Part shown: piece by piece, positions 1 through 64,000 of the stretch
How the letters are laid out: the number at the start of each line of letters is the position of its first letter
Numbering within the stretch: position 1 is the stretch's first letter
Source of the DNA: Candidatus Hermodarchaeota archaeon
GTDB taxonomy: Archaea; Asgardarchaeota; Lokiarchaeia; Sigyniarchaeales; SOKP01
Assembly (NCBI GenBank): GCA_048885525.1
Contig: JBHLLP010000006.1
Coordinates: forward strand, 51,247 to 115,246
DNA: 64,000 nt
Direction: 5' to 3'
The notes under the pieces: generated by a model
What the model saw: only the letters and a program-made list of their open reading frames with translations
Told to the model about the DNA's origin: nothing
The model's database searches: none
Made by a program: the position numbers and the translations under genes

Positions 1-143
1 ATAAGTAGCTGGCTATATTAAATTAGAATTAATTCTAACTGTAATTTAAATTTAAGTGAAGAATACAGCAATTGTTTGGAAATTTGTATCATATCAAAAA
101 TTATTTAGTTTCTTTAAAAAAAGTATATTTTGATATCATTTGT

Positions 144-1658
144 TTACAATTGAGGATTGCCATTAAAACCCCAAGTTTTATTAATTCCTAAATTATCTTG
201 GATTAAGGGTGCTTGAATATCATTTACAGACATCCCTAGTCCTGAAGGGATGAAATTTTTAGCATTATTAAAAGCTGTTTCTATAGTCTCACTTTTATTT
301 AATTGATCCCAAAATTGATGAAAAAACCATGATCCCGCAAAGCCATCAGCATTCAAATTGTCTCGCCAATACCATGAAAAAATATCTGTTGTCGATGTAA
401 TTAATATTGAATTGGGTATATTATACCAACTTAGTCCTATACTTGAGTTTTGATTTAAAAAATTTCCACTATAACATATATCTATATTGATCAATATACG
501 TCTACAATTAATCTCTTTAACGAGATTAAAAAACTCAATTTCAGTTATATAATTGCTGTCAGCTTCGAAATGGAAAGTTGCATTCCCATCACCAAGTACT
601 CTATTTGAACCATGGTCTACCATATAAATTATCAGTTGATCTTTTGAATTTATCTTAGATGCAAAAGAACCGATGACACTAACATTCAATTCTTGCTTAA
701 ATCTACTCGAATTCACATCGTCGTTTTCTACATCAATGATAGCACCAGCTAAATCATTTGATATTCCATCATTTGCCTTTATATCTATTGTATTATCATC
801 CGTGTGATAGAGCATCAAAAATATATCATCATCAGTATATCCATGATTCTTTAAAATCCAGTAAACTTGAAGTGCTTGAGCAGGAAAGCCATCTGAATCT
901 ATATTACTAGGAAGAGGGCTCGGAATTGGGGGAGGGAACCAATATTCTATCTTTACATCATCAAAAAGTACCATGTCGCCCCCAGTCATATTCCCTTCAA
1001 CTGCTAATACTAAATGTAGTTGAGTTATCTCATTTTGAGTGGAATTATCTGCAATACCAGTTGAATTAAGAGATTTCCAACCAATGAAACCTCCTAATGT
1101 ACCATCTGACCAATCTGTTCTTATTACATCATTACTAGAATTTAACCATCTTAATCCTATCCTAGCTCCTGCTCCTGTGCCCGGTAAAATTATAGCGGGA
1201 TTTATTGGGGGGAAATTAATATTAGTTGTTATATTAACCCAAGCAGAAAGATTATATGCGGCAGACTTTATTAATGGATAATACTTTGTCCAATTATAAA
1301 CCAATTCCATATCAACATATCCTCCCCAAGGTTTAGCAATAAATTGTACAACCCCAGGAGTATGATAACCTGGTATATTAGCATCAGTTACTATATACCC
1401 ATTTGGGAAATCTTCGAAAGAGGGCCATCGACCCGTTTCATTACTAAACGTTGAATCATCTCCATCATTAAAATCGGGTTGACTATCCTTTCTATAGAAA
1501 TCATTTGCACTGCATAGGATAATTGCTTTTCGGGCTCCTGGAATTGGTTCTCTTCGCATGGTAGGAAGATATATTATCCATAAAGAAAGAACTAATACTA
1601 TACCTATAATAAATGCAAGTAAAGGAATATATTTCTTTGCATTCTTCTTTAAATCCAT
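144..1658 (-). CDS. Membrane-anchored C13 (legumain/GPI-transamidase-like, clan CD) peptidase with an inserted beta-sandwich domain
   Basis: N-terminal TM helix; His-Gly dyad (MVDHG) and catalytic Cys (IDICYSG); 'YWILKNHGY..DDIFLM' and 'GSWFF' segments typical of C13. Confidence 0.7.
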   Translation of the reverse strand: MDLKKNAKKYIPLLAFIIGIVLVLSLWIIYLPTMRREPIPGARKAIILCSANDFYRKDSQPDFNDGDDSTFSNETGRWPSFEDFPNGYIVTDANIPGYHTPGVVQFIAKPWGGYVDMELVYNWTKYYPLIKSAAYNLSAWVNITTNINFPPINPAIILPGTGAGARIGLRWLNSSNDVIRTDWSDGTLGGFIGWKSLNSTGIADNSTQNEITQLHLVLAVEGNMTGGDMVLFDDVKIEYWFPPPIPSPLPSNIDSDGFPAQALQVYWILKNHGYTDDDIFLMLYHTDDNTIDIKANDGISNDLAGAIIDVENDDVNSSRFKQELNVSVIGSFASKINSKDQLIIYMVDHGSNRVLGDGNATFHFEADSNYITEIEFFNLVKEINCRRILINIDICYSGNFLNQNSSIGLSWYNIPNSILITSTTDIFSWYWRDNLNADGFAGSWFFHQFWDQLNKSETIETAFNNAKNFIPSGLGMSVNDIQAPLIQDNLGINKTWGFNGNPQL

Positions 1659-1860
1659 TAAATCTCAACTTTTTTGGTATTTTTATTCTTTTAAAAAGTA
1701 ATTTCTACAAAAGATATATATAAAGGAGAATTACACGATATTATAATTTAAATCTTACTTTTCTTTATTAAATGAATATGTTTCTCTTAACATATAATAT
1801 ATAATATTCTTAAAATGAAAATAAAAAAAATTTTATAAAATGATTAGAAAGCTTATTAGC

Positions 1861-3261
1861 TCACTCTTTCATTTTTAATATTTCTTCTAATGTGGGTTTT
1901 TCTTTAATATCTAAAAGTTTAAACTCATCAATCATTTGAATCAAACCATATACTACTACACCATGATTGTATTGCTCGTTTGCATCATATAAATTCCGGT
2001 AACAAAATGGACATTCAGTTGTTACTATATCTGCACCTATTGCATTTGCTTCATCCAACCGTAAGCTTGATGTCCTTAATGAAAAATCAGCATAGCCTGC
2101 TCTCACTCCTCCACCGGCTCCACAACAGAAGCTATCGAGTTTTATTCGGTACATTTCTTTAAATTTTATACCAACATCTTGTTCCAATTGTCTTAACACA
2201 ATTCGAGGAACTTCATACCATTCATCAATCGCTTCTCTAATTTTTCGACTATCCATCATTAGATTTTTAGATTCTTCTATTATTTTTTGCTCAATTTCTA
2301 AAGCCATGTGTCTTCCGAGATGGCATGGATCATGGTATGTAACTACTTTTCCTTTTAATTCCTTATTAGGCTTAAATTTGATTTTTCCCTCGGTGATTAA
2401 TCGAGAAACTAATTCAAATGCATGCATGGTTTTAAAAGGAATTTTACCCTCAGATGACCATTTAGGATAATCATTTGTAAAAGTCTTGTAACATCCCGCA
2501 CAACTAAAGAATATTAAATCCAAGTCTTTAAAGGCTTCAATATTTTTATTCATTAATTCTTGAGCCGTATCGACAGCACCTACTCTAAAGAATGGACTTC
2601 CACAACATACTTCATCCTCAACTAATCTGAAATTAATTCCTAACTGTTCAAAAATCTTGCAAGTTGCTATAGCAATCTCAATTTGGCGATAACTTGCTGT
2701 ACAACCTACAAAATAACCAATCTTTGCATCTTTATTATCTATATATTTCTCTAAACCAGCATCTTTTGCCCATTTAAAGCGTTCTTCTGCTTTTCCACCA
2801 TATGGATTGTTTAATTCCTTTGTTAAACGTTCAACTAACTGATGTTTCTCAATCATCGGGATTCCCGCCTCTTTACATGCAGCACGGAGAGCTTCTATAA
2901 TATCAACGGTTCGCACTTTGTTTTCACATTGGGCTGAACATTGACCACATGTAATACAAGGCATAATAACATCCCTAACTTCTTCAGAAAACTCTAAATC
3001 CCCACTTAAAATAGAACGAGCAATCCAAATCTTACCAGCATTCCAAAAAGCTTCCCATCCATGTTCTATACCGGCTGGACATGCATCCACCATACCCTCA
3101 TAAAGTACAGAACCTTGTTTTCCAGTAAATTCTCCAATTCCTTTTTTATCAGGTTCTCCTGAGTACGCAAATCTACATGCTTTACAATGAATGCATCTAT
3201 ATACATCCTTTTTAAGCTCTTCGAGCCTTTCCATTCCTGTTTTTGACATTTTCTTTATCAA
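1861..3261 (-). CDS. (Fe-S)-binding oxidoreductase, GlcF/HdrD-like with CCG domains
   Basis: CxxCxxC clusters, VCCGSP, YHDPCHLGR, FCCGAGGG, CPFC. Confidence 0.85.
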   Translation of the reverse strand: MIKKMSKTGMERLEELKKDVYRCIHCKACRFAYSGEPDKKGIGEFTGKQGSVLYEGMVDACPAGIEHGWEAFWNAGKIWIARSILSGDLEFSEEVRDVIMPCITCGQCSAQCENKVRTVDIIEALRAACKEAGIPMIEKHQLVERLTKELNNPYGGKAEERFKWAKDAGLEKYIDNKDAKIGYFVGCTASYRQIEIAIATCKIFEQLGINFRLVEDEVCCGSPFFRVGAVDTAQELMNKNIEAFKDLDLIFFSCAGCYKTFTNDYPKWSSEGKIPFKTMHAFELVSRLITEGKIKFKPNKELKGKVVTYHDPCHLGRHMALEIEQKIIEESKNLMMDSRKIREAIDEWYEVPRIVLRQLEQDVGIKFKEMYRIKLDSFCCGAGGGVRAGYADFSLRTSSLRLDEANAIGADIVTTECPFCYRNLYDANEQYNHGVVVYGLIQMIDEFKLLDIKEKPTLEEILKMKE

Positions 3262-3271
3262 CCTCCTTTAT

Positions 3272-4762
3272 TTATGGAAGAGCAAGTCTTCCTGGATGCA
3301 TTATAAAATTAGGATCTACGAGCTTTTTGAAAGCCCTCAAATATTTCCAGTACATTCCAGCCTGATAATATGCTTGAATATGGATGTAGGGATCTGGTCT
3401 ATAATTAAGCCAACCTTGTTTTAAAGCATATTCAGTAGTTTCACTGTTTAATTGTTGAACTTTTTCAAAATCACTTTGTTTTGTACTGTCAAAGCATACA
3501 ATGGGCATACAAATTGCTTGTCTACATCGTTCAATACTTGCAATCCAAATTACGGGAGGAAATCCATGTTCTTCCATCTTTTTTGTATACATGTCAGCAA
3601 AATGTGCGCATTCTGGCCAAGGAGTATACCAGGTAATAAATAAAAAGCCAGCTTCCCAGAAGCTATAAGGAATAGCTATTTTATTAGGTTTTTTCATTCT
3701 ACTGGCAATTTGCTTAGGATGAAGTTCCTGCTTTATAATTGCATCTGGATTTTTAGCTCTTTTCTTAAAATCTTCGGCCATTTTATCAATTCTATTAGTT
3801 ACATAATCAAGTTCTTCTTGAGTTTGAGCCCACGTTTCCCAATTCATCCACCATTGAGAAATACCAATTTCTTTATAGAAATTATAATCATGTGGGATTT
3901 TATCCTTTGGCCATCTAGCCATTACAAGAGGATAATTACCTCCTTGAACCATAACGGTATGGTGGCTAATTCCAAACTCCTGTTTAGCAACTTCAAGAGT
4001 TAAGTTCTGCATATCGTAAGGATTATCCATACCCCATACAACAACTGTCTTAAACTTCGGATGGGGGAATATTTTCACAGCAGCTTTAGTAACTACTCCA
4101 AAAGCACCTTGTGAACCCATCAGAAAACTCCACATATCAGGGCCTATACCATATTTATAAAAGGGTTTTGCAAATGGAAGTGCCCATGAACCAGTTCGTA
4201 CTACATCTCCATTTGGGAAAACAATTTCCCCACACATAAAATTATCTCCTTGTGGACCTACTGAAGATGTATATAACGAAAATCCACGATCAATTGCATC
4301 CCCCATAACGGTTGCTGCTGGAGGAGCTCCATCAGGAATTGGAGGTGCCCAATCTGGATGATATTTATGCATATAACTCCAAAGTTGTCCATTTGTGACC
4401 CCTGGTTCTATTATACAATAACGGTTTTCTTCGTCTATTTCAAGAATCCTATTCATCCTTCCCAAATCGAGAAGAACTCCACCAGGTTTGATTGTAGGGC
4501 ATGCAAAACCACCTGACAAACCAGCAGACACGGGACTAACAGCAATCTTTTCTGCAGAACAATATATTAATATTTTTCGAATTTCTTCAACGTATTTTGG
4601 TCGGACAACAATATCTGGAATTTGGGATTCTAACCCCATTACAGATTTAGCTAGATATGATGCAGTAATGGCTTTATTATTGGTAGCATACTCTTTCCCG
4701 ACAATTCCGATCATAGCTTCTAAATCTTTTTCATCCGGTAATTTATAGCTCATAATCTCCAA
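3272..4762 (-). CDS. FAD-binding oxidoreductase (GlcD/D-lactate dehydrogenase family)
   Basis: PDIVVRP, LLDLGRMNRIL, GSQGAFGVVT, C-terminal K..VDP.FIMHPG. Confidence 0.85.
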   Translation of the reverse strand: MEIMSYKLPDEKDLEAMIGIVGKEYATNNKAITASYLAKSVMGLESQIPDIVVRPKYVEEIRKILIYCSAEKIAVSPVSAGLSGGFACPTIKPGGVLLDLGRMNRILEIDEENRYCIIEPGVTNGQLWSYMHKYHPDWAPPIPDGAPPAATVMGDAIDRGFSLYTSSVGPQGDNFMCGEIVFPNGDVVRTGSWALPFAKPFYKYGIGPDMWSFLMGSQGAFGVVTKAAVKIFPHPKFKTVVVWGMDNPYDMQNLTLEVAKQEFGISHHTVMVQGGNYPLVMARWPKDKIPHDYNFYKEIGISQWWMNWETWAQTQEELDYVTNRIDKMAEDFKKRAKNPDAIIKQELHPKQIASRMKKPNKIAIPYSFWEAGFLFITWYTPWPECAHFADMYTKKMEEHGFPPVIWIASIERCRQAICMPIVCFDSTKQSDFEKVQQLNSETTEYALKQGWLNYRPDPYIHIQAYYQAGMYWKYLRAFKKLVDPNFIMHPGRLALP

Positions 4763-4985
4763 CCTATTAAATAATCTTCAAATTTTTGTTTTTATATAAT
4801 TTAATGTATTATTTTGGAAAATTAAGTACTGCATTTTAAATTTTCTTATGACATTTTCATACAAAATATGATTTTTTCTTATAGAAATTATGTTTCATTT
4901 CTAGAGGGTGAAACATCTTTTTAAAAAAGAAGCGTTAATCAATAATTTAAAGAAGAACCTTATAATGAAAATCTTTCTATTCATT

Positions 4986-5525
4986 CTAGATGGTTATAAA
5001 TTCTCTTATTTTTGAATTTATTGAAGATTTTTGACGCCTATTATCTTTAATTATAAATTCATGAAAAATTTCGTTATTTTCATCAATAAATTCCCAAAAT
5101 TCTTCATAAATTTCTTTTGAGGTCATCTTTTTCTTTCTAGAATTAATATTTTGTTTTAACCTATTTTCTTTCTGGAATTCATCATGATTAAATGGTTTAT
5201 ATTTAACTTTTTCTCCATTAAGTATTAACTTTTCGAAAAGCTCGTTATTCCGTTTCTCAGTTAGGTTAAAAGTTTTCACACCATTCCTTAACTTTCTGGC
5301 AGTCGCTTGATTCAATTCCAAATCCACTTTCTGATATCCTCGAATTTGGAAATTATTGTCCATGAAAAATTGGAAGTGATGTGGGCAAATTAATCCTTTA
5401 TGGACAGAAATTGTAGTTAATTTGGATTTATTGTTTAATCTCGAAGGAGGTATTCCTACGATATCTCTTGTTTTACAAATTGGGCAAATAACTTCAATTT
5501 TATTTGTCCTAGCAAGGATAACCAT
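4986..5525 (-). CDS. Hypothetical protein with N-terminal Zn-binding domain (paralog of 33636-34484)
   Basis: CPIC...ICPHHF.FF.D.N..IRGYQKVD motif shared with 33636-34484. Confidence 0.6.
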   Translation of the reverse strand: MVILARTNKIEVICPICKTRDIVGIPPSRLNNKSKLTTISVHKGLICPHHFQFFMDNNFQIRGYQKVDLELNQATARKLRNGVKTFNLTEKRNNELFEKLILNGEKVKYKPFNHDEFQKENRLKQNINSRKKKMTSKEIYEEFWEFIDENNEIFHEFIIKDNRRQKSSINSKIREFITI

Positions 5526-5689
5526 TAGATTCTCACATAATTAAAATAAATCTAAACCCTACAAAAATCTCTAGAATTTTCTATTTAAACTAAGCTTTTT
5601 TATTGTTTATGACCGAATCTTTAAGTTCAATAAATAATTTTTCCAATTATTATACTAGTTCTAATTCTATTTTAAAATAAGATGATATC

Positions 5690-7108
5690 ATGTCAGAAAT
5701 GGATATTTTTTTTCACCCAAAATCCATAGCAATAATTGGAGCATCAGACAGTTTTAAATTTGGATATACTACGACAAAATACTTGTTAGAATCAAAATTT
5801 AAAACTTTTCCTGTTAACATCAAGAAGCAAGAAATTCATGGACATAAAGCTTATAAAAATGTAAAAGATATTCCTGAAGAAATAGATTTGGCAATCATTC
5901 TCATTGGAAATGAATTTGTTCTTCAAGCAGTAAAAGATTGTATTGAAAAGGGAGTAAAAGGGATAATAATAGAATCAGCAGGTTTTGCAGAGACAGGTGT
6001 AGAAAAATATATAAAAATTCAAAATGAGATTGAAAAAATAGCTAAAGAGACTAAAGTTCGAATTATAGGACCTAATTGTATTGGTGTTACTGATTTTAAC
6101 AATCAATTCACTACAGCAGACATGAGCTTTGATCAAGCTTTAAGTGGTAAAGTAGCAGTTATAGCGCAATCAGGTGTACTTGGAAATATTTTTATAGATT
6201 GGGCAACTGATAAAGGGATTGGATTTTCTAAAACTATTACAATAGGAAACAAGGTGGATGTTGATGAGATTGATTTACTCAAGTATTTAAATAAAGATCC
6301 TGAAACAGAAGTTATAACTCTTTACCTAGAAGGTACAAAACGAGGTAGAGAACTAATACAAGCTTTTAAAAACATGGATAAACCAGTTATAATACTTAAA
6401 AACGGAAAAAGTGAAATAGGTTCAAAAGCAGTTAATAGTCACACGGGGTCAATGGCAGGAAATAACAAAATTTATGATACTCTCTTTAAACAGAATAGTA
6501 AAATATTTAGGGTTAACAATTTTTATGAATTATTTAACATAGCTCATGTATTTGCAAGTCAACCTTTACCTGTAGGTAAAAACGTTGCTATTATTACAGG
6601 TTCGGGAAGCTTAGGAGCGCTTGCGTGTGATCAGATTGAGGAACAAGGATTAAATCTTGCGAATTTAAGCGAAAACACTATCTCTCGTATTAAATCGGTA
6701 ATTCCAAATTGGGTTTCAATTAGAGGTACTATAGATTTAGGTCCTTCTATATTTCAGACATTTGAGTCATCTGCAAAAGCAATTTTCGAAGATAAGAATG
6801 TGGATTGCATCTTATATATTTTTTCAGTTCCTCGATGGCCACTCCAAATGATGGGTTCAATGTCTACAAATTGGGCTAAACAACATTTTGCTCTCATTAA
6901 AGATTTAACACAAAAGTTTAAAAAACCATGCGTGTGTGTATGTTTTGGTTCTAGCTGGACATTTGATTTTCTTAGAAAAGCAGCATCTTCATCGAATTCA
7001 GAAATTAAGATTCCAATAATGAGTAGAATAAAACATGCAATAAAAGCCTTTAAAATGATGTATCAGTTTGGAAAAAAACAAAATAAAATGAGTTTAAATT
7101 TAAACTAA
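5690..7108 (+). CDS. ADP-forming acyl-CoA synthetase alpha subunit (CoA-binding protein)
   Basis: FFHPKSIAIIGAS, RIIGPNCIG, AQSG, SHTGSMAG (phospho-His). Confidence 0.85.
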   Translation: MSEMDIFFHPKSIAIIGASDSFKFGYTTTKYLLESKFKTFPVNIKKQEIHGHKAYKNVKDIPEEIDLAIILIGNEFVLQAVKDCIEKGVKGIIIESAGFAETGVEKYIKIQNEIEKIAKETKVRIIGPNCIGVTDFNNQFTTADMSFDQALSGKVAVIAQSGVLGNIFIDWATDKGIGFSKTITIGNKVDVDEIDLLKYLNKDPETEVITLYLEGTKRGRELIQAFKNMDKPVIILKNGKSEIGSKAVNSHTGSMAGNNKIYDTLFKQNSKIFRVNNFYELFNIAHVFASQPLPVGKNVAIITGSGSLGALACDQIEEQGLNLANLSENTISRIKSVIPNWVSIRGTIDLGPSIFQTFESSAKAIFEDKNVDCILYIFSVPRWPLQMMGSMSTNWAKQHFALIKDLTQKFKKPCVCVCFGSSWTFDFLRKAASSSNSEIKIPIMSRIKHAIKAFKMMYQFGKKQNKMSLNLN

Positions 7109-7261
7109 TAAGTAGTATTTATTTTTAAATTCTATTTTAAATTTAAGTTCTTCTTATCGTTGTTCATAAGTTTATTTCAAAAATTGGACTCCAAATTTTT
7201 TTAATTCTATTAAAATCTCCTTTTAATTAAGTAAAAATATTAAAATTTGGAGTGATAAAAA

Positions 7262-7777
7262 ATGAGTGAAGTTTATGTTTTTAATATTGCCTGGCAAGAG
7301 ATTGTCAATTGGTTTTTAGCTCAACCGATCTACGCACAAGTTCTTGTTTTGATAGGAGTTTTTGCAGTATTAACACTTGCGGTAATTTTAGTTTATTACA
7401 TACTGAAAGGTGTTGCTTATCTGGTTTATTATATATTAAAAGGAATATATTATCTTTTGAAGGGAATTGGTTTACTCTTTTATAAGATATTCGAAGCATT
7501 ATATTACGCTATTTCAGGTAAGCCAAAACCTAATAAATGCTGTGCTCCCCCACAACAAGCCCAAATTCCACCTGAAATACAACAGCAAGAAGAACCAATA
7601 GTACAACATCAAAAAAGCATACAAATAATCAGACCTGAAGTCGCTTATTGCAGTGAATGTGGTAATAAATTTACAGGTTCAATGCTTCAGACTTTACAAG
7701 AAAGAGGAGTTGCCTTCTGTATTCATTGTGGAAATAAGAAAACTCAAAATTACCAAATTGGTATCGAAAGTCAATAA
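7262..7777 (+). CDS. Membrane protein with repeated helical motif and C-terminal double CxxC zinc ribbon
   Basis: Hydrophobic N-half with LVYYILKG repeats; CSECG...CIHCG; GGAGTGA SD-like site upstream. Confidence 0.65.
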   Translation: MSEVYVFNIAWQEIVNWFLAQPIYAQVLVLIGVFAVLTLAVILVYYILKGVAYLVYYILKGIYYLLKGIGLLFYKIFEALYYAISGKPKPNKCCAPPQQAQIPPEIQQQEEPIVQHQKSIQIIRPEVAYCSECGNKFTGSMLQTLQERGVAFCIHCGNKKTQNYQIGIESQ

Positions 7778-7799
7778 TTTTTTTTATTCTTTTTCTATT

Positions 7800-8666
7800 T
7801 TATATTAAAGATTTCTCAAATAATATAACACCAAAGCGTTCATCTTCATAATAAGCAAATCCGATCTTTTTTAGGAGATTTGCTACTTCAAGTTTACAAA
7901 AAACTTCAAATACTATAGATTTATTTGCCTCTAACTCTTTTTGAATAGTGTATTTAATTAATTCTAAGGCAGCTTTTGGTTTTCCGTAAGTTATAATCCA
8001 AATTTCATTTTTTAAAGGAATTTCATAAGTAACAAAACTTCTATTTTCCATTTTATGTAAAATGGCATCTTGATTGTAAATCCATGAACCCCTTTCATTG
8101 GTTAGATACCTTAATGGAATATAAGACCACCCAACACAAATTTCTGTCCCTGGACCAATATCAAATTCTTCATAATATTCCTTTACTTGTTCAGCTGTTA
8201 ACTTTTCGAATTCAGAAGTTTCTTTTCTAGTTATTTTGATATCATCCAAATTTGCTTCTACAAGGTCCATACATTTCTTCTGTTTAAAACCAAACTTTTT
8301 AGCAAGTGAAATTGATGCGAAATTTTTTGATCCTGTATCATATTGAGCTACTTTAGCACCCATTTTTTTAGAATATTCTATAGCATAATTCAATTGTAAT
8401 TTACCAATACCTTGTCCTTGATATGATACCTTTATTCTCCCACCTTCTAACCACGCAATTTCCTTATTATATAACTTTACTCTGCCGAATCCGATTAATT
8501 CTGTTTTATTTTCATCTTTAAAAGTTCCATAATTCATACAATCTTTCTCTTGGAGCCACTCTTCGATAACATATGGAATATAGTCATTCCCTTCCCATAT
8601 ATCTTTACTAATATCTTTTATAGCTGGAATGTCTTCATGTATTAACTCGCGGAAATATACCTTCAT
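7800..8666 (-). CDS. GNAT family N-acetyltransferase
   Basis: WLEGGRI..YQGQGIG acetyl-CoA motif; N..SISLAKKFGF. Confidence 0.8.
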   Translation of the reverse strand: MKVYFRELIHEDIPAIKDISKDIWEGNDYIPYVIEEWLQEKDCMNYGTFKDENKTELIGFGRVKLYNKEIAWLEGGRIKVSYQGQGIGKLQLNYAIEYSKKMGAKVAQYDTGSKNFASISLAKKFGFKQKKCMDLVEANLDDIKITRKETSEFEKLTAEQVKEYYEEFDIGPGTEICVGWSYIPLRYLTNERGSWIYNQDAILHKMENRSFVTYEIPLKNEIWIITYGKPKAALELIKYTIQKELEANKSIVFEVFCKLEVANLLKKIGFAYYEDERFGVILFEKSLI

Positions 8667-8844
8667 CTCAGCTCTTTCAAAACCTCTAATCTATGAAATT
8701 TGTTAATTAAAAACCCATAAAAAAATTTTACTTTTTTTAATTTATATTACGAACCATATAAATAATTTTAAATATAGATCTGTCAATAAGAATACTATTA
8801 AAAGTAGTTAAATCTATGTTAAAAATTTTTAAAATTGATCAAAA

Positions 8845-10575
8845 ATGACAGAAAAAATGGTGGAAGGTAGTCCATATTCAGAAAAAATATGGTTAAAATC
8901 ATATGATGAGCATGTTAAGCCGGAGATTGATATTGAAGTTTATTCCTTAGCCGAAATGTTTAAGAGGGTTGTAAAAAAATTCCCTGATAGCCTTTGTTAT
9001 GACTTTCAAGGATCAAGAGCAACATTCAAGGAAACTGAAAAATTGGTAATCAGTTTTGCTAATTGTCTTATTGAGAATGGATTAGAAAAAGGTGATAGAG
9101 TTGCTATAAATTTACCAAATATTCCTCAATTTATTGTGGCATTGTTTGGAACATTTTATGCTGGATGTGCTGTGTCAGGGGTGAATTTTCTACTACAATC
9201 AAATGAAATTGTATATCAATTAAAAGATTGTGGAGCAAAAGCGGTTGTTACTCTTGATTCCTTCTATGAAGAAAAAGTTAGAAAAGCTTTACAAACTGGT
9301 CAAACCGATGTAAAGATAGTGATTACTACTAATGTTTCTGATGTTTTAGATCTTGAACCTGCTATGAAAGACCAATTGATTAAAATTGGAAAAGTTCCAA
9401 TAGGAAAAGTTGAACCCCTTGAAGGTTTTAAATATTATACATATAATGAGATTTTAGAAAAATATACTGGTGATAAAGATCCAGATGTTAAAATTGATCC
9501 AGATGATCTCCTATTACTTCAATATACAGGAGGAACAACTGGTCCACCCAAGGGAGCCATTTTGACTCACAGAAATCTAATATCTTTATTACAAATAGTA
9601 GACCATTGGTTTGAGCCTGGTACACATCCAGGAAATGCTGTTTATATCTCAGGTTTTCCATTTTTTCATTTAGCTGGACTCCAATTTTGTCTACAAACTA
9701 CTTTTTTAGGAGCAACACAGATTTTAGTCCCTGATCCAAGAGATACTAATTACATGATAAGTAAAATAAAAGAGTATGAGGATAAAATTTCACTCTTTTA
9801 TAATGTACCCACTCTATATCTTCTTTTATTAAATAACCGAAGGTTTAAAAAGTTAAATTTAAGTGATGTACAAGGATATATCTCCGGTGCAGCTCCTTTT
9901 CCTACAGAAAGTATTAAAGAGTTTGAAGAAGTAGTTGGTAAGGGAAAAGTTATAGAAGCTTATGGAATGACTGAAAATAGTCCAGGAGTAACTATGAATC
10001 CTTATCTTGGCCCTAAAAAAATTGGAACTGTAGGAGTTCCTTTGCCAAATACAGAAGTAAAACTTGTAGATGTTTCTGATAAAAGGCGAGAAGTACCTAT
10101 AGGAGAACCTGGTGAAATTGCTATAAGAGGGCCTCAAACCTTTAAAGGTTATTGGAATAAACCCAAAGAAACAGAAAATGCACTTCAAGAGGGGTGGTTT
10201 TATTCTGGAGATGTGGGTGTTATGGATGAGGATGGTTATATAAGAATAGTAGACCGTACAAAAGATATGATTATTGTGAGTGGGTATAAAGTATTTAGTG
10301 TTGAAGTAGATGATAAAATGAATAAACATCCAGCAATTGAACTCTGTTCATCTGTGGGAATTCCTGATCCTGAACGTCCTGGTTCTGAAGTAGTTAAATT
10401 ATATGTATTGTTAAAAGAGGGACATAAACCTTCTGAAGAAATTAAAGCAGATATACTAAAATTTGCTCAAGAAAATCTAGCTAAATATAAAATACCAAAA
10501 ATCATCGAAATCGTCAAGGAAATGCCATTAACTTCAATAGGTAAAGTAGACAAAAAACTCTTAAGAAATAAATAA
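8845..10575 (+). CDS. Long-chain fatty acid--CoA ligase (AMP-binding)
   Basis: YTGGTTGPPKG, YGMTE, SGDVG..DEDGY.RIVDR.KD, P.TSIGKVDK. Confidence 0.9.
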   Translation: MTEKMVEGSPYSEKIWLKSYDEHVKPEIDIEVYSLAEMFKRVVKKFPDSLCYDFQGSRATFKETEKLVISFANCLIENGLEKGDRVAINLPNIPQFIVALFGTFYAGCAVSGVNFLLQSNEIVYQLKDCGAKAVVTLDSFYEEKVRKALQTGQTDVKIVITTNVSDVLDLEPAMKDQLIKIGKVPIGKVEPLEGFKYYTYNEILEKYTGDKDPDVKIDPDDLLLLQYTGGTTGPPKGAILTHRNLISLLQIVDHWFEPGTHPGNAVYISGFPFFHLAGLQFCLQTTFLGATQILVPDPRDTNYMISKIKEYEDKISLFYNVPTLYLLLLNNRRFKKLNLSDVQGYISGAAPFPTESIKEFEEVVGKGKVIEAYGMTENSPGVTMNPYLGPKKIGTVGVPLPNTEVKLVDVSDKRREVPIGEPGEIAIRGPQTFKGYWNKPKETENALQEGWFYSGDVGVMDEDGYIRIVDRTKDMIIVSGYKVFSVEVDDKMNKHPAIELCSSVGIPDPERPGSEVVKLYVLLKEGHKPSEEIKADILKFAQENLAKYKIPKIIEIVKEMPLTSIGKVDKKLLRNK

Positions 10576-10603
10576 CTTTTTAATTTTTTTTTAAATTTTG
10601 TTC

Positions 10604-11197
10604 CTAAATTTCTTTTTTGAAATATCTTCTATAAATATTATAGTATGAAGTGAGAGCTATAATAAAATGTATTAAAATACATGATATAATCCCTATTTTT
10701 AAAAATATATAACCAAGATATAATCCCATTAAAAAGGGATATCCAAGATTGATTAGTAGAATAGTTAAATTCTTATAACGAAACCAAGTGTGAATATGAA
10801 AAAGAGAAAAAATCAAACTCGATATAAATATAACTGTAAATGATTTCAATTTTAACAAATCGAATAAAACGCCAATTGTATAATATCTAAAAACTAATTC
10901 TTCTAATATTATTATTATTGGAAAGAAAAACCAGATGATTTCTCTGTTCTTTCTATATATAAAAGCATTTAATACATCCTGCTTCTTAAATACTTCAAGA
11001 TTTTTATCCTTATAGCCGAAAATTTCGACTTTTTTAGCCAAAAATAAAAAGAATATTAAACCTGTGATGAAAATAAGGATTATAAACCAATTTAATTCTC
11101 TTATCATGAAATATTCAAAAAAAACTCCAAAAAATATTGGGATAATTAATAAAGTTAATAAAATGCTAAGAGTAATGTATTTCTTTGCTTTAATCAA
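10604..11197 (-). CDS. CPBP (Abi/CAAX) family intramembrane metalloprotease
   Basis: EELVFR, FSLFH, IHF motifs with TM helices. Confidence 0.8.
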   Translation of the reverse strand: MIKAKKYITLSILLTLLIIPIFFGVFFEYFMIRELNWFIILIFITGLIFFLFLAKKVEIFGYKDKNLEVFKKQDVLNAFIYRKNREIIWFFFPIIIILEELVFRYYTIGVLFDLLKLKSFTVIFISSLIFSLFHIHTWFRYKNLTILLINLGYPFLMGLYLGYIFLKIGIISCILIHFIIALTSYYNIYRRYFKKEI

Positions 11198-11240
11198 AAT
11201 ATAATATACCCGATTTTATTAAAATCCATAAAAAATTAAG

Positions 11241-11495
11241 TTAACCAGGGTAATCATTTTTGGAACCCATGAGTGTAGTTGTTTCCTCGATCCACTGAGA
11301 TAATTCTTTATCCATTCTGCAAAAAGTGACAATTTTATCGATATCTCTTAACTTAGAAAAAGAACATTCAACAATTACATCCCAACCTCCATAAATAGGT
11401 GTAGCGTATGTGATTTTCCAATCTTCATCTGGTTCAGTAGATTTTAAATTAATTAATTTATCAACAACTTTCCATTCTGAACCAATTACTTTCAA
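11241..11495 (-). CDS. Stand-alone Lrp/AsnC ligand-binding-domain-like protein (5' end uncertain; frame is open to about 11528)
   Basis: IYGGWDVIVE and ETTTL motifs; in-frame upstream codons read EIYYRGYILIRL, the expected first beta strand. Confidence 0.6.
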   Translation of the reverse strand: MKVIGSEWKVVDKLINLKSTEPDEDWKITYATPIYGGWDVIVECSFSKLRDIDKIVTFCRMDKELSQWIEETTTLMGSKNDYPG

Positions 11496-11668
11496 ACGGA
11501 TTAAAATGTATCCACGATAATAAATTTCTTACAACCTTGATTTCCATTTATTTAGGTTTAAAATGCTCTAACGAGTAACAAACTTTAATTTAAATTTAAA
11601 TATATTTAAGTAATTTAATGTTTCTATTATAAATTGTTCTATTAAAAAAATAAAGGGATATTATAGAT

Positions 11669-13192
11669 ATGTCAGATTTATATAAGAAATTAGAGAAGAT
11701 TGTTTCTGATAAATATATTTCTAATGATATTTATGTACGCCACGCCTATTCACGAAATGTAGACATTGTTTTACAAGGCGTTCCCGATATTGTAATAAGA
11801 CCAAAAGATGCTCAAGAAATCTCAGAAATTCTTAAGATTGCAAATGAAGAAAATATTCCTGTAATACCACGTGGTGGAGGCGATTGTGAATTTGGTGGAA
11901 GTAAGCCAATTAACGATGAGGGCATTGTTTTAGATTTGAAGAGAATGGACAATATTATAAATTTAGATCAAGAAAATTTGATAGTTACAGTCGAGGCAGG
12001 TATTTCTTGGGGAAAATTGAATGAATATTTATGCCATTATGGACTATATACCGGATGTATGGGACCTGGATCAGGAATGACAGCTTCAATTGGAGGTGGT
12101 ATTTCACATCAATCAGTTGGAGGTGGAGGATGTGCAAAGTATGGTTCATGTACTAACCAATTAGTTTCTTTAGAAGTGGTTTTACCAACAGGTGAAATAA
12201 TTCAAACAGGGTCTCAAGCTAATAAATTTTCTAAGTTTCCTTTTAATAGATTTGGAAATGGACCTGATTTATCAGGACTTTTTTGTGGTGATAATGGTAT
12301 TTTTGGGATAAAAACAAAAATATCGCTTAAAGTATTTCCTAAACCGGAGTTTGCTGATTACAAAACTTTTTTACTTCCTCGAAAATCTGCTGAAACTGCT
12401 GCTCAAATTATGACGGAGATTCGAAGAAAAGGAATTAATGTATATGATACAATGTTTATTACTGATGTTGTTATTGAACTTGGGTCAAAGCAAGGATTTT
12501 TTCCTTTATGGGAGCATATAAAAAAGAAAAAAGGAATGCTTTTTTATACAATTGAAGCGAATTCGGAGGTTGAGTTAAAAGAAAATGTCAGAATCTTAGA
12601 TGAGATTATTTTAAGTAAGAAATCTGAATATCTAGGTCCAGAAATCTCCGATGGTAATATAGCTAAGTGGCATTATACGGAACAAGGGCATTGGCAATTT
12701 TATCATAATTTATGGGGTATGTTTCCTTCCATGCAACCACTCTCAGCGGAATGTTTTTGTCCAATCCATATGTTTCCTCAAGTTGTAAAGGATGTTGATC
12801 AATGGGATATAGAACATAATGAAGATATGCAAAAAATTTTTAATATCACCAAAATTCGACCTATCTCAGGTAGCGGTCCGATACCATTAGTAGATGGGAA
12901 TAATGTGGAAGTAACAGCTGGTTTTCTTAGCTTTTGGAAATATTATGAAGGTGAACTTTATGAAATAATCCAAGAAACTAACATAAAGTTATGGAAATCT
13001 TTAATCAAATTATTAGTTAAATACGGACTTCAATACTATATGATGGGTGATTTTATGTCTCGTTTAATGGTTGAGATTGGTGCTTACTCTGAAGAATATT
13101 ATAACTTTTTGAAATCAATAAAAAAGACTCTTGATCCGAAAATGATACTAAGTAGAGGTAAATATAATTTTTGGGAGGGAGAGAAAAGTTGA
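11669..13192 (+). CDS. FAD-binding oxidoreductase (GlcD/Dld family)
   Basis: PDIVIRP, IPRGGG, LDLKRMD, G..GIFGI.T, KKTLDP. Confidence 0.85.
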   Translation: MSDLYKKLEKIVSDKYISNDIYVRHAYSRNVDIVLQGVPDIVIRPKDAQEISEILKIANEENIPVIPRGGGDCEFGGSKPINDEGIVLDLKRMDNIINLDQENLIVTVEAGISWGKLNEYLCHYGLYTGCMGPGSGMTASIGGGISHQSVGGGGCAKYGSCTNQLVSLEVVLPTGEIIQTGSQANKFSKFPFNRFGNGPDLSGLFCGDNGIFGIKTKISLKVFPKPEFADYKTFLLPRKSAETAAQIMTEIRRKGINVYDTMFITDVVIELGSKQGFFPLWEHIKKKKGMLFYTIEANSEVELKENVRILDEIILSKKSEYLGPEISDGNIAKWHYTEQGHWQFYHNLWGMFPSMQPLSAECFCPIHMFPQVVKDVDQWDIEHNEDMQKIFNITKIRPISGSGPIPLVDGNNVEVTAGFLSFWKYYEGELYEIIQETNIKLWKSLIKLLVKYGLQYYMMGDFMSRLMVEIGAYSEEYYNFLKSIKKTLDPKMILSRGKYNFWEGEKS

Positions 13193-14424
13193 GTGAATTA
13201 AAACATCTAAAAGAACATTGGAAAGATATTTTTTCGTGTATGGGATGTGGAGATTGTGGATATGCGATCCGTCCTGCCGTTGAGAGATATCTAGTATGCC
13301 CTATTAAAGAAGCTAAAGGAGAAGAAGGATTTGAAATTAGTTTTTCGAGAGGTAGAATGAATGTTTTAAAAGATGTATTAGAAGGTCAAATCTCTTTAAG
13401 TAAAAAATTAGCAAAATGGGTTTATGAATGTTCAGAATGCGGAAATTGTACTGAAGTCTGTCATATGACTCATAATGAAAATATTGCTTTACCCACATGC
13501 AAATGGATCGATCATGTAAAAGTATGGGAAGCTTTAAGAAAGGATCTTGTTGAAGAAGGATTTGCTCCATTAGAAAAACACTCTAATTTAATAGATTACA
13601 TGAATAGAGATGATATGAGAAATCCGTATGGTGAAGAGAAAATAAAAAAATATGATTGGACCAAAGGAATTTCTGAACTTAAAGAAAAGGGAGAATTTGT
13701 ATTCTTTGGAGGATGTACAATGCCATTAAGACAGGTAGAAACATTAAAAACTATGATTAAGATATTGCAAACTGCGGGGAAAGAGATTGCAATATCTAGA
13801 GATGAGTGGTGCTGTGGTTCAATCGCACTACGAATTGGAGATGATCAATCATTACAAGAATTTATTAGACATAATATTGCTGTATTTAAAAATATGGGTG
13901 CAAAAGTAGTTTTTACCGCCTGTGCTGGATGCTATCGAACATGGAAAAAAGATTACCCGGAATTACTTGGTGAAGAATTACCATTTCAAGTAAAACACAT
14001 TACAGAAATCCTAGTTGAGCTCTTGAATAACAAAAAAATTCCTTTTAAAGAACAGCAAGGAGAATCTAAAAAGGTTACATATCATGATCCATGTCATTTA
14101 GGAAGACATATGGATTTTTATGAAATCCCACGAGAACTAATATTAAAAATCCCTGGTATTGAATTAGTTGAAATGAAACGAAACCGTAAAAATGCTTGGT
14201 GTTGTGGAGCTGGTGGTGGAGTTAAAAGTCAATTTCCAGAATTAGCTCTTGAAATTTCTAAAGAAAGAATCAATGAAGCTATAGAATCCGGAGCTGATAT
14301 ATTAACTACTAGTTGCCCATTTTGTATAGGAAATTTAAAAGATGCATATGAAGAATTAAGTCCAAAATTGTCAGAAAGAATAGAATTAATTGATATTATA
14401 GATCTAATTGCCTCTAAAATATGA
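13189..14424 (+). CDS. (Fe-S)-binding oxidoreductase, GlcF/HdrD-like
   Basis: CCG domains, YHDPCHLGR, CCGAGGG; likely TTG start at 13189 overlapping the upstream TGA, with GGAGG upstream. Confidence 0.85.
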   Translation: MSELKHLKEHWKDIFSCMGCGDCGYAIRPAVERYLVCPIKEAKGEEGFEISFSRGRMNVLKDVLEGQISLSKKLAKWVYECSECGNCTEVCHMTHNENIALPTCKWIDHVKVWEALRKDLVEEGFAPLEKHSNLIDYMNRDDMRNPYGEEKIKKYDWTKGISELKEKGEFVFFGGCTMPLRQVETLKTMIKILQTAGKEIAISRDEWCCGSIALRIGDDQSLQEFIRHNIAVFKNMGAKVVFTACAGCYRTWKKDYPELLGEELPFQVKHITEILVELLNNKKIPFKEQQGESKKVTYHDPCHLGRHMDFYEIPRELILKIPGIELVEMKRNRKNAWCCGAGGGVKSQFPELALEISKERINEAIESGADILTTSCPFCIGNLKDAYEELSPKLSERIELIDIIDLIASKI

Positions 14425-14655
14425 GAAAAGTAAAATAGATTAAAAATAGGGTTTTATTCTTTTTTTATACAATACTAGGTCAAACAGAAGATCGAACCTT
14501 AGAAGAAACAATCCAATCAAGAATTTTCACGAATTTAATGCTGATATCTCAAATTTAGGTTAATAATTGAGTTATATAAATTCTTTTTAATAAATCTATT
14601 TTTAAAAATAATCAATTTGAATAATCTTTAAGAACTCTCCTTTTTTTAACTATAT

Positions 14656-15336
14656 ATGGAGGATATTAGTATTTATCTAAAACCAACTAAGTTTTTTGAT
14701 TTTAATAAAAAGTCTGTTAGTGAAAAAGCATTAGAAATCACCAATGATTTGAAAACGGAAAAAGAGAAAGCTATAGCTTTATTTTATTGGGTACGAGATG
14801 AGATTAAGTATAATATGTTAACATATGTGCCAAATGTACCTGCTAACTTTAAAGCAAGTATAACTCTACGGAGAAAAAATGGTTTTTGTGTATCAAAATC
14901 CATTCTTTTATCGTCTTTTGCGAGAGCAATTGGAATTCCTGCCCGGATACATTTAGTTGATTTAATTAACCATTTAATTTCGCAAAAAGTTATTGATTTT
15001 ATGGGTACTAATGTCATGTACGTACATGGTTACAGCGAATTCTATTTGGATGGGAAATGGGTAAAATTAACACCTTCTTTTGATCCTCAAACTGCTCTAA
15101 AAGGAAAATTTCTCCCTATGGTTGAATTTGATGGTGAAAATGATGCTGTGTTCCCTAAATTCGATAATCAAGGTAATCTATTTGGAGAATATCTCACTGA
15201 TAGAGGAGTGCATGCAGAGTTACCGCTGGAAGAAATTGATAAAATTTTCGAAGAAAAATATCCTTCATATGCTCTCCATAAAAAAGGATTTAATCCAAAG
15301 CAAATACAAGATGAGATACTGACATATAAGAAATAA
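14656..15336 (+). CDS. Transglutaminase-like family protein
   Basis: GFCVSKS...R..GIPAR, HGYSE catalytic motifs. Confidence 0.85.
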   Translation: MEDISIYLKPTKFFDFNKKSVSEKALEITNDLKTEKEKAIALFYWVRDEIKYNMLTYVPNVPANFKASITLRRKNGFCVSKSILLSSFARAIGIPARIHLVDLINHLISQKVIDFMGTNVMYVHGYSEFYLDGKWVKLTPSFDPQTALKGKFLPMVEFDGENDAVFPKFDNQGNLFGEYLTDRGVHAELPLEEIDKIFEEKYPSYALHKKGFNPKQIQDEILTYKK

Positions 15337-15418
15337 TCGATAAATCTAATGAGGATTTTTTATAATTCATTCATTATCAATAATTTTTAAGGAAATTTAT
15401 TAAAGTTTTTTCGTTATT

Positions 15419-16099
15419 ATGGAAGATTTGAATATATATCTGCAACCAACGGAATATCTTGACTTTAATAAAATAGCTGTGAGTAGAAAAGCTTTTGAGA
15501 TAACTAAAGATTTAAAAACTGATAAAGAAAAGGTAATTGCTTTATTTTATTGGGTTCGAGATAATATAAAATATAATGCTTTTTCATATTATCCAAAAAT
15601 TAAAGCAAATCTCAAAGCTTCAGTCACATTAAGACGAAAAAATGGATTTTGCATGTCTAAATCTACATTACTGTCAACTTTTACAAGAGCAGTAGGAATT
15701 CCTGCCCGTATTCATATGGTTGATATTATTAATCATAAAATATCTCAAAGACTTGTTAATCTAATGGGTACTAAGGCTTTTCATTGTCATGCATATAGTG
15801 AGATTTACTTAAATAAGAAATGGGTAAAAATCGCACCCATTTTTGATAAAAAAACTTGTATAAAGGGAAATTTCTTTCCTATGATTGAGTTTGATGGAGA
15901 ACATGATGCTTTATTTGCCCCATTTGATATTGAAGGGAACAAATTTGTAGAATATATAGGAGATTGGGGTACTTACGCAGATGTACCACAAAAAAAGATT
16001 GATCAAATATTTTGTGAGAAATATCCTCATTGGTATCCTAATCTAAGTTCGAATTTAATAAGACTTATGAAAAAAGAACCATTATCCTTGAATAAGTAA
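15419..16099 (+). CDS. Transglutaminase-like family protein (tandem paralog)
   Basis: GFCMSKS, GIPARIH, HAYSE; same length (226 aa) as its neighbour. Confidence 0.85.
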   Translation: MEDLNIYLQPTEYLDFNKIAVSRKAFEITKDLKTDKEKVIALFYWVRDNIKYNAFSYYPKIKANLKASVTLRRKNGFCMSKSTLLSTFTRAVGIPARIHMVDIINHKISQRLVNLMGTKAFHCHAYSEIYLNKKWVKIAPIFDKKTCIKGNFFPMIEFDGEHDALFAPFDIEGNKFVEYIGDWGTYADVPQKKIDQIFCEKYPHWYPNLSSNLIRLMKKEPLSLNK

Positions 16100-16137
16100 T
16101 AAAATACTTCTTTTTTAAAAAAATTAGATTTCTATAC

Positions 16138-17031
16138 TCATAAATCTCTTAAAAAAATTTTATATTTACCTAATTTTCCACCAAAATTTCCAGCAGAAAC
16201 TTTAATTAAACCATCCATATTTATAATTCCTTCAATTACCTTTTTCATTGTAAGTTTTATAGTATCAAGATCTAAAGCATTAAACACAATCTCAGGTATT
16301 GAATGAACTCCATCAGGGACCTTAATTTCTTCAGAAGGTAACTTCTTCTTTAATGTTGGACAATATGGATGATTTGTCGAAGGCCCAATCTCAGGAAAAT
16401 TTGTCTCTACTTTTGAACCAGCTGAACATACGTCAAACGTTGTGCATACATCATCTATCTCAACTATAATTTTAACAGCTTCACGTCCAATTTTTATACC
16501 TGAGTTGACTGAATCACAAAATAAATAAAAATTTCCTCCCATTACACCTTCACCATAAGTTAATTCTTCTTCTATTAAAAAATCATAACCCATCATAAGA
16601 GGAATAGAAATCATTTTTCTATCATATATTTTTATAATTTCCTCATAACCATCTCCACAATGGCCCACATTATTCATCATATTAAATTTCATCTTAGATT
16701 TATTTGGGTAATAGTCAAAAACAGCAGTAGTTGGAACAACTAAAATACCTTGTCTTATTCTCCTTCCTAATTGATCATAAAACTTACTCATAGCCTTTCT
16801 GCTCGTACCAGTGACCCATAATTGTACTATTGCGCCTAATCTACCATCAATAGTCTCGCTTTCGGAGAGCCATCTAACAACCCCTCCTTCAGCATCTCCA
16901 AATACAGTTGAAGGTAAAGAAGTAAATGCATTTGCTGCTCTATTTAAAAACTCAACATCTTGAGCAGTTACCATAAGTTGACAACATAAACCCTCAAACG
17001 CTTCACAGTAAGTATTATCAACAATAGCCAT
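16138..17031 (-). CDS. ftr: Formylmethanofuran--tetrahydromethanopterin N-formyltransferase
   Basis: NTYCEAF, RIRQ..L.VPTT, GV.GGNF, PSTNHPYCPTLK, VSAGNFGGKLG. Confidence 0.9.
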   Translation of the reverse strand: MAIVDNTYCEAFEGLCCQLMVTAQDVEFLNRAANAFTSLPSTVFGDAEGGVVRWLSESETIDGRLGAIVQLWVTGTSRKAMSKFYDQLGRRIRQGILVVPTTAVFDYYPNKSKMKFNMMNNVGHCGDGYEEIIKIYDRKMISIPLMMGYDFLIEEELTYGEGVMGGNFYLFCDSVNSGIKIGREAVKIIVEIDDVCTTFDVCSAGSKVETNFPEIGPSTNHPYCPTLKKKLPSEEIKVPDGVHSIPEIVFNALDLDTIKLTMKKVIEGIINMDGLIKVSAGNFGGKLGKYKIFLRDL

Positions 17032-17148
17032 AATTTTTTCACAATATTTCTTAACTTAAAAGATAAATACTTAATTTTATCATAATTACTTATTAAGTCT
17101 AAAAAATATAATTAATTACTAAAATTAAACTATCTAAGATTTGATAAA

Positions 17149-18087
17149 ATGCCAAGAGCAATAATTTTATACGAAATTGACAAGTCTTTTGGACCAAATA
17201 TATTAGCTGAATATTATTTAAATCAAGATGATAAAATTCCACAAACTGTATTAAAGGAATTTTCTGAGAAACATAGTAAGAAAGAATTAGTAAATATAAC
17301 TGTTCGTATTGATGAGAACCGCTATTATTCCAGCAAAGTTAATGCGCAATCAATTGAGAAAGATAACCTTTATATTGGATTTATATTACAGGAAGGGGAG
17401 GATCTGGTCTCGTTAAAAAGTTTTTTTGAAAATTTTGAGGAAAAAATAGTTCAAAATTTTTCTACTGATAAAAAGAAGATGAATGAATTATTGAGAAATG
17501 CTTTAAATTCAATTTTAAGCTTAATTCAGAAATTACAAGAACCCAAAATTATAAAAGAGACAATTAATGAGAGAACAAAAACAATGCTTGATGATGGAAA
17601 ACTTACTGAAGCTCGTGAATTGATAGATCTAGGTGAAGAAATTCCCAAAAAACTTGCGGCTGAAGTAAAACTTGCTGAACAATTATTAATTGATAAATAT
17701 TATAGAAAAGCAAAAAAAGGTTTTTTAAAAGCAGCAGAATTAGCTGTATTGGTACAAGAAGATGAAATTGCATCATTTTTAGAAAATAAAGGAGAACAAG
17801 TAGGATTATTTCCTGAATTAATAAAAGAAAGTGAGAATCTGCATAAAGAACTGGTAAAATTTTCTAATGATTTAGGTATTACTAAATTAAATTTATATAA
17901 TAATTTCTTTGAGCCAATAGATAGATTAGTTGAAATTTCAAATATATTTGAAGAACATGAGAAAATTGATGTTTTAACAAAATTAAAGAACAACGCTCTA
18001 AGAGCTTCTCGATTAACGAAAGAGATTAACGATTTAGATGAAAAAGTAAGAGAACTTATAAAAAAACTACAAGATTTGAAAATTTAA
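17149..18087 (+). CDS. Hypothetical protein, possible longin/uDENN-like N-terminal domain plus helical C-terminus
   Basis: N-terminal AIILYEIDKSFGPNIL beta-hairpin pattern. Confidence 0.5.
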   Translation: MPRAIILYEIDKSFGPNILAEYYLNQDDKIPQTVLKEFSEKHSKKELVNITVRIDENRYYSSKVNAQSIEKDNLYIGFILQEGEDLVSLKSFFENFEEKIVQNFSTDKKKMNELLRNALNSILSLIQKLQEPKIIKETINERTKTMLDDGKLTEARELIDLGEEIPKKLAAEVKLAEQLLIDKYYRKAKKGFLKAAELAVLVQEDEIASFLENKGEQVGLFPELIKESENLHKELVKFSNDLGITKLNLYNNFFEPIDRLVEISNIFEEHEKIDVLTKLKNNALRASRLTKEINDLDEKVRELIKKLQDLKI

Positions 18088-19877
18088 TCTTCTAATTCTT
18101 CATTAGATGGAGGTTCTTCAACTTGGGGTGGACTGTAATCCCCGATATCCTTAAAGATTATCTTTGCGATATCCCAACCTTCTTTTGTCGGATATTTTAA
18201 TGCATTCGCAATTAAACTTTCTCCAATTTCATTATTTACCTCCACTTTAAAAATCTCTGGTGTATTGCTTAACATTGATTCAAACTTTGCACCACTAGAA
18301 CCACTAGGAACTATTAAAATTCCAAAATCAATTGCTTTTACACTAATAGCATCTTTTAATCGTTTGGCGGCATAATAGCCAGCTACTCCTGCACTTCTAT
18401 CAAATGTTTTAATCGATGGGATTTCTAGACCATATTTTTTACCTTCTGCTTCGATTAAAGCAGCTAAAGTTTGACCTCTCTTTCCAAGCATATATTTAAA
18501 TTCCATCTGGGTCTTAAATTTTTTTCCTTTTTCTTCTCCCACCATATTTATATACTTTAAAGTAGCTCCTGCTACGGATTGAGGATTAACGTCAATAGAA
18601 TATTCTTCTTCTGCTAAAATATCTTCAATTGTCTTCTTAATGACTTCACGTGGCTTGGAAAAATCAATTACTTCTTCCTCTTCAATTTCAACTTTTGGTT
18701 TCGCGGTAGCAACTATCTCTGCTCCAACTTCCAACAATTCATCAACCGTCATTTCTTCCATAACCACCTTATCTATAAACCTTCTGCAAAGTTTAATAGA
18801 GTTCCTCGGATTCCCTTGTGTTTTCTCAAATATCATTTCAATTAATTTTTCATTCAATGGAAATAATGGATATAAAGGGGGATTTAAATTATTATCTTCC
18901 CAGAACGCTTCCATAGATTTTGAGAAATATATTTTTAAGTCATTAAGGCTGAATGGTTTTAATTCTTGTTCTGGTTCCATTCTTGATCTGAGCGGGGCAT
19001 CTGCAATTTCAATGATTCTAGGCCATATTTCTTTTAAAACTGCAATTGTTATAACTAAACCTTTAACTTCATTATACAATCTCTTCAGAATCTCTAAAAA
19101 TTTTCTTTCAGCAGCTTCTCCTAACATACGGTAGGGAGATTCAAGTTCATCAAAATAAAGGATAAGAACTTTATCTAAATTCTCTGTTATAATTTTAATC
19201 ATTGCAAGGCAGACATCATCTTCTTCTACAACAGAGTTTATTCCTAATTCGTTTAGCTCCTCATCTTCTAGATCCTCACCAAGAAGCCACCTTTCTGCAA
19301 GTGCTTTTTTACTCTTGTCTAATTGATAAGTTACTAATGCTTTAACACAATCAGCAAATACTCCAGGGAATTCTCTTATTCCCTGTTGAATAACCTCATC
19401 GATTTTTGGTTTTTGGAAAATCCCCTTTTTCATTCCACCCCATTTTCTCATTAATTTTTCAGAAACAATATCAAGTAATTCTGCACCAAGTTCCTCGATT
19501 ATACAGGTGTACACATGGAGTAATACACGAATACTTGCTGGAGGACTTGGAACATAGACGATTGTCCAATCTGCGGATGTAGCAAATTTACTAGCATCAA
19601 CTTCCTCTGCTTCATCAACTCCTTCTAATTTTTTTCTATTTTCTCGTTCTTTGTCTTTAAAAGAATGATAGGCATGAGTTTTACCAGTACCAGCTGATCC
19701 TAAGATTGGAATTAATCGAGACGATCTATCTCGATATGTTTGTTGTACAAGCCTATAAACTTCTCGATCTATATAACTTCGGGGTCTAGCAATATCAACT
19801 TTGTCGGGAATATCACCACGCGAGACAAAGTTTGAAAATGGCATTATTGGGGCCTCACGTAAGACGTCAAGATACAT
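18084..19877 (-). CDS. P-loop NTPase (AAA+/STAND-like)
   Basis: Walker A GSAGTGKT, Walker B ILYFDELE, GNPR motif. Confidence 0.75.
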   Translation of the reverse strand: MYLDVLREAPIMPFSNFVSRGDIPDKVDIARPRSYIDREVYRLVQQTYRDRSSRLIPILGSAGTGKTHAYHSFKDKERENRKKLEGVDEAEEVDASKFATSADWTIVYVPSPPASIRVLLHVYTCIIEELGAELLDIVSEKLMRKWGGMKKGIFQKPKIDEVIQQGIREFPGVFADCVKALVTYQLDKSKKALAERWLLGEDLEDEELNELGINSVVEEDDVCLAMIKIITENLDKVLILYFDELESPYRMLGEAAERKFLEILKRLYNEVKGLVITIAVLKEIWPRIIEIADAPLRSRMEPEQELKPFSLNDLKIYFSKSMEAFWEDNNLNPPLYPLFPLNEKLIEMIFEKTQGNPRNSIKLCRRFIDKVVMEEMTVDELLEVGAEIVATAKPKVEIEEEEVIDFSKPREVIKKTIEDILAEEEYSIDVNPQSVAGATLKYINMVGEEKGKKFKTQMEFKYMLGKRGQTLAALIEAEGKKYGLEIPSIKTFDRSAGVAGYYAAKRLKDAISVKAIDFGILIVPSGSSGAKFESMLSNTPEIFKVEVNNEIGESLIANALKYPTKEGWDIAKIIFKDIGDYSPPQVEEPPSNEELED

Positions 19878-20100
19878 TTCCTTGTCGTCATCGCTTAGTT
19901 CAGAATAAATTTTAATCTCCTCTCGAGTTTTTAATTTTTCATAACTAAGTTTTTATGTAGAATAAATTTATTAATCCAAATATTTTTTTCTAGAATATAA
20001 GCTAGTTAGTTTTTAGCTATTATAATATTTAATTAATAATTTTGCCTATTAAATTTAATTGATATTTAAAGATTCATATAAATAATAGAGGATAACAACT

Positions 20101-20772
20101 ATGCCTAAAAAAAATAGAGATGAAGATGAGAATGAAGATGAGGATGAAGAAAAAAGTGAACCGTTTGATTTCTATAAATTCTTTGAGGAACAAAACAAAA
20201 TTTTCTCTGATCCTGGTAAATTTATAATGGATCCAACAAGATTATTTAAATCTAAAGATTTTCAACGACTATTTAAAGATATTTTTGAAAGAATTGCAAA
20301 TAATTTACCTGCGGAGTTTCAGAATCTTTCACCAGAAGAAATTATGAAAGAGTTTACAAAACATAAAGGTAAGTTTGGTTTTCCAATAATGTATGGATTC
20401 AATATTAATATTGGTCCTGATGGTAAACCAACTATAGATTCTTTCGGTAATCTTAGGACAAAACCATATTCTGGAGAACCAGAAGTTAAAAAAGTCAGAG
20501 AACCATTGACAGAAGTGAATGAAGAAGGTGATCAGATAATAGTTATTTGTGAAATGCCTGGTGTAACGAGAGATGAGATTGAATTAAAGGCAACTACTCG
20601 TTCATTAACAATATCTACGAAATCAAGAGATAAGGGTAGGAATTATTATAAAGAAATCGAATTACCTTCAGCAATCAACTCAGATTATGCCAGAGCTAGA
20701 TATACTAATGGAATCTTAGAAGTAAAATTAAAAAAAATCGATGAAAAACAAACAGATATTAAAATCGATTAG
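20101..20772 (+). CDS. hsp20: Archaeal small heat-shock protein Hsp20
   Basis: YGF.INIGPDGKP, REPL.EV, EMPGV, NGILEV. Confidence 0.9.
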   Translation: MPKKNRDEDENEDEDEEKSEPFDFYKFFEEQNKIFSDPGKFIMDPTRLFKSKDFQRLFKDIFERIANNLPAEFQNLSPEEIMKEFTKHKGKFGFPIMYGFNINIGPDGKPTIDSFGNLRTKPYSGEPEVKKVREPLTEVNEEGDQIIVICEMPGVTRDEIELKATTRSLTISTKSRDKGRNYYKEIELPSAINSDYARARYTNGILEVKLKKIDEKQTDIKID

Positions 20773-20891
20773 CACTCTTTTTCATATTTTTTACTAGTAA
20801 TTTTTGATTTTTATTGGTAATTTTGGTACAAACCTTTATTAATCTCTTTAACTCATAAAATTTTAATCAATTTTAAATTGGTTAAAAAAAA

Positions 20892-21917
20892 ATGTCTGAA
20901 AAAAAAGAATATTTATCAAAAAAAGCTCTATTGATTATTGGAATTACAACTGTAGTAATAGTAATAGTTGGTTTGATTTCTTTAATCCCTGAAGTTAATC
21001 TAGCTTTTTATTCTGATAGTTCTACAGTCCGAACAATATTCAATGCTATTACATATCTAGGAGAACCCATTGTATTTATGGTAATAATAGCGATATTATA
21101 TCTAGCATACAACAAAAGCTATGCTAAAAATTTAGCTCTAAGCTTGCTTTTTTCATATTACTTGAGTGGTATTTTCAAAGAAGTTTTTCAAGATGGTAGA
21201 CCATCTTGGAATGCAGATGTAACAGAAGAACTAGGTGTTATTGAATCTTCTTATGGTTTGCCCTCTGGACATACTCAATCTGCTGTAAGTTTTTGGGGTT
21301 ATCTTTCTTATAAATTTAAAGATAGAAAAAAGTTTAATGAAATCCCAATCATTCCAATTATACTTTCTGTTATAATCTTTCTTGTCGCAATTTCAAGGAT
21401 AATAATCGGTGTACATGATCTACAAGATATAATTGCTGCATTATTGTTTGGCTTAGCTTTTTTATTAGCATACATCTATTTAGAGCCAATCATTTCTCCT
21501 ATGTTCAATAAACTCAATTTTGTAATAAAACTGGTGATAACGGTAGTTGTGGCTCTTGCATTGTTCCTAATTGGTACATTTACATGGCCTAGGGCATACG
21601 TAGAATTAGCAACTCAAAACTTTCCTCCCGACTATCCAGATGCAGGAGCTTTTGGCCTCGTTGGAGGAGTGTTATTAGGTTTTGGAATTGGATATTTAAT
21701 TGAACAGGAATATGTAAAATACGACCCATCTACGCTGAGTAATAAAAATAAGATAATAAATATAATAATAGGTATTATAGTCTTATTTGTTGCATTCCTA
21801 CCATTTGAATACCTCTTAGAAATTGATAGTGTTTTTTATCGATTTTTCCGCTATGCTCTTGTATCTTTCTTATTATCTTACCTAGTTCCTTTAATTTGCA
21901 CAAAAATCAATAAATAA
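20892..21917 (+). CDS. PAP2 family membrane phosphatase
   Basis: K.....RP, PSGH, SRI..GVH...D. Confidence 0.88.
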   Translation: MSEKKEYLSKKALLIIGITTVVIVIVGLISLIPEVNLAFYSDSSTVRTIFNAITYLGEPIVFMVIIAILYLAYNKSYAKNLALSLLFSYYLSGIFKEVFQDGRPSWNADVTEELGVIESSYGLPSGHTQSAVSFWGYLSYKFKDRKKFNEIPIIPIILSVIIFLVAISRIIIGVHDLQDIIAALLFGLAFLLAYIYLEPIISPMFNKLNFVIKLVITVVVALALFLIGTFTWPRAYVELATQNFPPDYPDAGAFGLVGGVLLGFGIGYLIEQEYVKYDPSTLSNKNKIINIIIGIIVLFVAFLPFEYLLEIDSVFYRFFRYALVSFLLSYLVPLICTKINK

Positions 21918-21967
21918 TTCTAATTTTTTTTTTAATTTATTATAAATTGAATACTATAAATCAAAAT

Positions 21968-22126
21968 CTACATAGATAAATTTACCCCTCTCCTTGCGAC
22001 TTCTTTTAAAAGGATACGATTTACTAACTCTTTGTCGTGTTGGGTAACCTCATTATGAGGAGTTATTATCTCGTTAATATAAATATCATCCCGTTGAGGA
22101 TGAGGTAGAACTTGTTCAAGGTGCAT
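21968..22126 (-). CDS. Small hypothetical protein (52 aa, MHLEQVLPHP...)
   Basis: ATG at 22126 about 25 nt downstream of a TTTTATAAA box; composition looks more coding-like than the flanks. Confidence 0.4.
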   Translation of the reverse strand: MHLEQVLPHPQRDDIYINEIITPHNEVTQHDKELVNRILLKEVARRGVNLSM

Positions 22127-22209
22127 CTTAATTATGTGAAAAAAAAGTGATTTATAAAATTTCCTATTTCCAAAATGAAAAAAAGGAAAAATCAAACCTA
22201 TTTTTAAAA

Positions 22210-23166
22210 TCAATTAATTTTAAATTTTTGAATAGAAATTTTGATTTGTTGTACAAAATCTTGATTAATTTCATAATTTTTAGTGAAGATGTTATCAAAT
22301 TTAAATCCAGCTCTATTTCTATGTCCGCCACCTTTAAATTTTCTAGCAAATTCTCTGCAATTAACATAATCGCTATGGATAATGATTTCATTATATCGAA
22401 TGTCAATCCCTAGATAAACTTTTATCTCTGAAAATTGACTTTTTAATATTGATACAATCTTTCCTCCTCCAAGTTTAGCAAAAGATATCAATATCTTACC
22501 AAAATCATCAATATCTATAACTATTATGTGATCTAAGGCAAATTGGGTTTGTTCTTTCTCCCATTCTTTAATTTTTACTAATTGCTCATCGAACCAATTA
22601 TCATCAAGCTTTCCAATAGACAATAAATCAACTATTTTTCTCTTAATCTCATCTGATTCAGATTCCCTATTGAATGCTATAATTGATTGAAGATTAGAAG
22701 CAGTTAAGTAGATTTTTGTATGGAAATCAATATCTCTAGAAAATTTTGCTATTATATTCGCAATAGAATCGTTTGGTAAATAATAATCTTTAACAATTTC
22801 GGCACTACATCTATTGGGATCATTTAGATAAACCTCAAGTAATTTTTCTAAATCATCCTTGTAATTTTCATCAATTAAATGATGATCAAACCAAAGTATT
22901 TTAATAGATTTTAATTTGGATTGTTCAAAAAGAGAAAATAGTGTTTTAAAATCGTCATTAAATCCAATATCTGATATAATCAATTGATCTGGGAGCTGCT
23001 CCGCATTCAAGATTTCTCGTATTTTTCCTATAAAATTAGAATAATGAGCATAATGAAGAATAATTTTCCTCTTATTTATGTTAAGACTATGATCGAAATA
23101 TCTTTTAATTATCGCTTGAGAACCCAGTCCATCAAGATCTAACTCATGAGTAATAGAAACGATCAT
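22210..23166 (-). CDS. DHH/DHHA1 family phosphoesterase
   Basis: THELDLDG, FDHH, GGGH..RAG. Confidence 0.85.
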   Translation of the reverse strand: MIVSITHELDLDGLGSQAIIKRYFDHSLNINKRKIILHYAHYSNFIGKIREILNAEQLPDQLIISDIGFNDDFKTLFSLFEQSKLKSIKILWFDHHLIDENYKDDLEKLLEVYLNDPNRCSAEIVKDYYLPNDSIANIIAKFSRDIDFHTKIYLTASNLQSIIAFNRESESDEIKRKIVDLLSIGKLDDNWFDEQLVKIKEWEKEQTQFALDHIIVIDIDDFGKILISFAKLGGGKIVSILKSQFSEIKVYLGIDIRYNEIIIHSDYVNCREFARKFKGGGHRNRAGFKFDNIFTKNYEINQDFVQQIKISIQKFKIN

Positions 23167-23222
23167 TTTTTCTGACTTATGAAAATGGTAATAAATAATA
23201 TTTTGTTTGAAATAAGTAATTT

Positions 23223-23675
23223 TCAGAATAACTTTAATAATGGTTTTATTTTCTCTTTTCCTTTATTATTCTTAATATATTCTAGAATTCTTTTGGATAA
23301 TTCCTTTTTTTTCTGAAAATAAGTTTTCATTATATCTTCTATAGAAGTCGTAGGATATCTTTCCAATAATGCAAGATCCCTTCTTGAACAGCCACCTTGT
23401 CGCATGCAACAATAGGAGAGGGAACCAAAACATACTAAATCAGAATCCCAATTATTTTCTTTGGAAAATTCATCTTTGATTTGAATAAATTCTTCTGGAT
23501 TAAGACCTAACTCATTTAATTTTTCATCTCTTTTACATTTAAAGCCAAATGTCAATGAATAACCTGGTTTACAACAAAATGCTAACGCACGATAATCTCC
23601 TCCCATACATATTGGTACAGGCGCATCCTTTTCCCATCCCGGAATATCTCTAATTCTACTTTCTTCTAACTTCAA
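23223..23675 (-). CDS. Methanogenesis marker 9 domain-like Cys-rich protein
   Basis: AP.PICMGGD.RALAFCCKP and CFGSLSYCC motifs. Confidence 0.75.
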   Translation of the reverse strand: MKLEESRIRDIPGWEKDAPVPICMGGDYRALAFCCKPGYSLTFGFKCKRDEKLNELGLNPEEFIQIKDEFSKENNWDSDLVCFGSLSYCCMRQGGCSRRDLALLERYPTTSIEDIMKTYFQKKKELSKRILEYIKNNKGKEKIKPLLKLF

Positions 23676-23744
23676 AGTAATCTCATTAATTTTAATTTGT
23701 ATAATAATTCGGCATAATTATGATAAGAGGGCTCGGTACGGGAA

Positions 23745-23774
23745 TTATCCCGCAAATAATATATTTTTTTGCGT
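23745..23774 (-). other. 30-nt BHB tRNA intron at position 58/59
   Basis: Central helix GUUC/GGAU, bulges AA|A and AA|U, inner hairpin CGCAAA/UUUGCG. Confidence 0.85.
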
Positions 23775-23786
23775 TTGAACCCGTCT

Positions 23787-23816
23787 TTCCCCAGTTGTAA
23801 GAAAATTCTCACACTT
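23787..23816 (-). other. 30-nt BHB tRNA intron at position 45/46
   Basis: Central helix CCCU/GGGG, bulges AG|A and AA|A, inner hairpin AGUGUGAGA/UCUUACAACU. Confidence 0.85.
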
Positions 23817-23916
23817 CTAGGGATTCACAGTCCCCAATACTAACCACTATACGAACCGAGCCAATGCTTTTTTTTTATAATAAATCTAAATGTTTGCTTA
23901 TAAAAAAATTTAATTA

Positions 23917-24501
23917 TTACTTGTGGTTTTCACTCACAATAGAAATTATAAATTCTAAAAGTTGATTAATTGAATCATCGAGTTTTCCAGAATTATCGAT
24001 AACTAAATCTGCTCCTGAATATAATTGATTATTTTTTGCGCGTTCTATTCTTTCTTGTAATAGTTCTGTTGTTTCCCTTCCTCGACCTTTTAATCGATCT
24101 ATGGTTATCTCGAGAGGAACATAAATGAAAACTACTTTGAGATTCTTATATTTTTCTCTTGCTGGTTTGACTACTCTACGACTAACATTTAGTAAAATAG
24201 GATTTCCAGCTTTTAACCAATCTTCAATTTCTATTGGAATACCATAATATAATCCATAGATATGCCATGTTAATGCAAGCTTTCCTTTTTCTTTAAGATC
24301 TTTGAACTTTTCTTCAGTAATTGAAATGTTTTTTTCAGTTTCAGATGGTGGTCTTGTAATGAATCTTTTTGGAGCATGAATCTGTTTTAAATGAGATGGG
24401 TATTTTTTAATAACTCCGTTTATAATTGAATCTTTGCCAGAACCGGAATTTCCTATAACAAGAAATATTGTACCAGGGAATTTATATGCTATTTTCTTCA
24501 T
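23917..24501 (-). CDS. phnN: Ribose 1,5-bisphosphate phosphokinase PhnN-like (guanylate kinase fold)
   Basis: GNSGSGKDS, RFITRP, W..YGLYYGIP, NVSR, RL.GRGRE. Confidence 0.8.
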   Translation of the reverse strand: MKKIAYKFPGTIFLVIGNSGSGKDSIINGVIKKYPSHLKQIHAPKRFITRPPSETEKNISITEEKFKDLKEKGKLALTWHIYGLYYGIPIEIEDWLKAGNPILLNVSRRVVKPAREKYKNLKVVFIYVPLEITIDRLKGRGRETTELLQERIERAKNNQLYSGADLVIDNSGKLDDSINQLLEFIISIVSENHK

Positions 24502-24643
24502 AAATTAAAAGAATAAAATATAATATATCCTTCTAAAAAACAATTAAAATATAAAAAACCATAAAGACTTATAAGACTAATTTATGTTAACAATCTTGAA
24601 AAAAAAATCATTATTTAAAAAGATTAAATTTTAAACTTCAGAT

Positions 24644-25066
24644 ATGACAGAGAAAAGTTCTAAATCAAATTCAAAGATTTCAGATATTCCTGAAAGTTAT
24701 CAAAGATATTTAGATGAAATTCATAATATATCGAAAAAAAAAAAAGGTGGATGGGTTACAAATAAAGAAATTGCTGAAAATCTTCATGTTGAGCCTGCTT
24801 CTGTGACAGGCATGTTAGAAAAATTAAAAAGTAAAGGATTAATTAAATGGGAACCCAGAAAATCTATTAGATTAACTGAAGAAGGAAAAAGAATCGCTAT
24901 ACAATTAAATGAAATTCACACTCTACTTTACCAATTTTTCTCAAAAGTGTTGGAAATAGAAGATCAAGAAGTTATTGAGAATCTTTCCTGTGAAATAGAA
25001 CATCACATCACTCGAGATGTCAAGAATTCATTAGAAGAATTTCTATCAAAATATTTAGATAGGTAA
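24644..25066 (+). CDS. DtxR/MntR family metal-dependent transcriptional regulator
   Basis: IAENLHV.PASVT.ML, LTEEG, CEIEH. Confidence 0.85.
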   Translation: MTEKSSKSNSKISDIPESYQRYLDEIHNISKKKKGGWVTNKEIAENLHVEPASVTGMLEKLKSKGLIKWEPRKSIRLTEEGKRIAIQLNEIHTLLYQFFSKVLEIEDQEVIENLSCEIEHHITRDVKNSLEEFLSKYLDR

Positions 25067-25131
25067 ATTTAATTATAATCTTTAATTCAATAATCCAAAT
25101 AACTTAAAACAAATCTTCTAAAGTAATTAAG

Positions 25132-25890
25132 ATGTCTGGTGAATTAAAAGAAAAAATAAATTTCGTTCATGAAATATTTGGAAATTTTTCTAACTTTATT
25201 GAATTGAGTGATTTTAGATCTTTTTTATTATTTACCTTAACCAGCCAAATTCCAACAAATATTATGGCTCAATTAGGGCTTGGTTCTAGTAAAGAAGCTA
25301 TAAATCTGCCATATAATCCTGTTTTCAAAATTTATTATCAGAAAATCAATTTAATCGGTGCAGGCTCGTTGATAATTTACGTGAAAAATGAGCCTATCAC
25401 GGATAAATTTACTCTAGAAAAAGATGATCCTGTTATAAAAAGTTTCCTAAAGCCAAATGAAATGAATCTAGCTTTCCGAGGTAAAGAAAAGTTCATATTT
25501 CCTATGATTAGTGATTGTAGTGCATTTGATAAAGATGGAAATTCTAATTTAAATATAAAAATCGATGATTTATTCCACTCATTAGAAAGTTTTTTAGCTG
25601 TTGCTGAACCAAATTTACTCTTTGTTGTAGATGCAACTAATGAAAAAAATCCAGATATTCTATTTACATTTAATATGATGCCAGAAATGCCAAGTCGTAT
25701 GGATCAAAAAGTTCTGAAAATCGATATTTTATTTGATCAAGATCATAAGACAAGAGATAAGACATATTTAAAACGAGAAGAAGATTATACAGTAAAATAT
25801 TTGAATGATATCAAAGAAATTAGTCATGCAGATACTTATAAGTCGGCATTTTCATTAATACTGCATATAAAATCATTTTCAAAACCTTAA
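25132..25890 (+). CDS. Hypothetical protein
   Basis: 252-aa ORF, no motif recognised. Confidence 0.6.
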   Translation: MSGELKEKINFVHEIFGNFSNFIELSDFRSFLLFTLTSQIPTNIMAQLGLGSSKEAINLPYNPVFKIYYQKINLIGAGSLIIYVKNEPITDKFTLEKDDPVIKSFLKPNEMNLAFRGKEKFIFPMISDCSAFDKDGNSNLNIKIDDLFHSLESFLAVAEPNLLFVVDATNEKNPDILFTFNMMPEMPSRMDQKVLKIDILFDQDHKTRDKTYLKREEDYTVKYLNDIKEISHADTYKSAFSLILHIKSFSKP

Positions 25891-26127
25891 TATTCCTCAA
25901 TCCATTCTTACTTTTCATTTTTTCTAAGTTTCGCATTAAAGAAATACATATTATCAAGTTAATATCATTATTGTATTTATTAATTAACTGATAGAACAAT
26001 ATTCGTTAGCGATTAAGCGATTAATACAATTAAAGGATTAATATATTCAATTTATAAAATATCCGACAAAATATATAAAGTAGAACAATCAGTCCTCAAT
26101 TTATTTTTTAATATTTTGTAATAAGGG

Positions 26128-26340
26128 TTGTATAAAATGAAGATTATTACTATAAATTTACCAGAAAAGTATTTGCAAGCGATCCAAATTTTGAATGATA
26201 TGGGGGTCTACCCTTCTCGGAGTGAGGCGATAAGAATTGCTTTGCACGAATTTTTAGCAAAAGAGTTAAAAATGTATAAAGATCTTGATGATGAAAGCTT
26301 TAAAATGCTTATTAGAAGTAAATCAAACAATAAAAAATAA
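26128..26340 (+). CDS. Ribbon-helix-helix (CopG family) regulator
   Basis: MKIITINLP...YPSRSEAIR.AL. Confidence 0.85.
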   Translation: MYKMKIITINLPEKYLQAIQILNDMGVYPSRSEAIRIALHEFLAKELKMYKDLDDESFKMLIRSKSNNKK

Positions 26341-26493
26341 AAACCTTTTTTTTATTTATATTCACTCTTAAAATTCCAGTTTTTAAGGGTTTAGTGAGTA
26401 AAGCAACACTCTCTAAAAAGAAGATTAATTAAAATATTAAATACAAATAGAACCTAAATTAAGTTATAGATTATTTTATTATGTATTTGATGA

Positions 26494-27765
26494 TTGATGA
26501 AGAAATTAAAATCTATACAAATAATCACTTTATTAACGCTTTTTTCAAGCGCCTTGTTTAGCATAATAACCCCAATGGCAGAGGAGATTTCTTTTGCTTT
26601 GAATTTTAATGAAAATCAAGTAACATTCATAAATTCAATGTTTTTAATGGTTGGTGCTGTTAGTTCTCTTATATGGGCAATTTTAGGAGATAAAACATCA
26701 AGAAAGATATTACTTATTATTTCAACCCTTGAATGGTCAGTTCTTCTCTTACTTACAATATTCTCAACTAATTTTCTTTCTTTATTAACATTTCAATTAA
26801 TTACAGCAATAGGATTTGGAGCGGCGCTACCATTAATTTTCTCATTAGCGGTTGACTTAGTTGATCCAAAAAATCGAGGAAAAAAATTTGGAACTCTTTC
26901 TGCGGTTTACGTTTTAGGTAATGGATTAGGACAAGTCCTTTCTGGATTCTTAATAGATTACTATACATGGCAAATACCACTTTTAATCATATCCATAGGT
27001 GGATTTATTTGTACGGGGTTGCTATTTTTAGTTGAAGAGCCTTTAAGAGGAAGTAAAGATGAGTTATATCAATCAATTGATGAAGGAGCTTTTGGATTAG
27101 GATATAAAATCAAGATAAATGATCTTAAGCAAATTTGGAAGATAAAGTCAACTCTATGGATATTATTTTTTAATTTTACCATGTTTATCTCTATAGGTGC
27201 TATAGCTTCATTTTTTATATCAATGATGAAAAATGATTTTGAACTAAGCTCAACTTTAGCAACTTTAATTTTAATTTTAGTGTTTGGTTCTCAAGTTCCC
27301 GCAGGACCTCTCTTTGGTAAATGGGGCGATAAAAAATATGAGAGTGAAAAGAAAGGAAGGATGAAAGTTGTGCTAATATGTCTTTTATCTGGCTCAACTT
27401 TGTATATTATAGCTTATTTATTATTTTTTATATCGACAGAATTACCTATTATTTTTATATTTGTTATCCTTACAATAGGTGGTGCCTTTTTATTCGGTGG
27501 TATTGATCCTTTAACGCAGGCTACTCTTGGAATCAACCCTCCACAAATTAGGTCAACAATTTATTCAATCAATTACTTAACTTACACATTTGGACGTAGT
27601 ATAAGTTTGCTTCTTCTTGGCCAATTTTTCATTAGCTTTAATAACTTTTATAGTCCTGGTTATTTGATTTTATCGATAATGGCTTTGATATGCTCATTAA
27701 GTCTTATTCCTATTTTAAAAATTTTACCACGAGATATTGAGAGTATTAAATCGAGTAAAGTCTAA
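26494..27765 (+). CDS. MFS transporter
   Basis: About 12 TM helices, LGDKTSRK motif A. Confidence 0.85.
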   Translation: MMKKLKSIQIITLLTLFSSALFSIITPMAEEISFALNFNENQVTFINSMFLMVGAVSSLIWAILGDKTSRKILLIISTLEWSVLLLLTIFSTNFLSLLTFQLITAIGFGAALPLIFSLAVDLVDPKNRGKKFGTLSAVYVLGNGLGQVLSGFLIDYYTWQIPLLIISIGGFICTGLLFLVEEPLRGSKDELYQSIDEGAFGLGYKIKINDLKQIWKIKSTLWILFFNFTMFISIGAIASFFISMMKNDFELSSTLATLILILVFGSQVPAGPLFGKWGDKKYESEKKGRMKVVLICLLSGSTLYIIAYLLFFISTELPIIFIFVILTIGGAFLFGGIDPLTQATLGINPPQIRSTIYSINYLTYTFGRSISLLLLGQFFISFNNFYSPGYLILSIMALICSLSLIPILKILPRDIESIKSSKV

Positions 27766-27799
27766 TTTTATCCATTATTTTTTATAACGATGATATATT

Positions 27800-28501
27800 A
27801 TGGAAATAAAAAATGATTTATGTATAGGGTGTGCGCAATGTGTAATTATTTGTCCAGTTCAAGCTATAAAATTAATAGATGATAAAGCATTTATTAATGA
27901 AGAACAATGTGTTGAATGTGCTGTTTGTTATCGAGATGCAGAGTGTCCTGTTAACGCAATTAGATCGAGAAGATTAAAGTGGCCAAGAATAATTCGGAGT
28001 CCATTAAGCAATGTGATTGCACCTCATAAAATTACAGGAATTCCTGGAAGGGGTACCGAAGAAATGAAAACGAACGATTTAACAAATCGTTATGAAATTG
28101 GGGAAGTTGGCATCTGTATTGAAATAGGTCGACCGGGAATTGGAACCTATCTAAGAAATATTGAGCTATTTACAATAGAATTAGCTAGATTAGGTGTAGA
28201 ATTCGAACCTAAAAGTCCTGTGACAGCGATTATTATTGATGAAGAAGGAAATATAAAAGATGATATAAAAAATGAAAAAGTTCTTTCCGCGTTCATAGAA
28301 ATGAAGGTTTCAGAAAACAAATTAAATAAAATTTTAGACGTTATTAAAGAATTGGATAAAAAGATTGATACAGTCTTTTCAGTGGGTATAATTTCAAGAG
28401 TCAGAGAAAGTGGAGATATTTCAATCATAGATATTATTACTCAAAAGGGTTTCAATGTTAGACCAAATGCGAAAATTAATATTGGTTTAGGAAAACCTTA
28501 A
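27800..28501 (+). CDS. 4Fe-4S dicluster domain protein
   Basis: Two CxxCxxxCP ferredoxin motifs; GRGTEEMKTND. Confidence 0.8.
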   Translation: MEIKNDLCIGCAQCVIICPVQAIKLIDDKAFINEEQCVECAVCYRDAECPVNAIRSRRLKWPRIIRSPLSNVIAPHKITGIPGRGTEEMKTNDLTNRYEIGEVGICIEIGRPGIGTYLRNIELFTIELARLGVEFEPKSPVTAIIIDEEGNIKDDIKNEKVLSAFIEMKVSENKLNKILDVIKELDKKIDTVFSVGIISRVRESGDISIIDIITQKGFNVRPNAKINIGLGKP

Positions 28502-28502
28502 T

Positions 28503-29114
28503 ATGGAGGTAGGTAAGAATTTGACTCATTCTTTACATAGAAAAGGAACTCTTGAAGATTTACAAGGTGATTATATTATTTTAGCTATGCTGGCATCAGG
28601 TATAAACGATAAGTATCCAGATTCGCGTCAAAGATTATTAAGGGTTGGCGATATTCTAAATGAATATAATCCCATAAATATTCAGTCTAAACTTACCTGG
28701 AGCATTTCTCCTGTTATAACAGCAACATATACTAATATAAAAACAGTAAAAAAAGTATTAAAGGCTATTAAAGAAGAAGATTTAGGTATTTCTATAGTAG
28801 TTAGTGGATTGATATCAGAAATCAAAAAAGTTGTAAAAGAAATCGAGTTAGATTTACATACAGTCCACCTTTCCTTAGGCGTTTTTGGCAAAAAAGATTT
28901 ATTACCTCATGAGAATATATTAGAAATTACAACAATGTGTGGACATCATTGTATTTCACCTCAATCTGTTGAGCATTATGTGCAATTGATTAAATATGGA
29001 AAAATCTCGGTAGAAAAAGCAGCAGTGAAATTAAGGAAACCATGTGTTTGTGGATTATTCAATCTCTCTAGAGCAGAGCAAATACTTAATAGATTAGTTA
29101 AAGAGTATTCTTAA
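28503..29114 (+). CDS. Conserved hypothetical Cys-containing partner of the upstream ferredoxin-like protein
   Basis: THSLHR.G, TMCGH, CVCGLFN; 1-nt gap from the upstream gene. Confidence 0.65.
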   Translation: MEVGKNLTHSLHRKGTLEDLQGDYIILAMLASGINDKYPDSRQRLLRVGDILNEYNPINIQSKLTWSISPVITATYTNIKTVKKVLKAIKEEDLGISIVVSGLISEIKKVVKEIELDLHTVHLSLGVFGKKDLLPHENILEITTMCGHHCISPQSVEHYVQLIKYGKISVEKAAVKLRKPCVCGLFNLSRAEQILNRLVKEYS

Positions 29115-29199
29115 TTTTAAAAATAACTAAAGTATGGAACTTAAGATATAAATACTCAACTGCTTTATTTTCAATTAGAAAAAAAGGAGTTCAGATTTT

Positions 29200-29838
29200 A
29201 TGAAGATTTCTATAATTGGAACTGGAAGATTAGGAAGTGCTTTAGGGAAAATATGGGCAGAAAAAGGTCATACGATTATGTTTGGCTCTCAAGATCCTCA
29301 AAAAGCAAAAAAACTAGCTAATTCAATTGGATCCAATGCAATCGGTGGAACTTATGAAGAAGCTTCAAAATATAGTGAAGTTATTATTCTAGCGGTTCCA
29401 TGGTCAGGCGCAAAAGAATCAATCAAAAAAGCAGGAAATTTAGAGGGTAAGATTATAGTAGATTCTACTACTACTGCTGCGCCCCATTTGGGAGGGCTCT
29501 CATTAGAACCTACTCCATCAGCAGCAGAAAAAGTCGCCAAATGGGCAGTAGGTGCAAAAGTAATAAAAGCTGTTCATACTATTGGTGTAGAAAGTTTGGA
29601 TAAAACACTATTTGGATCCCAACAAGCAAGCTTATTTGTCTGTGGAGATAATCTAGATGCAAAATCAAAAGTAAAACAATTAGGAATCGATATTGGTTTT
29701 GATGTTATTGATGCTGGACCACTTAGAAATGCTAGACTTATCGAACCTCTAGCAAGGCTTTGGATTGAACTAGCTTATAATCAAGGGATGGGAACTGATA
29801 TTTCTTTTAAATTATTAAGGCGTAGGAAGGCAAAATAA
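29200..29838 (+). CDS. NADPH-dependent F420 reductase-like oxidoreductase
   Basis: IIGTG.LG, ILAVPW, VCGD...AK, DAGPL.NAR.IE. Confidence 0.8.
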   Translation: MKISIIGTGRLGSALGKIWAEKGHTIMFGSQDPQKAKKLANSIGSNAIGGTYEEASKYSEVIILAVPWSGAKESIKKAGNLEGKIIVDSTTTAAPHLGGLSLEPTPSAAEKVAKWAVGAKVIKAVHTIGVESLDKTLFGSQQASLFVCGDNLDAKSKVKQLGIDIGFDVIDAGPLRNARLIEPLARLWIELAYNQGMGTDISFKLLRRRKAK

Positions 29839-30004
29839 TTAATTTTATAATTTATTTTTCTCTTTTCAATTTCAGTTGCTATTTTGTAAATATTGGTAAA
29901 TTTAAGGAAGTTACAATATTAACTTTTAAAAAAAAATTAATTTAAAAATTATAAATAATCATAGGTAGATTATATTTTAATAGATAATAATTTATGAATG
30001 AGTT

Positions 30005-31054
30005 ATGCGAGTTGCTAGATATTATAGTAATAATGATATAAGGATTGATGATATACAAAAACCAATAATCGGTCCTGGAGAATTTCTGGTTAAAGTCAAA
30101 AAGTCGGGAATATGCGGATCTGATATATTAGAATATTATAGAAAAGCAAAAATGAAAAAACTGGGAGTAAGGTCTTTAATTTTAGGTCATGAGATCGCTG
30201 GAGATGTGGTAGAAATAAGTAAGACTATACCAAATCTTAAAATAGGGGATCGCGTATTTGTTTCTCATCATGTGCCGTGTTTTGAATGTCACTATTGTAA
30301 GCAAGGGCATCATACGGCATGTAATCTACTCCATAATACGAATTTTGACCCTGGAGGGTTCGCTGAATATGTTAGAGTCCCAAAAATAAATGTAGAAAAA
30401 AAAGGTGTTTACGTTTTAGACAAAAACGTTTTATATGAGGAAGCAGTTTTCATTGAGCCTTTAGGTTGTGTTTGTCGAGCACAACGTTTAGCAAATGTTA
30501 AAAAAGGATTAAGTGTCTTGATTTTAGGTTGTGGTGCATCTGGATTATTACATATACAATTAGCAAAACTTAGAGGAGCTAAAAATGTTATCGCAACTGA
30601 TATTAATGAATTTCGTTTACAAAAAGCGAAAGAATTTGGAGCTGATGTAGTTTTTCATGCAAATGAAGATTTACCAGAAGAAATGAAAAAGATCAATAAA
30701 AATAGATTAGCTGATATTGTGATAGTTTGTACTGGAGCAGTATCAGCAGCAAATCAAGCTTTAGAATGTGCAGCTCCAGGAAGTAAAATCATTTTTTTTG
30801 CAGTCCCAGAACCATGGGTTTACCTTAATGTTCCAATAAATAACTATTGGAGAAACGAGATTACTATTATGACTTCTTATGGGGCCGCTCCTGAAGATCT
30901 TGATGAAGCATATAATTGGATCCTTTCTAAGAGAATTAATGTTGTAGATTTGATTACTCACAGATTCCCGCTCAGTAAAGCTGGTGAAGCATTTAAAACA
31001 GTATGTGAAGCTGGTGAATCTATCAAAATAATTTTAGAACCAGAAGAAGAATGA
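30005..31054 (+). CDS. Zn-dependent alcohol/polyol dehydrogenase (MDR family)
   Basis: GICGSD, GHE, structural Zn CxxCxxC...C, GCGASG. Confidence 0.88.
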   Translation: MRVARYYSNNDIRIDDIQKPIIGPGEFLVKVKKSGICGSDILEYYRKAKMKKLGVRSLILGHEIAGDVVEISKTIPNLKIGDRVFVSHHVPCFECHYCKQGHHTACNLLHNTNFDPGGFAEYVRVPKINVEKKGVYVLDKNVLYEEAVFIEPLGCVCRAQRLANVKKGLSVLILGCGASGLLHIQLAKLRGAKNVIATDINEFRLQKAKEFGADVVFHANEDLPEEMKKINKNRLADIVIVCTGAVSAANQALECAAPGSKIIFFAVPEPWVYLNVPINNYWRNEITIMTSYGAAPEDLDEAYNWILSKRINVVDLITHRFPLSKAGEAFKTVCEAGESIKIILEPEEE

Positions 31055-31063
31055 ATGAAAATT

Positions 31064-32029
31064 CTATTTATTGAAATACTTACTTCTCTGGATATGCTTC
31101 CGAATTATCCAAGATTCCCAAAATGTATATATTTCTAGTAAAAAATCTTTTAATTTCTTTTTTGGGAAAAATAAATCCATTTTAAGTAATTTTCTGACTG
31201 CTTCATCTTCAGATTTTTTCATTGAATTTGATGTTTTTAAAGCTTGATCGACATGGTTTTGATTATTCTCAATCTTAGTTCTCATATATTCAAACGGATG
31301 AGTATCCGGGTTTTTAACTATATATGAATGACTTGAAGTTAAATATCGAGCATCATTCAAAAAAATAGACTCTGCTCGATTAATATCTTCAAGATATTGT
31401 TGAATTGAAGCCTGTTTGAACCCATACCAAGGGCCAAAACCATCAATTTCTGGTTTTGGCTTATCAAATCCTAAGCAACTAATATGAAATACTTTTTCTT
31501 TAGGTAAGAAAAAACCAATATGTGCTTTTGAGTGTCCTGGAAATGAGATGGTATTCATACGTAAGTTTTCAAAATTTAGTGATTCGCCTGGTTCGAAAGA
31601 TTTTACTTGTTTGCAATTCTGAAATCCATTTAATTCACCAAATTTTACAACAGTAGAATAATCCATTACTTCGTCAAAACCAAACCCTCTATAAAAATTA
31701 TGAAGATCTATTAAATATTTTGCTTCAGGACTTGGAGCGTGGATGATAGTTCCACTTTGCTCCCAAGCATATATGTGACAAGTGTGATCTACATGTGCGT
31801 GAGTACACACATAATTTGAGACCGGTCCGTATATATTATTTATAGCTTTAATATATTTAGGTTCAATATTTAAATCCAGTGCTAATGTAGAATTATTTCT
31901 ACCTTCTTTAGGTAAAATTAGAAGCCCATCACAGCAAGAAAATAAGAAGGGTGTTTTTTTTTGATGGATTAATAAAATATCCTCTGTTACTTTCCTTATA
32001 TCAATGTTACCTATTTTTGGAAGAAACAT
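31064..32029 (-). CDS. MBL-fold metallo-hydrolase
   Basis: THAHVDH, PGHS, SSH. Confidence 0.8.
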   Translation of the reverse strand: MFLPKIGNIDIRKVTEDILLIHQKKTPFLFSCCDGLLILPKEGRNNSTLALDLNIEPKYIKAINNIYGPVSNYVCTHAHVDHTCHIYAWEQSGTIIHAPSPEAKYLIDLHNFYRGFGFDEVMDYSTVVKFGELNGFQNCKQVKSFEPGESLNFENLRMNTISFPGHSKAHIGFFLPKEKVFHISCLGFDKPKPEIDGFGPWYGFKQASIQQYLEDINRAESIFLNDARYLTSSHSYIVKNPDTHPFEYMRTKIENNQNHVDQALKTSNSMKKSEDEAVRKLLKMDLFFPKKKLKDFLLEIYTFWESWIIRKHIQRSKYFNK

Positions 32030-32198
32030 CGAATTGAATAATAATATATTAATCCAATTGCAATTAAAAATAAATCAAAATTTAATAAATTGAGCTTATT
32101 AAAAGCAAAGTTTAAATTATTACATCCTGGTTTCTAAGGGTCTTTAAAGGCAAAAATTAAAAAAAAAAAGTTGATTAAATCTATAATTTACCTGTCTT

Positions 32199-32603
32199 CT
32201 AAAACAATGGTTTTATTTTATCTTCCTGCTGTAGAAAAGTTAGTAGAAATAGGGCTAGCATAATTATACAAATTATAAGCGATAGTAAAAACATAGTTAG
32301 GGTATAAACAGGGTAATTAATGATCGTAGTTATTAAGCAAGCAACTAGCCATACAATCTCAAGAATTACCACAATTCTAACTTGTTTCCATTCTTTCGCC
32401 AAAAAGCCAAATAGAGAACTCACTGTAAGTGCAGCAAATAGAGATGCAATGGTCAAAGTCAGGGCATGAGTTTCTACAGAGGGATTAATCAAGGCTATAG
32501 GACCAGTAATATCCGGCATAAAAAATAGGATTGTAAATATAAGCGCCACTACGAAATGGATTATAAAAGTTAATTTCGTAAATTTTAAAATTTCTTCAGC
32601 CAT
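32199..32603 (-). CDS. Hypothetical 4-TM membrane protein
   Basis: Four hydrophobic segments. Confidence 0.65.
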   Translation of the reverse strand: MAEEILKFTKLTFIIHFVVALIFTILFFMPDITGPIALINPSVETHALTLTIASLFAALTVSSLFGFLAKEWKQVRIVVILEIVWLVACLITTIINYPVYTLTMFLLSLIICIIMLALFLLTFLQQEDKIKPLF

Positions 32604-32723
32604 TTTTTAAATCACACTTTGACAGAATTCTTTTTATTAAATGATTTTGCATATATATTTTCCCTACCATATAAATTTAGAAATCTTAAAATATGAAAAA
32701 TAATAAGAAATAGAAAAAAAGAA

Positions 32724-33518
32724 TTACAATCCCTTAGGACCTTGCTTATATATTTCATACGCTTCATCTACGGAAGCATTTTCATGAACAATAGCCCTTA
32801 CGGCTTGAATCATGCCCAATGGGCTATCACTCTGAAAGATATTTCTTCCCATATCTACTCCTACTGCCCCGCTCTCAACAGCATTCTTACTCATTTGTAA
32901 TGCGTCTCTCTCCTCAATTTTTTTCCCTCCTGCGATTACAATTGGTGCCGGACATATACTTGTTACTTCTTTAAAGTTCTCACAATAATATGTTTTTACG
33001 AAGGTGGCACCTAATTCCGCAGCCATTCTACTTGCCATCCCTAGATATCGTGCATCTCTTACCATATCTCTTCCAACAGCAGTGACTGCCAATGTAGGAA
33101 TACCATATTCTTGACCCCAATTAACTAATTTTGAAAGATTCATTAAAGTTTGCTTTTCATATTCCCCACCTACAAAAATTGAACAAGTAACGGCTGATAC
33201 ATTTAATCTTATCGCATCATCAATTGCAACATTTATTTCTTCATTAGAGAGTTCCTTTAACATTGATGCACCTGCTGATACTCTTAAAACAATAGGTACA
33301 TCAATTTCAGAAGGAACACAATTTCTCAGCATCCCTCTTGTCAACATGAGAGCATCAGCATATTCAAATAAGGGTTTCATATCAGTAAAACATTTTAATT
33401 GACCAGGAACATTTCCAAAATATCCATGATCAATTGCTAACATAACACAACGCCCACTTTTAGGCTTAATTATTCTGTTAAAGCGGTTCTGAAACCCCCA
33501 ATCACCAACTACTACCAC
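32724..33518 (-). CDS. lsrF: LsrF-like class I aldolase/thiolase (DhnA family)
   Basis: DWG..NR, MLAIDHGYF, ELGA.FVKTYYC, IVIAGGKK, GVDMGRNIFQ. Confidence 0.85.
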   Translation of the reverse strand: MVVVGDWGFQNRFNRIIKPKSGRCVMLAIDHGYFGNVPGQLKCFTDMKPLFEYADALMLTRGMLRNCVPSEIDVPIVLRVSAGASMLKELSNEEINVAIDDAIRLNVSAVTCSIFVGGEYEKQTLMNLSKLVNWGQEYGIPTLAVTAVGRDMVRDARYLGMASRMAAELGATFVKTYYCENFKEVTSICPAPIVIAGGKKIEERDALQMSKNAVESGAVGVDMGRNIFQSDSPLGMIQAVRAIVHENASVDEAYEIYKQGPKGL

Positions 33519-33635
33519 TTTTCATTCCCTTTTTAATATTTTGAATATAAATTTACACTATTTTTTTAAATAAATTAATGATCACTATTTTTACTTTTTC
33601 GAAATAACACAAGTAAGGAAAGTTAATCAGAAAAA

Positions 33636-34484
33636 TTAAATGACACTTAAGAATTCTCCAACTCTATTTTTAATTTTTAATACAATTTTTTTTGAGATAT
33701 TTCGCCTAATAAACTCTTTAATCAAGTTCAAGCGATAATTACTAATTTTTTTTATACTAAAGGCTTTTGAAATTTTATCTATTAAATCATCTTCATAAAT
33801 TTGATCAACTCCTTCGAGAATTGATATAGTATAATGCACTTCACTTATTAGTTTAGATATATCTTGTTGCAGGAGTTTCAATTGCTCTTCTTCATCAATG
33901 ATTTCTAAGGCTCTCTTTATGATTTGTTCCTCGAATTTTAATTTCATTGTCCATGGAGTCTGAAAAATATGTTGAGATGTATCTAATATTAGTGCATTTT
34001 TATCCTTAATCTTAATTTTATTTATATCAGGATCTTCAATAATATGGATTGTTTTGCTTCCCCTATATGTCTCTGGTAATATATTATCTCCGATTGAATT
34101 TAGTAGATGTTCAGTATATTCGAAATTATCATCTTTTATAATATAAGAAGGATAATTAAATATTTTTCCATGAATGAGACTAAAAATTCCGTAGATACCA
34201 AAAATGTTAATTAAGTTTCTGAGATTTACCCTTCCAGCACTCTTCCTATCAACTTCAGGAGAAACCGTACTCATCAGAATATCAATCTTCTCATAACCCC
34301 TTATAATTCCTTTTGCATCTACAAAGACAATAAATTGGTGTTCACGGCATACCGCATTAATTGGAATTTGAATTTTAATAGTACCAAATTTTTTTTGTAA
34401 GAAAACTGCCTCAGGAATATTAATATTTTTCTCTTTTCCACAGCTTGGACATGTAATAGCAAGTACTTTAAATGATTCAGCCAT
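33636..34484 (-). CDS. Hypothetical protein with N-terminal Zn-binding domain
   Basis: CPSC...VCREHQF.VFVD.KG.IRGYEKID. Confidence 0.6.
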   Translation of the reverse strand: MAESFKVLAITCPSCGKEKNINIPEAVFLQKKFGTIKIQIPINAVCREHQFIVFVDAKGIIRGYEKIDILMSTVSPEVDRKSAGRVNLRNLINIFGIYGIFSLIHGKIFNYPSYIIKDDNFEYTEHLLNSIGDNILPETYRGSKTIHIIEDPDINKIKIKDKNALILDTSQHIFQTPWTMKLKFEEQIIKRALEIIDEEEQLKLLQQDISKLISEVHYTISILEGVDQIYEDDLIDKISKAFSIKKISNYRLNLIKEFIRRNISKKIVLKIKNRVGEFLSVI

Positions 34485-34604
34485 ATTGCTTTCTGAAAAA
34501 TTAATGTTTCTATTATTAATAAATAGATAAACTCTACATAAAAAATTTAATGAAATTATTTAAATTTAAAATTTAATATCTATAAATGAAATCCTTTGAA
34601 TTTA

Positions 34605-35327
34605 CTAATAGGATTTAGTTTCTAGGAGTTTTTGAAATTGTTTTTTCCAAATTTGATAATCTATCACATAGTTAAAACCACAAACAGTATCAAATTCTCC
34701 TCTTTCGATAATTTTATTCAATTTTTTTGCTCCTTCTATAGTTGGTTGTATCGAACTATAAGGATTTAAAAGAAAATCTTGACCAGATTGGATTATGTAA
34801 TCACAAATAAAAAGAACCTTTTCAAAAATATAAAAAGTAAATCCTGATGTGTGACCATCAATATGATATGCTTCTATACCAGAGATCTTAAAATTCTGAG
34901 TAAACTTTTTATCAAAAGGATATAGCTTAGAAAGTGAGTGTTCAGAATCATTCTTATGAATCCATACAAATGCAGTATAATATCCTCTATAAAGATTTGA
35001 TGCTCCAAGGAAATGTTGGTGTGTGAACAATATTTTATCCATCGGTTCTAAATCTTTAGAGAAGGTAGAAGGGCAATCAATCCAAATTATTTTATTATCT
35101 ACTTCAATACTATAAGCAGAATGTTCAAGCCCTAAAGATGGATATGAATTTAAGCAGAATACTTTATCATTAACTCTTGAATACACAATTTTAAACTTTT
35201 GTGAACACTCTTCAGCAGTTATAAAATTTTCACGAGAGGCACCACAGAAAGGACAAAATTGATAATAGTGCCCTATCATATTATAACCACATTTTTTACA
35301 AACATATTGCCCTTCTAGGGGTGTCAT
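34605..35327 (-). CDS. MBL-fold hydrolase with N-terminal rubredoxin-like domain
   Basis: CKKCG...CPFCG; FTHQHF; GHT. Confidence 0.75.
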   Translation of the reverse strand: MTPLEGQYVCKKCGYNMIGHYYQFCPFCGASRENFITAEECSQKFKIVYSRVNDKVFCLNSYPSLGLEHSAYSIEVDNKIIWIDCPSTFSKDLEPMDKILFTHQHFLGASNLYRGYYTAFVWIHKNDSEHSLSKLYPFDKKFTQNFKISGIEAYHIDGHTSGFTFYIFEKVLFICDYIIQSGQDFLLNPYSSIQPTIEGAKKLNKIIERGEFDTVCGFNYVIDYQIWKKQFQKLLETKSY

Positions 35328-35432
35328 TTCAGTTTATTTCTCAGAGACTATTTAATTATTAATAAACCTTCTTTTGGATTATTTCTTATTGAATATATTA
35401 TAATTTTTTGTATATATTAAATTGGTAAAATT

Positions 35433-36719
35433 ATGAATATTAACGTTTCTGAAGAAGATTCGAATTATATGTATGACTTTGTGAAAAGAATCATTGATGA
35501 AATTGGACCAAGAATGTCATGTAGTTCACAAGAAGCAGAAGCAGCTGAATTTATTAAGCATGAGCTTGAAAAATCGTGCGATGAGGTTTTGGTTGAGAGT
35601 TTTAGTTGTCATCCAAAGGCATTTTTAGGTTGGATTAAAATAGATATGATTATGATTGTAATATCTATCCTCCTTTATTTTATAAGTCAGATATTTACTG
35701 AGCAATTATGGTTATTTGTTATAGCTGTAATATCCTTTCTTTTTGTATTATTACCGTTTTTAATTATGTGGGAAGAATTTTTTAATTATAGAGAGTTTAT
35801 TGATCCATTATTTCGTAAAAAAACCTCACAGAATGTAATTGGTAAATTCAAGTCAGAAGGAGAGCTAGACAGAATTATTACTTTTTCAAGTCATATGGAT
35901 ACCGCCATTGAATTTAAATTGATGAAAATTTTAGGATGGAAATTTATACCCATAGCATTCGGAGTAATTTTTCTTATACTATTCTGGTTGATTCTTTCAA
36001 TTTTACATTTAGCCTTTATTTTAATTGGATTTATTAACTTGAAAGCAATCTTTCTCAATATTATGATTTGGACTCTTATTATTGGAAGTCCTTTTATTAT
36101 CCTCCTATACTTCTTTGTACCGCTAGGAGACAAGGGGAATGTAGTACCGGGTGCAGCAGATAATTTAAGTAGTTGTTCAGTTATTCTAGGACTGGGAAGA
36201 TATCTAAAAAGAAATAGAGAGGTTATCCCACCTAATACTGAGATAAGATTGATTAGTTTTGGATGTGAAGAAGTTGGCTTAAGAGGGTCATATCGGTATG
36301 TAGAAGCTCATTATGAAGAATTAAAAAAATATAATACTCTTATTGTAAATATGGATGGACTTGAGAAACCCGATCATATTTATATAATAGAATTCGAACC
36401 AACTACAAGAACTTGGCACTCTAAAGAAGTTATTCAAAAATTATCAAGAGCAGCAGAAATGGTAAATGTTAAAGCAAAAAAGATGGGATCAAGAAGATTA
36501 GAGAAAGCATTAGGGCGTCTTACCGGTGGTTCAGATGCAGCAGCTTTTTCAAAAGCAGGTATTAAGGCAGGATTTATAAATGCAGCAGATTGGAAAAATC
36601 GTTCTAGTTATTATCATCAATCTGGAGATACACTTGATAAGATTGAAAAAGGAACTTTAGAAAGTGTATTAAAAATCTGTATAGCATTCTTAATAAATGA
36701 ATCAAATGTTCAAGAATAA
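35433..36719 (+). CDS. Membrane-embedded M28 family metallopeptidase
   Basis: SHMDT, GAADNLS, GCEE, DA, YYH...DT with inserted TM pairs. Confidence 0.85.
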   Translation: MNINVSEEDSNYMYDFVKRIIDEIGPRMSCSSQEAEAAEFIKHELEKSCDEVLVESFSCHPKAFLGWIKIDMIMIVISILLYFISQIFTEQLWLFVIAVISFLFVLLPFLIMWEEFFNYREFIDPLFRKKTSQNVIGKFKSEGELDRIITFSSHMDTAIEFKLMKILGWKFIPIAFGVIFLILFWLILSILHLAFILIGFINLKAIFLNIMIWTLIIGSPFIILLYFFVPLGDKGNVVPGAADNLSSCSVILGLGRYLKRNREVIPPNTEIRLISFGCEEVGLRGSYRYVEAHYEELKKYNTLIVNMDGLEKPDHIYIIEFEPTTRTWHSKEVIQKLSRAAEMVNVKAKKMGSRRLEKALGRLTGGSDAAAFSKAGIKAGFINAADWKNRSSYYHQSGDTLDKIEKGTLESVLKICIAFLINESNVQE

Positions 36720-36792
36720 GTTTTTATAATTTACTTTTTTTTACTTTTTAATTTTCAAATAAAATAATACTCTGATTAGGAGGGGATTTTTA

Positions 36793-38097
36793 TTGCAGAT
36801 TGAAATTTCAAAGGAAGATTCGGAATATATGTATAATATAATCCAAAAGATAATTGATGAATGTGGTCCTCGAATGCCTTGTAGCCCACAAGAAGCTAAA
36901 GGAGCAGAAATGATAAAAAATGAACTTGAAGAGACTTGCGACTCTGTAGACATGGAAACTTTCAGATGTCATCCGAGAGCTGCATTAGGTTGGATCAGAG
37001 TTGATGTTTTATTAGTTATATTGTCCTTTAGCTGTTTTTTTCTAGTACAACTATTTTTAGATACTTATTGGACTCTTATTTTGGCAATTATTATATTTGG
37101 TTTAAATTTATTAGCTTTTCTGTTTGAATGGTACGAATTTTTTAATTACAAAGAGTTTATTGATCCTTTATTTAAAAAAAAATCATCTCAAAACGTAATA
37201 GGTAAATTTAAAGCTGAAAAAGAAACAAAGAATATTATCATTTTTTCAGGACATACAGATAGTCAATATCAATTTAATCTTTTGACATATTTAAAAGGTG
37301 CTTATGGCATAATAGCACTTCTAGGGTTAGGAATATTATTTCTCTGGCTTTGGGTTTCACTTATATTTCTATTTCTGACAATAATTACATTTATTGTAAG
37401 ATTTCCAATAACCTATGAGACATTTTTTAATATTGCTATATGGCTTTTAATAATAGGAGGTATACCCTTAATTACACTAATTTTTTTCACATCCCCCGGA
37501 GAAAGAGCAAATAAGGTTCCCGGTGCTGTTGATAATCTAAGTGCCGTTGCTGTTGTATTAGGGCTTGGTCGCTACTTAAAAAAGAATAAAGATATCATCC
37601 CTAAAAACACAGAGATAAGATTAATTTCTTTTGGGTGCGAGGAAGCATTTCTGAGAGGGGCATTTCGCTATGTTGCTTCACATTCATATGAGTTAAAAGA
37701 ATATACCACTGAATGTATTAATATAGAAATAATTCAAAATACGGATAAAATCATTATTTTAAATTTCGAACCCACAACAAGGACGCATCATTCCGAAGAA
37801 TTAGTTCAAAAGGTCTATAAAGCAGTAGAATCAGTAGATATTAAAGCAAAAATCTCGCGCATGGGGGGTGATAGCCCCTTAGAAAGACTTATTGGCATAA
37901 CATCAGGAGGTACAGACGCGACAGCGTTTTCTAAATCAGGTATCAAAGCATGTACTATAACATCCGGTGATTTTTTAGAAATATCAGAATATTGGCATAC
38001 ACCTAGAGATACCTTTGATAAGATTAAGCAAGGGGCATTAGAAAATGCATTAAAGGTGTGTATTGGATACTTAATAAATGAATCTAAAAAGAATTAG
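36793..38097 (+). CDS. Membrane-embedded M28 family metallopeptidase (tandem paralog)
   Basis: GHTDS, GAVDNLS, GCEE, YWHT..DT. Confidence 0.85.
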   Translation: MQIEISKEDSEYMYNIIQKIIDECGPRMPCSPQEAKGAEMIKNELEETCDSVDMETFRCHPRAALGWIRVDVLLVILSFSCFFLVQLFLDTYWTLILAIIIFGLNLLAFLFEWYEFFNYKEFIDPLFKKKSSQNVIGKFKAEKETKNIIIFSGHTDSQYQFNLLTYLKGAYGIIALLGLGILFLWLWVSLIFLFLTIITFIVRFPITYETFFNIAIWLLIIGGIPLITLIFFTSPGERANKVPGAVDNLSAVAVVLGLGRYLKKNKDIIPKNTEIRLISFGCEEAFLRGAFRYVASHSYELKEYTTECINIEIIQNTDKIIILNFEPTTRTHHSEELVQKVYKAVESVDIKAKISRMGGDSPLERLIGITSGGTDATAFSKSGIKACTITSGDFLEISEYWHTPRDTFDKIKQGALENALKVCIGYLINESKKN

Positions 38098-38125
38098 GAA
38101 AAAGGAACTTAAAATCTCACCCTTT

Positions 38126-40774
38126 TCATAAATAATTCACTTGTGTATCAGTTTTTACGACTAGTTTCACAAAAAGTATGATGAGGATTGCAGGAATTAA
38201 TCCTAAAAAGCAAATTAAAAATACACTTGTTAGAAATATATCAGAAATAAAGGTATTGAAAAAAATTTGCCCAGCAGAATCTATCAAATAATGTAAAATT
38301 ATGCTAGGAAGAAGACTATTAGTTTTGATGTACATATATCCAAAAGCAAATCCTAATAAAGTAGCATATATTACTTGAAATGACACAGAAATTAGGGCAT
38401 TAATAGGATCAATTCCAATAAGAGTATAAGTAATTAGATTAAATGTATGGGCAAATCCAAACATTACACTGCTAATTATCAGAGATGTTCTTAATTGATG
38501 TTTTTTTAATAGCATAGGAATTACTACTCCACGATAAGCAATTTCTTCCCAAATTCCCGGAATAAGCATATATATAAATAAAAACCATCCAAGCCCTGCT
38601 AATCCAAATCTGAAAGGATTAGGGTTACCAAATAATATTGAGGGGTCAAAAACATAATTTCCAAGAGTAATACCTCCTATAAGTACCACAATCCCAAATA
38701 TTACAAATGAACCAAATCCTATTAGTATATTTCTTAATAGTGGTTTTGTTGTGCTTAACCTTATTTTTTTAGCATAATCTTTAAAAGAAACATTCATTTC
38801 AGGAAGTTTCATACCTTTCGGGATAATTAAAAACCATAAAAGAGTTAAAAATCCAAAAATGAAAAAGAAATCGATGAATAATAATGTTGTATAATCATTA
38901 ATTGTTATAATGCTCAAGAATGGAAGTAAAGCTAAGGATTCAGCAAACACAGATAACCACTGAAAGACAACATATAAAACTGTTAGAACTATAGCACCTA
39001 TAATCGGGTTATTTCTTAAGAAACCCCCAGTTTGATAGGTTGACATCTGTTCTACTTTTGGAAACATTCTGATAAAAATGAATATCATTAATCCTAAACT
39101 AAGAAGACCAATTGCACCCAAAATTATAAGCGCAATAGGTATACCAAAAATAAATATTAAAAAATTTCCTGTTATTAAAATTGCTATATAAAATCCAATT
39201 TCAGATGAAATCATTAAGATCCATTTTAGGATCTTATTTTCCTTATGCAATTCTTCAAGAATGTATTTATATTTCATTTTTCCAAACAATTTAATTTTCA
39301 ATTCAAATATCAACAAAAGCATAGTCCATGCTATTGGCAAAGTTATTAGAAGCAATAAAATTACTATAAATGATTCTACGATTAGAGTAAGTACTATCGA
39401 AGTTACTATAAGTGATACCCCTTGAATTGAAAACATTAATAATATTTTAGCTTTTGCTTGATCTCGAGGAACAAGAGGTAATGAAGCTAATGTTGAACTG
39501 CCTGATTCTTCAATATTCAAGAATCCTACTATTAGCATTATAGGTATAAACATGTAAATAATAAGAATGATAGACCATGCCATTAAAATTACCTCTGTTG
39601 TCATAGGGAACTCATTAAATAACCCTATCATTGATAAAACCATTATTAATGGATAAAAAATGGGGAAGAATATAAACATAAAAGACTGAATATCTCGAGT
39701 TGAAGAAGTTATATCTTTACGTATATATGCTTTAATTGGTGAGATAGATTTTAATTCGAATTGAATCTCTCTCTTTTCTACTTTCTCAATTTTGATTTCT
39801 GTTGAAATTGCACTATTTAAAGCCCGCTGCGCTATTTGGAATATAGTCCATGTTAATACAATGCTTAACGCAACCCCAGTTAATGTAGTAAGTATTAAAA
39901 TAGGATGTACTTGATATTGAAGAGTAGTAAGTGATACTAGAAATGCAGGGGCACATAGGAAAGGAACTAAGCTTAAAATAAATATTAAAATGAATGGAGG
40001 ATCATTAGTAGAAAATACTGCAAAAAATCCTTCAACAGCACTCATTCCCCAACTAAATATAAAACTAGTACCAAACATGATAATAAAATATCCTAACATC
40101 GTTACAGTTCTAATTATATTCGCGTTTTTTGATTTTATTTTCGATTCTGAAAAAAGAAAACTCATTTTCTCCCCAATTATTACCATAATACTAAAACTGA
40201 AAATCACATTTAAAATGGATACAGCTACACAAATTAAAAAAATTATAATGTTTTGTGTTGCGATAAGCATAATAATTGGAAATCCAGCAATTAATATTAT
40301 CAAAGGAATATTTAAATTGCGAAATAAAGTCATTAGACCTATTTTTCTTAAACTTTTTTTAGAAAATGGAAGAGTCTGCAACCATTTGAAAGCATTACCT
40401 GACATGTAAGATCCAGTTGAGATCAATCCAAACATAAGCATATACATGAGTGTCATCCCAAAGAATATCATAAATAAAAAAGAAGAGACAAAAAAAACTG
40501 TATTTATCGTGTAAAAACCCATATTATCTCTCATTTGGAAATACGTAATTAATGGTAGTAGAGGTAAAAATAAAAAAAGAAATGAAAAAACAAATTTAAG
40601 TGCTCTAGATTGATTTTTGATATAATTTTTATTCTTCTTCAGTTTTTCAATAAATTTTGCTTGATGTGCTCCAGCGCTAGCTATCTGGCTCTCCATTAAA
40701 ATCTCATAAGTAGGGTATTTCGCTAAAGAATAGAAAGATCTTTTTTTTTTCCCTTCCATATTCATCAACACCAT
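38126..40774 (-). CDS. ABC-2-type permease-like membrane protein fused to a C-terminal CPBP protease
   Basis: Multi-TM with two LP(F/L) permease loops; C-terminal EEIAYRG, FGFAH, HYLID. Confidence 0.75.
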   Translation of the reverse strand: MVLMNMEGKKKRSFYSLAKYPTYEILMESQIASAGAHQAKFIEKLKKNKNYIKNQSRALKFVFSFLFLFLPLLPLITYFQMRDNMGFYTINTVFFVSSFLFMIFFGMTLMYMLMFGLISTGSYMSGNAFKWLQTLPFSKKSLRKIGLMTLFRNLNIPLIILIAGFPIIMLIATQNIIIFLICVAVSILNVIFSFSIMVIIGEKMSFLFSESKIKSKNANIIRTVTMLGYFIIMFGTSFIFSWGMSAVEGFFAVFSTNDPPFILIFILSLVPFLCAPAFLVSLTTLQYQVHPILILTTLTGVALSIVLTWTIFQIAQRALNSAISTEIKIEKVEKREIQFELKSISPIKAYIRKDITSSTRDIQSFMFIFFPIFYPLIMVLSMIGLFNEFPMTTEVILMAWSIILIIYMFIPIMLIVGFLNIEESGSSTLASLPLVPRDQAKAKILLMFSIQGVSLIVTSIVLTLIVESFIVILLLLITLPIAWTMLLLIFELKIKLFGKMKYKYILEELHKENKILKWILMISSEIGFYIAILITGNFLIFIFGIPIALIILGAIGLLSLGLMIFIFIRMFPKVEQMSTYQTGGFLRNNPIIGAIVLTVLYVVFQWLSVFAESLALLPFLSIITINDYTTLLFIDFFFIFGFLTLLWFLIIPKGMKLPEMNVSFKDYAKKIRLSTTKPLLRNILIGFGSFVIFGIVVLIGGITLGNYVFDPSILFGNPNPFRFGLAGLGWFLFIYMLIPGIWEEIAYRGVVIPMLLKKHQLRTSLIISSVMFGFAHTFNLITYTLIGIDPINALISVSFQVIYATLLGFAFGYMYIKTNSLLPSIILHYLIDSAGQIFFNTFISDIFLTSVFLICFLGLIPAILIILFVKLVVKTDTQVNYL

Positions 40775-41574
40775 TAAATTTTCATTTTAAAAGACGCACG
40801 TAATTTTTTTATGATCTCATTAACGGAAGTATCTTGTTCAGTTAATCTTAAAAATACATCTTCTAAACTAGCACCAATCTTATTCGCTTGCTTCCTTAAT
40901 TCTTCTAATGTTCCGATTCCGACCATTTTACCTTTATGGATGATTCCTATTCGATCACATAATTCTTGAGCAATCTCCATAATATGTGTTGAAAAAAGCA
41001 CTGAACCCCCGCTCTGTGTGTGAATATCCAATATAGATTTAACAACTCTTACAGATTTCGCATCTAGACCTGCAATTGGCTCATCTAAAATAAGCAAATC
41101 TGGCTCATGGAGTATTGCGGCAATAATTTGTAATTTTTGTTTATTGCCATGGGATAATGTAGCAATTAATTGATCATAATATTCAATTGCTTCTAAACTC
41201 TCCATATATTCTCTTGCAAGTTCTGTAGTCCTTAATTCATCTAATCTACGGACAGATGCTATAAAATTAAATAAATCTTTTGGCGTTAATGATTTGAATA
41301 TTAAAGGTTCCTCACTTACATACCCTATACGGCGTTTTATTTCAACTTCGTCACGCTCTGGGTTCATTCCAAAAACACTCATTTCTCCTTCATTCGGTTC
41401 AAGGAGTCCTAATAGAAGCTTTATGGTAGTTGTTTTTCCCGCACCATTGGGGCCTAAAAGACCGAATACTTCACCTTGTTGAACATTAAAAGAAATACCA
41501 TCAACAGCTTTAACATCTCCAAAATATTTCTTTAAATCTTTAACAACAATTATTTCATGATTAGACATTTTCAT
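40774..41574 (-). CDS. ABC transporter ATP-binding protein
   Basis: GPNGAGKTT, LSHG, ILDEP, STH. Confidence 0.92.
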   Translation of the reverse strand: MKMSNHEIIVVKDLKKYFGDVKAVDGISFNVQQGEVFGLLGPNGAGKTTTIKLLLGLLEPNEGEMSVFGMNPERDEVEIKRRIGYVSEEPLIFKSLTPKDLFNFIASVRRLDELRTTELAREYMESLEAIEYYDQLIATLSHGNKQKLQIIAAILHEPDLLILDEPIAGLDAKSVRVVKSILDIHTQSGGSVLFSTHIMEIAQELCDRIGIIHKGKMVGIGTLEELRKQANKIGASLEDVFLRLTEQDTSVNEIIKKLRASFKMKI

Positions 41575-41775
41575 TCATTAAAGTAGATATTTGAACATAA
41601 ATTTTATTAAAAAATAATTATATATTTCTTTATATACTTTCATATATCACTATATTTAAATGTTGTGGATTGAACCTCAATAATGGTTAATATGCTGAAT
41701 CCTATGGATTTTAAGTACTTTTATAATATATATAGATATATATTTGATCTTTTCTAGCTTAAAAACGTTCTATTC

Positions 41776-42723
41776 TTATTTCTTTTTCTCATTCATAATT
41801 ATTATTATTGAAATTATTATTAGAATTGTCCCCAACAAATGGGCAATTGTGAAATTCTCTCCAAGAATTAGGCTGGCAAAAATAGCGGAAGAAATGGGTG
41901 TTGGAGCTAATAATATAGTAGCTTTAGACACATCTAAGTAAGATAATGTTAAATACCAACATACTAAACCTGATCCATAAACAGCACCCATTGTAAAAAA
42001 AAACAATATATTATGAGGTTCAATGAAAATTCTCAAATCTGGTGTAAAAAAAATAAAGTAAGTTGATATTAAAATCATACCAGAAATAAAATTCCTGATA
42101 AATACCATCTGTATAGGTGTTGCTTCATCTCTATTAAATATAGGTTTAGTTAAAGTATGACCTAGCATCCATAGAAAAGTAATTCCCAACAAAATTGCTA
42201 CTCCACTTAAAATTGAGTCATTAATATTTATTAAAGTAAAAAATTGAGTAATACTTATCGCTAATCCGAGAAATAATACAACTGAAAAAATTATTTGTAG
42301 TTTTGTGATTCTTTCTTTTAATAAAAAATAGCCTAAAATTATCCCAAAAAATACTGTGGTTTTTTGTGTCAATGATCCATTGATTGCTCCAGCCAAGGAA
42401 TATCCTATGAAGAAAAATACTTGATTTAATCCAAAAAGTAAACCAATAAAGATTAATAACCAAAAATTATTTTTCCACCCCTTAATATAATGTGATCTAT
42501 TATTTTCCTTTTCAAGATATATTTTTTGTTTGTTTGAATTCATTGCTTTAAATTCAATCAACATTATGGGGAAAAATATCATAGTTTCAACTAAACAAGT
42601 CATCGCTCCTGAGAGATATGCATCAATCGCTATTGGTCTTAAAAGAGCAACTATTGGCTGTAAACCTACAAAAATAATACCAATAAAACCAGTAATAAGA
42701 CCTTTCTTTATATTCTTATCCAA
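41776..42723 (-). CDS. DMT/EamA family transporter
   Basis: 10 TM helices, two repeats (LLKERIT; ILGENFT). Confidence 0.82.
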   Translation of the reverse strand: MDKNIKKGLITGFIGIIFVGLQPIVALLRPIAIDAYLSGAMTCLVETMIFFPIMLIEFKAMNSNKQKIYLEKENNRSHYIKGWKNNFWLLIFIGLLFGLNQVFFFIGYSLAGAINGSLTQKTTVFFGIILGYFLLKERITKLQIIFSVVLFLGLAISITQFFTLININDSILSGVAILLGITFLWMLGHTLTKPIFNRDEATPIQMVFIRNFISGMILISTYFIFFTPDLRIFIEPHNILFFFTMGAVYGSGLVCWYLTLSYLDVSKATILLAPTPISSAIFASLILGENFTIAHLLGTILIIISIIIIMNEKKK

Positions 42724-42964
42724 TTTAATAATGAATATGTTTTAGCGATTTTAAACCTTTATTTTAATAAAAAAATGAGAATTTTTTGGGTACTTCTAAC
42801 ACACTTTTATAAATAATTTAAAGCAAAAGTGATAGATTTTCTTCTCTCCGAAATAGTTATTCATTGGATGTTTTTTATTATTCAATCATAATCACCAATA
42901 TAAGGCAAAATTTAATATATTAGGATAATTTAAAAAAAGAACTTATTTTGTTAAAAGGAAGTGA

Positions 42965-43786
42965 GTGAAAATTTCTACCAATTTCGCGATTATTACAAAA
43001 GATCTCACAAAAAAATTTGGTGATCTAGTAGCAGTAAATAATCTAAATTTAAAAATTCCATATGGTAAAACTTATGGTTTATTAGGCCCTAATGGAGCTG
43101 GTAAAACTACCACGGTAAGAATGCTAAACGCTATAATCTCTCCTACTAGTGGGACTGCGGAGGTAGTTGGATATGATATTATAAGTCAAAGTAAAGAAGT
43201 TAAAATAAATTGTGGTTTTTTACCAGAATCACCAGGATTATATCAAAAGTTAACAGCGAAGGAATTCTTGGAATTTGTAGGTGAGTTATATTATCTTCCA
43301 AAAGCAATTATCTCTACCCGTATTGAAGAATTATTAGATATTTTTGATTTGCAAGGGCGTGAAAATGATCTTTTAGAAGGATATTCAAGAGGTATGAAAC
43401 AAAAAGTTTGTCTATGCGCGGCTTTAATACAAGATCCTAAAATAATCTTTTTAGATGAACCAACTTCTAATCTGGATCCTGCTGCTGCAAGAATGGTAAA
43501 AGATCTAATATATGATCTCTCTAAGAAGGCTGATAAAACCATCTTCATTTGTACTCATCTCCTTGATGCAGCAGAAGAATTATGCGACTTAATAGGGATT
43601 ATCGACAAAGGAGAATTAAAAGTAGAGGGAAGCCCTAAAGAAATTATTAATTCTGTTGGATCAAAAGATTTAGAGGGAGCATATCTGGAAATAATGGGAG
43701 TTTCTAAAATTGAAGATTTATTAGCTTGGAGAGAAGAATTACCAGATAAGATTGAGAAAGATAAAAAGAAAAAAAAGAAAAAATAG
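42965..43786 (+). CDS. ABC transporter ATP-binding protein
   Basis: GPNGAGKTT, YSRGMKQ, FLDEPT; poly-Lys C-terminus. Confidence 0.92.
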   Translation: MKISTNFAIITKDLTKKFGDLVAVNNLNLKIPYGKTYGLLGPNGAGKTTTVRMLNAIISPTSGTAEVVGYDIISQSKEVKINCGFLPESPGLYQKLTAKEFLEFVGELYYLPKAIISTRIEELLDIFDLQGRENDLLEGYSRGMKQKVCLCAALIQDPKIIFLDEPTSNLDPAAARMVKDLIYDLSKKADKTIFICTHLLDAAEELCDLIGIIDKGELKVEGSPKEIINSVGSKDLEGAYLEIMGVSKIEDLLAWREELPDKIEKDKKKKKKK

Positions 43787-43799
43787 TAACTGGATAATA

Positions 43800-45395
43800 A
43801 TGGCTCTTTGGAAAACGATAGCTAAAAATGAAATTAGGCTTAGAACTAATAAGTTTCGAAACCATCGACTTCTATTTTTTATACTATTATACTCCTTTTT
43901 TATTATTTGGGCTTTTATATTGGCTCCAATGCTATTTGATCTATTTATGCCTACACTAGCGGAGGCAATTGATGAAATTAATTTAGCAGTTGCTTTAATT
44001 ATTGAATATGTATTGATGATTTTCTTTTTATCCGTTTTTATTTATCCTCTAAACAGTATTTATAGAAAAATTGAAATAGGTTTCAAAGAAATTATATTGG
44101 CATCACCAGCTACTCCAGGTGACATTTTTTTAGGAGAATTCATAGGAAAATTACCAATTTTTTTGGGAGGCGTTTTAATCTTTACTCCAATAATAACAGG
44201 AATGCTCAACCCTATTATTAATTTGAATACAATTCAATATATCATTATTTATGCATGTGTACTTGGATTAGTTTTGTTTGCAACATTGTTAGGATCCATA
44301 GTTGCCGCATGGCTAGAACATAAGATAGCAAAAAGCGATCGAGCAAAAGATTGGGGAAGGATTCTCTTATTTCTCCTTTCTATTGCTATGATAGCAATGG
44401 TGTATATTCTTCAATTTTTATTTGAATATCTTATATCACATCCAGAATTAAGAAATTGGGTAATTTTTTATCCTTCTTTATGGTTTTCTAATATAATATT
44501 ATATTTTATTGACCCTAGCTTGATAAGTACATATATCTTAAACATCTGGTTTAGTATTTCCCTGATTATAATTATTCCTCTTATAATATTTTTGATAGCT
44601 TATAAAAAAGCTGATACTTTTTTTACTGTAGAGGGAGCTATTGAAAAAGTATCTTTAGTGATAAAACGAGAAAATACATTTTATAAGATAATCAGGAAAG
44701 TAACAGGGCATAAATGGGAAGGATTAGTTATAACTCAATTTAAGGAGTTTTTAAGAAGAAGGGAAAGTATTATGAAGTTTGCATATTTAATTGGATTTGT
44801 AAGTATCTTAGGGATATTTTTCTCAACTTTTGGATTAGATCAATTAATTGGTCAATCAATATTAATAGCAATGATTATCATTATTGGTGGAATAATGTAT
44901 GGTTTACTGTTTGGAAGCTATATTTTTGTTGGGAGTAAGGATTTAATTTGGGTATATAAACGAAGTCCTCGAAATATTCGCGCTTTAGTTTATTCTTATC
45001 TTTTAGCAATGTTCATATTTAATATATTAATGTCATTAGGACTTACAATTTTCTTCAGTTTTTTTCTTGACTTTGATCTTTTTAATATAATATTTTTCTT
45101 TAGTTTTTATTTGATAAATTGTGAAGTAGTTATTGCTCAAGCTGTTGGAATACAATGTTTAAGCCCTGCATTTGAGGAAAAAGGAAGTTCTATGACATAT
45201 AATAATCTTATTCTGATTGTGCTTCAGATGTTTCCTCTTCAATTCATACTAATGTTTATTATACTTCTATTCCCCGTTCCATCTTCTCCAATTTTAGCGC
45301 GATTCCACTATCTAATGCCATTATTGTTAATTTCTATAGCAAGTGCGATTCCACTTTTAATTTTTGGGTTAAGGAAATTAAGTAAAATAGAATAA
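43800..45395 (+). CDS. ABC-2-type permease-like membrane protein
   Basis: Multi-TM; likely ATG start at 43800 (MALWKTIAKNE) just after the ATPase gene. Confidence 0.75.
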   Translation: MALWKTIAKNEIRLRTNKFRNHRLLFFILLYSFFIIWAFILAPMLFDLFMPTLAEAIDEINLAVALIIEYVLMIFFLSVFIYPLNSIYRKIEIGFKEIILASPATPGDIFLGEFIGKLPIFLGGVLIFTPIITGMLNPIINLNTIQYIIIYACVLGLVLFATLLGSIVAAWLEHKIAKSDRAKDWGRILLFLLSIAMIAMVYILQFLFEYLISHPELRNWVIFYPSLWFSNIILYFIDPSLISTYILNIWFSISLIIIIPLIIFLIAYKKADTFFTVEGAIEKVSLVIKRENTFYKIIRKVTGHKWEGLVITQFKEFLRRRESIMKFAYLIGFVSILGIFFSTFGLDQLIGQSILIAMIIIIGGIMYGLLFGSYIFVGSKDLIWVYKRSPRNIRALVYSYLLAMFIFNILMSLGLTIFFSFFLDFDLFNIIFFFSFYLINCEVVIAQAVGIQCLSPAFEEKGSSMTYNNLILIVLQMFPLQFILMFIILLFPVPSSPILARFHYLMPLLLISIASAIPLLIFGLRKLSKIE

Positions 45396-45405
45396 AACAA
45401 AACTT

Positions 45406-46830
45406 CTATAAATTTTTAAGTGCAATTTTCTCTAATTCCCTTGATAATCTTTCTTCAATAGGATGTATGGAGGATTTGCCCAATAATTTGGATGATTCTT
45501 CTTTAGCTCTTTTTCTAGCAGATTTAGAACCGCTTTGCTTCCATGAATCTCGTGTCATTCTATCTATTATAGGACTGGGGAGGAACAATTCTTTCCTAAA
45601 GTATTTCAAGGTTGATGGATGGGATAAAAGTTCTTCTTTCTCCTCATAGTCTTTTAATATTTCTGAAGCAAAGGGAGATCCATGATCTTCAATGCCTTGA
45701 ACTAATCTTTTGACCATCCCAACGATTTCATTATCAATAATTAATTTTTCAATACTTTGTGTTGATTCAAAATCCAGCATTCCGGGACCTGAAACCATAT
45801 TAATTCCTGCTAATCCTGCTAACAATGCTCCCATACCAGCTTCAAAACCAGCTTGACTATCAGGTACTTTAGAGTCGCTAAGCGACATATATGCATGAGT
45901 GGGCAAATTTAAGAACTTTCCCATCTCAATATCCCCTAGATTAATCATCATCGTTTCTATGGCGCCCATCGGAGTCGTTCCTGTTTTCATATCAAAAACA
46001 GCAGGAGATCCCCCCCAAATCAAAGGAGCACCTCGCTTGATTAACTGAACTATTACAATTCCTGCAAGACATTCGGCACAGTGTTGAGTAATCGATCCAA
46101 TCAATGTAATTGGAGCATTAGCTCCTGCTAAAGGCATTGAAACAAATTCAGAAGGGATCATGCTTTTCGCGGCATCGATCAATGATTGTGTAGTTAAATC
46201 CGACCATTTAAGAGGTGAGCTTGGACATGCATCAAAAATAGCTAGTGGTTTTCTAGCTAAATCTTCTTCAGATAATCTACATGCTAAAAGAATTTCTCTC
46301 ATAATCGAAAAACTCTCTTTACGAAATGTTCCCGTTACAACTGGTTTATAACAATTAGCTAAAGCTATATATAACCTATGCCAGTCTTGAGCTTCTTTTG
46401 GAACGTCTTGATAAATTAAAGCAGTACTTTGAGCATCTATATATTTTAATTGCTCAACAACTTTGGAAAATCTCATGAAATCATTGGACATTGCTTCACG
46501 AATATCTCCTGTTTCCTCATCAAGTATGAAAATTGCCGCTGATCCAGGATCAAAATTAACATTATCTCCCTTTAGGGAAATATGTTCATTACCATCTCGA
46601 TCATAAAGAGTAATTTCACTAGGAACTGTTTTTAGGCATTTGTCAATCAAATCTAAGGGTATAAAAAAACGTGAACCATCATGATTTATGCCATGTTGAT
46701 TAAACAAATTGATTGCTTCGTGATTTTCTATGAAAACTCCTTGAGTTTCGAGGATTGTTTTTGCTTCCTCTAATATCATTTTTTTATGGTCATTATCCAA
46801 TATGTCTATCTTTGGTCTAATAATTTGCAT
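45406..46830 (-). CDS. Trimethylamine methyltransferase (MttB superfamily), non-pyrrolysine
   Basis: SSPL, P.AGANAP.TL.G, SDSKVPD.QAG.E, GML; Leu at the Pyl-equivalent position. Confidence 0.85.
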   Translation of the reverse strand: MQIIRPKIDILDNDHKKMILEEAKTILETQGVFIENHEAINLFNQHGINHDGSRFFIPLDLIDKCLKTVPSEITLYDRDGNEHISLKGDNVNFDPGSAAIFILDEETGDIREAMSNDFMRFSKVVEQLKYIDAQSTALIYQDVPKEAQDWHRLYIALANCYKPVVTGTFRKESFSIMREILLACRLSEEDLARKPLAIFDACPSSPLKWSDLTTQSLIDAAKSMIPSEFVSMPLAGANAPITLIGSITQHCAECLAGIVIVQLIKRGAPLIWGGSPAVFDMKTGTTPMGAIETMMINLGDIEMGKFLNLPTHAYMSLSDSKVPDSQAGFEAGMGALLAGLAGINMVSGPGMLDFESTQSIEKLIIDNEIVGMVKRLVQGIEDHGSPFASEILKDYEEKEELLSHPSTLKYFRKELFLPSPIIDRMTRDSWKQSGSKSARKRAKEESSKLLGKSSIHPIEERLSRELEKIALKNL

Positions 46831-46857
46831 TTATTTATTCTCCTGAATTTTTTATTT

Positions 46858-47736
46858 TTAAAGAGAATCAATAACTTTGCGAATCTCTCTAATTGTTATT
46901 GGGGAAGTTCCACAACAGCCTCCAACGATTTTTACTCCTAATTCAATCATTTTACGTATATCATTAGCAAAATCGTCAACAGGTTGCTCATAATAAGTCT
47001 TCTCTTCTCTAACTATAGGCTGACCCGCATTAGGCTTTATAGAAAATGGTTTATCTGTGAAATCTTTAGCATTCTTTAATAAATCAAGCATATCACTGGA
47101 ACCTAATGTACAATTTGCTCCAATTACATCTATTTTTTCATGGTTCAACGCTTTTATACATTTTTCTAAGGAGTCTCCCATAATTGTAAAAAAACCTTTT
47201 TTAGTTTTTTTATATGTCATTGAGGAAATTAAAGGTTTCTTAGAGATATCACGAACAGCTCTAATTGCTGTAATCATTTCCTCAAGATCTGAAATTGTCT
47301 CAATGTGCCAAAGATCAACTCCTTTTTCTAATAATTTTGCTTGGGTTAAGAAACTCGAATACCATTCTTTACTTGACGCATTTCCTACAGGAGGTCTAAA
47401 TTCTCCAGTTGGGCCGATATCGCCAACAATTAAATTTCCAGAAGGGCATGCTTTTTTTATATTATCCAAAGCTTTCTCAATAATTTCATTTATTCTATCT
47501 TCTAGATTATGACGTCGCAAATTTAATGGTGTTGAGCCAAAAGTATTTGATTGACACATATCTGAGCCTGCATCATAATAAGATTTATGAATTTCTACAA
47601 TTACGTCTGGTTTTTCAATGTTTAAGAGATCTGGGAGTTTTCCCGGTTCTAGTCCTCTTTTGATGAGTTCCGTTCCCATACCACCATCAAATAGTATAAT
47701 CTTAGAATCATCTTTTAACCAATTTTGAAATATCAT
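46858..47736 (-). CDS. Homocysteine S-methyltransferase domain protein (MetH N-terminal module)
   Basis: FDGGMGTEL, GDIGPTG, GANC, PNAG, GGCCGT. Confidence 0.88.
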   Translation of the reverse strand: MIFQNWLKDDSKIILFDGGMGTELIKRGLEPGKLPDLLNIEKPDVIVEIHKSYYDAGSDMCQSNTFGSTPLNLRRHNLEDRINEIIEKALDNIKKACPSGNLIVGDIGPTGEFRPPVGNASSKEWYSSFLTQAKLLEKGVDLWHIETISDLEEMITAIRAVRDISKKPLISSMTYKKTKKGFFTIMGDSLEKCIKALNHEKIDVIGANCTLGSSDMLDLLKNAKDFTDKPFSIKPNAGQPIVREEKTYYEQPVDDFANDIRKMIELGVKIVGGCCGTSPITIREIRKVIDSL

Positions 47737-47763
47737 ATTTTTTTCCCTCGAAATATCGAATTT

Positions 47764-48420
47764 TTATTTTCCTATTAAAGATTTAACTAATTTTACAGCA
47801 TCAATAGCATTCTCAGCAAATCCATCAGCATTGCATTCTTTTACCCATGCACTTGTCACAGGAGCGCCACCAAAAATTACCTTAAATTTATCTATTAAAC
47901 CCCTTTCTTTTAATACACTTATAACTTTCTTTTGACCAATCATTGTAGTTGTTAAAAGAGCAGAAACACCAATTATATCTACATTTTTCTCTATTGCTTC
48001 ATCAACAATTTTTTCAACTGGTACATCAGCTCCTAAATCAAAAACCTCATAACCATATGCTCTTAGCATTGTAGCTACAATAGTTTTTCCAATTGAATGA
48101 ATATCTCCTTCAATTGTAGCAATTATAACTTTACCTTGACTGACATTTTTTAATCCTTTTTGAAGATGTGGTATTAATATATCTAAACATTTTTGCATTA
48201 TTTGTGCTCCTCTCATCAACTCTGGTAAGAAGAATTCACCTTCTTCCCATAGCTCTCCAACTTTCCGAATTCCTGCTGCAAATCCCTTCTCTATCACTTC
48301 AAGTAGATTCATTTCTTTTTTTAATACCTCGTTTGCTAAATTAACAGCGTCTTCCTCTTCTAAATTTACAATCGAATCTACTATATTCCTAAATATATAA
48401 TCTTCAGCCAAGCTAACCAT
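47764..48420 (-). CDS. Corrinoid (B12-binding) protein, MttC/MtbC-like
   Basis: GDIHSIGK, SALLTTT, FGGAPV. Confidence 0.88.
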   Translation of the reverse strand: MVSLAEDYIFRNIVDSIVNLEEEDAVNLANEVLKKEMNLLEVIEKGFAAGIRKVGELWEEGEFFLPELMRGAQIMQKCLDILIPHLQKGLKNVSQGKVIIATIEGDIHSIGKTIVATMLRAYGYEVFDLGADVPVEKIVDEAIEKNVDIIGVSALLTTTMIGQKKVISVLKERGLIDKFKVIFGGAPVTSAWVKECNADGFAENAIDAVKLVKSLIGK

Positions 48421-48531
48421 TCCTCGATTCCAGTTAAATCTATATAAAATTCTTTGTTTTGTGATTTAAATATATTATTTGATAAAATAAATGAAGTTAT
48501 TTATTTCTTAAAAGAATAAAAAAAATATTAA

Positions 48532-48912
48532 TTATAGAATCGCAATAGCATCTATTTCGAGCAATATTCCCGTTAATGGTAAATTTGAGACTTCTACAGT
48601 AGATCTTGCCGGAAATCTATCAGTTACACCATTTTCCTCAAAGAATTTTTTATAAGCTTTATTCATTTCTTCGAAATCCTTGATATTTTTCAGGAAAATA
48701 GTAATTTTTACAATACTTGAAACCTTCCCACCCGCAGCTTCTACTATTTTTTTTATACTTTCTAGGGTTGTTTGCGTTTGTTCTTTTATTTCTGTTGTAC
48801 CTTGAGCTGGTCCTTGACCTGATACAAAAAGCAAATTTCCAGCTTTTAAAGCTGGAGAATATGGGCCTACTACAGTAGCACCCTCTGGAAAAATTTTCTC
48901 AATATCAACCAT
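48532..48912 (-). CDS. RidA/YjgF family protein
   Basis: GPYSPA, VSGQ, PARS, EIDAIA. Confidence 0.9.
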   Translation of the reverse strand: MVDIEKIFPEGATVVGPYSPALKAGNLLFVSGQGPAQGTTEIKEQTQTTLESIKKIVEAAGGKVSSIVKITIFLKNIKDFEEMNKAYKKFFEENGVTDRFPARSTVEVSNLPLTGILLEIDAIAIL

Positions 48913-48934
48913 AATTTATTTTAACCTCCTTTTA

Positions 48935-50023
48935 TTAATAATTTTTACCTCTTGCTAGAATATCCCACCTTCCAAGAACTTCACCGTCTTTGACAACAGT
49001 AAAAAAATCGTATAAATTTACAGTCGTACAAATATGACTGGGATATAGTTCTATTTTTTGACCTATTTCAAAACTATCTGTTTGACCTATTCTTATAATT
49101 GAGTGTTCTTCTGTCATAACTCTGATTTTACTTTTTGGGTAATTTTTGAAAACTGGATTTCCGCTATCATTTGTTGCTGCTTTTAATCCAGCATCGATAC
49201 TATATACCCGTTTTCTAGGATTATTAGTTACTGTACTTAAAACAGTAGCAGCTATATCAAATTCTGGAGAAACTCTGTGGTAATGTTCATCATTGAAAAT
49301 ATAAGTACCAGGTTGAAGCTCAGTAACTCCATCATATTTTGCTGAAAAGCTATAAGTTACAGTATTACTTGCAGTTAGATATGTAATATTGAATCCATTT
49401 GTATTAAGAAGATCTCTTGTTTCTACCAATAATTTCATACTTTCTTCAGTTTGTTTTTTTCTTAAATCAGGATCGATTACAGATGTTAAATGACCCTCAT
49501 ATCCTTGAAGTCCAACTAAATTTAAATTTGGTCTTTCTTTAATTAGATTAGCAAATTTCAAAGCTGCTTCTCCAGGCTGTACGCCATTTCTTCCCAAACC
49601 TACATCTACTTCAAGTAAAACTTCTAAGTTAAGTCCTTCTTTAGAGGCAATTTTATTTAAATCTATAATATTCTTTTCAGAATCAACACATACTCTAACA
49701 AGATTTTTTTTATTTAATTCCACTAATCTATTAATTTGATTTAACTCAATAACCTCATTAGCAATTAAGATATCATGAAATCCATGTTCTGCAAATATTT
49801 CAGCCTCTCCGACTCTTGCTACGCATATCCCACTTGCACCCGCTTTAAGTTGCATCATACCAATCTTAGGACACTTATGGGTTTTAACATGAGGTCTTAG
49901 ACTAACATTGTTGGCCTTAGCAAATTTTGCCATAGTTTCAATATTTTTCTTCATAAGGTTATAGTCCACGATAAGAGCTGGTGTGGATATTTCATCTTTC
50001 CAATTTTCTTCCAAGAATAACAA
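48935..50023 (-). CDS. DSD1/D-threonine aldolase family PLP-dependent enzyme (5' end uncertain)
   Basis: TPALIVD, LRPHVKTHK, GYEGH, EEH, PSHICTTVN. Confidence 0.85.
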   Translation of the reverse strand: MLFLEENWKDEISTPALIVDYNLMKKNIETMAKFAKANNVSLRPHVKTHKCPKIGMMQLKAGASGICVARVGEAEIFAEHGFHDILIANEVIELNQINRLVELNKKNLVRVCVDSEKNIIDLNKIASKEGLNLEVLLEVDVGLGRNGVQPGEAALKFANLIKERPNLNLVGLQGYEGHLTSVIDPDLRKKQTEESMKLLVETRDLLNTNGFNITYLTASNTVTYSFSAKYDGVTELQPGTYIFNDEHYHRVSPEFDIAATVLSTVTNNPRKRVYSIDAGLKAATNDSGNPVFKNYPKSKIRVMTEEHSIIRIGQTDSFEIGQKIELYPSHICTTVNLYDFFTVVKDGEVLGRWDILARGKNY

Positions 50024-50349
50024 CTACTTGATAAATTTACTAATCTTGAGATAAATAAAGTGGAATTGCAATTAAATTTAATCTAGAGCCAAAATCTTGG
50101 CTCCTTATCATTTTTTCTTTTATAAATATAAATTTTAACTGAATTAGAAGATTTAAAGAATTACATTTAGTATATCTGAATTTTCACTTGTCTATTGAAA
50201 AATTAATATCATATTATTAAATGTAATAAGCTAAGAATTTGGATATTCGAATAGAGTGTTTTAATGGTTGAATTAAAATGATCGAAAAAATTATTTGTCA
50301 ATATTCTTTTTAATTTTTAATTAATATTGAATAGAAATTATGTGATTTA

Positions 50350-51714
50350 ATGTCCAAGAAGTTTTCGAAAGAACCTATTAGAGGCATGGATGATTATTAC
50401 CCAGATGATTTACGCGAAGTAAATTGGATAATTGAAACGATAAGGGATGTAGTAGATAGGTATGGTTATGAAGAATATTTAACTCCCCAAATAGAACCTA
50501 TTGAAATCTTTGCTGCAAAATCCTCGGAAGAATTAGTTAATGAACAATCATTTATAATTGAAAGAAAAGAAGGAGAAAGACTTATTTTAATACCAGAACT
50601 TACACCTTCTTTAGCTAGGATGGTTGCTAAGAAAAATCAAGAATTAAAAAAACCTATTCGATGGTTCTGTATTCCAACATGTTTTAGATATGAAAGACCT
50701 CAAAGAGGTCGCCGACGCGCATTTTTTCAACCTAATGTAGATATACTAGGTGAGGAAAGTCTTTATGCCGATCTCGAAATATTTAATATAATTACAGATA
50801 TATTCATTGAATTTGGAGCTACAGCAGAACAGTTTCAGATTTTTTATAATAGCCGACGATTCATGGATTCAGTATGTAATTTTATACTTAATATTGATAA
50901 AGATAAGATACCATTAGTTTACAAAGTTTTAGATAAATCTGATAAGATGGATGAGGGAGAATTTGAAGAATATTTAATTGATACATTTCAAGACGAATTT
51001 ATTATCCAAGGTATTATTAAATTAAAGAATGCAAAGAGTATTGATGAATTATTAGGAAAATTTGATAATATTCCCGATAAGTTTTATCAGTCTGAAGGAT
51101 ATCTAGAAATAACTAATTTTAACCAACTATTAAAGGACTTAAATCTTTCTAATTATTGTACTTTTTCTTCTGGGACGGTTAGGGGGCTTGATTATTATAC
51201 TGGAATTATTTATGAGGTATTTGATACAGGAAAAGAAAATATACGAAGTATTTTCGGAGGGGGGCGATATGATGATTTATTATCAATGTTTTCAGAAGAA
51301 AAAGTAACCGGTACTGGATTTGGAATGGGAGTTTACACGCTTTCTTTATTCTTAAACACATATGGTTTAATTCCAGGTGATATTAAAGAAAAGGATTATA
51401 GTGACACAATCTATATAGCATCTATAAATGAATATGTCTCAACTTATGCTTTTGAACTAGCTAGAATCATCCGAGATGAAGACTTTCCATGTATAATAGA
51501 TTATCGGTTCAAAAATCTAAAAAATCAATTAAAAAAAGCTAGTGAATTGGGAGTTAGTATAGTTGTAATTATAGGACCTGAGGAATTAACAGAACGAAGA
51601 GTAACTATTAGGAATATGGTATCGGAAGAACAAAAAACAGTTGATTTAGATGAATTAATAGATGAAATTTACGATATTATAGACGAATTCGGCAATAATA
51701 AAATTGACGAATAA
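50350..51714 (+). CDS. hisS: Histidine--tRNA ligase
   Basis: PELTPSLAR, FRYERPQRGR, RGLDYYTG, GGGRYD, anticodon-binding domain. Confidence 0.95.
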   Translation: MSKKFSKEPIRGMDDYYPDDLREVNWIIETIRDVVDRYGYEEYLTPQIEPIEIFAAKSSEELVNEQSFIIERKEGERLILIPELTPSLARMVAKKNQELKKPIRWFCIPTCFRYERPQRGRRRAFFQPNVDILGEESLYADLEIFNIITDIFIEFGATAEQFQIFYNSRRFMDSVCNFILNIDKDKIPLVYKVLDKSDKMDEGEFEEYLIDTFQDEFIIQGIIKLKNAKSIDELLGKFDNIPDKFYQSEGYLEITNFNQLLKDLNLSNYCTFSSGTVRGLDYYTGIIYEVFDTGKENIRSIFGGGRYDDLLSMFSEEKVTGTGFGMGVYTLSLFLNTYGLIPGDIKEKDYSDTIYIASINEYVSTYAFELARIIRDEDFPCIIDYRFKNLKNQLKKASELGVSIVVIIGPEELTERRVTIRNMVSEEQKTVDLDELIDEIYDIIDEFGNNKIDE

Positions 51715-51766
51715 AAGTTTTATTTTATGATTTCAGATTTATTATTAAAAGATATGTTTTGCTATT

Positions 51767-52687
51767 ATGACTTTTATTGAGGATCTAATTCAATCTATAA
51801 ACGAGAAAAAATCTGTCGTCTGTATGGGACTTGATCCAAGAATGGATAATGAAGGAGAAATTCCACAATATCTAATTGAAGAATTTCAAAAACCCAATAA
51901 AATTATTACTGAATTTAATAAAATTTTAATGGAAAATACTTTTGATTTAATCCCAGTTATTAAACCTCAAATAGCTTTCTATGAAAAATATGAAGCATTC
52001 GATGCTTTAAAAGAAACTATAAAATTTGCCCATAAGAACGATTTATTAGTAATTTTAGATGGGAAGCGAAATGATATTGGAAGTACTTCTGAAGCTTATG
52101 CTTGTTCCTTGTTTGAGAATTTTAATGCAGATGCTTGTACAATTAATGCCTATTTAGGTTTTGATGGAGTTAAACCATTCTTAAAATATAAAGAAAAAGG
52201 AGTTTTTATCCTTTTAAAAACATCAAACCCTAGCAGTGCAGATTTTCAAGATTTATTTAGTATAAGATTAGAAGAGATACCTAATGAAGTTATTGAGTAT
52301 AAAGTCGAGAACATGATTTTAAAAAGGAATTACATTCAACTTGCTGAGCTCATACATGATTGGAGTGAGAATTTAGCAAAATTCTCAAATTTTACTAATC
52401 TGGGTGTTGTTGTTGGGGCAACGTATCCTCAAGAATTAAAAAAAGTTCGAGAAATTGTGAGAAATTCTTTTATATTAATACCTGGTTATGGGTTTCAAGG
52501 CGCGCAAGCAAAGGACATTAAAAATGGTTTTTATAGAGATGGATTAGGTGGAATTGTTAACTCTTCAAGAAATATAATTTATGCTTACTATAGAATTAAA
52601 AACTATTCTCAAGAGAATTTTGGAAATGCTGCTAGAGATCAAATAATTGAAATGAATAAAAAAATTAATAGAGTAATATTAAAATAA
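51767..52687 (+). CDS. pyrF: Orotidine-5'-phosphate decarboxylase
   Basis: GLDP, KPQIAFYE, DGKRNDIGST, KTSN, VVGAT, PGYG.QG, NSSR. Confidence 0.93.
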   Translation: MTFIEDLIQSINEKKSVVCMGLDPRMDNEGEIPQYLIEEFQKPNKIITEFNKILMENTFDLIPVIKPQIAFYEKYEAFDALKETIKFAHKNDLLVILDGKRNDIGSTSEAYACSLFENFNADACTINAYLGFDGVKPFLKYKEKGVFILLKTSNPSSADFQDLFSIRLEEIPNEVIEYKVENMILKRNYIQLAELIHDWSENLAKFSNFTNLGVVVGATYPQELKKVREIVRNSFILIPGYGFQGAQAKDIKNGFYRDGLGGIVNSSRNIIYAYYRIKNYSQENFGNAARDQIIEMNKKINRVILK

Positions 52688-52691
52688 TAGA

Positions 52692-53096
52692 TTAATAAGC
52701 TCCTCCTAAAGTTCGACCAAGAGTATATATAGCTGATATAATTGGTACTACAACAAAAATCATAACAATAATAGATCTTTTAATACCAATTTGATGAATT
52801 AAATTTATAACATTTACATCTATGAAAACAGAAAAGAAGACAACTATTATTATTATATTCCCTTCTCCATGAAATGTCCCAATTATTGTATTTAGAAGTA
52901 AAGGAGAACTAATAAATAAAATAACTCCAAACTGAATAAGAAAACTAATAGCAACCCATTTTATATTTTTTCTAACCTGAGCTTTAGTAATAGCCAAACC
53001 AATCTTTAAAAGTAACATATCAAAAAGTATCAACAATATAGCACCTATAATTAATCCCATACTAACGCTTAAAATTTGAAAAAACATTAATATCAC
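52692..53096 (-). CDS. Hypothetical membrane protein
   Basis: Four hydrophobic segments. Confidence 0.6.
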   Translation of the reverse strand: MILMFFQILSVSMGLIIGAILLILFDMLLLKIGLAITKAQVRKNIKWVAISFLIQFGVILFISSPLLLNTIIGTFHGEGNIIIIVVFFSVFIDVNVINLIHQIGIKRSIIVMIFVVVPIISAIYTLGRTLGGAY

Positions 53097-53275
53097 CAGA
53101 TGATTCCTCTCTATTTTAGGTTTTAAAAAATCAATTTATATTTAAAATAATTTTTAACTATAAGAAACATTTTATTAAAACAATTTAAATTTAATTAATT
53201 AGTATAGATTTACATTGATATTATAATTACTAAATAGGAGGAAATATAAAAGAGATTACAAAAAGGTAATATGCA

Positions 53276-55255
53276 ATGGTAGAAACTAAAGATGAAGCAG
53301 TTCAATATGATGAAGAAACACCTAGGATTGCTGTGTTCATTTGCCAATGAGGCTTAAACATCGCTGAAATTATTGATACTAAAGCTTTAGTAGAATTTTC
53401 GAAAACTCTTCCGAATGTTGTTAATGTACAAGATTACATTAGTCTTTGAACCGAACCAGGAGCAGAGTTTATTAAAGAAAAGATGATCGAGAGTAATGCC
53501 AATAGATTAGTTGTAGGATCATGCACTCCTAAAACACATGAACCTGTTTTTAAGAGCGTATTAGAATCAATGGGTATTGATTCGTCTTATCTGGAATTTG
53601 CTAATATCCGTGAACATTCTAGTTTTGTACATAAAAAAGATAAAGTAGGAGCACAAAAAGTTGCTGAAGATATTATCAGATCCGCTGTAGCTAGAGCATC
53701 TGTTTTAGAAAAAATATTAATTAAAGAAGTTGATATTACAAAAAAAGCTCTAATAATAGGCGGTGGAGTAGCTGGATTATCAGCAGGTATTGATCTCGCT
53801 GAAGAAGGGTTTGAAGTTCATCTGGTAGAAAAAAGCCCTACTATAGGAGGAAAAATGGCTAAACTGGATCGTACATTTCCTACAGATGATTGCAGTATAT
53901 GAATATTAGGGCCTGTTATGTTACAAGCAGCAAGAACTCCAATGCTTAATCTATACACATATAGCGAAGTTGAAGAAGTTTCTGGTTTTGTTGGGAATTT
54001 TACAATAAAAATAAGAAAAAAAGCTCGGTATGTAACTAATGATTGCAATGGATGTGGTGCATGCTTTGAGGTATGTCCCGCCTATGGGTATAATGAATTC
54101 AACGAGGGAATGGATTCAAGGAGAGCCATATATATATCCTTTGCTCAAGCAGTTCCTTCGTTAGCGCAAATAGATATGACTCGCTGTATCAAATGTGAAC
54201 TATGTATGGGTGCATGTGAAGTAGATGCAATTGATTTTGATCAAGAAGATGAAATCCTAGAATTAAAAGTAGGTTCAATTATAGTCGCAACTGGTTGGGA
54301 TGAGTATGAACCGCCGATGGGATATTTAGGATATAATAAATATCCGAATGTGATTACTCAACTCAAACTTGAAAGAATGTTAGCTCCGAATGGACCAACG
54401 GTAGGACATTTAGTAAGACCTTCTGATGGAAAAGAACCAAAGAAAATCTTATTTATTCAATGTGTAGGATCAAGAGATTTAAACATGAATACTTATTGTA
54501 GTTCTGGTGTATGTTGTATGATATCTATTAAAAATAGTAAATTGATTAAACAGCACTCTCCAGATGCAGATATTACTGTTGCGTACATGGATATGCGCGC
54601 TGCTGGGAAAGATTATGAAGAATATTTTACACTTTCACGGAAAGAGGGTATCAAGTATATAAGAACAAATGTAAGTAGAATAAAAGAAGATCCAACGACT
54701 CACAATCTAAAAATTGTTATGCAAAATACCTTAGGATCAAGTGGATTAAAGGAACTTGAATATGACTTGGTAATACTTTCCGCATCGATGGTTCCAGCTA
54801 AAAATGTTAATATTATTCAAAAGATGCTTAAACTGGAAAATAGCCAAGATGGATTTTTTAAAGAATTTCATGCTAGATTAAATCCGATCGATACAAAAAT
54901 TCCTGGAATTGTTCTAGCGGGAGTCAGTCAAGGTCCAAAATCTATCGTGGAATCAATAGCTCAAGGTAGAGCAGCAGCATCTTCTCTTGCTCGACTTATG
55001 ATTAAAGATAAATATCGGATCCTACTAATTCGTGCATCCGTTGATAAGGAACGATGTGCAAAATGTGGTTTATGCGAGTTAAATTGTCCCTATGATGCTA
55101 TAACTTTAATAGATAATGGTGCTGAAGTGAATGAGATATTATGTAGAGGCTGTGGAACTTGTTTGGCTAATTGCCCTTCAGAGGCTATAACTCTTAGATA
55201 TTATAGAGAACCTCAATATGAAAAACAAATAGATGCAATTTTGGAGGAATTTTAG
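53276..55255 (+). CDS. hdrA: Heterodisulfide reductase subunit A, selenoprotein with 3 Sec (659 aa)
   Basis: One frame from ATG 53276; TGA at 53348 (VFICQU-G), 53447 (SLU-TEPG) and 53900 (DDCSIU-IL), all at conserved Cys positions; GGGVAG FAD motif; ferredoxin motifs. Confidence 0.92.
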
Positions 55256-55268
55256 AGAGGTGAATTTA

Positions 55269-55748
55269 ATGACTAAAATTTCAGATGGAGATATAAAGAT
55301 TTTGGCATTCCTTTGTTGGAAATGAGGATACGGTGCCGGTGATATGGCTGGAACGATCCGAGCTCAATATCCGGCTACATTAAGACCCGTTAGAATTAAT
55401 TGTAGTGGACGTGTAACACCCTCTTTAATGATGCGTGCAATAGGAAAAGGGGCTGATGGAGTTGTTATTGGAGCTTGATATCAAGGTGAATGTGATTATG
55501 AAACGGGTAATTTAGTTGCTGAAAGAAATGTATCATATACAAGAGAAATTTTACAAACTGTTGGAATCTCACCAGAAAGAATCCAGATTTTTAACTGTAG
55601 TGCCGCTGAAGGACAAAAATTTCAAGAGGAGGCTACACGTATTTCAGAGATAATCAAAAATCTGGGATGCAATCCTTTAAAAGATTCAATTCCTTCTAAA
55701 AAGGGAGAGGAAGAATCAAAGAGTTTAAAAAGTAAAAAAACCGAATAG
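55269..55748 (+). CDS. mvhD: Hydrogenase Fe-S subunit MvhD/VhuD, selenoprotein with 2 Sec (159 aa; absent from the ORF track)
   Basis: AFLCWKU-GYGAGD (TGA 55323), RINCSGRV, GADGV..GAU-YQGECDY (TGA 55476), PERI, SAAEG; GAGGTGA SD upstream. Confidence 0.92.
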
Positions 55749-55749
55749 A

Positions 55750-55785
55750 ATGACCTTATCAAGAAAATCTTAGTTGATTAGGGAC
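55750..55785 (+). promoter_or_regulatory. Eukaryote-like SECIS element in the 3' UTR
   Basis: AUGA (55750-53), stem CCUUAUCAA/UUGAUUAGG, apical GAAAA loop, then GA (55783-84), immediately after the mvhD stop. Confidence 0.8.
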
Positions 55786-55919
55786 TTACCTTGTGAAGGT
55801 TTCGGATTAAATATATATTAGATTTGAATGATTTTAAAAGTATTAAATCTTTCTTTTAACTTTTCATTTGAAAATTAAATTTTTAATATAGTATTAATTT
55901 TAATTGATGTGAGTTTAAG

Positions 55920-57218
55920 ATGGGGAAAGATATTGAAAAGCAGTTAATGAAAGCGGAACAACTTGATAAAGCAAGACAATTTAAACGAGCTGCAAAATTA
56001 TTTAATACACTTGGAAATAATTTCTTAAAATTGGGCGATTATGAACGTGCAAAAGAGTGTTTTTTTAATGCAGCTAAATGTGCTATAAATGAGGATAAAT
56101 ATTTAATTGGTTTAGAATTTTTAAGAAATGCTGGAAATGTGTCTCTAATAATGAATAATTTCCCAGAAGCATATCAATTCTTTATAAAAGCATTAAGTTA
56201 CGTCCCTAGTTTACGTAATTCTTCAGATCGTGATTTTCAATTTATTTTATTCTCAAGTTTATCTTATTTATGCTTATTTCTAGAAGGAAAACAAGAAGAA
56301 GGATTAAATATAGTAAAAAAAATTAAAAATTTTGTAGATGATACATACTTTAAAGAAAATCCCTTAATCAAGTTAATAAAAGATTTAACAGTTGCTACGA
56401 AAGACAAAAATGAGAAATATATAAATAAAGTAGAACTTAATTTTGAAAATCTCAAACTTCATGAAGGAGAAAGCCATCTGGTAAAATTGGTATTAGTTTT
56501 GGCAAAAACAATTGTTTCTTTAATAACCAAGTCAAGCTTTGACAAGAATGTTTATACTACTAATGATTTTATTAATCTAACAATAGATATTAATACTAAA
56601 CCTCTTTTAGATATTTCAAAGAATCCTTTTTATAATTATAATATAAACGAATTAAAAATTTCTAAAATTAATATAACTCTTTCCGATAATTTTACATCTC
56701 ACAAAAAACCAGAATTACCAATCATAATAACACCAGGGCAAAATTACCAATTACAACTATTAATTAAACCTCATTTTCAAATGGCAAACCCTTTTATTGG
56801 ACCTATTATATTAACCTCTGAATTAGATGAGAATCTAAGATTCTTTTATGAAATTCCTGAAACTTTTTATCCGAATCTAATATCTCCTCCTCCTACATTG
56901 GATATTTCAATCAAAAATCTACGACCTCCCCTCATTGGTCAATCATTTCCCTTAGAAATTCTTATAGAAAATAAAAGTGAAGGAGATGCCTTGGATCTTA
57001 ATATAGAAATTGATTTTCCTGAAAATCTAAAAGTAATGAGAGGTACATTGAAAAAACAAATTTATTCATTAAGATCAAATGAAAATATGAAATGGGAAAT
57101 TAACCTGAAACCGCTTGAAGCTGGAGAATACTTTATTAAAGTAAAAACGATGTTTAAGGATCCGGATCAGAATCAAATTGGTGAAATTAAAGATTTCCCA
57201 CTTTCAATAAAATTATAA
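55920..57218 (+). CDS. Hypothetical protein: N-terminal TPR/alpha-solenoid plus two C-terminal Ig-like domains
   Basis: Ala-rich helical repeats (AAKLF, AKECF.NAA); beta-rich C-terminus (LEILIENKSEG.A). Confidence 0.6.
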   Translation: MGKDIEKQLMKAEQLDKARQFKRAAKLFNTLGNNFLKLGDYERAKECFFNAAKCAINEDKYLIGLEFLRNAGNVSLIMNNFPEAYQFFIKALSYVPSLRNSSDRDFQFILFSSLSYLCLFLEGKQEEGLNIVKKIKNFVDDTYFKENPLIKLIKDLTVATKDKNEKYINKVELNFENLKLHEGESHLVKLVLVLAKTIVSLITKSSFDKNVYTTNDFINLTIDINTKPLLDISKNPFYNYNINELKISKINITLSDNFTSHKKPELPIIITPGQNYQLQLLIKPHFQMANPFIGPIILTSELDENLRFFYEIPETFYPNLISPPPTLDISIKNLRPPLIGQSFPLEILIENKSEGDALDLNIEIDFPENLKVMRGTLKKQIYSLRSNENMKWEINLKPLEAGEYFIKVKTMFKDPDQNQIGEIKDFPLSIKL

Positions 57219-57270
57219 ACCCTCTTTATTTTATATATCTCTATCTTAAAATGAAAAGTGAGAAAACTAG

Positions 57271-58839
57271 ATGAAACTAAAAGTAAAGACAATTAATTTT
57301 GAAACAGGAAATACTAAAGACGTAGTTTTAAATGATAAAGATGCTCAAGAATTAGGACAAAAAGCCGGAGAGCGGATTTATATAAAAAATGTAAAATCCA
57401 ATAATCTTAGAGATAAGTATTGGGTTGCGATAATACAAATAGATTACTCAGGTACTTTTGTAAAGCAGGGTGAAATTGGTATTTTTTCAGACATTGTTCG
57501 AGAAAAAAAAGGTTTAAAAGATGATACGATCCTTTCAATAAAACCAGCAGATCCTCCCGATTCATTTAGATTTATACAAAAAAAAATAAAAGGACAAAAA
57601 CTATCGAGTGAGGAAATTAACAGCATTATCTCAGATGCTGTTTCTGGATCCCTCTCACGGATAGATTTAGCTGCATTCATAACTGCTGTATCCATTAACG
57701 GGATGGATAATGAGGAGATGACCGCGTTAACATTATCAGAAACAAGGAGTGGCGAGATATTTTATTTCGGAATGGATGTCTATGATAAACATAGCACAAA
57801 AATTTACTTTTCGTAAATTTTGTTAAAAGGTGGCGTCCCTGGGAATAAGGTATCTCTGATTATTGTCCCAATTGTTGCTGCTGCTGGTTTAACAATTCCA
57901 AAATCTTCGACGAGAGCTATAACATCTCCATCAGGCACAGCAGATTCAATGGAAGTATTAGCACCTGTTGCTTTTACTCCAGAAGAGTTAAATAATATTG
58001 TATCTAAAGAGAATGCTTGCATAATATGGGGTGGAGCCCTTGAAACAGCCCCAGCAGATAATATATTAATAGAAATTGAGCGACCTTTGCATATGGATCC
58101 AATTGGGCTTATGATACCTTCTATTCTTACAAAAAAGCTTTCATTAGGAGTTAAAAAGTTAGTACTTGATATTCCCGTAGGTGAAGGCACAAAATTTCCA
58201 ACAGTTGATAAAGGAAAACAGTTTGCTTATTTATTTAAAGAAATTGCTGCGAATATTGGAATTGAAGCGGAATGTGCGCTTACTTTAGCTCATCAACCTA
58301 TAGGACATGCTATAGGTCCCGCCTTGGAAGCTAAAGAAGCTCTTAATTTATTATGTGATTATTCTGCAGGGCCAAACTCTTTAATAGAGAAGTCTACGGA
58401 CCTAGCTGGTATTCTACTTGAAATGGGTGGGAAAGCCCGAAAAGGTTCGGGTCAAGCTATGGCGAAAAATATATTACGCTCTGGTAAAGCTTATGAAAAA
58501 ATGAAAACGATTATTAAAGCCCAAGGTGGTAATCCAGAAATAAAACCAGAAGATATTAAATTAGGTCCATATATTAAGGAATTTTTTGCATCTAAAGATG
58601 GATATATAGTTGAAGTAAACAATTCAATAATAAATCGAATTGCAAAAACTGCTGGATGCCCTAGGTCGAAGACTTCTGGCGTTGAAATAATAAAAAAGCA
58701 AGGTGCTAAAATAACTGAGGGAGAATTAGTATTTAGGGTGTATTCGCATAGTGAATCTAAATTAAGAAAAGCAGAAAAAATCTATAATTCTACGGGAGGT
58801 CCAATCCGTCTTGGTGGAATGATGATAGAAAGAGTTTAA
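57271..58839 (+). CDS. deoA: AMP phosphorylase (thymidine phosphorylase family), intron-containing: join(57271..57797,57828..58839), 512 aa
   Basis: The two track ORFs share a frame; motifs DKHST|GGVPGNK, KSSTRAITSPSGTAD, SILTKK, DIPVG.GTK, IGPALEA. Confidence 0.9.
57798..57827 (+). other. 30-nt BHB-type intron in a protein-coding gene
   Basis: UAGC/GUUA central helix, AC|A and AA|A bulges, perfect 9-bp inner stem AAAAUUUAC/GUAAAUUUU; contains in-frame TAA at 57814-57816. Confidence 0.85.
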
Positions 58840-58856
58840 TTAAAAGGAAGAGATTA

Positions 58857-60347
58857 ATGCCTTTAATTCCAAAAGCAATTTATGAGGATTTCAAGAATGG
58901 TGAATTAGATAAATCTCTTGCGATAGAATTATTAATAACTTTGATTGATAATTCAGAAAGCATTGAAACACGAATGGAAAGCATTAGAGTTTTAAAAGAG
59001 ATCCCATTGAATGATAATCAGACTTTTAAATTTTTAGAGCAATTGATGATTTCTGATTTAAATGAAAATGTAAGAAATTTAACGTGTAAAGTCCTAAAAA
59101 TTCACTATTCAGACAAAGTATTAGCTCCAATATCATGGATACTCGAACATGAAAGATCATTAAATTGTCTTGTAACAGGATTATCTACTCTAGCTGAAAT
59201 TAATACAGATGAGGCTAAGTCTATTCTTATAGATAAGTTGAATAGGCTGTATAATCAAGAACATAAATATAATTTAAAAGATATCTTTAAAAAAAGAGAA
59301 ATTGAGAGCTTTAATACTAAAGATCTTGCTGAGATCTTATTAAATTACTATATCATTTCATTTTTAAAATTTAAATATGGTTATATTAATTATGAAATTA
59401 CTAAAAATGGGTTTATTTCGAAATTAGATTTATCTAATGTTGATCCTCAAGGTATATCTTTGCCAAATTTTCTTGATTCTATTTTTTCGCTTAAAAGTTT
59501 AAAATTTTTTGACCTACGATTTAATCATTTAATAAAATTACCAGAAATTTCAAATGAATCAACTTCAGTACTATCTTTGGATTTAAGTTACAATCATTTA
59601 ATTAATTTAACAAAATCTATTGAAAAGGTGAAATCACTTCAAATCTTGAATTTAAAATCCAATAGATTAAGATTTGTTCCCGATACTTTAAGCAACCTAT
59701 TATCACTCCGGATTCTAAATCTAAGAAATAATATGCTAAAAAAGATTCCGAAATCAATTTCTACTCTTAAATCACTAAAAAGTTTGGATTTACATGGAAA
59801 TAAATTGACGTCAATTGATGTTAAATTTAATAGCTCAATTGAGGAGCTTGAATTAGGATGGAATAATTTTGAGAAAATCCCTTCTAATATTAAATATCTT
59901 ACTTCTTTAGAAAAATTAGGTATGAGTGGAAATAAAATAAAAAAATTGCCAAAATGGCTTTCCTCATTATATTCATTAAAAGAATTAGACTTATATGATA
60001 ATAATATTTTAAGCTTACCTGATTCGTTCGGGAACTTAAAATCATTAAGATCATTAATATTACGAAATAATCACCTTTCTACTTTACCTGAATCAATTGT
60101 AAATTTAAAAAATCTTAAGAAACTTAATTTAAGTTGGAATAATTTTACTCTTTTACCTGATTGGATTGGAGAACTTTCCTCATTAGAAGAATTAAATTTA
60201 TGGGGAAATAAACTTGAAACACTTCCCGAATCAATCGGTTGGCTATCAAATCTAAAGATTTTGGATATAAATTTCAATAGATTTGAACAAATACCACTCT
60301 TTTTGAAAGAGTTAGAAAGGAAAAAAGGACTTACTATAAAATTTTAA
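58857..60347 (+). CDS. Leucine-rich repeat protein with N-terminal HEAT-like repeats
   Basis: About 12 LxxLxLxxNxLxxLP repeats; helical N-terminus (DLNENVR). Confidence 0.88.
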   Translation: MPLIPKAIYEDFKNGELDKSLAIELLITLIDNSESIETRMESIRVLKEIPLNDNQTFKFLEQLMISDLNENVRNLTCKVLKIHYSDKVLAPISWILEHERSLNCLVTGLSTLAEINTDEAKSILIDKLNRLYNQEHKYNLKDIFKKREIESFNTKDLAEILLNYYIISFLKFKYGYINYEITKNGFISKLDLSNVDPQGISLPNFLDSIFSLKSLKFFDLRFNHLIKLPEISNESTSVLSLDLSYNHLINLTKSIEKVKSLQILNLKSNRLRFVPDTLSNLLSLRILNLRNNMLKKIPKSISTLKSLKSLDLHGNKLTSIDVKFNSSIEELELGWNNFEKIPSNIKYLTSLEKLGMSGNKIKKLPKWLSSLYSLKELDLYDNNILSLPDSFGNLKSLRSLILRNNHLSTLPESIVNLKNLKKLNLSWNNFTLLPDWIGELSSLEELNLWGNKLETLPESIGWLSNLKILDINFNRFEQIPLFLKELERKKGLTIKF

Positions 60348-60373
60348 TTGATGATAATAAAAAATGAAATAAA

Positions 60374-60619
60374 ATGGAAAAAAAAGTTATTATCGATATT
60401 GAAATTAATGAGGAAAGATGTACAGGATGCATAATTTGTGAATTGTGGTGTTCCTATACTCATTATAAGGTTTTTAATCCTTTAAAAGCAAATTTAAAAA
60501 TAAAAGATAAATACAGCCTTACACCAAAAATTATTTTCCTTGATACATGTATAAAATGTGGTCAATGTGCTAACCATTGTCTTTATGGTGCGCTAAAGCT
60601 TAAAGAGGGGATCAATTGA
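60374..60619 (+). CDS. 4Fe-4S ferredoxin
   Basis: CTGCIICELWC and CIKCGQCANHC. Confidence 0.85.
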   Translation: MEKKVIIDIEINEERCTGCIICELWCSYTHYKVFNPLKANLKIKDKYSLTPKIIFLDTCIKCGQCANHCLYGALKLKEGIN

Positions 60620-62523
60620 TGGAATGGAAAGGATATACTGGTAATATTATTAATGTAAATTTGAGTGATAGTAAGATTGGATTAACTAAACATAACTTTA
60701 ATGATATTCATAAGTTTGGTGGTGGATTGGGAATTAATACAAAATTAGCAGCTGAATTAATTAAACCACGCATTGATCCGTTATCTCCTGAAAATTATAT
60801 CATAATTGGAGCTGGGCCATTAGTAGGGACAATCACGCCAGCATCCTCCCGTACTGTTGCTACAAGCAAATTTCCCGCAACAGGAGCAATTGTTTATTCA
60901 TGTGGTAGTATGAGTTTTGGATTTAACTTAAAACTTGCAGGATATGATAATATAACCATCTCAGGAAAAGCAGAAAAGCCTGCTTATCTTCTTATCTGGG
61001 ATGACCATCTTGAAATCAGCAATGCTGAGAGTCTTTGGGGAAAAAATATCTCAGAAGTTCATAATGCACTGAGTAAAAAATATGAATCCTGTGGAACTAT
61101 AATTATAGGTCTAGCAGGAGAAAACAAAGTCTCTCATTCTTTAGCACTTATTGATAGAATTGCGACCTTAGGACGTGGAGGACTTGGAGCTATAATGGGA
61201 TCAAAAAACTTGAAAGCAATAGTAGCAAAAGGATCAAAAGGTATACTAATCTCAGATCCAAAAAGGTTCAATAAGGCTTATAATACACTTTTTAAACGGA
61301 TCAAGAATTATGTTCACAGAGAATCTTGGCATAAGTTAGGAATGCTGAGAAGTTTACCGATTGGAATGATTTTCAAAGCAGCAGGACAAAATCAAAAAGC
61401 AAGACAATGTAACGAACGAGAATATCTTAAAAAACTAAAAAGAAGGCGTTTAGCATGTCCCTCATGCCCCATGGGTGATAAAGACATTCTAGAACTAAAA
61501 GAAGGTGAATGTGCGGAATTGATTCACTATGCGACATCAATTATTAATCCATTTTTAATGTTTGTAGATCTTGAAGGTTTAAACTATAATTACGAACCAA
61601 TTCTTGCTCATGAAAAATGTAATCAATACGGTTTGGATTATATGATGGTGGTTAGCCTTTTAATATATTGTAATAAGCTATATGAGAAAGGAATTTTAAC
61701 AAAAGAAAACACTGGAATAGAATGGAACACTGGTATAAGTACATTAATTCGGTTAATTGATATGATTGCTACAAGAAGTGAATTTGGAGATTTACTTGCA
61801 AAAAGATTACAAGAGGTATTTGATAACTATGAAGTAAAAGGTGAGGAATTGCCAAATGTGAAAGGTTTGGATATAGTTTTTGATCCTCGATTATTTCATC
61901 TTGGAACGATGGAGTTTGAGCAAATTGTTAATCCCAAAGGATCTCATATAGCATCTGGGGGTTCTCCTACATATGTTGGTGCAGCTTCCTCGATAGAGAA
62001 ATTTAAGACTCACTTTAACCGAATGGGTATCCCTACAACTGCTTTTAAAAGAATTTTAACTCCACCCATGAAGGAAATGCTTATTAATGTTGGACGGTTA
62101 ACTCGTTATGCTGAAGACTGGTATACTATTCTAACCTCTTTGGGACTATGTGCAAGGGCTCAAGTAAACCGTTTCTATGGACTAAAATCTGTTACTGAAT
62201 TCTATAATGCTGTAACTGGATTTGAAATAAATTCTGAAGATTTAAGAATAGCTGCTGAGAGAACTTGGAATTTAATGAAGTTATTGAACATGAAAATTGG
62301 TTTTTCTCGTAATGATGATAAATTTCCAGAAGCATGGTTTAGACCTTTAAAATTTGGAAAGAACTCCTTCAAGTTATTGGACTTCTTTGGAAGCACTATC
62401 ATAAATCTTGATATTGCAAATCAATTACTTGATGATTATTATGATGAGCGGGGTTGGGATAAGATTACTGGAAATCCCATAAAAGAAAAAATTAAGGAAT
62501 TAAATTTAGAAGTATTTCTTTAA
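60616..62523 (+). CDS. Aldehyde:ferredoxin oxidoreductase family protein (W/Mo)
   Basis: GRGGLGAIMGSKNLKAI, CPSCPMG, GLD, YY.ERGWD..TG.P. Confidence 0.88.
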   Translation: MMEWKGYTGNIINVNLSDSKIGLTKHNFNDIHKFGGGLGINTKLAAELIKPRIDPLSPENYIIIGAGPLVGTITPASSRTVATSKFPATGAIVYSCGSMSFGFNLKLAGYDNITISGKAEKPAYLLIWDDHLEISNAESLWGKNISEVHNALSKKYESCGTIIIGLAGENKVSHSLALIDRIATLGRGGLGAIMGSKNLKAIVAKGSKGILISDPKRFNKAYNTLFKRIKNYVHRESWHKLGMLRSLPIGMIFKAAGQNQKARQCNEREYLKKLKRRRLACPSCPMGDKDILELKEGECAELIHYATSIINPFLMFVDLEGLNYNYEPILAHEKCNQYGLDYMMVVSLLIYCNKLYEKGILTKENTGIEWNTGISTLIRLIDMIATRSEFGDLLAKRLQEVFDNYEVKGEELPNVKGLDIVFDPRLFHLGTMEFEQIVNPKGSHIASGGSPTYVGAASSIEKFKTHFNRMGIPTTAFKRILTPPMKEMLINVGRLTRYAEDWYTILTSLGLCARAQVNRFYGLKSVTEFYNAVTGFEINSEDLRIAAERTWNLMKLLNMKIGFSRNDDKFPEAWFRPLKFGKNSFKLLDFFGSTIINLDIANQLLDDYYDERGWDKITGNPIKEKIKELNLEVFL

Positions 62524-62600
62524 AGCAATTTATTTAAATATTAGTCTCAATATAATTATAAATTAACATCTTTTCTAAAAAATACAAGAGAGGCATAAAA

Positions 62601-64000
62601 ATGAGCGATCTAAAGATTTTACTGACAACTCCAACTTATCCGTATCCGACTTTACCAGCGAATGATTCTCTTACAGATGCAACTGGTCAACGTTTTACTC
62701 ATGGAGATGATATCTTTACAATTGTTTCCCATACTCACTGTTTTGGAAACCATATATTAGCACAAAATATTGATCAACCATCTGTGTTACTTGAATATCC
62801 AAGATGGGAGCATTTCACAAAAGAAGTCGATAAAGGCTATGATTATATTGGAATTAGTTGTTTTCCAGTGCATTTAGATAGTGTATTAAAGATGTGTACG
62901 TACATTAGAGAGAATTCACCTAATACAAAAATACTTATAGGTTCGTATGGAGCTCAAGCATTTAAAGCAAAATATGATGAAGAAACTCAAAAGAAATATG
63001 TTGATTACGCAGTAAAGGGAGAAGGCGTAAAATTTCTACGCGAATTATTAGGTGAAGATACTAATCGACCAATCGAACAAAAACTTATGCCAAAATGCGG
63101 TGGTTCCCTTTGGTTTGTTGATAAATATCCCAGAGGAACTATTGGCTTCTTAGTTTCAGGTTTAGGATGTCCAGGTGCTTGTGATTTCTGTTCTACAACT
63201 GAAATGTTTGGATATAAAAGAATACAATTGCTTTCACCAGAAGAACTAGTACATCATATGCACTTGTATCATAAATATTTTCCAGATTTATCACAGATTT
63301 TTGTAATCGAAGAAGATCACTTTCGATATCCTGAATATTTAATTAAAACAAAACAATATTGGGAGAGTAACCCCAAAGTTGTTGAATCGCTGGATTGGTT
63401 TGCATTTGGATCTGTAGATCATATTTGGAATTTTGCAGACAAATACGGATGGGATGCTATAGCTGAAATCGGAATAGGTGCGATTTTTATAGGTGTTGAA
63501 TCAAAATTTGCTGGAGAACATGGTTACACCAAGGTAAAAGAAGCAGATGCTCGAGAAGTGTTTAATAATCTTCACAATATGGGAATAAGAACGATTGGTG
63601 CATGGATATGTGGATGGGATTTTCATGATCATTCCAATATTCATGAAGATCTCAACTATTTTGTTGCTTGTTATCCTACATATGAACAATTAACTCGTTT
63701 ATCACCATTTCCTGGCACTGCATTATACAACAAAATGAAAAAGTGCGGGCGTTTAAGGGATGTTCCATGGGAAGATGTGCATTTTTGGAGTGGCTCTCAA
63801 GAAAATGTTGCATTAGAGATTCATGAAACTCTAAATTTAACTGAATATGGATATGATTTGATTTATAAAACATGGGGGCCTTCAATCCTAAGAAAACTTG
63901 ATGTCATGTTAAGAGGTTATGAATTTTGCTTGAATTCAGATAATCCAATACTGCAGAAACATAAATCAAAATTCTTTAAACAACAAGCTGCAGTATTACA
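62601..64000 (+). CDS. Radical SAM protein with probable B12-binding domain (runs off the window end)
   Basis: ATG at 62601 after GAGAGG; GCPGACDFC (CxxxCxxC), GVES, PFPGT.LY; no stop seen before 64000. Confidence 0.85.
   Translation, partial: MSDLKILLTTPTYPYPTLPANDSLTDATGQRFTHGDDIFTIVSHTHCFGNHILAQNIDQPSVLLEYPRWEHFTKEVDKGYDYIGISCFPVHLDSVLKMCTYIRENSPNTKILIGSYGAQAFKAKYDEETQKKYVDYAVKGEGVKFLRELLGEDTNRPIEQKLMPKCGGSLWFVDKYPRGTIGFLVSGLGCPGACDFCSTTEMFGYKRIQLLSPEELVHHMHLYHKYFPDLSQIFVIEEDHFRYPEYLIKTKQYWESNPKVVESLDWFAFGSVDHIWNFADKYGWDAIAEIGIGAIFIGVESKFAGEHGYTKVKEADAREVFNNLHNMGIRTIGAWICGWDFHDHSNIHEDLNYFVACYPTYEQLTRLSPFPGTALYNKMKKCGRLRDVPWEDVHFWSGSQENVALEIHETLNLTEYGYDLIYKTWGPSILRKLDVMLRGYEFCLNSDNPILQKHKSKFFKQQAAVL

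Follow-up and report, generated by a model that had tools for sequence, protein, structure and literature searches.

Asgard archaea are the closest archaeal relatives of eukaryotes. Marck and Grosjean in 2003 and Sugahara in 2008 reportedly described tRNA genes with several introns in Thermoproteales/Crenarchaeota. Multiple BHB introns at non-canonical sites are classic for Thermoproteales, and 45/46 is one of the positions listed for them (PMC4090602). For Asgard archaea too, multi-intron tRNAs and the EndA type have already been published (PMC5829648, PMC11291895, 10.64898/2026.10.13.758758). In Atabeyarchaeia and Freyarchaeia, introns were found in 92-95% of the tRNA genes (2024, PMC11291895), and the October 2026 preprint of Goswami et al., for the families on which it focuses, gave 2.2 intervening sequences per gene (10.64898/2026.10.13.758758). 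That preprint also reported repeated gains, an enrichment of BHB motifs and a widespread (alpha-beta)2 EndA, with no arrival route identified; its text makes no mention of a Loki-type/Promethearchaeota lineage or of tRNA-His (10.64898/2026.10.13.758758).

Here, we describe a locus in a 64,000-nucleotide stretch of archaeal DNA (the window) that is very probably the spliced, functional and single tRNA-His(GUG) gene of a Loki-type Asgard archaeon (Promethearchaeota). A first-pass annotation of this DNA had presented multiple introns as typical of Thermoproteales, where they are indeed classic, but the host is an Asgard archaeon and the kind has been published for that group as well.

Results

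A tRNA-His gene with two interruptions

The minus strand of the window holds, at 23862-23730, a 133-nt tRNA-His(GUG) gene that is interrupted twice (Table 1). Its 5' end (GG-CUCGGU) and its 3' end (ACCGAGC-C) form a 7-bp acceptor stem plus G-1:C73, as in a tRNA-His gene. The G-1:C73 pair is the hallmark of tRNA-His, and G-1 is genome-encoded in archaea. CCA is not encoded at the 3' end of exon 3. The anticodon arm, GGGGA-CUGUGAA-UCCCU, has a 5-bp stem and a 7-nt loop with the anticodon GUG. It is uninterrupted, as is the D arm, which directly follows the acceptor strand. With the anticodon loop CUGUGAA unbroken in this genome, a canonical 37/38 intron was rejected, in agreement with the first-pass annotation, which had seen none. 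A split or permuted tRNA gene was rejected as well, the exons being all collinear within one 133-nt stretch.

Table 1. Features of the tRNA-His locus, its candidate BHB helices and two further features of the window (window positions)
Feature	Coordinates	Strand	Description
Exon 1	23817..23862	-	46 nt: G-1, acceptor 5' strand, D arm, anticodon arm (GUG), variable nt 44-45
Intron 1	23787..23816	-	30 nt, 45/46 (variable loop): A, hairpin h', GGGG (H 3' strand), AA
Exon 2	23775..23786	-	12 nt: variable nt 46 and 48, T-stem 5' strand ACGGG, T-loop nt 54-58 UUCAA
Intron 2	23745..23774	-	30 nt, 58/59 (T loop): A, hairpin CGCAAA...UUUGCG, GGAU (H 3' strand), AA
Exon 3	23730..23744	-	T-loop nt 59-60 UU, T-stem 3' strand CCCGU, acceptor 3' strand, discriminator C73
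Intron 1, candidate helix H			Exon C40-U43 (CCCU, anticodon stem) with intron GGGG; bulges AG↓A, AA↓A
Intron 1, candidate helices h' and h			h' = 3 + 6 bp (9 bp); outer helix h = single G-U pair
Intron 2, candidate helix H			Exon G53-C56 (GUUC, T stem and loop) with intron GGAU; bulges AA↓A, AA↓U
Intron 2, candidate helices h' and h			h' = 6 bp, CGCAAA/UUUGCG; outer helix h = 2 bp
Cys-rich ORF	23223..23675	-	150 aa, conserved, directly downstream of tRNA-His; synteny marker, no part of the tRNA
AMP phosphorylase insert	57798..57827	+	30 nt, inside the KHSTGGVPG motif
PYLIS_3 match	45783..45881	-	Rfam, pyrrolysine insertion element of mttB; 42.1 bits, above the gathering score

Unspliced, the gene yielded no ARAGORN tRNA call anywhere in the window, and the Rfam tRNA model scored it at 18.8 bits against a cut-off of 29, in a wrong partial alignment. 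Splicing was simulated by the deletion of pre-tRNA nt 47-76 (23816-23787) and nt 89-118 (23774-23745). Both 30-nt deletions together gave a 73-nt product that ARAGORN called tRNA-His(gtg) and whose cloverleaf was complete in our own check too, with a variable loop AGAG (4 nt), a T stem ACGGG/CCCGU and a T loop UUCAAUU; after deletion of one intron alone, ARAGORN found no correct tRNA-His. These comparisons of the spliced with the unspliced and singly spliced forms bear out the earlier claim that a 73-nt tRNA-His(GUG) with G-1:C73 emerges only once two introns have been removed. The mature junctions are predicted to read CCCUAG-AGACGGG and UUCAA-UUCCCG, the second also in the longer form GGGUUCAA-UUCCCGU.

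Junctions and conservation in orthologous loci

We searched relatives and scanned 185,579 species genomes for the exact pattern, which gave ~30 distinct loci that share exon 1. Every one of them lies in a MAG that bears the name Promethearchaeota or Promethearchaeia; examples are Loki_b32, ABR05/06 and two closed chromosomes, CP070831 and CP070805. Since the same Cys-rich 150-aa gene follows the tRNA-His at all ~30 loci, we consider them orthologous. Several lack one of the introns and thereby display the junction directly. In orthologues without intron 1 (L008, L010) it reads CCCTAGAGACGGG, and in those without intron 2 (L009, L011, L013-15) it reads GGGTTCAATTCCCGT, with the T loop UUCAAUU; both match the predicted product exactly.

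The exons are far more conserved than the introns, 1 of 73 exon columns varying among 10 distinct two-intron orthologues versus 32 of 60 intron columns. The sole difference in exon 1 is one C/U site, and exon 2 is invariant in every aligned orthologue. G-1 facing C73, which makes an 8-bp acceptor stem, is kept in all tRNA-His orthologues. UGGGGA is invariant in all orthologues that have intron 1.

BHB geometry and the position of the cuts

We applied the standard BHB geometry, in which a 4-bp helix H lies between two 3-nt bulges and the cut falls between bulge nt 2 and 3. Both introns can adopt it (Table 1). The intron helix h' is strong in both. Intron 1 is a relaxed, HBh'-like motif rather than the strict hBHBh' form, because its outer helix h is nearly absent, with one G-U pair. 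In this geometry the cloverleaf must refold, as had been proposed before: helix H of intron 1 takes anticodon-stem nt 40-43 and that of intron 2 takes G53-C56, so that the H strands overlap the anticodon stem and the T arm. The first-pass annotation had further read UGGGGA in intron 1 as a copy of the 5' anticodon-stem strand that competes for its partner. The sequence is present, but it is the obligatory intron strand of helix H and not a special decoy.

Pairing was counted over 12 distinct sequences per intron. The BHB cells were paired in 92.9% of cases for intron 1 and 95.6% for intron 2, versus 39-69% when the partners were slid by 1-3 columns. Helix H of intron 1 is paired in 12/12 distinct sequences, and that of intron 2 in 100%, through the variants GGAU, GGAC, GAAC, GAAU and GGGC. 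Changes on both sides of a pair affect two pairs in intron 1 and three in intron 2, which are few events in 12 related sequences.

The predicted energies favor other folds. In local folding, the MFE was -17.5 kcal/mol at intron 1, where the BHB reached -12.5, and -11.6 kcal/mol at intron 2, where the BHB reached -2.8; for the full precursor, the BHB conformer stood at -22.5 versus -38.8 kcal/mol for the cloverleaf with intron hairpins. The BHB conformers thus lie off the thermodynamic optimum, so that the motif would need co-transcriptional folding or the enzyme. Furthermore, BHB-like shapes arise by chance in this genome, at ~10,400 per intron length under loose rules and ~780 under strict rules, and the genome-wide search showed no excess of them at 30 nt. 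We rejected that search as a means of counting introns, since chance matches swamp the signal at 29.4% G+C. Because the shape is common by chance, it proves little by itself, and we place the weight on the junctions and on conservation.

The introns and the product implied by the sites 45/46 and 58/59, which the first-pass annotation had named, are confirmed by the orthologue junctions, and the exact bonds are chosen only by the BHB rule. By comparison alone, the A repeats at the borders allow two placements of intron 1, 45/46 and 46/47, which are 1 nt apart, and a 2-nt range for intron 2, from 56/57 to 58/59, with the product unchanged, and the labels 45/46 and 58/59 are used because the rule of a cut between bulge nt 2 and 3 alone selects them. 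It is unlikely, in our estimate, that the introns are instead removed at neighboring bonds (46/47; 56/57 or 57/58) or from a fold that is not a strict BHB, with the same product. Those border repeats make the bonds indistinguishable by comparison, and the local MFE at intron 1 of this genome is a 7-bp UCCCUAG/CUGGGGA helix rather than the BHB register; yet only 45/46 and 58/59 give a 4-bp helix, two 3-nt bulges and symmetric cuts. Moreover, under the compensatory A48-U70 to G-C change in intron 1 the BHB register stays intact and the competing one (A45-G46 with C69-U70) is lost, and in an L048-type orthologue the local MFE itself has the AGA bulge.

The only tRNA-His found in the genome

The genome assembly comprises 3.58 Mb, is 99.3% complete and has a G+C content of 29.4%. 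ARAGORN with introns, Rfam and BLAST with the gene found no second tRNA-His in it. A search for any His anticodon arm enclosed by the two strands of an 8-bp G-1...C73 acceptor stem gave 21 matches genome-wide, of which only this locus is tRNA-like. Finally, an acceptor-anchored census, in which BHB candidates were deleted and the cloverleaf was tested, recovered 22 tRNA loci, a lower bound and not a catalogue, with this locus as the one His; in it, mature nt 45 and nt 57 (nt 57 = Sprinzl 58) are the last ones before introns 1 and 2. The first-pass annotation had named another intact tRNA-His as grounds for doubt, and none was found in five ways of searching.

It is very improbable that two insertions have made this a decaying pseudogene and that a working tRNA-His lies unassembled or unrecognized elsewhere. 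The assembly is in 87 contigs and tRNA genes are easily missed here (ARAGORN and Rfam report only 24-34 tRNAs genome-wide, the census 22 loci), but the introns vary across at least 10 species in which the exons are near-invariant, the BHB pairing of the insertions is kept by compensatory change, CP070831 and CP070805, both closed chromosomes, have the same interrupted gene at this locus, and five independent searches found no second tRNA-His.

The census also located 29-33-nt introns at non-canonical sites in tRNA-Val(UAC), Thr-GGU, Thr-CGU, Leu-GAG, Glu-CUC and Leu-UAG, and since other tRNAs carry such introns, the tRNA-His gene is typical of this genome. Genes that ARAGORN missed or mis-called reappear after deletion of 29-33-nt BHB inserts. 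The tRNA-Val(UAC) gene, at G000 C4:53220-53321 (+), has a 30-nt T-loop intron and lies directly after tRNA-Ser(GCU). At G000 C8:66342-66434 (-), both ARAGORN and Rfam call a tRNA-Sec(UCA).

Intron turnover among relatives

Over 30 syntenic tRNA-His loci, we found genes with no intron (2 loci), with a T-loop, a variable-loop or an anticodon-loop intron only, with various pairs and with three, the third being a D-arm intron. Nearly all introns at these loci are exactly 30 nt long. In the loci with an anticodon-loop intron only, it measures 26 or 30 nt and occupies two different sites. To account for the 12 intron patterns, a tree of the neighbor protein requires a minimum of 11-12 changes; this tree has 151 columns, is only partly resolved and was used for this minimum count only, not for the order of events. 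In blastn-short searches of the genome, neither His intron had a second copy, the hits being the full-length introns themselves and otherwise AT-rich runs of at most 18 nt, so that nothing here points to copy-and-paste spread.

Some relatives (L011, L013-15, L029, L036-42, L046, L047) have among them 2-3 different non-canonical anticodon-loop introns, of 26 nt after C32 and of 30 nt near 32-34; none of the anticodon-loop introns of the relatives' tRNA-His lies at 37/38. Relatives with anticodon-loop introns lack one or both introns of the window gene. L007/L026, L028 and L045 carry a 30-nt D-arm intron after GGUUAG, with a perfect 7-bp hairpin and one mismatch in H (GGUU versus GCUU); it is of the kind of relaxed D-arm introns that annotators were reported to miss (10.64898/2026.10.13.758758). 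L001, L002 and L030 share an identical or almost identical intron 2, 11-nt loop included, with a clearly diverged neighboring protein; this would mean either constraint on the whole of intron 2 or an exchange of the tRNA gene between lineages.

Splicing enzymes

Two EndA paralogues are encoded in the genome. EndA alpha (G000 C2, 198 aa) matches the catalytic A. pernix EndA chain (3P1Z_B) over its full length (E 8e-36). The Tyr/His/Lys triad is intact in it, and the loop region aligns free of gaps, with Lys56 opposite Lys44 of the A. pernix CSL (L1 loop). EndA beta (C9, 205 aa) has a Ser at the catalytic His position, and because of this replacement we regard it as the structural subunit. The CSL Lys is the residue credited with broad substrate specificity, and an (alpha-beta)2 EndA with the L1 loop is already known for Asgard archaea (PMC5829648). 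The RtcB ligase is present and intact (570 bits).

The genome thus appears to encode the broad-specificity type of EndA, (alpha-beta)2 with a CSL/L1 lysine, from which we infer a relaxed specificity. The first-pass annotation had postulated a relaxed-specificity endonuclease and suggested that its subunit type and specificity loop be inspected; the (alpha-beta)2 composition and the equivalence of Lys56 to A. pernix Lys44 support it, at the level of sequence.

Discussion

We infer that cleavage and ligation occur, at the bonds named above and by these enzymes. The gene would be transcribed as a precursor of ~133 nt with two 30-nt introns, each of which would provide a 4-nt strand (GGGG; GGAU) that pairs with the neighboring exon (CCCU; GUUC) as the central helix of a BHB, bordered by two 3-nt bulges and the intron hairpin. 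A heterotetrameric (alpha-beta)2 EndA would then cut in each bulge, the CSL (L1) loop lysine of its catalytic subunit permitting non-canonical and relaxed motifs. RtcB would join the three exons into a product that folds as the usual cloverleaf, with G-1:C73 as its His identity pair. On this reading of the sequence, the organism must run a splicing system for non-canonical, relaxed BHB motifs with refolding of the substrate. The annotation also fills a gap, since the genome would otherwise be without a tRNA-His and standard finders miss the gene.

A protein gene of the same genome carries a comparable insert. Within the AMP phosphorylase gene, it runs from AC↓A through a 9-bp hairpin and a GUUA strand, the partner of exon UAGC, to AA↓A. 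It shares with both tRNA-His introns the layout NN↓A, hairpin, 4-nt H strand, AA↓N, and the length of 30 nt, which supports the reading of this insert as an mRNA intron. The tRNA-His and mRNA introns are presumably handled by the same splicing machinery. A bolder idea, which we consider possible but doubtful, is that the ~30-nt BHB introns of tRNA-His and of mRNAs form one length-stereotyped class that is still inserted and lost by a sequence-independent mechanism. The tRNA-His gene has five insertion sites across one genus and at least 11 gains or losses over the 30 syntenic loci. Were there such a class of elements, the filled and empty alleles of the tRNA-His locus would form a natural series in which the insertion mechanism could be read. 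The one-genus series itself (0, 1, 2 and 3 introns; five sites) is a compact set for the study of intron gain and loss.

Elsewhere in the window, the PYLIS_3 match (Table 1) suggests that this Asgard genome has a gene for a trimethylamine methyltransferase with Pyl.

Among known systems, the Thermoproteales and Crenarchaeota likewise have 2-3 BHB introns per gene at non-canonical sites and an (alpha-beta)2 EndA with the CSL lysine, but they belong to another phylum. The site 58/59 seen here is absent from the published list of positions, which has 56/57 and 59/60 and then ends with "etc." (PMC4090602). Transposition of introns between tRNAs has been inferred in Thermoproteales, whereas the His introns have no near-identical copies in the genome. 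EndA alpha resembles the (alpha-beta)2 EndA of A. pernix (PDB 3P1Z, 3AJV) in the triad and in the CSL lysine. The BHB intron of the cbf5 pre-mRNA in Crenarchaeota lies in a coding sequence, whereas the tRNA-His here is an ordinary tRNA substrate.

The closest likeness is with the Asgard tRNA introns already described, which, like those of this gene, occur several per gene and at non-canonical sites including the T arm, have BHB motifs and are missed by standard finders; they too have been gained repeatedly among close relatives, on the permissive background of an (alpha-beta)2 EndA. The tRNA-His gene is thus of a kind already known for Asgard archaea and is not surprising to specialists. The published work has focused on Atabeyarchaeia, Freyrarchaeaceae and Jordiarchaeaceae, with a median intron length of 22-23 nt, whereas the present locus belongs to a Promethearchaeota (Loki-type) genus, and the introns seen here are stereotyped at ~30 nt.

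What the first reader, a model, noticed from the sequence alone, without database searches (positions are those of the whole stretch)
23745..57827. Three introns share one geometry (A + 23-nt hairpin + 4-nt helix strand + AA = 30 nt) across tRNA and mRNA
Seen: A-AAAATTTACTTTTCGTAAATTTT-GTTA-AA (AMP phosphorylase), A-AGTGTGAGAATTTTCTTACAACT-GGGG-AA (tRNA 45/46) and A-CGCAAAAAAATATATTATTTGCG-GGAT-AA (tRNA 58/59). They have the same length and the same first A and terminal AA, but unrelated stems, with the 4-nt strand matched to each host exon. Inference: a size-constrained family of mini-introns spreading between tRNAs and mRNAs, or a ruler-like constraint in the splicing machinery. Because 30 is a multiple of 3, stop-free members would hide in ORFs as 10-aa insertions, so more may be unannotated genome-wide.
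Basis: partly seen in the sequence, partly recalled or inferred. Interest (0 to 1): 0.85.

Follow-up and report, generated by a model that had tools for sequence, protein, structure and literature searches.

The report
Uniform 30-base tRNA-type introns, tRNA and mRNA
An Asgard (Loki-type) archaeon carries tRNA-style mini-introns of one standard size (about 30 bases: a 9-pair hairpin plus a 4-base strand that pairs with the host gene) in most of its tRNAs and in at least six ordinary protein genes. This matters because such introns inside protein-coding sequence are published for essentially one archaeal gene (cbf5).

Summary
All three 30-nt sequences exist at the stated coordinates. Two interrupt tRNA-His(GUG) at 45/46 and 58/59. 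One interrupts the AMP phosphorylase gene inside its DKHST|GG motif.

The shared length is not chance. My catalogue of this 3.58-Mb genome holds 34 tRNA introns: 14 are exactly 30 nt, 25 are 28-33 nt, and the range is 17-47 nt. Six mRNA introns that I verified measure 30, 30, 31, 31, 31 and 32 nt.

Orthologous introns in related genomes keep 30-31 nt although their hairpins have been rewritten by compensatory changes. In the AMP phosphorylase intron, 8 of 9 stem pairs covary and the 4-bp central helix is 100% paired.

These are therefore real bulge-helix-bulge introns of a size-standardised class. A strict ruler in the enzyme is not supported, because introns of 17-47 nt coexist in the same genome. 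Spread by copying is suggested but not shown: the Phe and Asp T-loop introns are 22/30 identical, and a UUC loop motif occurs in 10 of 27 introns, including 5 of 6 mRNA introns. I found no excess of hidden stop-free 30-nt members inside ORFs. RNA-level evidence could not be obtained.

This scan had already noted mRNA introns of this type in this genome and in other Asgard genomes. I re-tested most of those in this genome.

The parts
23730..23862 (-). tRNA-His(GTG) gene including encoded G-1, three exons and two introns
   Evidence: Sequence read. ARAGORN calls tRNA-His after in-silico removal of both introns. The cloverleaf check has score 0 and the mature length is 72 nt.
23787..23816 (-). 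tRNA-His intron 1, position 45/46, 30 nt: A + 23-nt hairpin + GGGG + AA
   Evidence: The central helix CCCU/GGGG is 4/4 paired. The hairpin folds at -7.1 kcal/mol (z = -2.2). It is 30 nt in nearly all the relatives that carry it (one, in genus g2, may be 29) and is missing from others.
23745..23774 (-). tRNA-His intron 2, T-loop position 58/59, 30 nt: A + 23-nt hairpin + GGAU + AA
   Evidence: The central helix GUUC/GGAU is 4/4 paired (two G-U pairs). It is 30 nt in all carriers, with compensatory stem changes such as CGCAAA../..UUUGCG versus CGGAAA../..UUUUCG.
57271..57797 (+). AMP phosphorylase exon 1 (ends ...DKHS + AC of the Thr codon)
   Evidence: TIGR03327 model positions 1-165, E = 5e-33.
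57798..57827 (+). AMP phosphorylase mRNA intron, 30 nt: A + 9-bp/5-nt-loop hairpin + GUUA + AA; in-frame UAA
   Evidence: Across 23 orthologous copies from 8 genera, 8 of 9 hairpin pairs covary and the central helix is 100% paired with a UA<->CG switch. Length is 30 nt in 20 genomes and 31 nt in 3.
57792..57795 (+). Exon strand (UAGC) of the 4-bp central helix, pairing with intron GUUA at 57822-57825
   Evidence: pairs 20-54 to 23-51. The Ser codon here is AGC or AGT in 23 of 23 intron-bearing genes. Seven of 26 intronless genes use TCA or TCT instead.
57828..58839 (+). AMP phosphorylase exon 2 (A of the Thr codon, then GGVPGNK... to the stop)
   Evidence: TIGR03327 model positions 167-500, E = 5e-134. 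It is intact in 110 of 121 genomes of the order.

Best explanation
The three elements are genuine archaeal bulge-helix-bulge (BHB) introns. Each RNA folds so that four exon bases pair with four intron bases, with a 3-nt bulge on each strand. The splicing endonuclease cuts after the second base of each bulge, and RtcB joins the exons. Here the endonuclease is a two-subunit, alpha-beta-type EndA.

The common layout is 1 nt + a 23-nt hairpin (about 9 bp with a 5-nt loop) + a 4-nt host-matched strand + 2 nt = 30 nt. This is the standard build of this lineage's introns, in tRNAs and in at least six mRNAs.

I infer two forces behind the uniform size. First, stabilising selection on the hairpin's size and shape. 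At sites where the exons supply little outer helix, the intron must bring its own long inner helix (the relaxed HBh' form). Orthologues keep 30-31 nt while their sequence is rewritten. Second, descent: new introns are probably copied from existing ones.

Shown: the structures, exact restoration of the tRNA and of the protein motifs, covariation, the length distribution, and the presence of the enzymes. Inferred: actual splicing, and the cause of the 30-nt standard.
For: - BHB geometry is met by all three elements.
- Excision restores tRNA-His and a continuous AMP phosphorylase profile match, 165 to 167.
- The AMP phosphorylase intron keeps its structure in 23 genomes of 8 genera. Overall 92.7% of cells are paired, against 33-49% when partners are slid. 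Eight of 9 hairpin pairs show compensatory change, and 0 of 500 shuffles reach the observed covariation.
- The exons stay intact and conserved in intron carriers.
- Length mode: 14 of 34 tRNA introns are 30 nt, and 7 of 9 T-loop introns are 30 nt.
- Six mRNA introns measure 30-32 nt.
- Orthologue lengths: AMP phosphorylase 30 or 31; purA 31 (genus g1) or 30 (g4, g7, with an unrelated hairpin); RNase HII 30; tRNA-His 30 in nearly all carriers.
- The short introns (17-22 nt) are the canonical 37/38 ones in tRNA-Ser, which have 6-bp outer helices and almost no inner helix.
- Two EndA paralogues are present. One has the Tyr/His/Lys catalytic residues and best matches chain B of 3P1Z/3AJV, which I recall as the Aeropyrum pernix two-subunit enzyme (the PDB titles do not name the organism). 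The other lacks the His. RtcB is present.
- For descent: the Phe and Asp T-loop introns are 22/30 identical, above every one of 500 shuffles. UUC sits in the loop of 10 of 27 introns against 2.9 expected (P = 0.0004), including 5 of 6 mRNA introns.
Against:
- The outer exon-exon helix of the mRNA intron is only 84% paired and shows no compensatory change.
- Hairpin GC content does not predict length (rho = 0.13), so a simple stability threshold does not explain why the mode is exactly 30.
- Apart from Phe/Asp, similarity between introns is marginal (18/30 against a 95% null of 17).
- My intron boundaries were chosen by best BHB fit, and a few multi-intron tRNAs remain unresolved.
- Paralogous introns (Ala-CGC/Ala-TGC, Phe/Asp) are not independent counts.
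- Length conservation among close relatives could partly reflect few indels.
Confidence: 0.72

Rival explanations
1. Mobile-family explanation alone. All of these are recent copies of one 30-nt founder intron that inserts into new tRNA and mRNA sites (reverse splicing plus reverse transcription, or a DNA-level route). The length is simply inherited, with no selection on size.
For: - Phe/Asp introns are 22/30 identical at the same T-loop site.
- The UUC loop motif is enriched and shared by T-loop tRNA introns and 5 of 6 mRNA introns.
- The AMP phosphorylase intron needs at least 5-7 gains or losses on the gene tree.
- The purA intron of genus g7 has a hairpin unrelated to that of g1 at the same site, yet is 30 nt.
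Against: - Stems of different introns are unrelated.
- The same intron keeps 30-31 nt across 8 genera after complete stem turnover, which points to constraint.
- The 4-nt guide strand must match each host, so a copied intron would not work on arrival.
- The preprint 10.64898/2026.10.13.758758 found no general copying, mobile-element or reverse-transcription route for Asgard tRNA introns.
Confidence: 0.18
2. A hard molecular ruler. The splicing endonuclease or ligase of this lineage accepts only introns of about 30 nt.
For: There is a sharp peak at exactly 30 (2/14/2 for 29/30/31 nt), and orthologues are confined to 30-31 nt.
Against: The same genome holds well-formed tRNA introns of 17, 19, 22, 25, 26, 37 and 47 nt. 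Introns of 31-32 nt persist in mRNAs. No length-measuring contact beyond the BHB is known for archaeal EndA (general knowledge, not tested here).
Confidence: 0.06
3. Coincidence or artefact. The three equal lengths are chance, or the AMP phosphorylase insert is a pseudogene lesion, an assembly error or a translational bypass site rather than an intron.
For: No transcript data are available. Structure-plus-ORF scans alone cannot separate true mRNA introns from background hairpins.
Against: - A homologous insert at the same site is present in 23 independent genome assemblies, with an intact and conserved gene.
- It shows compensatory covariation.
- The genome-wide 30-nt mode has P = 1.4e-4.
Confidence: 0.03

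Closest known systems
BHB intron in the cbf5 (pseudouridine synthase) pre-mRNA of Crenarchaeota (Yokobori et al. 2009, PMC2738675)
   Same: A short intron inside a protein-coding sequence with a bulge-helix-bulge motif, removed by the tRNA-splicing endonuclease and ligase. It shows gain and loss among related species.
   Different: That is one gene in Crenarchaeota. Here at least six unrelated genes in one Asgard genome carry such introns, all 30-32 nt and with the same hairpin build as the tRNA introns. Splicing is not shown experimentally here.
[quoted passage not shown] 2024, PMC11291895; Goswami et al. 2026 preprint, 10.64898/2026.10.13.758758)
   Same: Most tRNA genes are interrupted, often at non-canonical sites and often by several introns, all sitting at BHB motifs. 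The endonuclease is a two-paralogue EndA.
   Different: Those studies report median lengths of 22-23 nt in Freyr- and Jord-type families. They mention neither mRNA introns nor a 30-nt standard. This Loki-type genome has a median and mode of 30.
31-nt T-loop intron of Lokiarchaeum tRNA-Sec (Mariotti et al. 2016, PMC4989117)
   Same: A Lokiarchaeial tRNA intron in the T-psi-C loop of almost the same size.
   Different: That is a single case reported in passing, with no link to other tRNAs or to mRNAs. The tRNA-Sec of this genome appears uninterrupted.
tRNA intron proliferation and transposition in Thermoproteales (Sugahara 2008, cited in PMC11291895; Fujishima 2010, from memory)
   Same: Many non-canonical BHB introns, with sequence similarity between introns of different tRNAs taken as evidence of copying.
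   Different: From memory, Thermoproteales non-canonical introns are mostly shorter and are confined to tRNAs. Here clear similarity is limited to one pair (Phe/Asp), and the class extends to mRNAs.

Membership tests
Archaeal BHB (bulge-helix-bulge) intron | Two 3-nt bulges on opposite strands separated by a 4-bp helix, with splice sites after the second base of each bulge | tested here: met
   4/4 central pairs in all three elements and in 31 of 40 catalogued introns; the rest have 3/4. The AMP phosphorylase central helix is 100% paired in 23 orthologues, with a UA<->CG covariation.
Archaeal BHB (bulge-helix-bulge) intron | Flanking helices: inner h' in the intron and outer h between the exons (strict hBHBh'), or at least one of them (relaxed form) | tested here: met
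   The inner helix is 9 bp, 97.6% paired, with 8 of 9 pairs covarying. The outer exon-exon helix of the mRNA intron is distal, 84.5% paired and without covariation. This is therefore the relaxed HBh' form.
Archaeal BHB (bulge-helix-bulge) intron | Exact excision restores a functional product | tested here: met
   tRNA-His cloverleaf. AMP phosphorylase profile positions 165 to 167 are joined and the DKHSTGG motif is restored. Intronless orthologues read the same.
Archaeal BHB (bulge-helix-bulge) intron | Broad-specificity splicing endonuclease and RtcB ligase encoded in the genome | tested here: met
   Two PF01974 paralogues of 198 and 205 aa, with PDB matches to tRNA-splicing endonucleases. 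RtcB matches PF01139 at E = 2e-171. The alpha/beta assignment rests on the presence or absence of the catalytic His (-73 sequences) and is an inference.
Archaeal BHB (bulge-helix-bulge) intron | Spliced RNA or a circular intron observed | not testable with these tools
Mobile or transposing tRNA-intron family (Thermoproteales type) | Significant sequence similarity between introns in different host genes | tested here: inconclusive
   Phe/Asp are 22/30 identical, above all 500 shuffles. Four further pairs reach 18/30 against a 95% null of 17. The UUC loop motif occurs in 10 of 27 introns against 2.9 expected. The stems are otherwise unrelated.
Ruler-type substrate selection (as in the eukaryotic tRNA-splicing endonuclease, which measures from the mature domain) | The enzyme accepts only one distance or length | tested here: not met
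   Intron lengths of 17-47 nt, at positions 20/21 to 59/60, occur in the same genome.

The most novel reading that the evidence does not exclude
A lineage-specific, size-standardised BHB micro-intron (30 +/- 2 nt, 9-bp stem, UUC-type loop) is an actively proliferating element. It colonises both tRNA and protein-coding genes of Loki-type Asgard archaea and is repeatedly gained and precisely lost. This would be a working system of mRNA intron gain and enzymatic (non-spliceosomal) mRNA splicing in the closest archaeal relatives of eukaryotes.
Probability: 0.3. Interest if true: 0.85.

Novelty: new variant of a known kind. Interest (0 to 1): 0.7.

Why it matters
BHB introns are textbook for archaeal tRNA and rRNA. 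Inside coding sequence, however, the papers I could search document them only for cbf5.

Here one Asgard genome has at least six such introns in core genes: AMP phosphorylase, RNase HII, purA, a JAMM protease, selD and a Rab-like GTPase. They are built to the same 30-nt plan as the introns of its tRNAs and are kept by selection across genera.

This implies routine enzymatic mRNA splicing in relatives of the eukaryotic ancestor, and it offers natural material for asking how introns are gained, sized and lost.

There is also a practical consequence. Gene callers split or truncate these genes, and tRNA finders miss most tRNAs of such genomes: only 13 of about 45 were found without intron handling.

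Tried and rejected
1. Genome-wide descriptor counts (4-bp helix plus inner stem, L = 11-120) against shifted-helix controls. Background swamps the signal, with at most a faint excess at L = 30, 40 and 42.
2. Structure plus ORF-merging scans for mRNA introns. Candidate counts equal the controls at every length, and most hits are terminator hairpins or gene boundaries with an RBS and ATG. These scans cannot enumerate mRNA introns without homology.
3. Motif-free single-deletion scan with ARAGORN. It was too permissive, because any deletion is accepted as a long variable arm. I replaced it with T-arm/acceptor anchoring plus a strict cloverleaf check.
4. Test for hidden stop-free in-ORF introns: no excess.
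5. Stability-threshold idea (AT-rich stems must be longer): no GC-length correlation.
6. Search for extra genomic copies of each intron hairpin. The only notable hit was an 18-nt identity of the RNase HII intron in an intergenic spot on contig C17. That is about what chance allows over all the queries, and it lies in no gene.
7. cdhA. The split is confirmed, but the intron boundaries are ambiguous at 25-31 nt, so it is left out of the counts.
8. My selD regex search was too loose. I solved selD by reading the two paralogues directly.
9. My RNase HII orthologue regex recognised only 6 of 30 loci.
Full report
**1. The observation**

The three 30-nt strings occur once each at the stated places.

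On the minus strand, 23862-23730 reads as a tRNA-His(GTG) gene with an encoded G-1, broken by two inserts. ARAGORN and Rfam see no tRNA there. After in-silico removal of both inserts, ARAGORN calls tRNA-His, and a strict cloverleaf check is met without mismatch at a mature length of 72 nt. The introns sit at 45/46 and 58/59.

On the plus strand, 57798-57827 separates two same-frame ORFs. These match AMP phosphorylase TIGR03327 at profile positions 1-165 and 167-500. Removal gives ...YDKHST-GGVPGNK..., and the insert holds an in-frame TAA.

Each insert has the same layout. One base comes first, then a 23-nt hairpin (-5.4, -7.1 and -5.0 kcal/mol, z = -4.6, -2.2 and -2.5). Next come four bases that pair 4/4 with exon positions -6..-3, and then two bases. 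This is the canonical register of the archaeal bulge-helix-bulge (BHB) motif.

**2. The host**

The window lies in a 3.58-Mb, 29.4% GC, 99%-complete assembly. Earlier notes of this scan call it a Loki-type Asgard archaeon. Its content fits that reading: 57 Ras-family matches, Sec and Pyl signals, and LRR proteins.

It encodes two EndA paralogues of 198 and 205 aa. One has the Tyr/His/Lys catalytic residues and best matches chain B of 3P1Z/3AJV, which I recall as the Aeropyrum pernix two-subunit enzyme (the PDB titles do not name the organism). The other lacks the His. It also encodes RtcB. A two-subunit EndA is the type known to accept non-canonical and relaxed BHB substrates (PMC5829648 abstract).

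**3. Is 30 nt special in this genome?**

Only 13 tRNAs are found without intron handling. I took four steps.

- I anchored tRNA genes by an intact T-arm plus a complementary acceptor stem. This gave 31 clean loci whose spans cluster at 72-75 nt (no intron) and 100-105 nt.
- I solved the intron sets with a relaxed BHB filter and a strict cloverleaf test.
- I repeated the anchoring while allowing an intron inside the T-arm. This recovered nine T-loop introns.
- I solved the upstream introns of those genes.

The catalogue holds 34 tRNA introns.

| Length (nt) | 17 | 19 | 22 | 25 | 26 | 28 | 29 | 30 | 31 | 32 | 33 | 37 | 47 |
|---|---|---|---|---|---|---|---|---|---|---|---|---|---|
| Count | 1 | 1 | 2 | 1 | 1 | 2 | 2 | 14 | 2 | 3 | 2 | 2 | 1 |

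The median is 30. Among introns of 29-31 nt, 14 of 18 are exactly 30 (P = 1.4e-4 against an even spread). The T-loop introns (58/59 and 59/60) measure 30 seven times, plus 31 and 32.

The typical 30-nt member is a 9-bp stem with a 5-nt loop.

The short introns (17-22 nt) are the canonical 37/38 introns of tRNA-Ser. These have 6-bp outer helices and almost no inner helix.

Caveats: boundaries were picked by best BHB fit, a few multi-intron genes remain unsolved, and paralogous introns are not independent counts.

**4. mRNA introns**

Pure structure-plus-ORF scans could not rise above background. I therefore tested leads from earlier notes of this scan by asking two things. Does one exact deletion restore a well-known catalytic motif? 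Does that deletion have BHB geometry?

| Gene | Contig, strand, start | Length (nt) | Restored motif or evidence |
|---|---|---|---|
| RNase HII | C4+ 36149 | 30 | GIDEAG-RGSVLGP |
| purA | C54- 13437 | 31 | WG-DEGKGK |
| JAMM protease | C7+ 62562 | 31 | HSHPGF-KVMMSHID |
| selD1 | C16+ | 31 | One base after the Sec codon; paralogue alongside |
| Rab-like GTPase | C39+ 27861 | 32 | LLLWD-IGGQ; Pfam Ras match split 1-54 / 56-160 |

With AMP phosphorylase, that makes six mRNA introns of 30-32 nt. All have 4/4 central helices.

cdhA is also split, but its boundaries are ambiguous.

**5. Is the structure under selection, and is length conserved?**

*AMP phosphorylase.* In 121 genomes of the order, exon 2 is intact in 110. 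At the DKHST|GG site the gene carries no insert in 27 loci examined, a 30-nt insert in 20, and a 31-nt insert in 3. The carriers span 8 genera.

An alignment of the 23 carriers gives these results:

- Hairpin: 97.6% paired, with compensatory double changes at 8 of 9 pairs.
- Central helix: 100% paired, with a perfect UA<->CG switch. The exon change CAU->CAC (His) is matched by the intron change A->G in 4 of 4 cases.
- Controls: 0 of 500 shuffles reach the observed covariation, and slid partners pair at only 33-49%.

The Ser codon inside the central helix is AGC or AGT in all 23 carriers. Seven of 26 intronless genes use TCA or TCT.

The outer exon-exon helix predicted by RNAfold is weaker: 84.5% paired, with no compensatory change.

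On a gene tree of 29 sequences, the presence of the intron needs 7 changes, at least 5 of them forced by well-supported branches. This means repeated precise loss, or re-gain.

*tRNA-His.* Both introns are 30 nt in nearly all the relatives that carry them (one 45/46 copy, in genus g2, may be 29). Many substitutions have occurred, including compensatory ones, and each intron is absent from some relatives.

*purA.* The intron is 31 nt in three genomes of genus g1. It is 30 nt in three g4 genomes and one g7 genome, the last with an unrelated hairpin. It is absent from 23.

*RNase HII.* The five copies my pattern recognised are all 30 nt, including one from genus g12 with an unrelated sequence.

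*More distant relatives.* Full-length Rfam tRNA matches in five other genomes span about 97-115 nt, implying introns of about 23-40 nt. The mode there looks broader.

**6. What sets the size?**

A strict enzymatic ruler is contradicted by the introns of 17-47 nt in the same genome.

A simple stability threshold is not supported either: hairpin GC content and length are uncorrelated (rho = 0.13).

Two observations point to descent.

- The Phe and Asp T-loop introns are 22/30 identical, above every one of 500 shuffles. Four more pairs reach 18/30, including AMP phosphorylase with RNase HII.
- UUC lies in the loop of 10 of 27 introns of 29-32 nt, against 2.9 expected (P = 0.0004). These include 5 of the 6 mRNA introns and four T-loop introns.

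Against descent alone stand two points. Orthologues stay at 30-31 nt after complete stem turnover. Each host also needs a matched 4-nt strand.

My reading is that both forces act: stabilising selection on a roughly 9-bp inner helix where the exons give little outer helix, and new introns founded from resident ones. The exact figure of 9 bp + 5 nt, and the meaning of the UUC loop, remain unexplained.

**7. Hidden members**

BHB-like hairpins lying inside long open frames show no excess at L = 30: 587 against 595-607 in three shifted-helix controls. A population of tens cannot be excluded. A large one is not there.

**8. Literature**

Abundant, multi-site tRNA introns in Asgard archaea are published (PMC11291895; preprint 10.64898/2026.10.13.758758). 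That preprint reports median lengths of 22-23 nt and does not mention mRNA.

A 31-nt T-loop intron in Lokiarchaeum tRNA-Sec was noted in 2016 (PMC4989117).

For coding sequences, my searches found only cbf5 (PMC2738675).

I found no report of a 30-nt standard shared by tRNA and mRNA introns. The library does not hold most subscription journals.

**9. Verdict**

This is a new variant of a known kind (BHB introns). It is of real interest because it shows a uniform class of enzymatically spliced mini-introns shared between tRNAs and several core mRNAs in an Asgard archaeon. Splicing itself still needs RNA evidence.

Noticed in passing
window 45783-45881 (-): Rfam PYLIS_3 (pyrrolysine insertion sequence of mttB) matches above its gathering score (42.1 bits). 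This suggests a Pyl-containing methyltransferase gene in this Asgard genome.
   Followed up: no
G000 contig C1 (+) 36004-36145 and 48971-49108 (outside the window): tRNA-Phe(GAA) and tRNA-Asp(GTC) carry 30-nt T-loop (59/60) introns that are 22/30 identical, with a shared UUUCGAGCUUU core. This is the clearest case of intron copying between tRNA genes.
   Followed up: partly
introns of 29-32 nt genome-wide (one search list): A UUC triplet lies in the hairpin loop of 10 of 27 introns (expected 2.9), including those of AMP phosphorylase, RNase HII, purA, JAMM and the Rab-like GTPase. Its meaning is unknown: common descent, loop stability or a protein contact.
   Followed up: partly
L083:1171-1200 (G000 C17 19470-19499, +): An intergenic 30-mer shares 18 consecutive bases with the RNase HII intron (AATTTAATTCATTTCGAA) and has BHB-like pairing, but it lies in no gene on that strand. 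Over all the queries this is roughly what chance allows.
   Followed up: partly
related loci L061-L063, L073, L080 (tRNA-His of relatives): Some relatives have further inserts in the D-arm or anticodon-stem region of tRNA-His that G000 lacks, so the intron content of this one tRNA differs between species of one genus.
   Followed up: no
G000 C16 19043-21411 (+): There are two tandem selD paralogues, both with a Sec (TGA) codon. The first is broken by a 31-nt BHB intron one base after the Sec codon.
   Followed up: partly
window 58857-60347 (+): A 496-aa leucine-rich-repeat protein lies directly downstream of the AMP phosphorylase gene. The genome also has 57 Ras-family matches, which are typical Asgard 'eukaryotic signature' content.
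   Followed up: no
G000 C2 (-) 15047-17348: cdhA (the CO dehydrogenase/acetyl-CoA synthase alpha subunit) is split between profile positions 69 and 68 by a short insert with a stop. Its BHB boundaries are ambiguous at 25-31 nt.
   Followed up: partly

What the first reader, a model, noticed from the sequence alone, without database searches (positions are those of the whole stretch)
57774..57838. BHB intron inside an mRNA: AMP phosphorylase active-site motif interrupted by a 30-nt intron with a stop codon
Seen: the gene reads GAT AAA CAT AGC AC|A AAA ATT TAC TTT TCG TAA ATT TTG TTA AA|A GGT GGC GTC CCT GGG AAT AAG. The insert splits the family's DKHSTGG(VPGNK) phosphate-binding motif and carries an in-frame TAA. 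It folds as a bulge-helix-bulge: central helix UAGC(57792-95)/GUUA(57822-25), 3-nt bulges ACA(57796-98) and AAA(57826-28), and a perfect 9-bp inner stem (57799-807/57813-821) with a UUUUC loop. Exon-exon pairing is possible via GGAUGUC(57774-80)/GGCGUCC(57832-38), although the pair next to the 3' bulge is an A-G mismatch, so the motif is relaxed. Cutting after the second nucleotide of each bulge, the established rule for the archaeal splicing endonuclease EndA, removes exactly 30 nt and regenerates ACA-GGT (Thr-Gly) and an intact 512-aa ORF. Known: archaeal mRNA introns are rare, the classic case being crenarchaeal cbf5. Inference: this is EndA/RtcB-dependent mRNA splicing in an Asgard archaeon, which pipelines would miscall as a pseudogene. 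It could gate nucleotide catabolism post-transcriptionally and is conceptually reminiscent of non-spliceosomal HAC1/XBP1 splicing.
Basis: partly seen in the sequence, partly recalled or inferred. Interest (0 to 1): 0.97.

Follow-up and report, generated by a model that had tools for sequence, protein, structure and literature searches.

The report
tRNA-type mini-intron in Asgard AMP phosphorylase
The only AMP phosphorylase gene of this Asgard (Promethearchaeota) archaeon is interrupted, inside its phosphate-binding motif, by a 30-base insert shaped like an archaeal tRNA intron. Relatives keep it with compensating base changes, so the mRNA is very probably cut and rejoined by the tRNA-splicing enzymes, which the papers I could search confirm for only one archaeal coding gene (cbf5).

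Summary
A 30-nt insert (57798-57827) with an in-frame TAA splits DKHST|GG of a 512-aa AMP phosphorylase.

It is not chance, a misassembly or gene decay:
- The same insert sits at the same site in 26 of 78 orthologous loci (21 distinct sequences). In those 21 the 4-bp central helix is paired in 100% of cells and the 9-bp inner stem in 97%. Seven pairs show changes on both sides.
- Both exons are under purifying selection (pN/pS 0.13-0.15).
- All spliced reading frames are open.
- Intronless relatives read exactly ACN-GGN at the predicted junction.
- A more distant lineage carries a 29-nt version, which puts the exons in different frames.
- The genome encodes two EndA paralogues and RtcB.

The 3' cut site is relaxed: there is no helix directly next to the bulge. 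That is the substrate type reported for the (alpha-beta)2 EndA of Asgard and TACK archaea.

No RNA data were available, so excision itself is inferred. A regulatory "gate" has no evidence.

I checked three further mini-introns in this genome (RNase HII, a JAMM gene, a LOR-like gene). This scan has already noted such introns, including this one, on other DNA.

The parts
57271..57797 (+). Exon 1 of AMP phosphorylase (Met1 to the first two bases of Thr176)
   Evidence: ORF list. Pfam Glycos_trans_3N. TIGR03327 profile positions 1-165.
57774..57783 (+). 5' strand of a distal exon-exon helix (pairs with 57830-57838)
   Evidence: Minimum-energy fold. 95% of cells are paired in intron-bearing orthologues against 75% in intronless ones. 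No change on both sides was seen, so support is weak.
57792..57795 (+). Central helix H, exonic strand UAGC (His-Ser codons)
   Evidence: 100% paired in 21 sequences. U-A changes to C-G in 6 of them, through a synonymous CAU-to-CAC change matched by an intron change.
57796..57798 (+). 5' bulge ACA; predicted cut between 57797 and 57798
   Evidence: Sequence. The rule 'between the second and third residues in the bulges' is stated in PMC2738675.
57798..57827 (+). 30-nt intron
   Evidence: Absent, to the base, from 52 of 78 orthologous loci and present in 26. Intronless contigs in the same samples join at 57828 (loose ends).
57799..57821 (+). Intron hairpin h': 9-bp stem 57799-807/57813-821 and loop 57808-12
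   Evidence: 97.4% of cells paired; 5 of 9 pairs show changes on both sides.
57814..57816 (+). In-frame stop codon inside the intron
   Evidence: This codon is a stop in all 21 variants: TAA 16, TAG 4, TGA 1.
57822..57825 (+). Central helix H, intronic strand GUUA
57826..57828 (+). 3' bulge AAA; predicted cut between 57827 and 57828. Base 57828 becomes the wobble base of Thr176.
   Evidence: The third bulge base varies (A, U, C) while the joined codon stays ACN = Thr.
57828..58839 (+). Exon 2 of AMP phosphorylase (last base of Thr176, Gly177 to the stop codon)
   Evidence: Pfam Glycos_transf_3 and PYNP_C. TIGR03327 profile positions 167-500.
57830..57838 (+). 3' strand of the distal exon-exon helix

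Best explanation
This is a bulge-helix-bulge (tRNA-type) intron in the coding sequence of the genome's single AMP phosphorylase gene. The pre-mRNA folds locally. The exonic UAGC pairs with the intronic GUUA to form the 4-bp central helix. A 3-nt bulge (ACA) and a 9-bp intron hairpin follow on the 5' side. On the 3' side a 3-nt bulge (AAA) lies in a loop closed only by a more distant exon-exon helix, so the motif is the relaxed HBh' type. The heterotetrameric splicing endonuclease (two EndA paralogues are encoded) cuts after the second base of each bulge, and RtcB joins the exons. This gives ...CAU AGC ACA GGU..., that is DKHSTGG, and a 512-aa enzyme. Unspliced mRNA ends translation at the conserved stop inside the intron and gives a 181-aa fragment without the catalytic domain. 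Shown here: the structure, its conservation by covariation, selection on both exons, the exact junction in intronless relatives, and the presence of the enzymes. Inferred: the cleavage and ligation themselves.
For: The insert is at the same site in 26 of 78 orthologous loci, always 30 nt, and 29 nt in two more distant lineages. In 21 distinct sequences helix H is 100% paired and stem h' 97.4% paired. Seven pairs show changes on both sides, none of 500 shuffles reached the observed values, and slid controls pair at 35-55%. All 61 distinct spliced coding sequences are open at 509-512 aa counted from the conserved MKLKVK start. Among intron-bearing genes pN/pS is 0.152 for exon 1 and 0.132 for exon 2, at pS of 0.6-0.7, no higher than in intronless genes. 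The exons abut on the TIGR03327 profile (1-165 and 167-500); their scores add to 562 bits against a cut-off of 535. The genome has a single copy of the gene, while RuBisCO and an adjacent e2b2-family gene are intact. Two EndA paralogues and RtcB are present. Asgard EndA is reported as (alpha-beta)2 with the L1 loop that allows relaxed motifs (PMC5829648). On the gene tree the intron lies within one clade of 45 rows (21 with, 24 without). Well-supported branches force at least 8 changes, and every intronless gene reads ACN-GGN exactly. The insert stands in independent Logan contigs. Three further mini-introns of the same build in this genome restore DEAGRG of RNase HII, HxHx7SxxD of a JAMM gene, and a LOR domain.
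Against: No RNA evidence: no RNA run was listed. No full-length protein in the public collection is more than 94% identical to a spliced translation. The outer helix next to the 3' bulge is missing (A.G mismatch), so the motif is not the strict hBHBh'. The single-sequence fold is only marginally better than shuffles. An in-frame TTG (GTG in the 29-nt forms) lies in the 3' part of every insert, so separate translation of exon 2 cannot be excluded by sequence alone.
Confidence: 0.9

Rival explanations
1. Split gene: the insert is not removed. Exon 1 is translated to the TAA, exon 2 starts independently at the TTG inside the insert, and the two polypeptides assemble into an active enzyme.
For: An in-frame TTG or GTG is present in all variants. 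Gene callers produce 339-341-aa products. The break lies near the border between the Pfam N-terminal helical domain and the alpha/beta domain.
Against: The break falls inside the phosphate-binding DKHSTGG motif and would add foreign residues on both sides. This reading does not explain covariation of an exon-intron helix, the fixed 3-nt bulges or the intron hairpin. It does not explain repeated loss of exactly these bases. No Shine-Dalgarno-like sequence precedes the TTG.
Confidence: 0.05
2. Inactivated gene (pseudogene), or a neutral hairpin insertion tolerated because the pathway is dispensable.
For: A stop codon interrupts the frame. NCBI annotation gives 'hypothetical protein' for the fragment.
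Against: 21 distinct intron-bearing lineages at near-saturated synonymous divergence have no further stop or frameshift, and pN/pS is 0.13-0.15 in both exons. The insert itself is under structural selection.
Confidence: 0.02
3. Translational recoding: ribosomes bypass the insert, as in phage T4 gene 60 hopping.
For: A hairpin and a stop codon follow shortly after the break. In the window an AAA codon follows Thr and another AAA precedes GGT.
Against: Matching take-off and landing codons are not conserved: GAA with AUU in L011, GAA with ACU in L048. The 29-nt variants change frame. A hop from AAA to AAA would add a Lys inside the motif. This reading does not explain the exon-intron helix covariation.
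Confidence: 0.02
4. Assembly artefact.
For: None found.
Against: The insert is present in 26 independently assembled loci and in Logan contigs of two studies with no differences.
Confidence: 0.005

Closest known systems
BHB intron of the cbf5 (pseudouridine synthase) pre-mRNA of Crenarchaeota (Watanabe 2002; Yoshinari 2006; Yokobori 2009 = PMC2738675)
   Same: A short intron inside a coding sequence that interrupts a catalytic-site codon or motif. Mostly unconventional (relaxed) BHB motifs, cut between the second and third bulge residues by a hetero-oligomeric endonuclease. Patchy distribution explained by one gain and secondary losses.
   Different: A different gene (metabolic, AMP phosphorylase), a different phylum (Asgard/Promethearchaeota), and no experimental splicing evidence yet. 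Here it is one of several mini-introns in the same genome, whereas PMC2738675 states that no archaeal pre-mRNA splicing had been confirmed for genes other than cbf5.
Archaeal pre-tRNA introns with relaxed HBh' motifs, cleaved by (alpha-beta)2 EndA carrying the L1 loop (PMC5829648)
   Same: The same geometry of central helix, 3-nt bulges and intron helix. The same predicted enzymes. A similar length to many tRNA introns. Asgard tRNA genes are heavily interrupted (preprint 10.64898/2026.10.13.758758; ARAGORN reports introns in 21 of 34 tRNAs here).
   Different: The host RNA is an mRNA with no tRNA body. Splicing has to coexist with translation of the same RNA.
BHB intron in the 5' UTR of Haloferax volcanii HVO_1309 (PMC7714728)
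   Same: EndA processing of an mRNA, shown in vivo and in vitro.
   Different: That intron lies in an untranslated region and does not interrupt a reading frame.
HAC1/XBP1 unconventional splicing (Ire1 with RtcB or Trl1)
   Same: Non-spliceosomal removal of a small mRNA segment, followed by RtcB-type ligation. The unspliced form gives a different product.
   Different: The nuclease differs (Ire1 KEN domain; none found here, though the control genomes were uninformative). The RNA motif differs (two 7-nt loops). Nothing here shows stress regulation. This is an analogy only.

Membership tests
Archaeal bulge-helix-bulge (EndA-type) intron | 4-bp central helix flanked by two 3-nt bulges on opposite strands | tested here: met
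   the helix is 100% paired in 21 sequences and both bulges are 3 nt in all of them. The 29-nt variants have a 4-nt 5' bulge.
Archaeal bulge-helix-bulge (EndA-type) intron | Intron-side helix h' next to the 5' bulge | tested here: met
   9-bp stem, 97.4% paired, 5 pairs with changes on both sides.
Archaeal bulge-helix-bulge (EndA-type) intron | Exon-exon helix h directly next to the 3' bulge (strict hBHBh') | tested here: not met
   A.G mismatch at 57791/57829 and an 8-nt loop on the 5' strand. Only a distal helix exists. The motif is therefore the relaxed HBh' form described in PMC5829648, not the strict form.
Archaeal bulge-helix-bulge (EndA-type) intron | Cutting after the second base of each bulge gives a functional junction | tested here: met
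   It gives ACN-GGN = Thr-Gly in all 21 variants plus the two 29-nt variants, identical to intronless orthologues. Cutting after the third base would fit equally well. Cutting after the first base would not.
Archaeal bulge-helix-bulge (EndA-type) intron | Host encodes the splicing endonuclease and an RtcB ligase | tested here: met
   Two PF01974 matches, in open frames of 205 and 212 aa, and one RtcB at 571 bits.
Archaeal bulge-helix-bulge (EndA-type) intron | Excision and exon ligation seen in RNA | not testable with these tools
   No RNA run was listed for this stretch.
AMP phosphorylase (NCBIfam TIGR03327, equivalog) | Full-length match above the curated cut-off | tested here: inconclusive
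   The exons were scored separately: 114.3 bits (profile 1-165) and 447.6 bits (profile 167-500). The simple sum of 562 exceeds the cut-off of 535, but the joined protein was not scored.
AMP phosphorylase (NCBIfam TIGR03327, equivalog) | Pathway partners present (form III RuBisCO, ribose-1,5-bisphosphate isomerase) | tested here: met
   A RuBisCO large subunit (311 bits) lies next to an e2b2-family gene on contig C19. The latter scores 228 bits, below its equivalog cut-off of 314.
HAC1/XBP1-type Ire1 splicing | Ire1 KEN-domain nuclease in the host | tested here: inconclusive
   No PF06479 match in the genome (99% complete), but no control genome matched either.

The most novel reading that the evidence does not exclude
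The insert may belong to a family of related, propagating mini-introns. The RNase HII intron of the same genome shares 25 of 39 core positions with the AMP phosphorylase intron consensus, including the loop AUUUC and the 3' end GUUAAAAGG. That ranks joint second, with two other 39-mers behind the AMP intron itself, among 4866 structure-matched 39-mers of the genome. Both introns sit at U-R-R-Y-N-N|N-GG sites. On this reading such introns spread to new mRNA sites that can supply the exonic half of the helix, and are lost exactly through the spliced RNA (at least 8 exact losses in this gene). Asgard archaea would then have a live gain-and-loss cycle of mRNA introns. The stop codon kept in every variant would be a safeguard against translating unspliced message.
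Probability: 0.2. Interest if true: 0.85.

Novelty: new member of a known kind. Interest (0 to 1): 0.65.

Why it matters
In the papers I could search, splicing of an archaeal coding sequence by the tRNA-splicing enzymes is confirmed for one gene family only: cbf5 in Crenarchaeota (PMC2738675; PMC7714728 says the same in 2020). This case puts the same mechanism in the archaeal group closest to eukaryotes, in a core metabolic gene, with strong comparative support and a record of repeated exact loss. In practice, annotation pipelines split the gene and name the larger piece 'hypothetical protein', so pathway reconstructions for these MAGs under-call the pentose bisphosphate pathway. About 44 of the 120 best public protein clusters for this enzyme are such fragments. 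Together with the other mini-introns in this genome, it gives a tractable substrate for asking how splicing and translation coexist in a cell without a nucleus.

Tried and rejected
1. RNA evidence: the look-up of sequencing runs listed no RNA holder, so expression and splicing could not be examined.
2. Spliced products in the protein collection: the closest full-length protein is 94% identical to any spliced translation I hold and 90-91% identical to this genome's. No cDNA-derived copy was recognised.
3. De novo census of BHB introns in the genome. The scan asked for a 4-bp helix, a 3-nt bulge and a stem of at least 4 bp that joins two open frames, with decoy bulge lengths of 0-6 as controls. 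The true geometry gave 541 candidates against 469-516 for the decoys. Filters on codon usage and on nearby start codons did not separate them. Ordinary gene boundaries dominate the candidates. False positives I inspected include the porA/porB boundary, a corrinoid-protein/methyltransferase boundary, uS13 and a Sec codon in an HdrA-like gene. No count of introns per genome can be given.
4. A covariance model of the core (R1) found only its three training sites in the genome, and only 150 of about 10,800 candidates were scored.
5. Rfam: no family matches 57500-58100 at E <= 1.
6. Reverse transcriptase (PF00078): none found in this 99%-complete genome. This says nothing about how relatives lost the intron.
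7. Ire1 KEN domain: none found, and the control was uninformative.
8. The reading that the stretch is a repeated hairpin element: the 23-nt hairpin occurs once in the window even with 3 mismatches allowed.

Full report
**Observation.** Two ORFs in the same frame, 57271-57816 (181 aa) and 57820-58839 (339 aa), flank a 30-nt insert. The first carries Pfam Glycos_trans_3N. The second carries Glycos_transf_3 and PYNP_C. Against NCBIfam, exon 1 covers positions 1-165 and exon 2 positions 167-500 of the AMP phosphorylase equivalog TIGR03327. They score 114.3 and 447.6 bits against a cut-off of 535. Every stated pairing checks: UAGC/GUUA, bulges ACA and AAA, the perfect 9-bp stem with loop UUUUC, TAA at 57814-16, and the 7-bp exon-exon pairing with an A.G mismatch next to the 3' bulge. 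Removing 57798-57827 gives AGC-ACA-GGT and a 512-aa frame.

On its own the fold is not impressive: -17.2 kcal/mol, z = -1.67. The minimum-energy structure uses a register shifted by one base. It also shows an 8-nt loop on the 5' strand opposite the 3' bulge, so the motif is not the strict hBHBh'.

**Comparative evidence.** The window lies on contig C6 of a 3.58-Mb genome that is 99% complete. Its relatives are Promethearchaeota (Asgard) MAGs. Among 24 other species genomes of the genus searched, six have the frame broken at the same place and most of the others are intact. Across 78 loci, 26 carry an insert of exactly 30 nt at exactly this site and 52 read ACN-GGN there.

The 21 distinct intron-bearing sequences were aligned without gaps (A2).
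- The central helix is paired in 100% of cells. U-A is replaced by C-G in six sequences, through a synonymous CAU-to-CAC change in the exon matched by A-to-G in the intron.
- The inner stem is paired in 97.4% of cells, and five of its nine pairs change on both sides.
- None of 500 shuffles reached the observed values.
- Sliding the partners by 1-3 columns drops pairing to 35-55%.
- The distal exon-exon helix is 95% paired in intron-bearing genes and 75% in intronless ones. It shows no change on both sides, so I treat it as weakly supported.

Two more distant lineages (78-79% protein identity) carry a 29-nt version with a 4-nt 5' bulge. It puts the two exons in different frames, and the same cut rule still gives ACU-GGU. 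The insert is therefore not constrained to a multiple of three.

**The gene is alive.** All 61 distinct spliced coding sequences are open, at 509-512 aa counted from the conserved MKLKVK start. Among intron-bearing genes pN/pS is 0.152 in exon 1 and 0.132 in exon 2, at pS of 0.61-0.68. This is no higher than among intronless genes, which give 0.203 and 0.147. The genome has only this copy. It keeps a RuBisCO large subunit next to an e2b2-family gene, the likely partners in the pentose bisphosphate pathway.

**History.** On a maximum-likelihood tree of the spliced genes the intron is confined to one clade of 45 rows (SH-aLRT 99), with 21 bearing it and 24 lacking it. Well-supported branches force at least 8 changes. 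The inserts are homologous in site and sequence. The simplest reading is therefore one gain followed by many losses or allele replacements, each exact to the base at the predicted junction. This is the pattern PMC2738675 describes for cbf5, with loss via the spliced RNA as one proposed route.

**Machinery.** The genome has two PF01974 endonuclease paralogues and RtcB. [quoted passage not shown] PMC2738675 states that the cut lies between the second and third bulge residues, and that most cbf5 introns have unconventional motifs. ARAGORN finds only 34 tRNAs here and reports introns in 21 of them. That fits the heavy tRNA interruption described for some Asgard families (preprint 10.64898/2026.10.13.758758). 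That preprint does not mention mRNA.

**Mechanism.** I conclude, at about 0.9, that the insert is an intron removed from the mRNA by EndA and RtcB.
- Shown: the structure, its selection, the exact junction, the live gene and the presence of the enzymes.
- Inferred: cleavage and ligation themselves.

One detail not in the finding: the seventh in-frame codon counted from Thr176 is a stop in all 21 variants (TAA 16, TAG 4, TGA 1). This would end translation of unspliced message. The changes also preserve pairing, so selection for the stop itself is only a suggestion. Nothing supports regulated splicing.

**Rivals.**
- Split gene translated from the TTG inside the insert. It is not excluded by sequence, but it explains neither the exon-intron covariation nor the exact losses, and it would cut the phosphate-binding loop.
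- Pseudogene. Contradicted.
- Ribosomal bypass. There are no conserved take-off and landing codons, and the 29-nt forms change frame.
- Misassembly. Excluded by 26 independent loci and by Logan contigs of two studies. In the same samples, intronless relatives align from 57828 onward with ...CACAGTAC immediately before (loose ends).

**Context in the genome.** Earlier notes of this scan pointed to other such inserts in this genome. I checked three:
- RNase HII, C4:36149-36178, 30 nt with a TAA. Excision restores DEAGRG. The Pfam match runs through the stop, and exon 2 starts at profile position 9.
- A JAMM gene, C7:62562-62592, 31 nt. Excision restores HxHx7SxxD. The exon 1 match to JAB is cut off at the exon end.
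- A LOR-like gene, C7:103980-104009 on the minus strand, 30 nt, with a 9-bp stem and 5-nt loop. Exon 2 starts at LOR profile position 32.

The RNase HII intron shares 25 of 39 core positions with the AMP phosphorylase consensus. That ties it for second with two non-genic 39-mers, behind the AMP phosphorylase intron itself, among 4866 structure-matched 39-mers. This is a hint of relatedness, not more. My own genome-wide scan could not separate introns from ordinary gene boundaries.

**Literature and earlier scan notes.** Four searches found no paper reporting BHB introns in Asgard coding genes. PMC7714728 (2020) names cbf5 as the one mRNA case and adds a 5' UTR intron in Haloferax. Within this scan the phenomenon has been noted often: 835 notes in at least 122 genomes. 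This same AMP phosphorylase intron was noted in other genomes, and other agents report spliced environmental RNA for other genes. I did not check those reports and do not count them as support.

**Verdict.** This is a real and well-supported new member of a known kind (BHB intron in an mRNA), in a new phylum and a new gene. Excision in RNA has not yet been observed.

Noticed in passing
window 53450-55252 (+), TGA at 53900-53902: An HdrA-like gene reads ...LDRTFPTDDCSI-TGA-ILGPVMLQAARTPMLNLYTYSEV. The in-frame TGA stands where, from memory, HdrA relatives have the second Cys of DCSMCIL, so this is probably a selenocysteine codon. My intron scan first flagged it as a false positive.
   Followed up: partly
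G000 C4:36149-36178 (L086:1524-1553): A 30-nt BHB mini-intron with a TAA lies in RNase HII, inside DEAGRG. Its loop AUUUC and 3' end GUUAAAAGG are the same as in the AMP phosphorylase intron consensus.
   Followed up: yes
G000 C7:62562-62592 (L087:1063-1093): A 31-nt BHB mini-intron lies in a JAMM/MPN gene. Excision restores the HxHx7SxxD metal site. Its hairpin is richer in G+C than the surroundings.
   Followed up: yes
G000 C7:103980-104009, minus strand (L088:981-1010): A 30-nt BHB mini-intron (9-bp stem, 5-nt loop) lies in a gene with a zinc ribbon followed by a LURP-one-related/scramblase-like domain.
   Followed up: yes
L022/L055 (G014 contig end); Logan contigs of X1 ending at window 57798: One relative's contig ends seven codons after the intron site. 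Three Logan contigs (X1 records 1-3) end at or within four bases of the 5' cut site, while another contig spans it. This is as expected if sequences with and without the intron co-occur in a sample and break the assembly graph there.
   Followed up: no
window 55920-57218 and 58857-60347: The gene is flanked by a TPR protein with a beta-rich C-terminal part and by a HEAT plus leucine-rich-repeat protein. Earlier notes of this scan describe the same neighbours in related genomes.
   Followed up: no
G000 whole genome: ARAGORN finds only 34 tRNA genes in a 99%-complete genome and reports introns in 21 of them, several at odd positions or of odd lengths. This suggests many non-canonical tRNA introns that the program cannot model.
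   Followed up: partly
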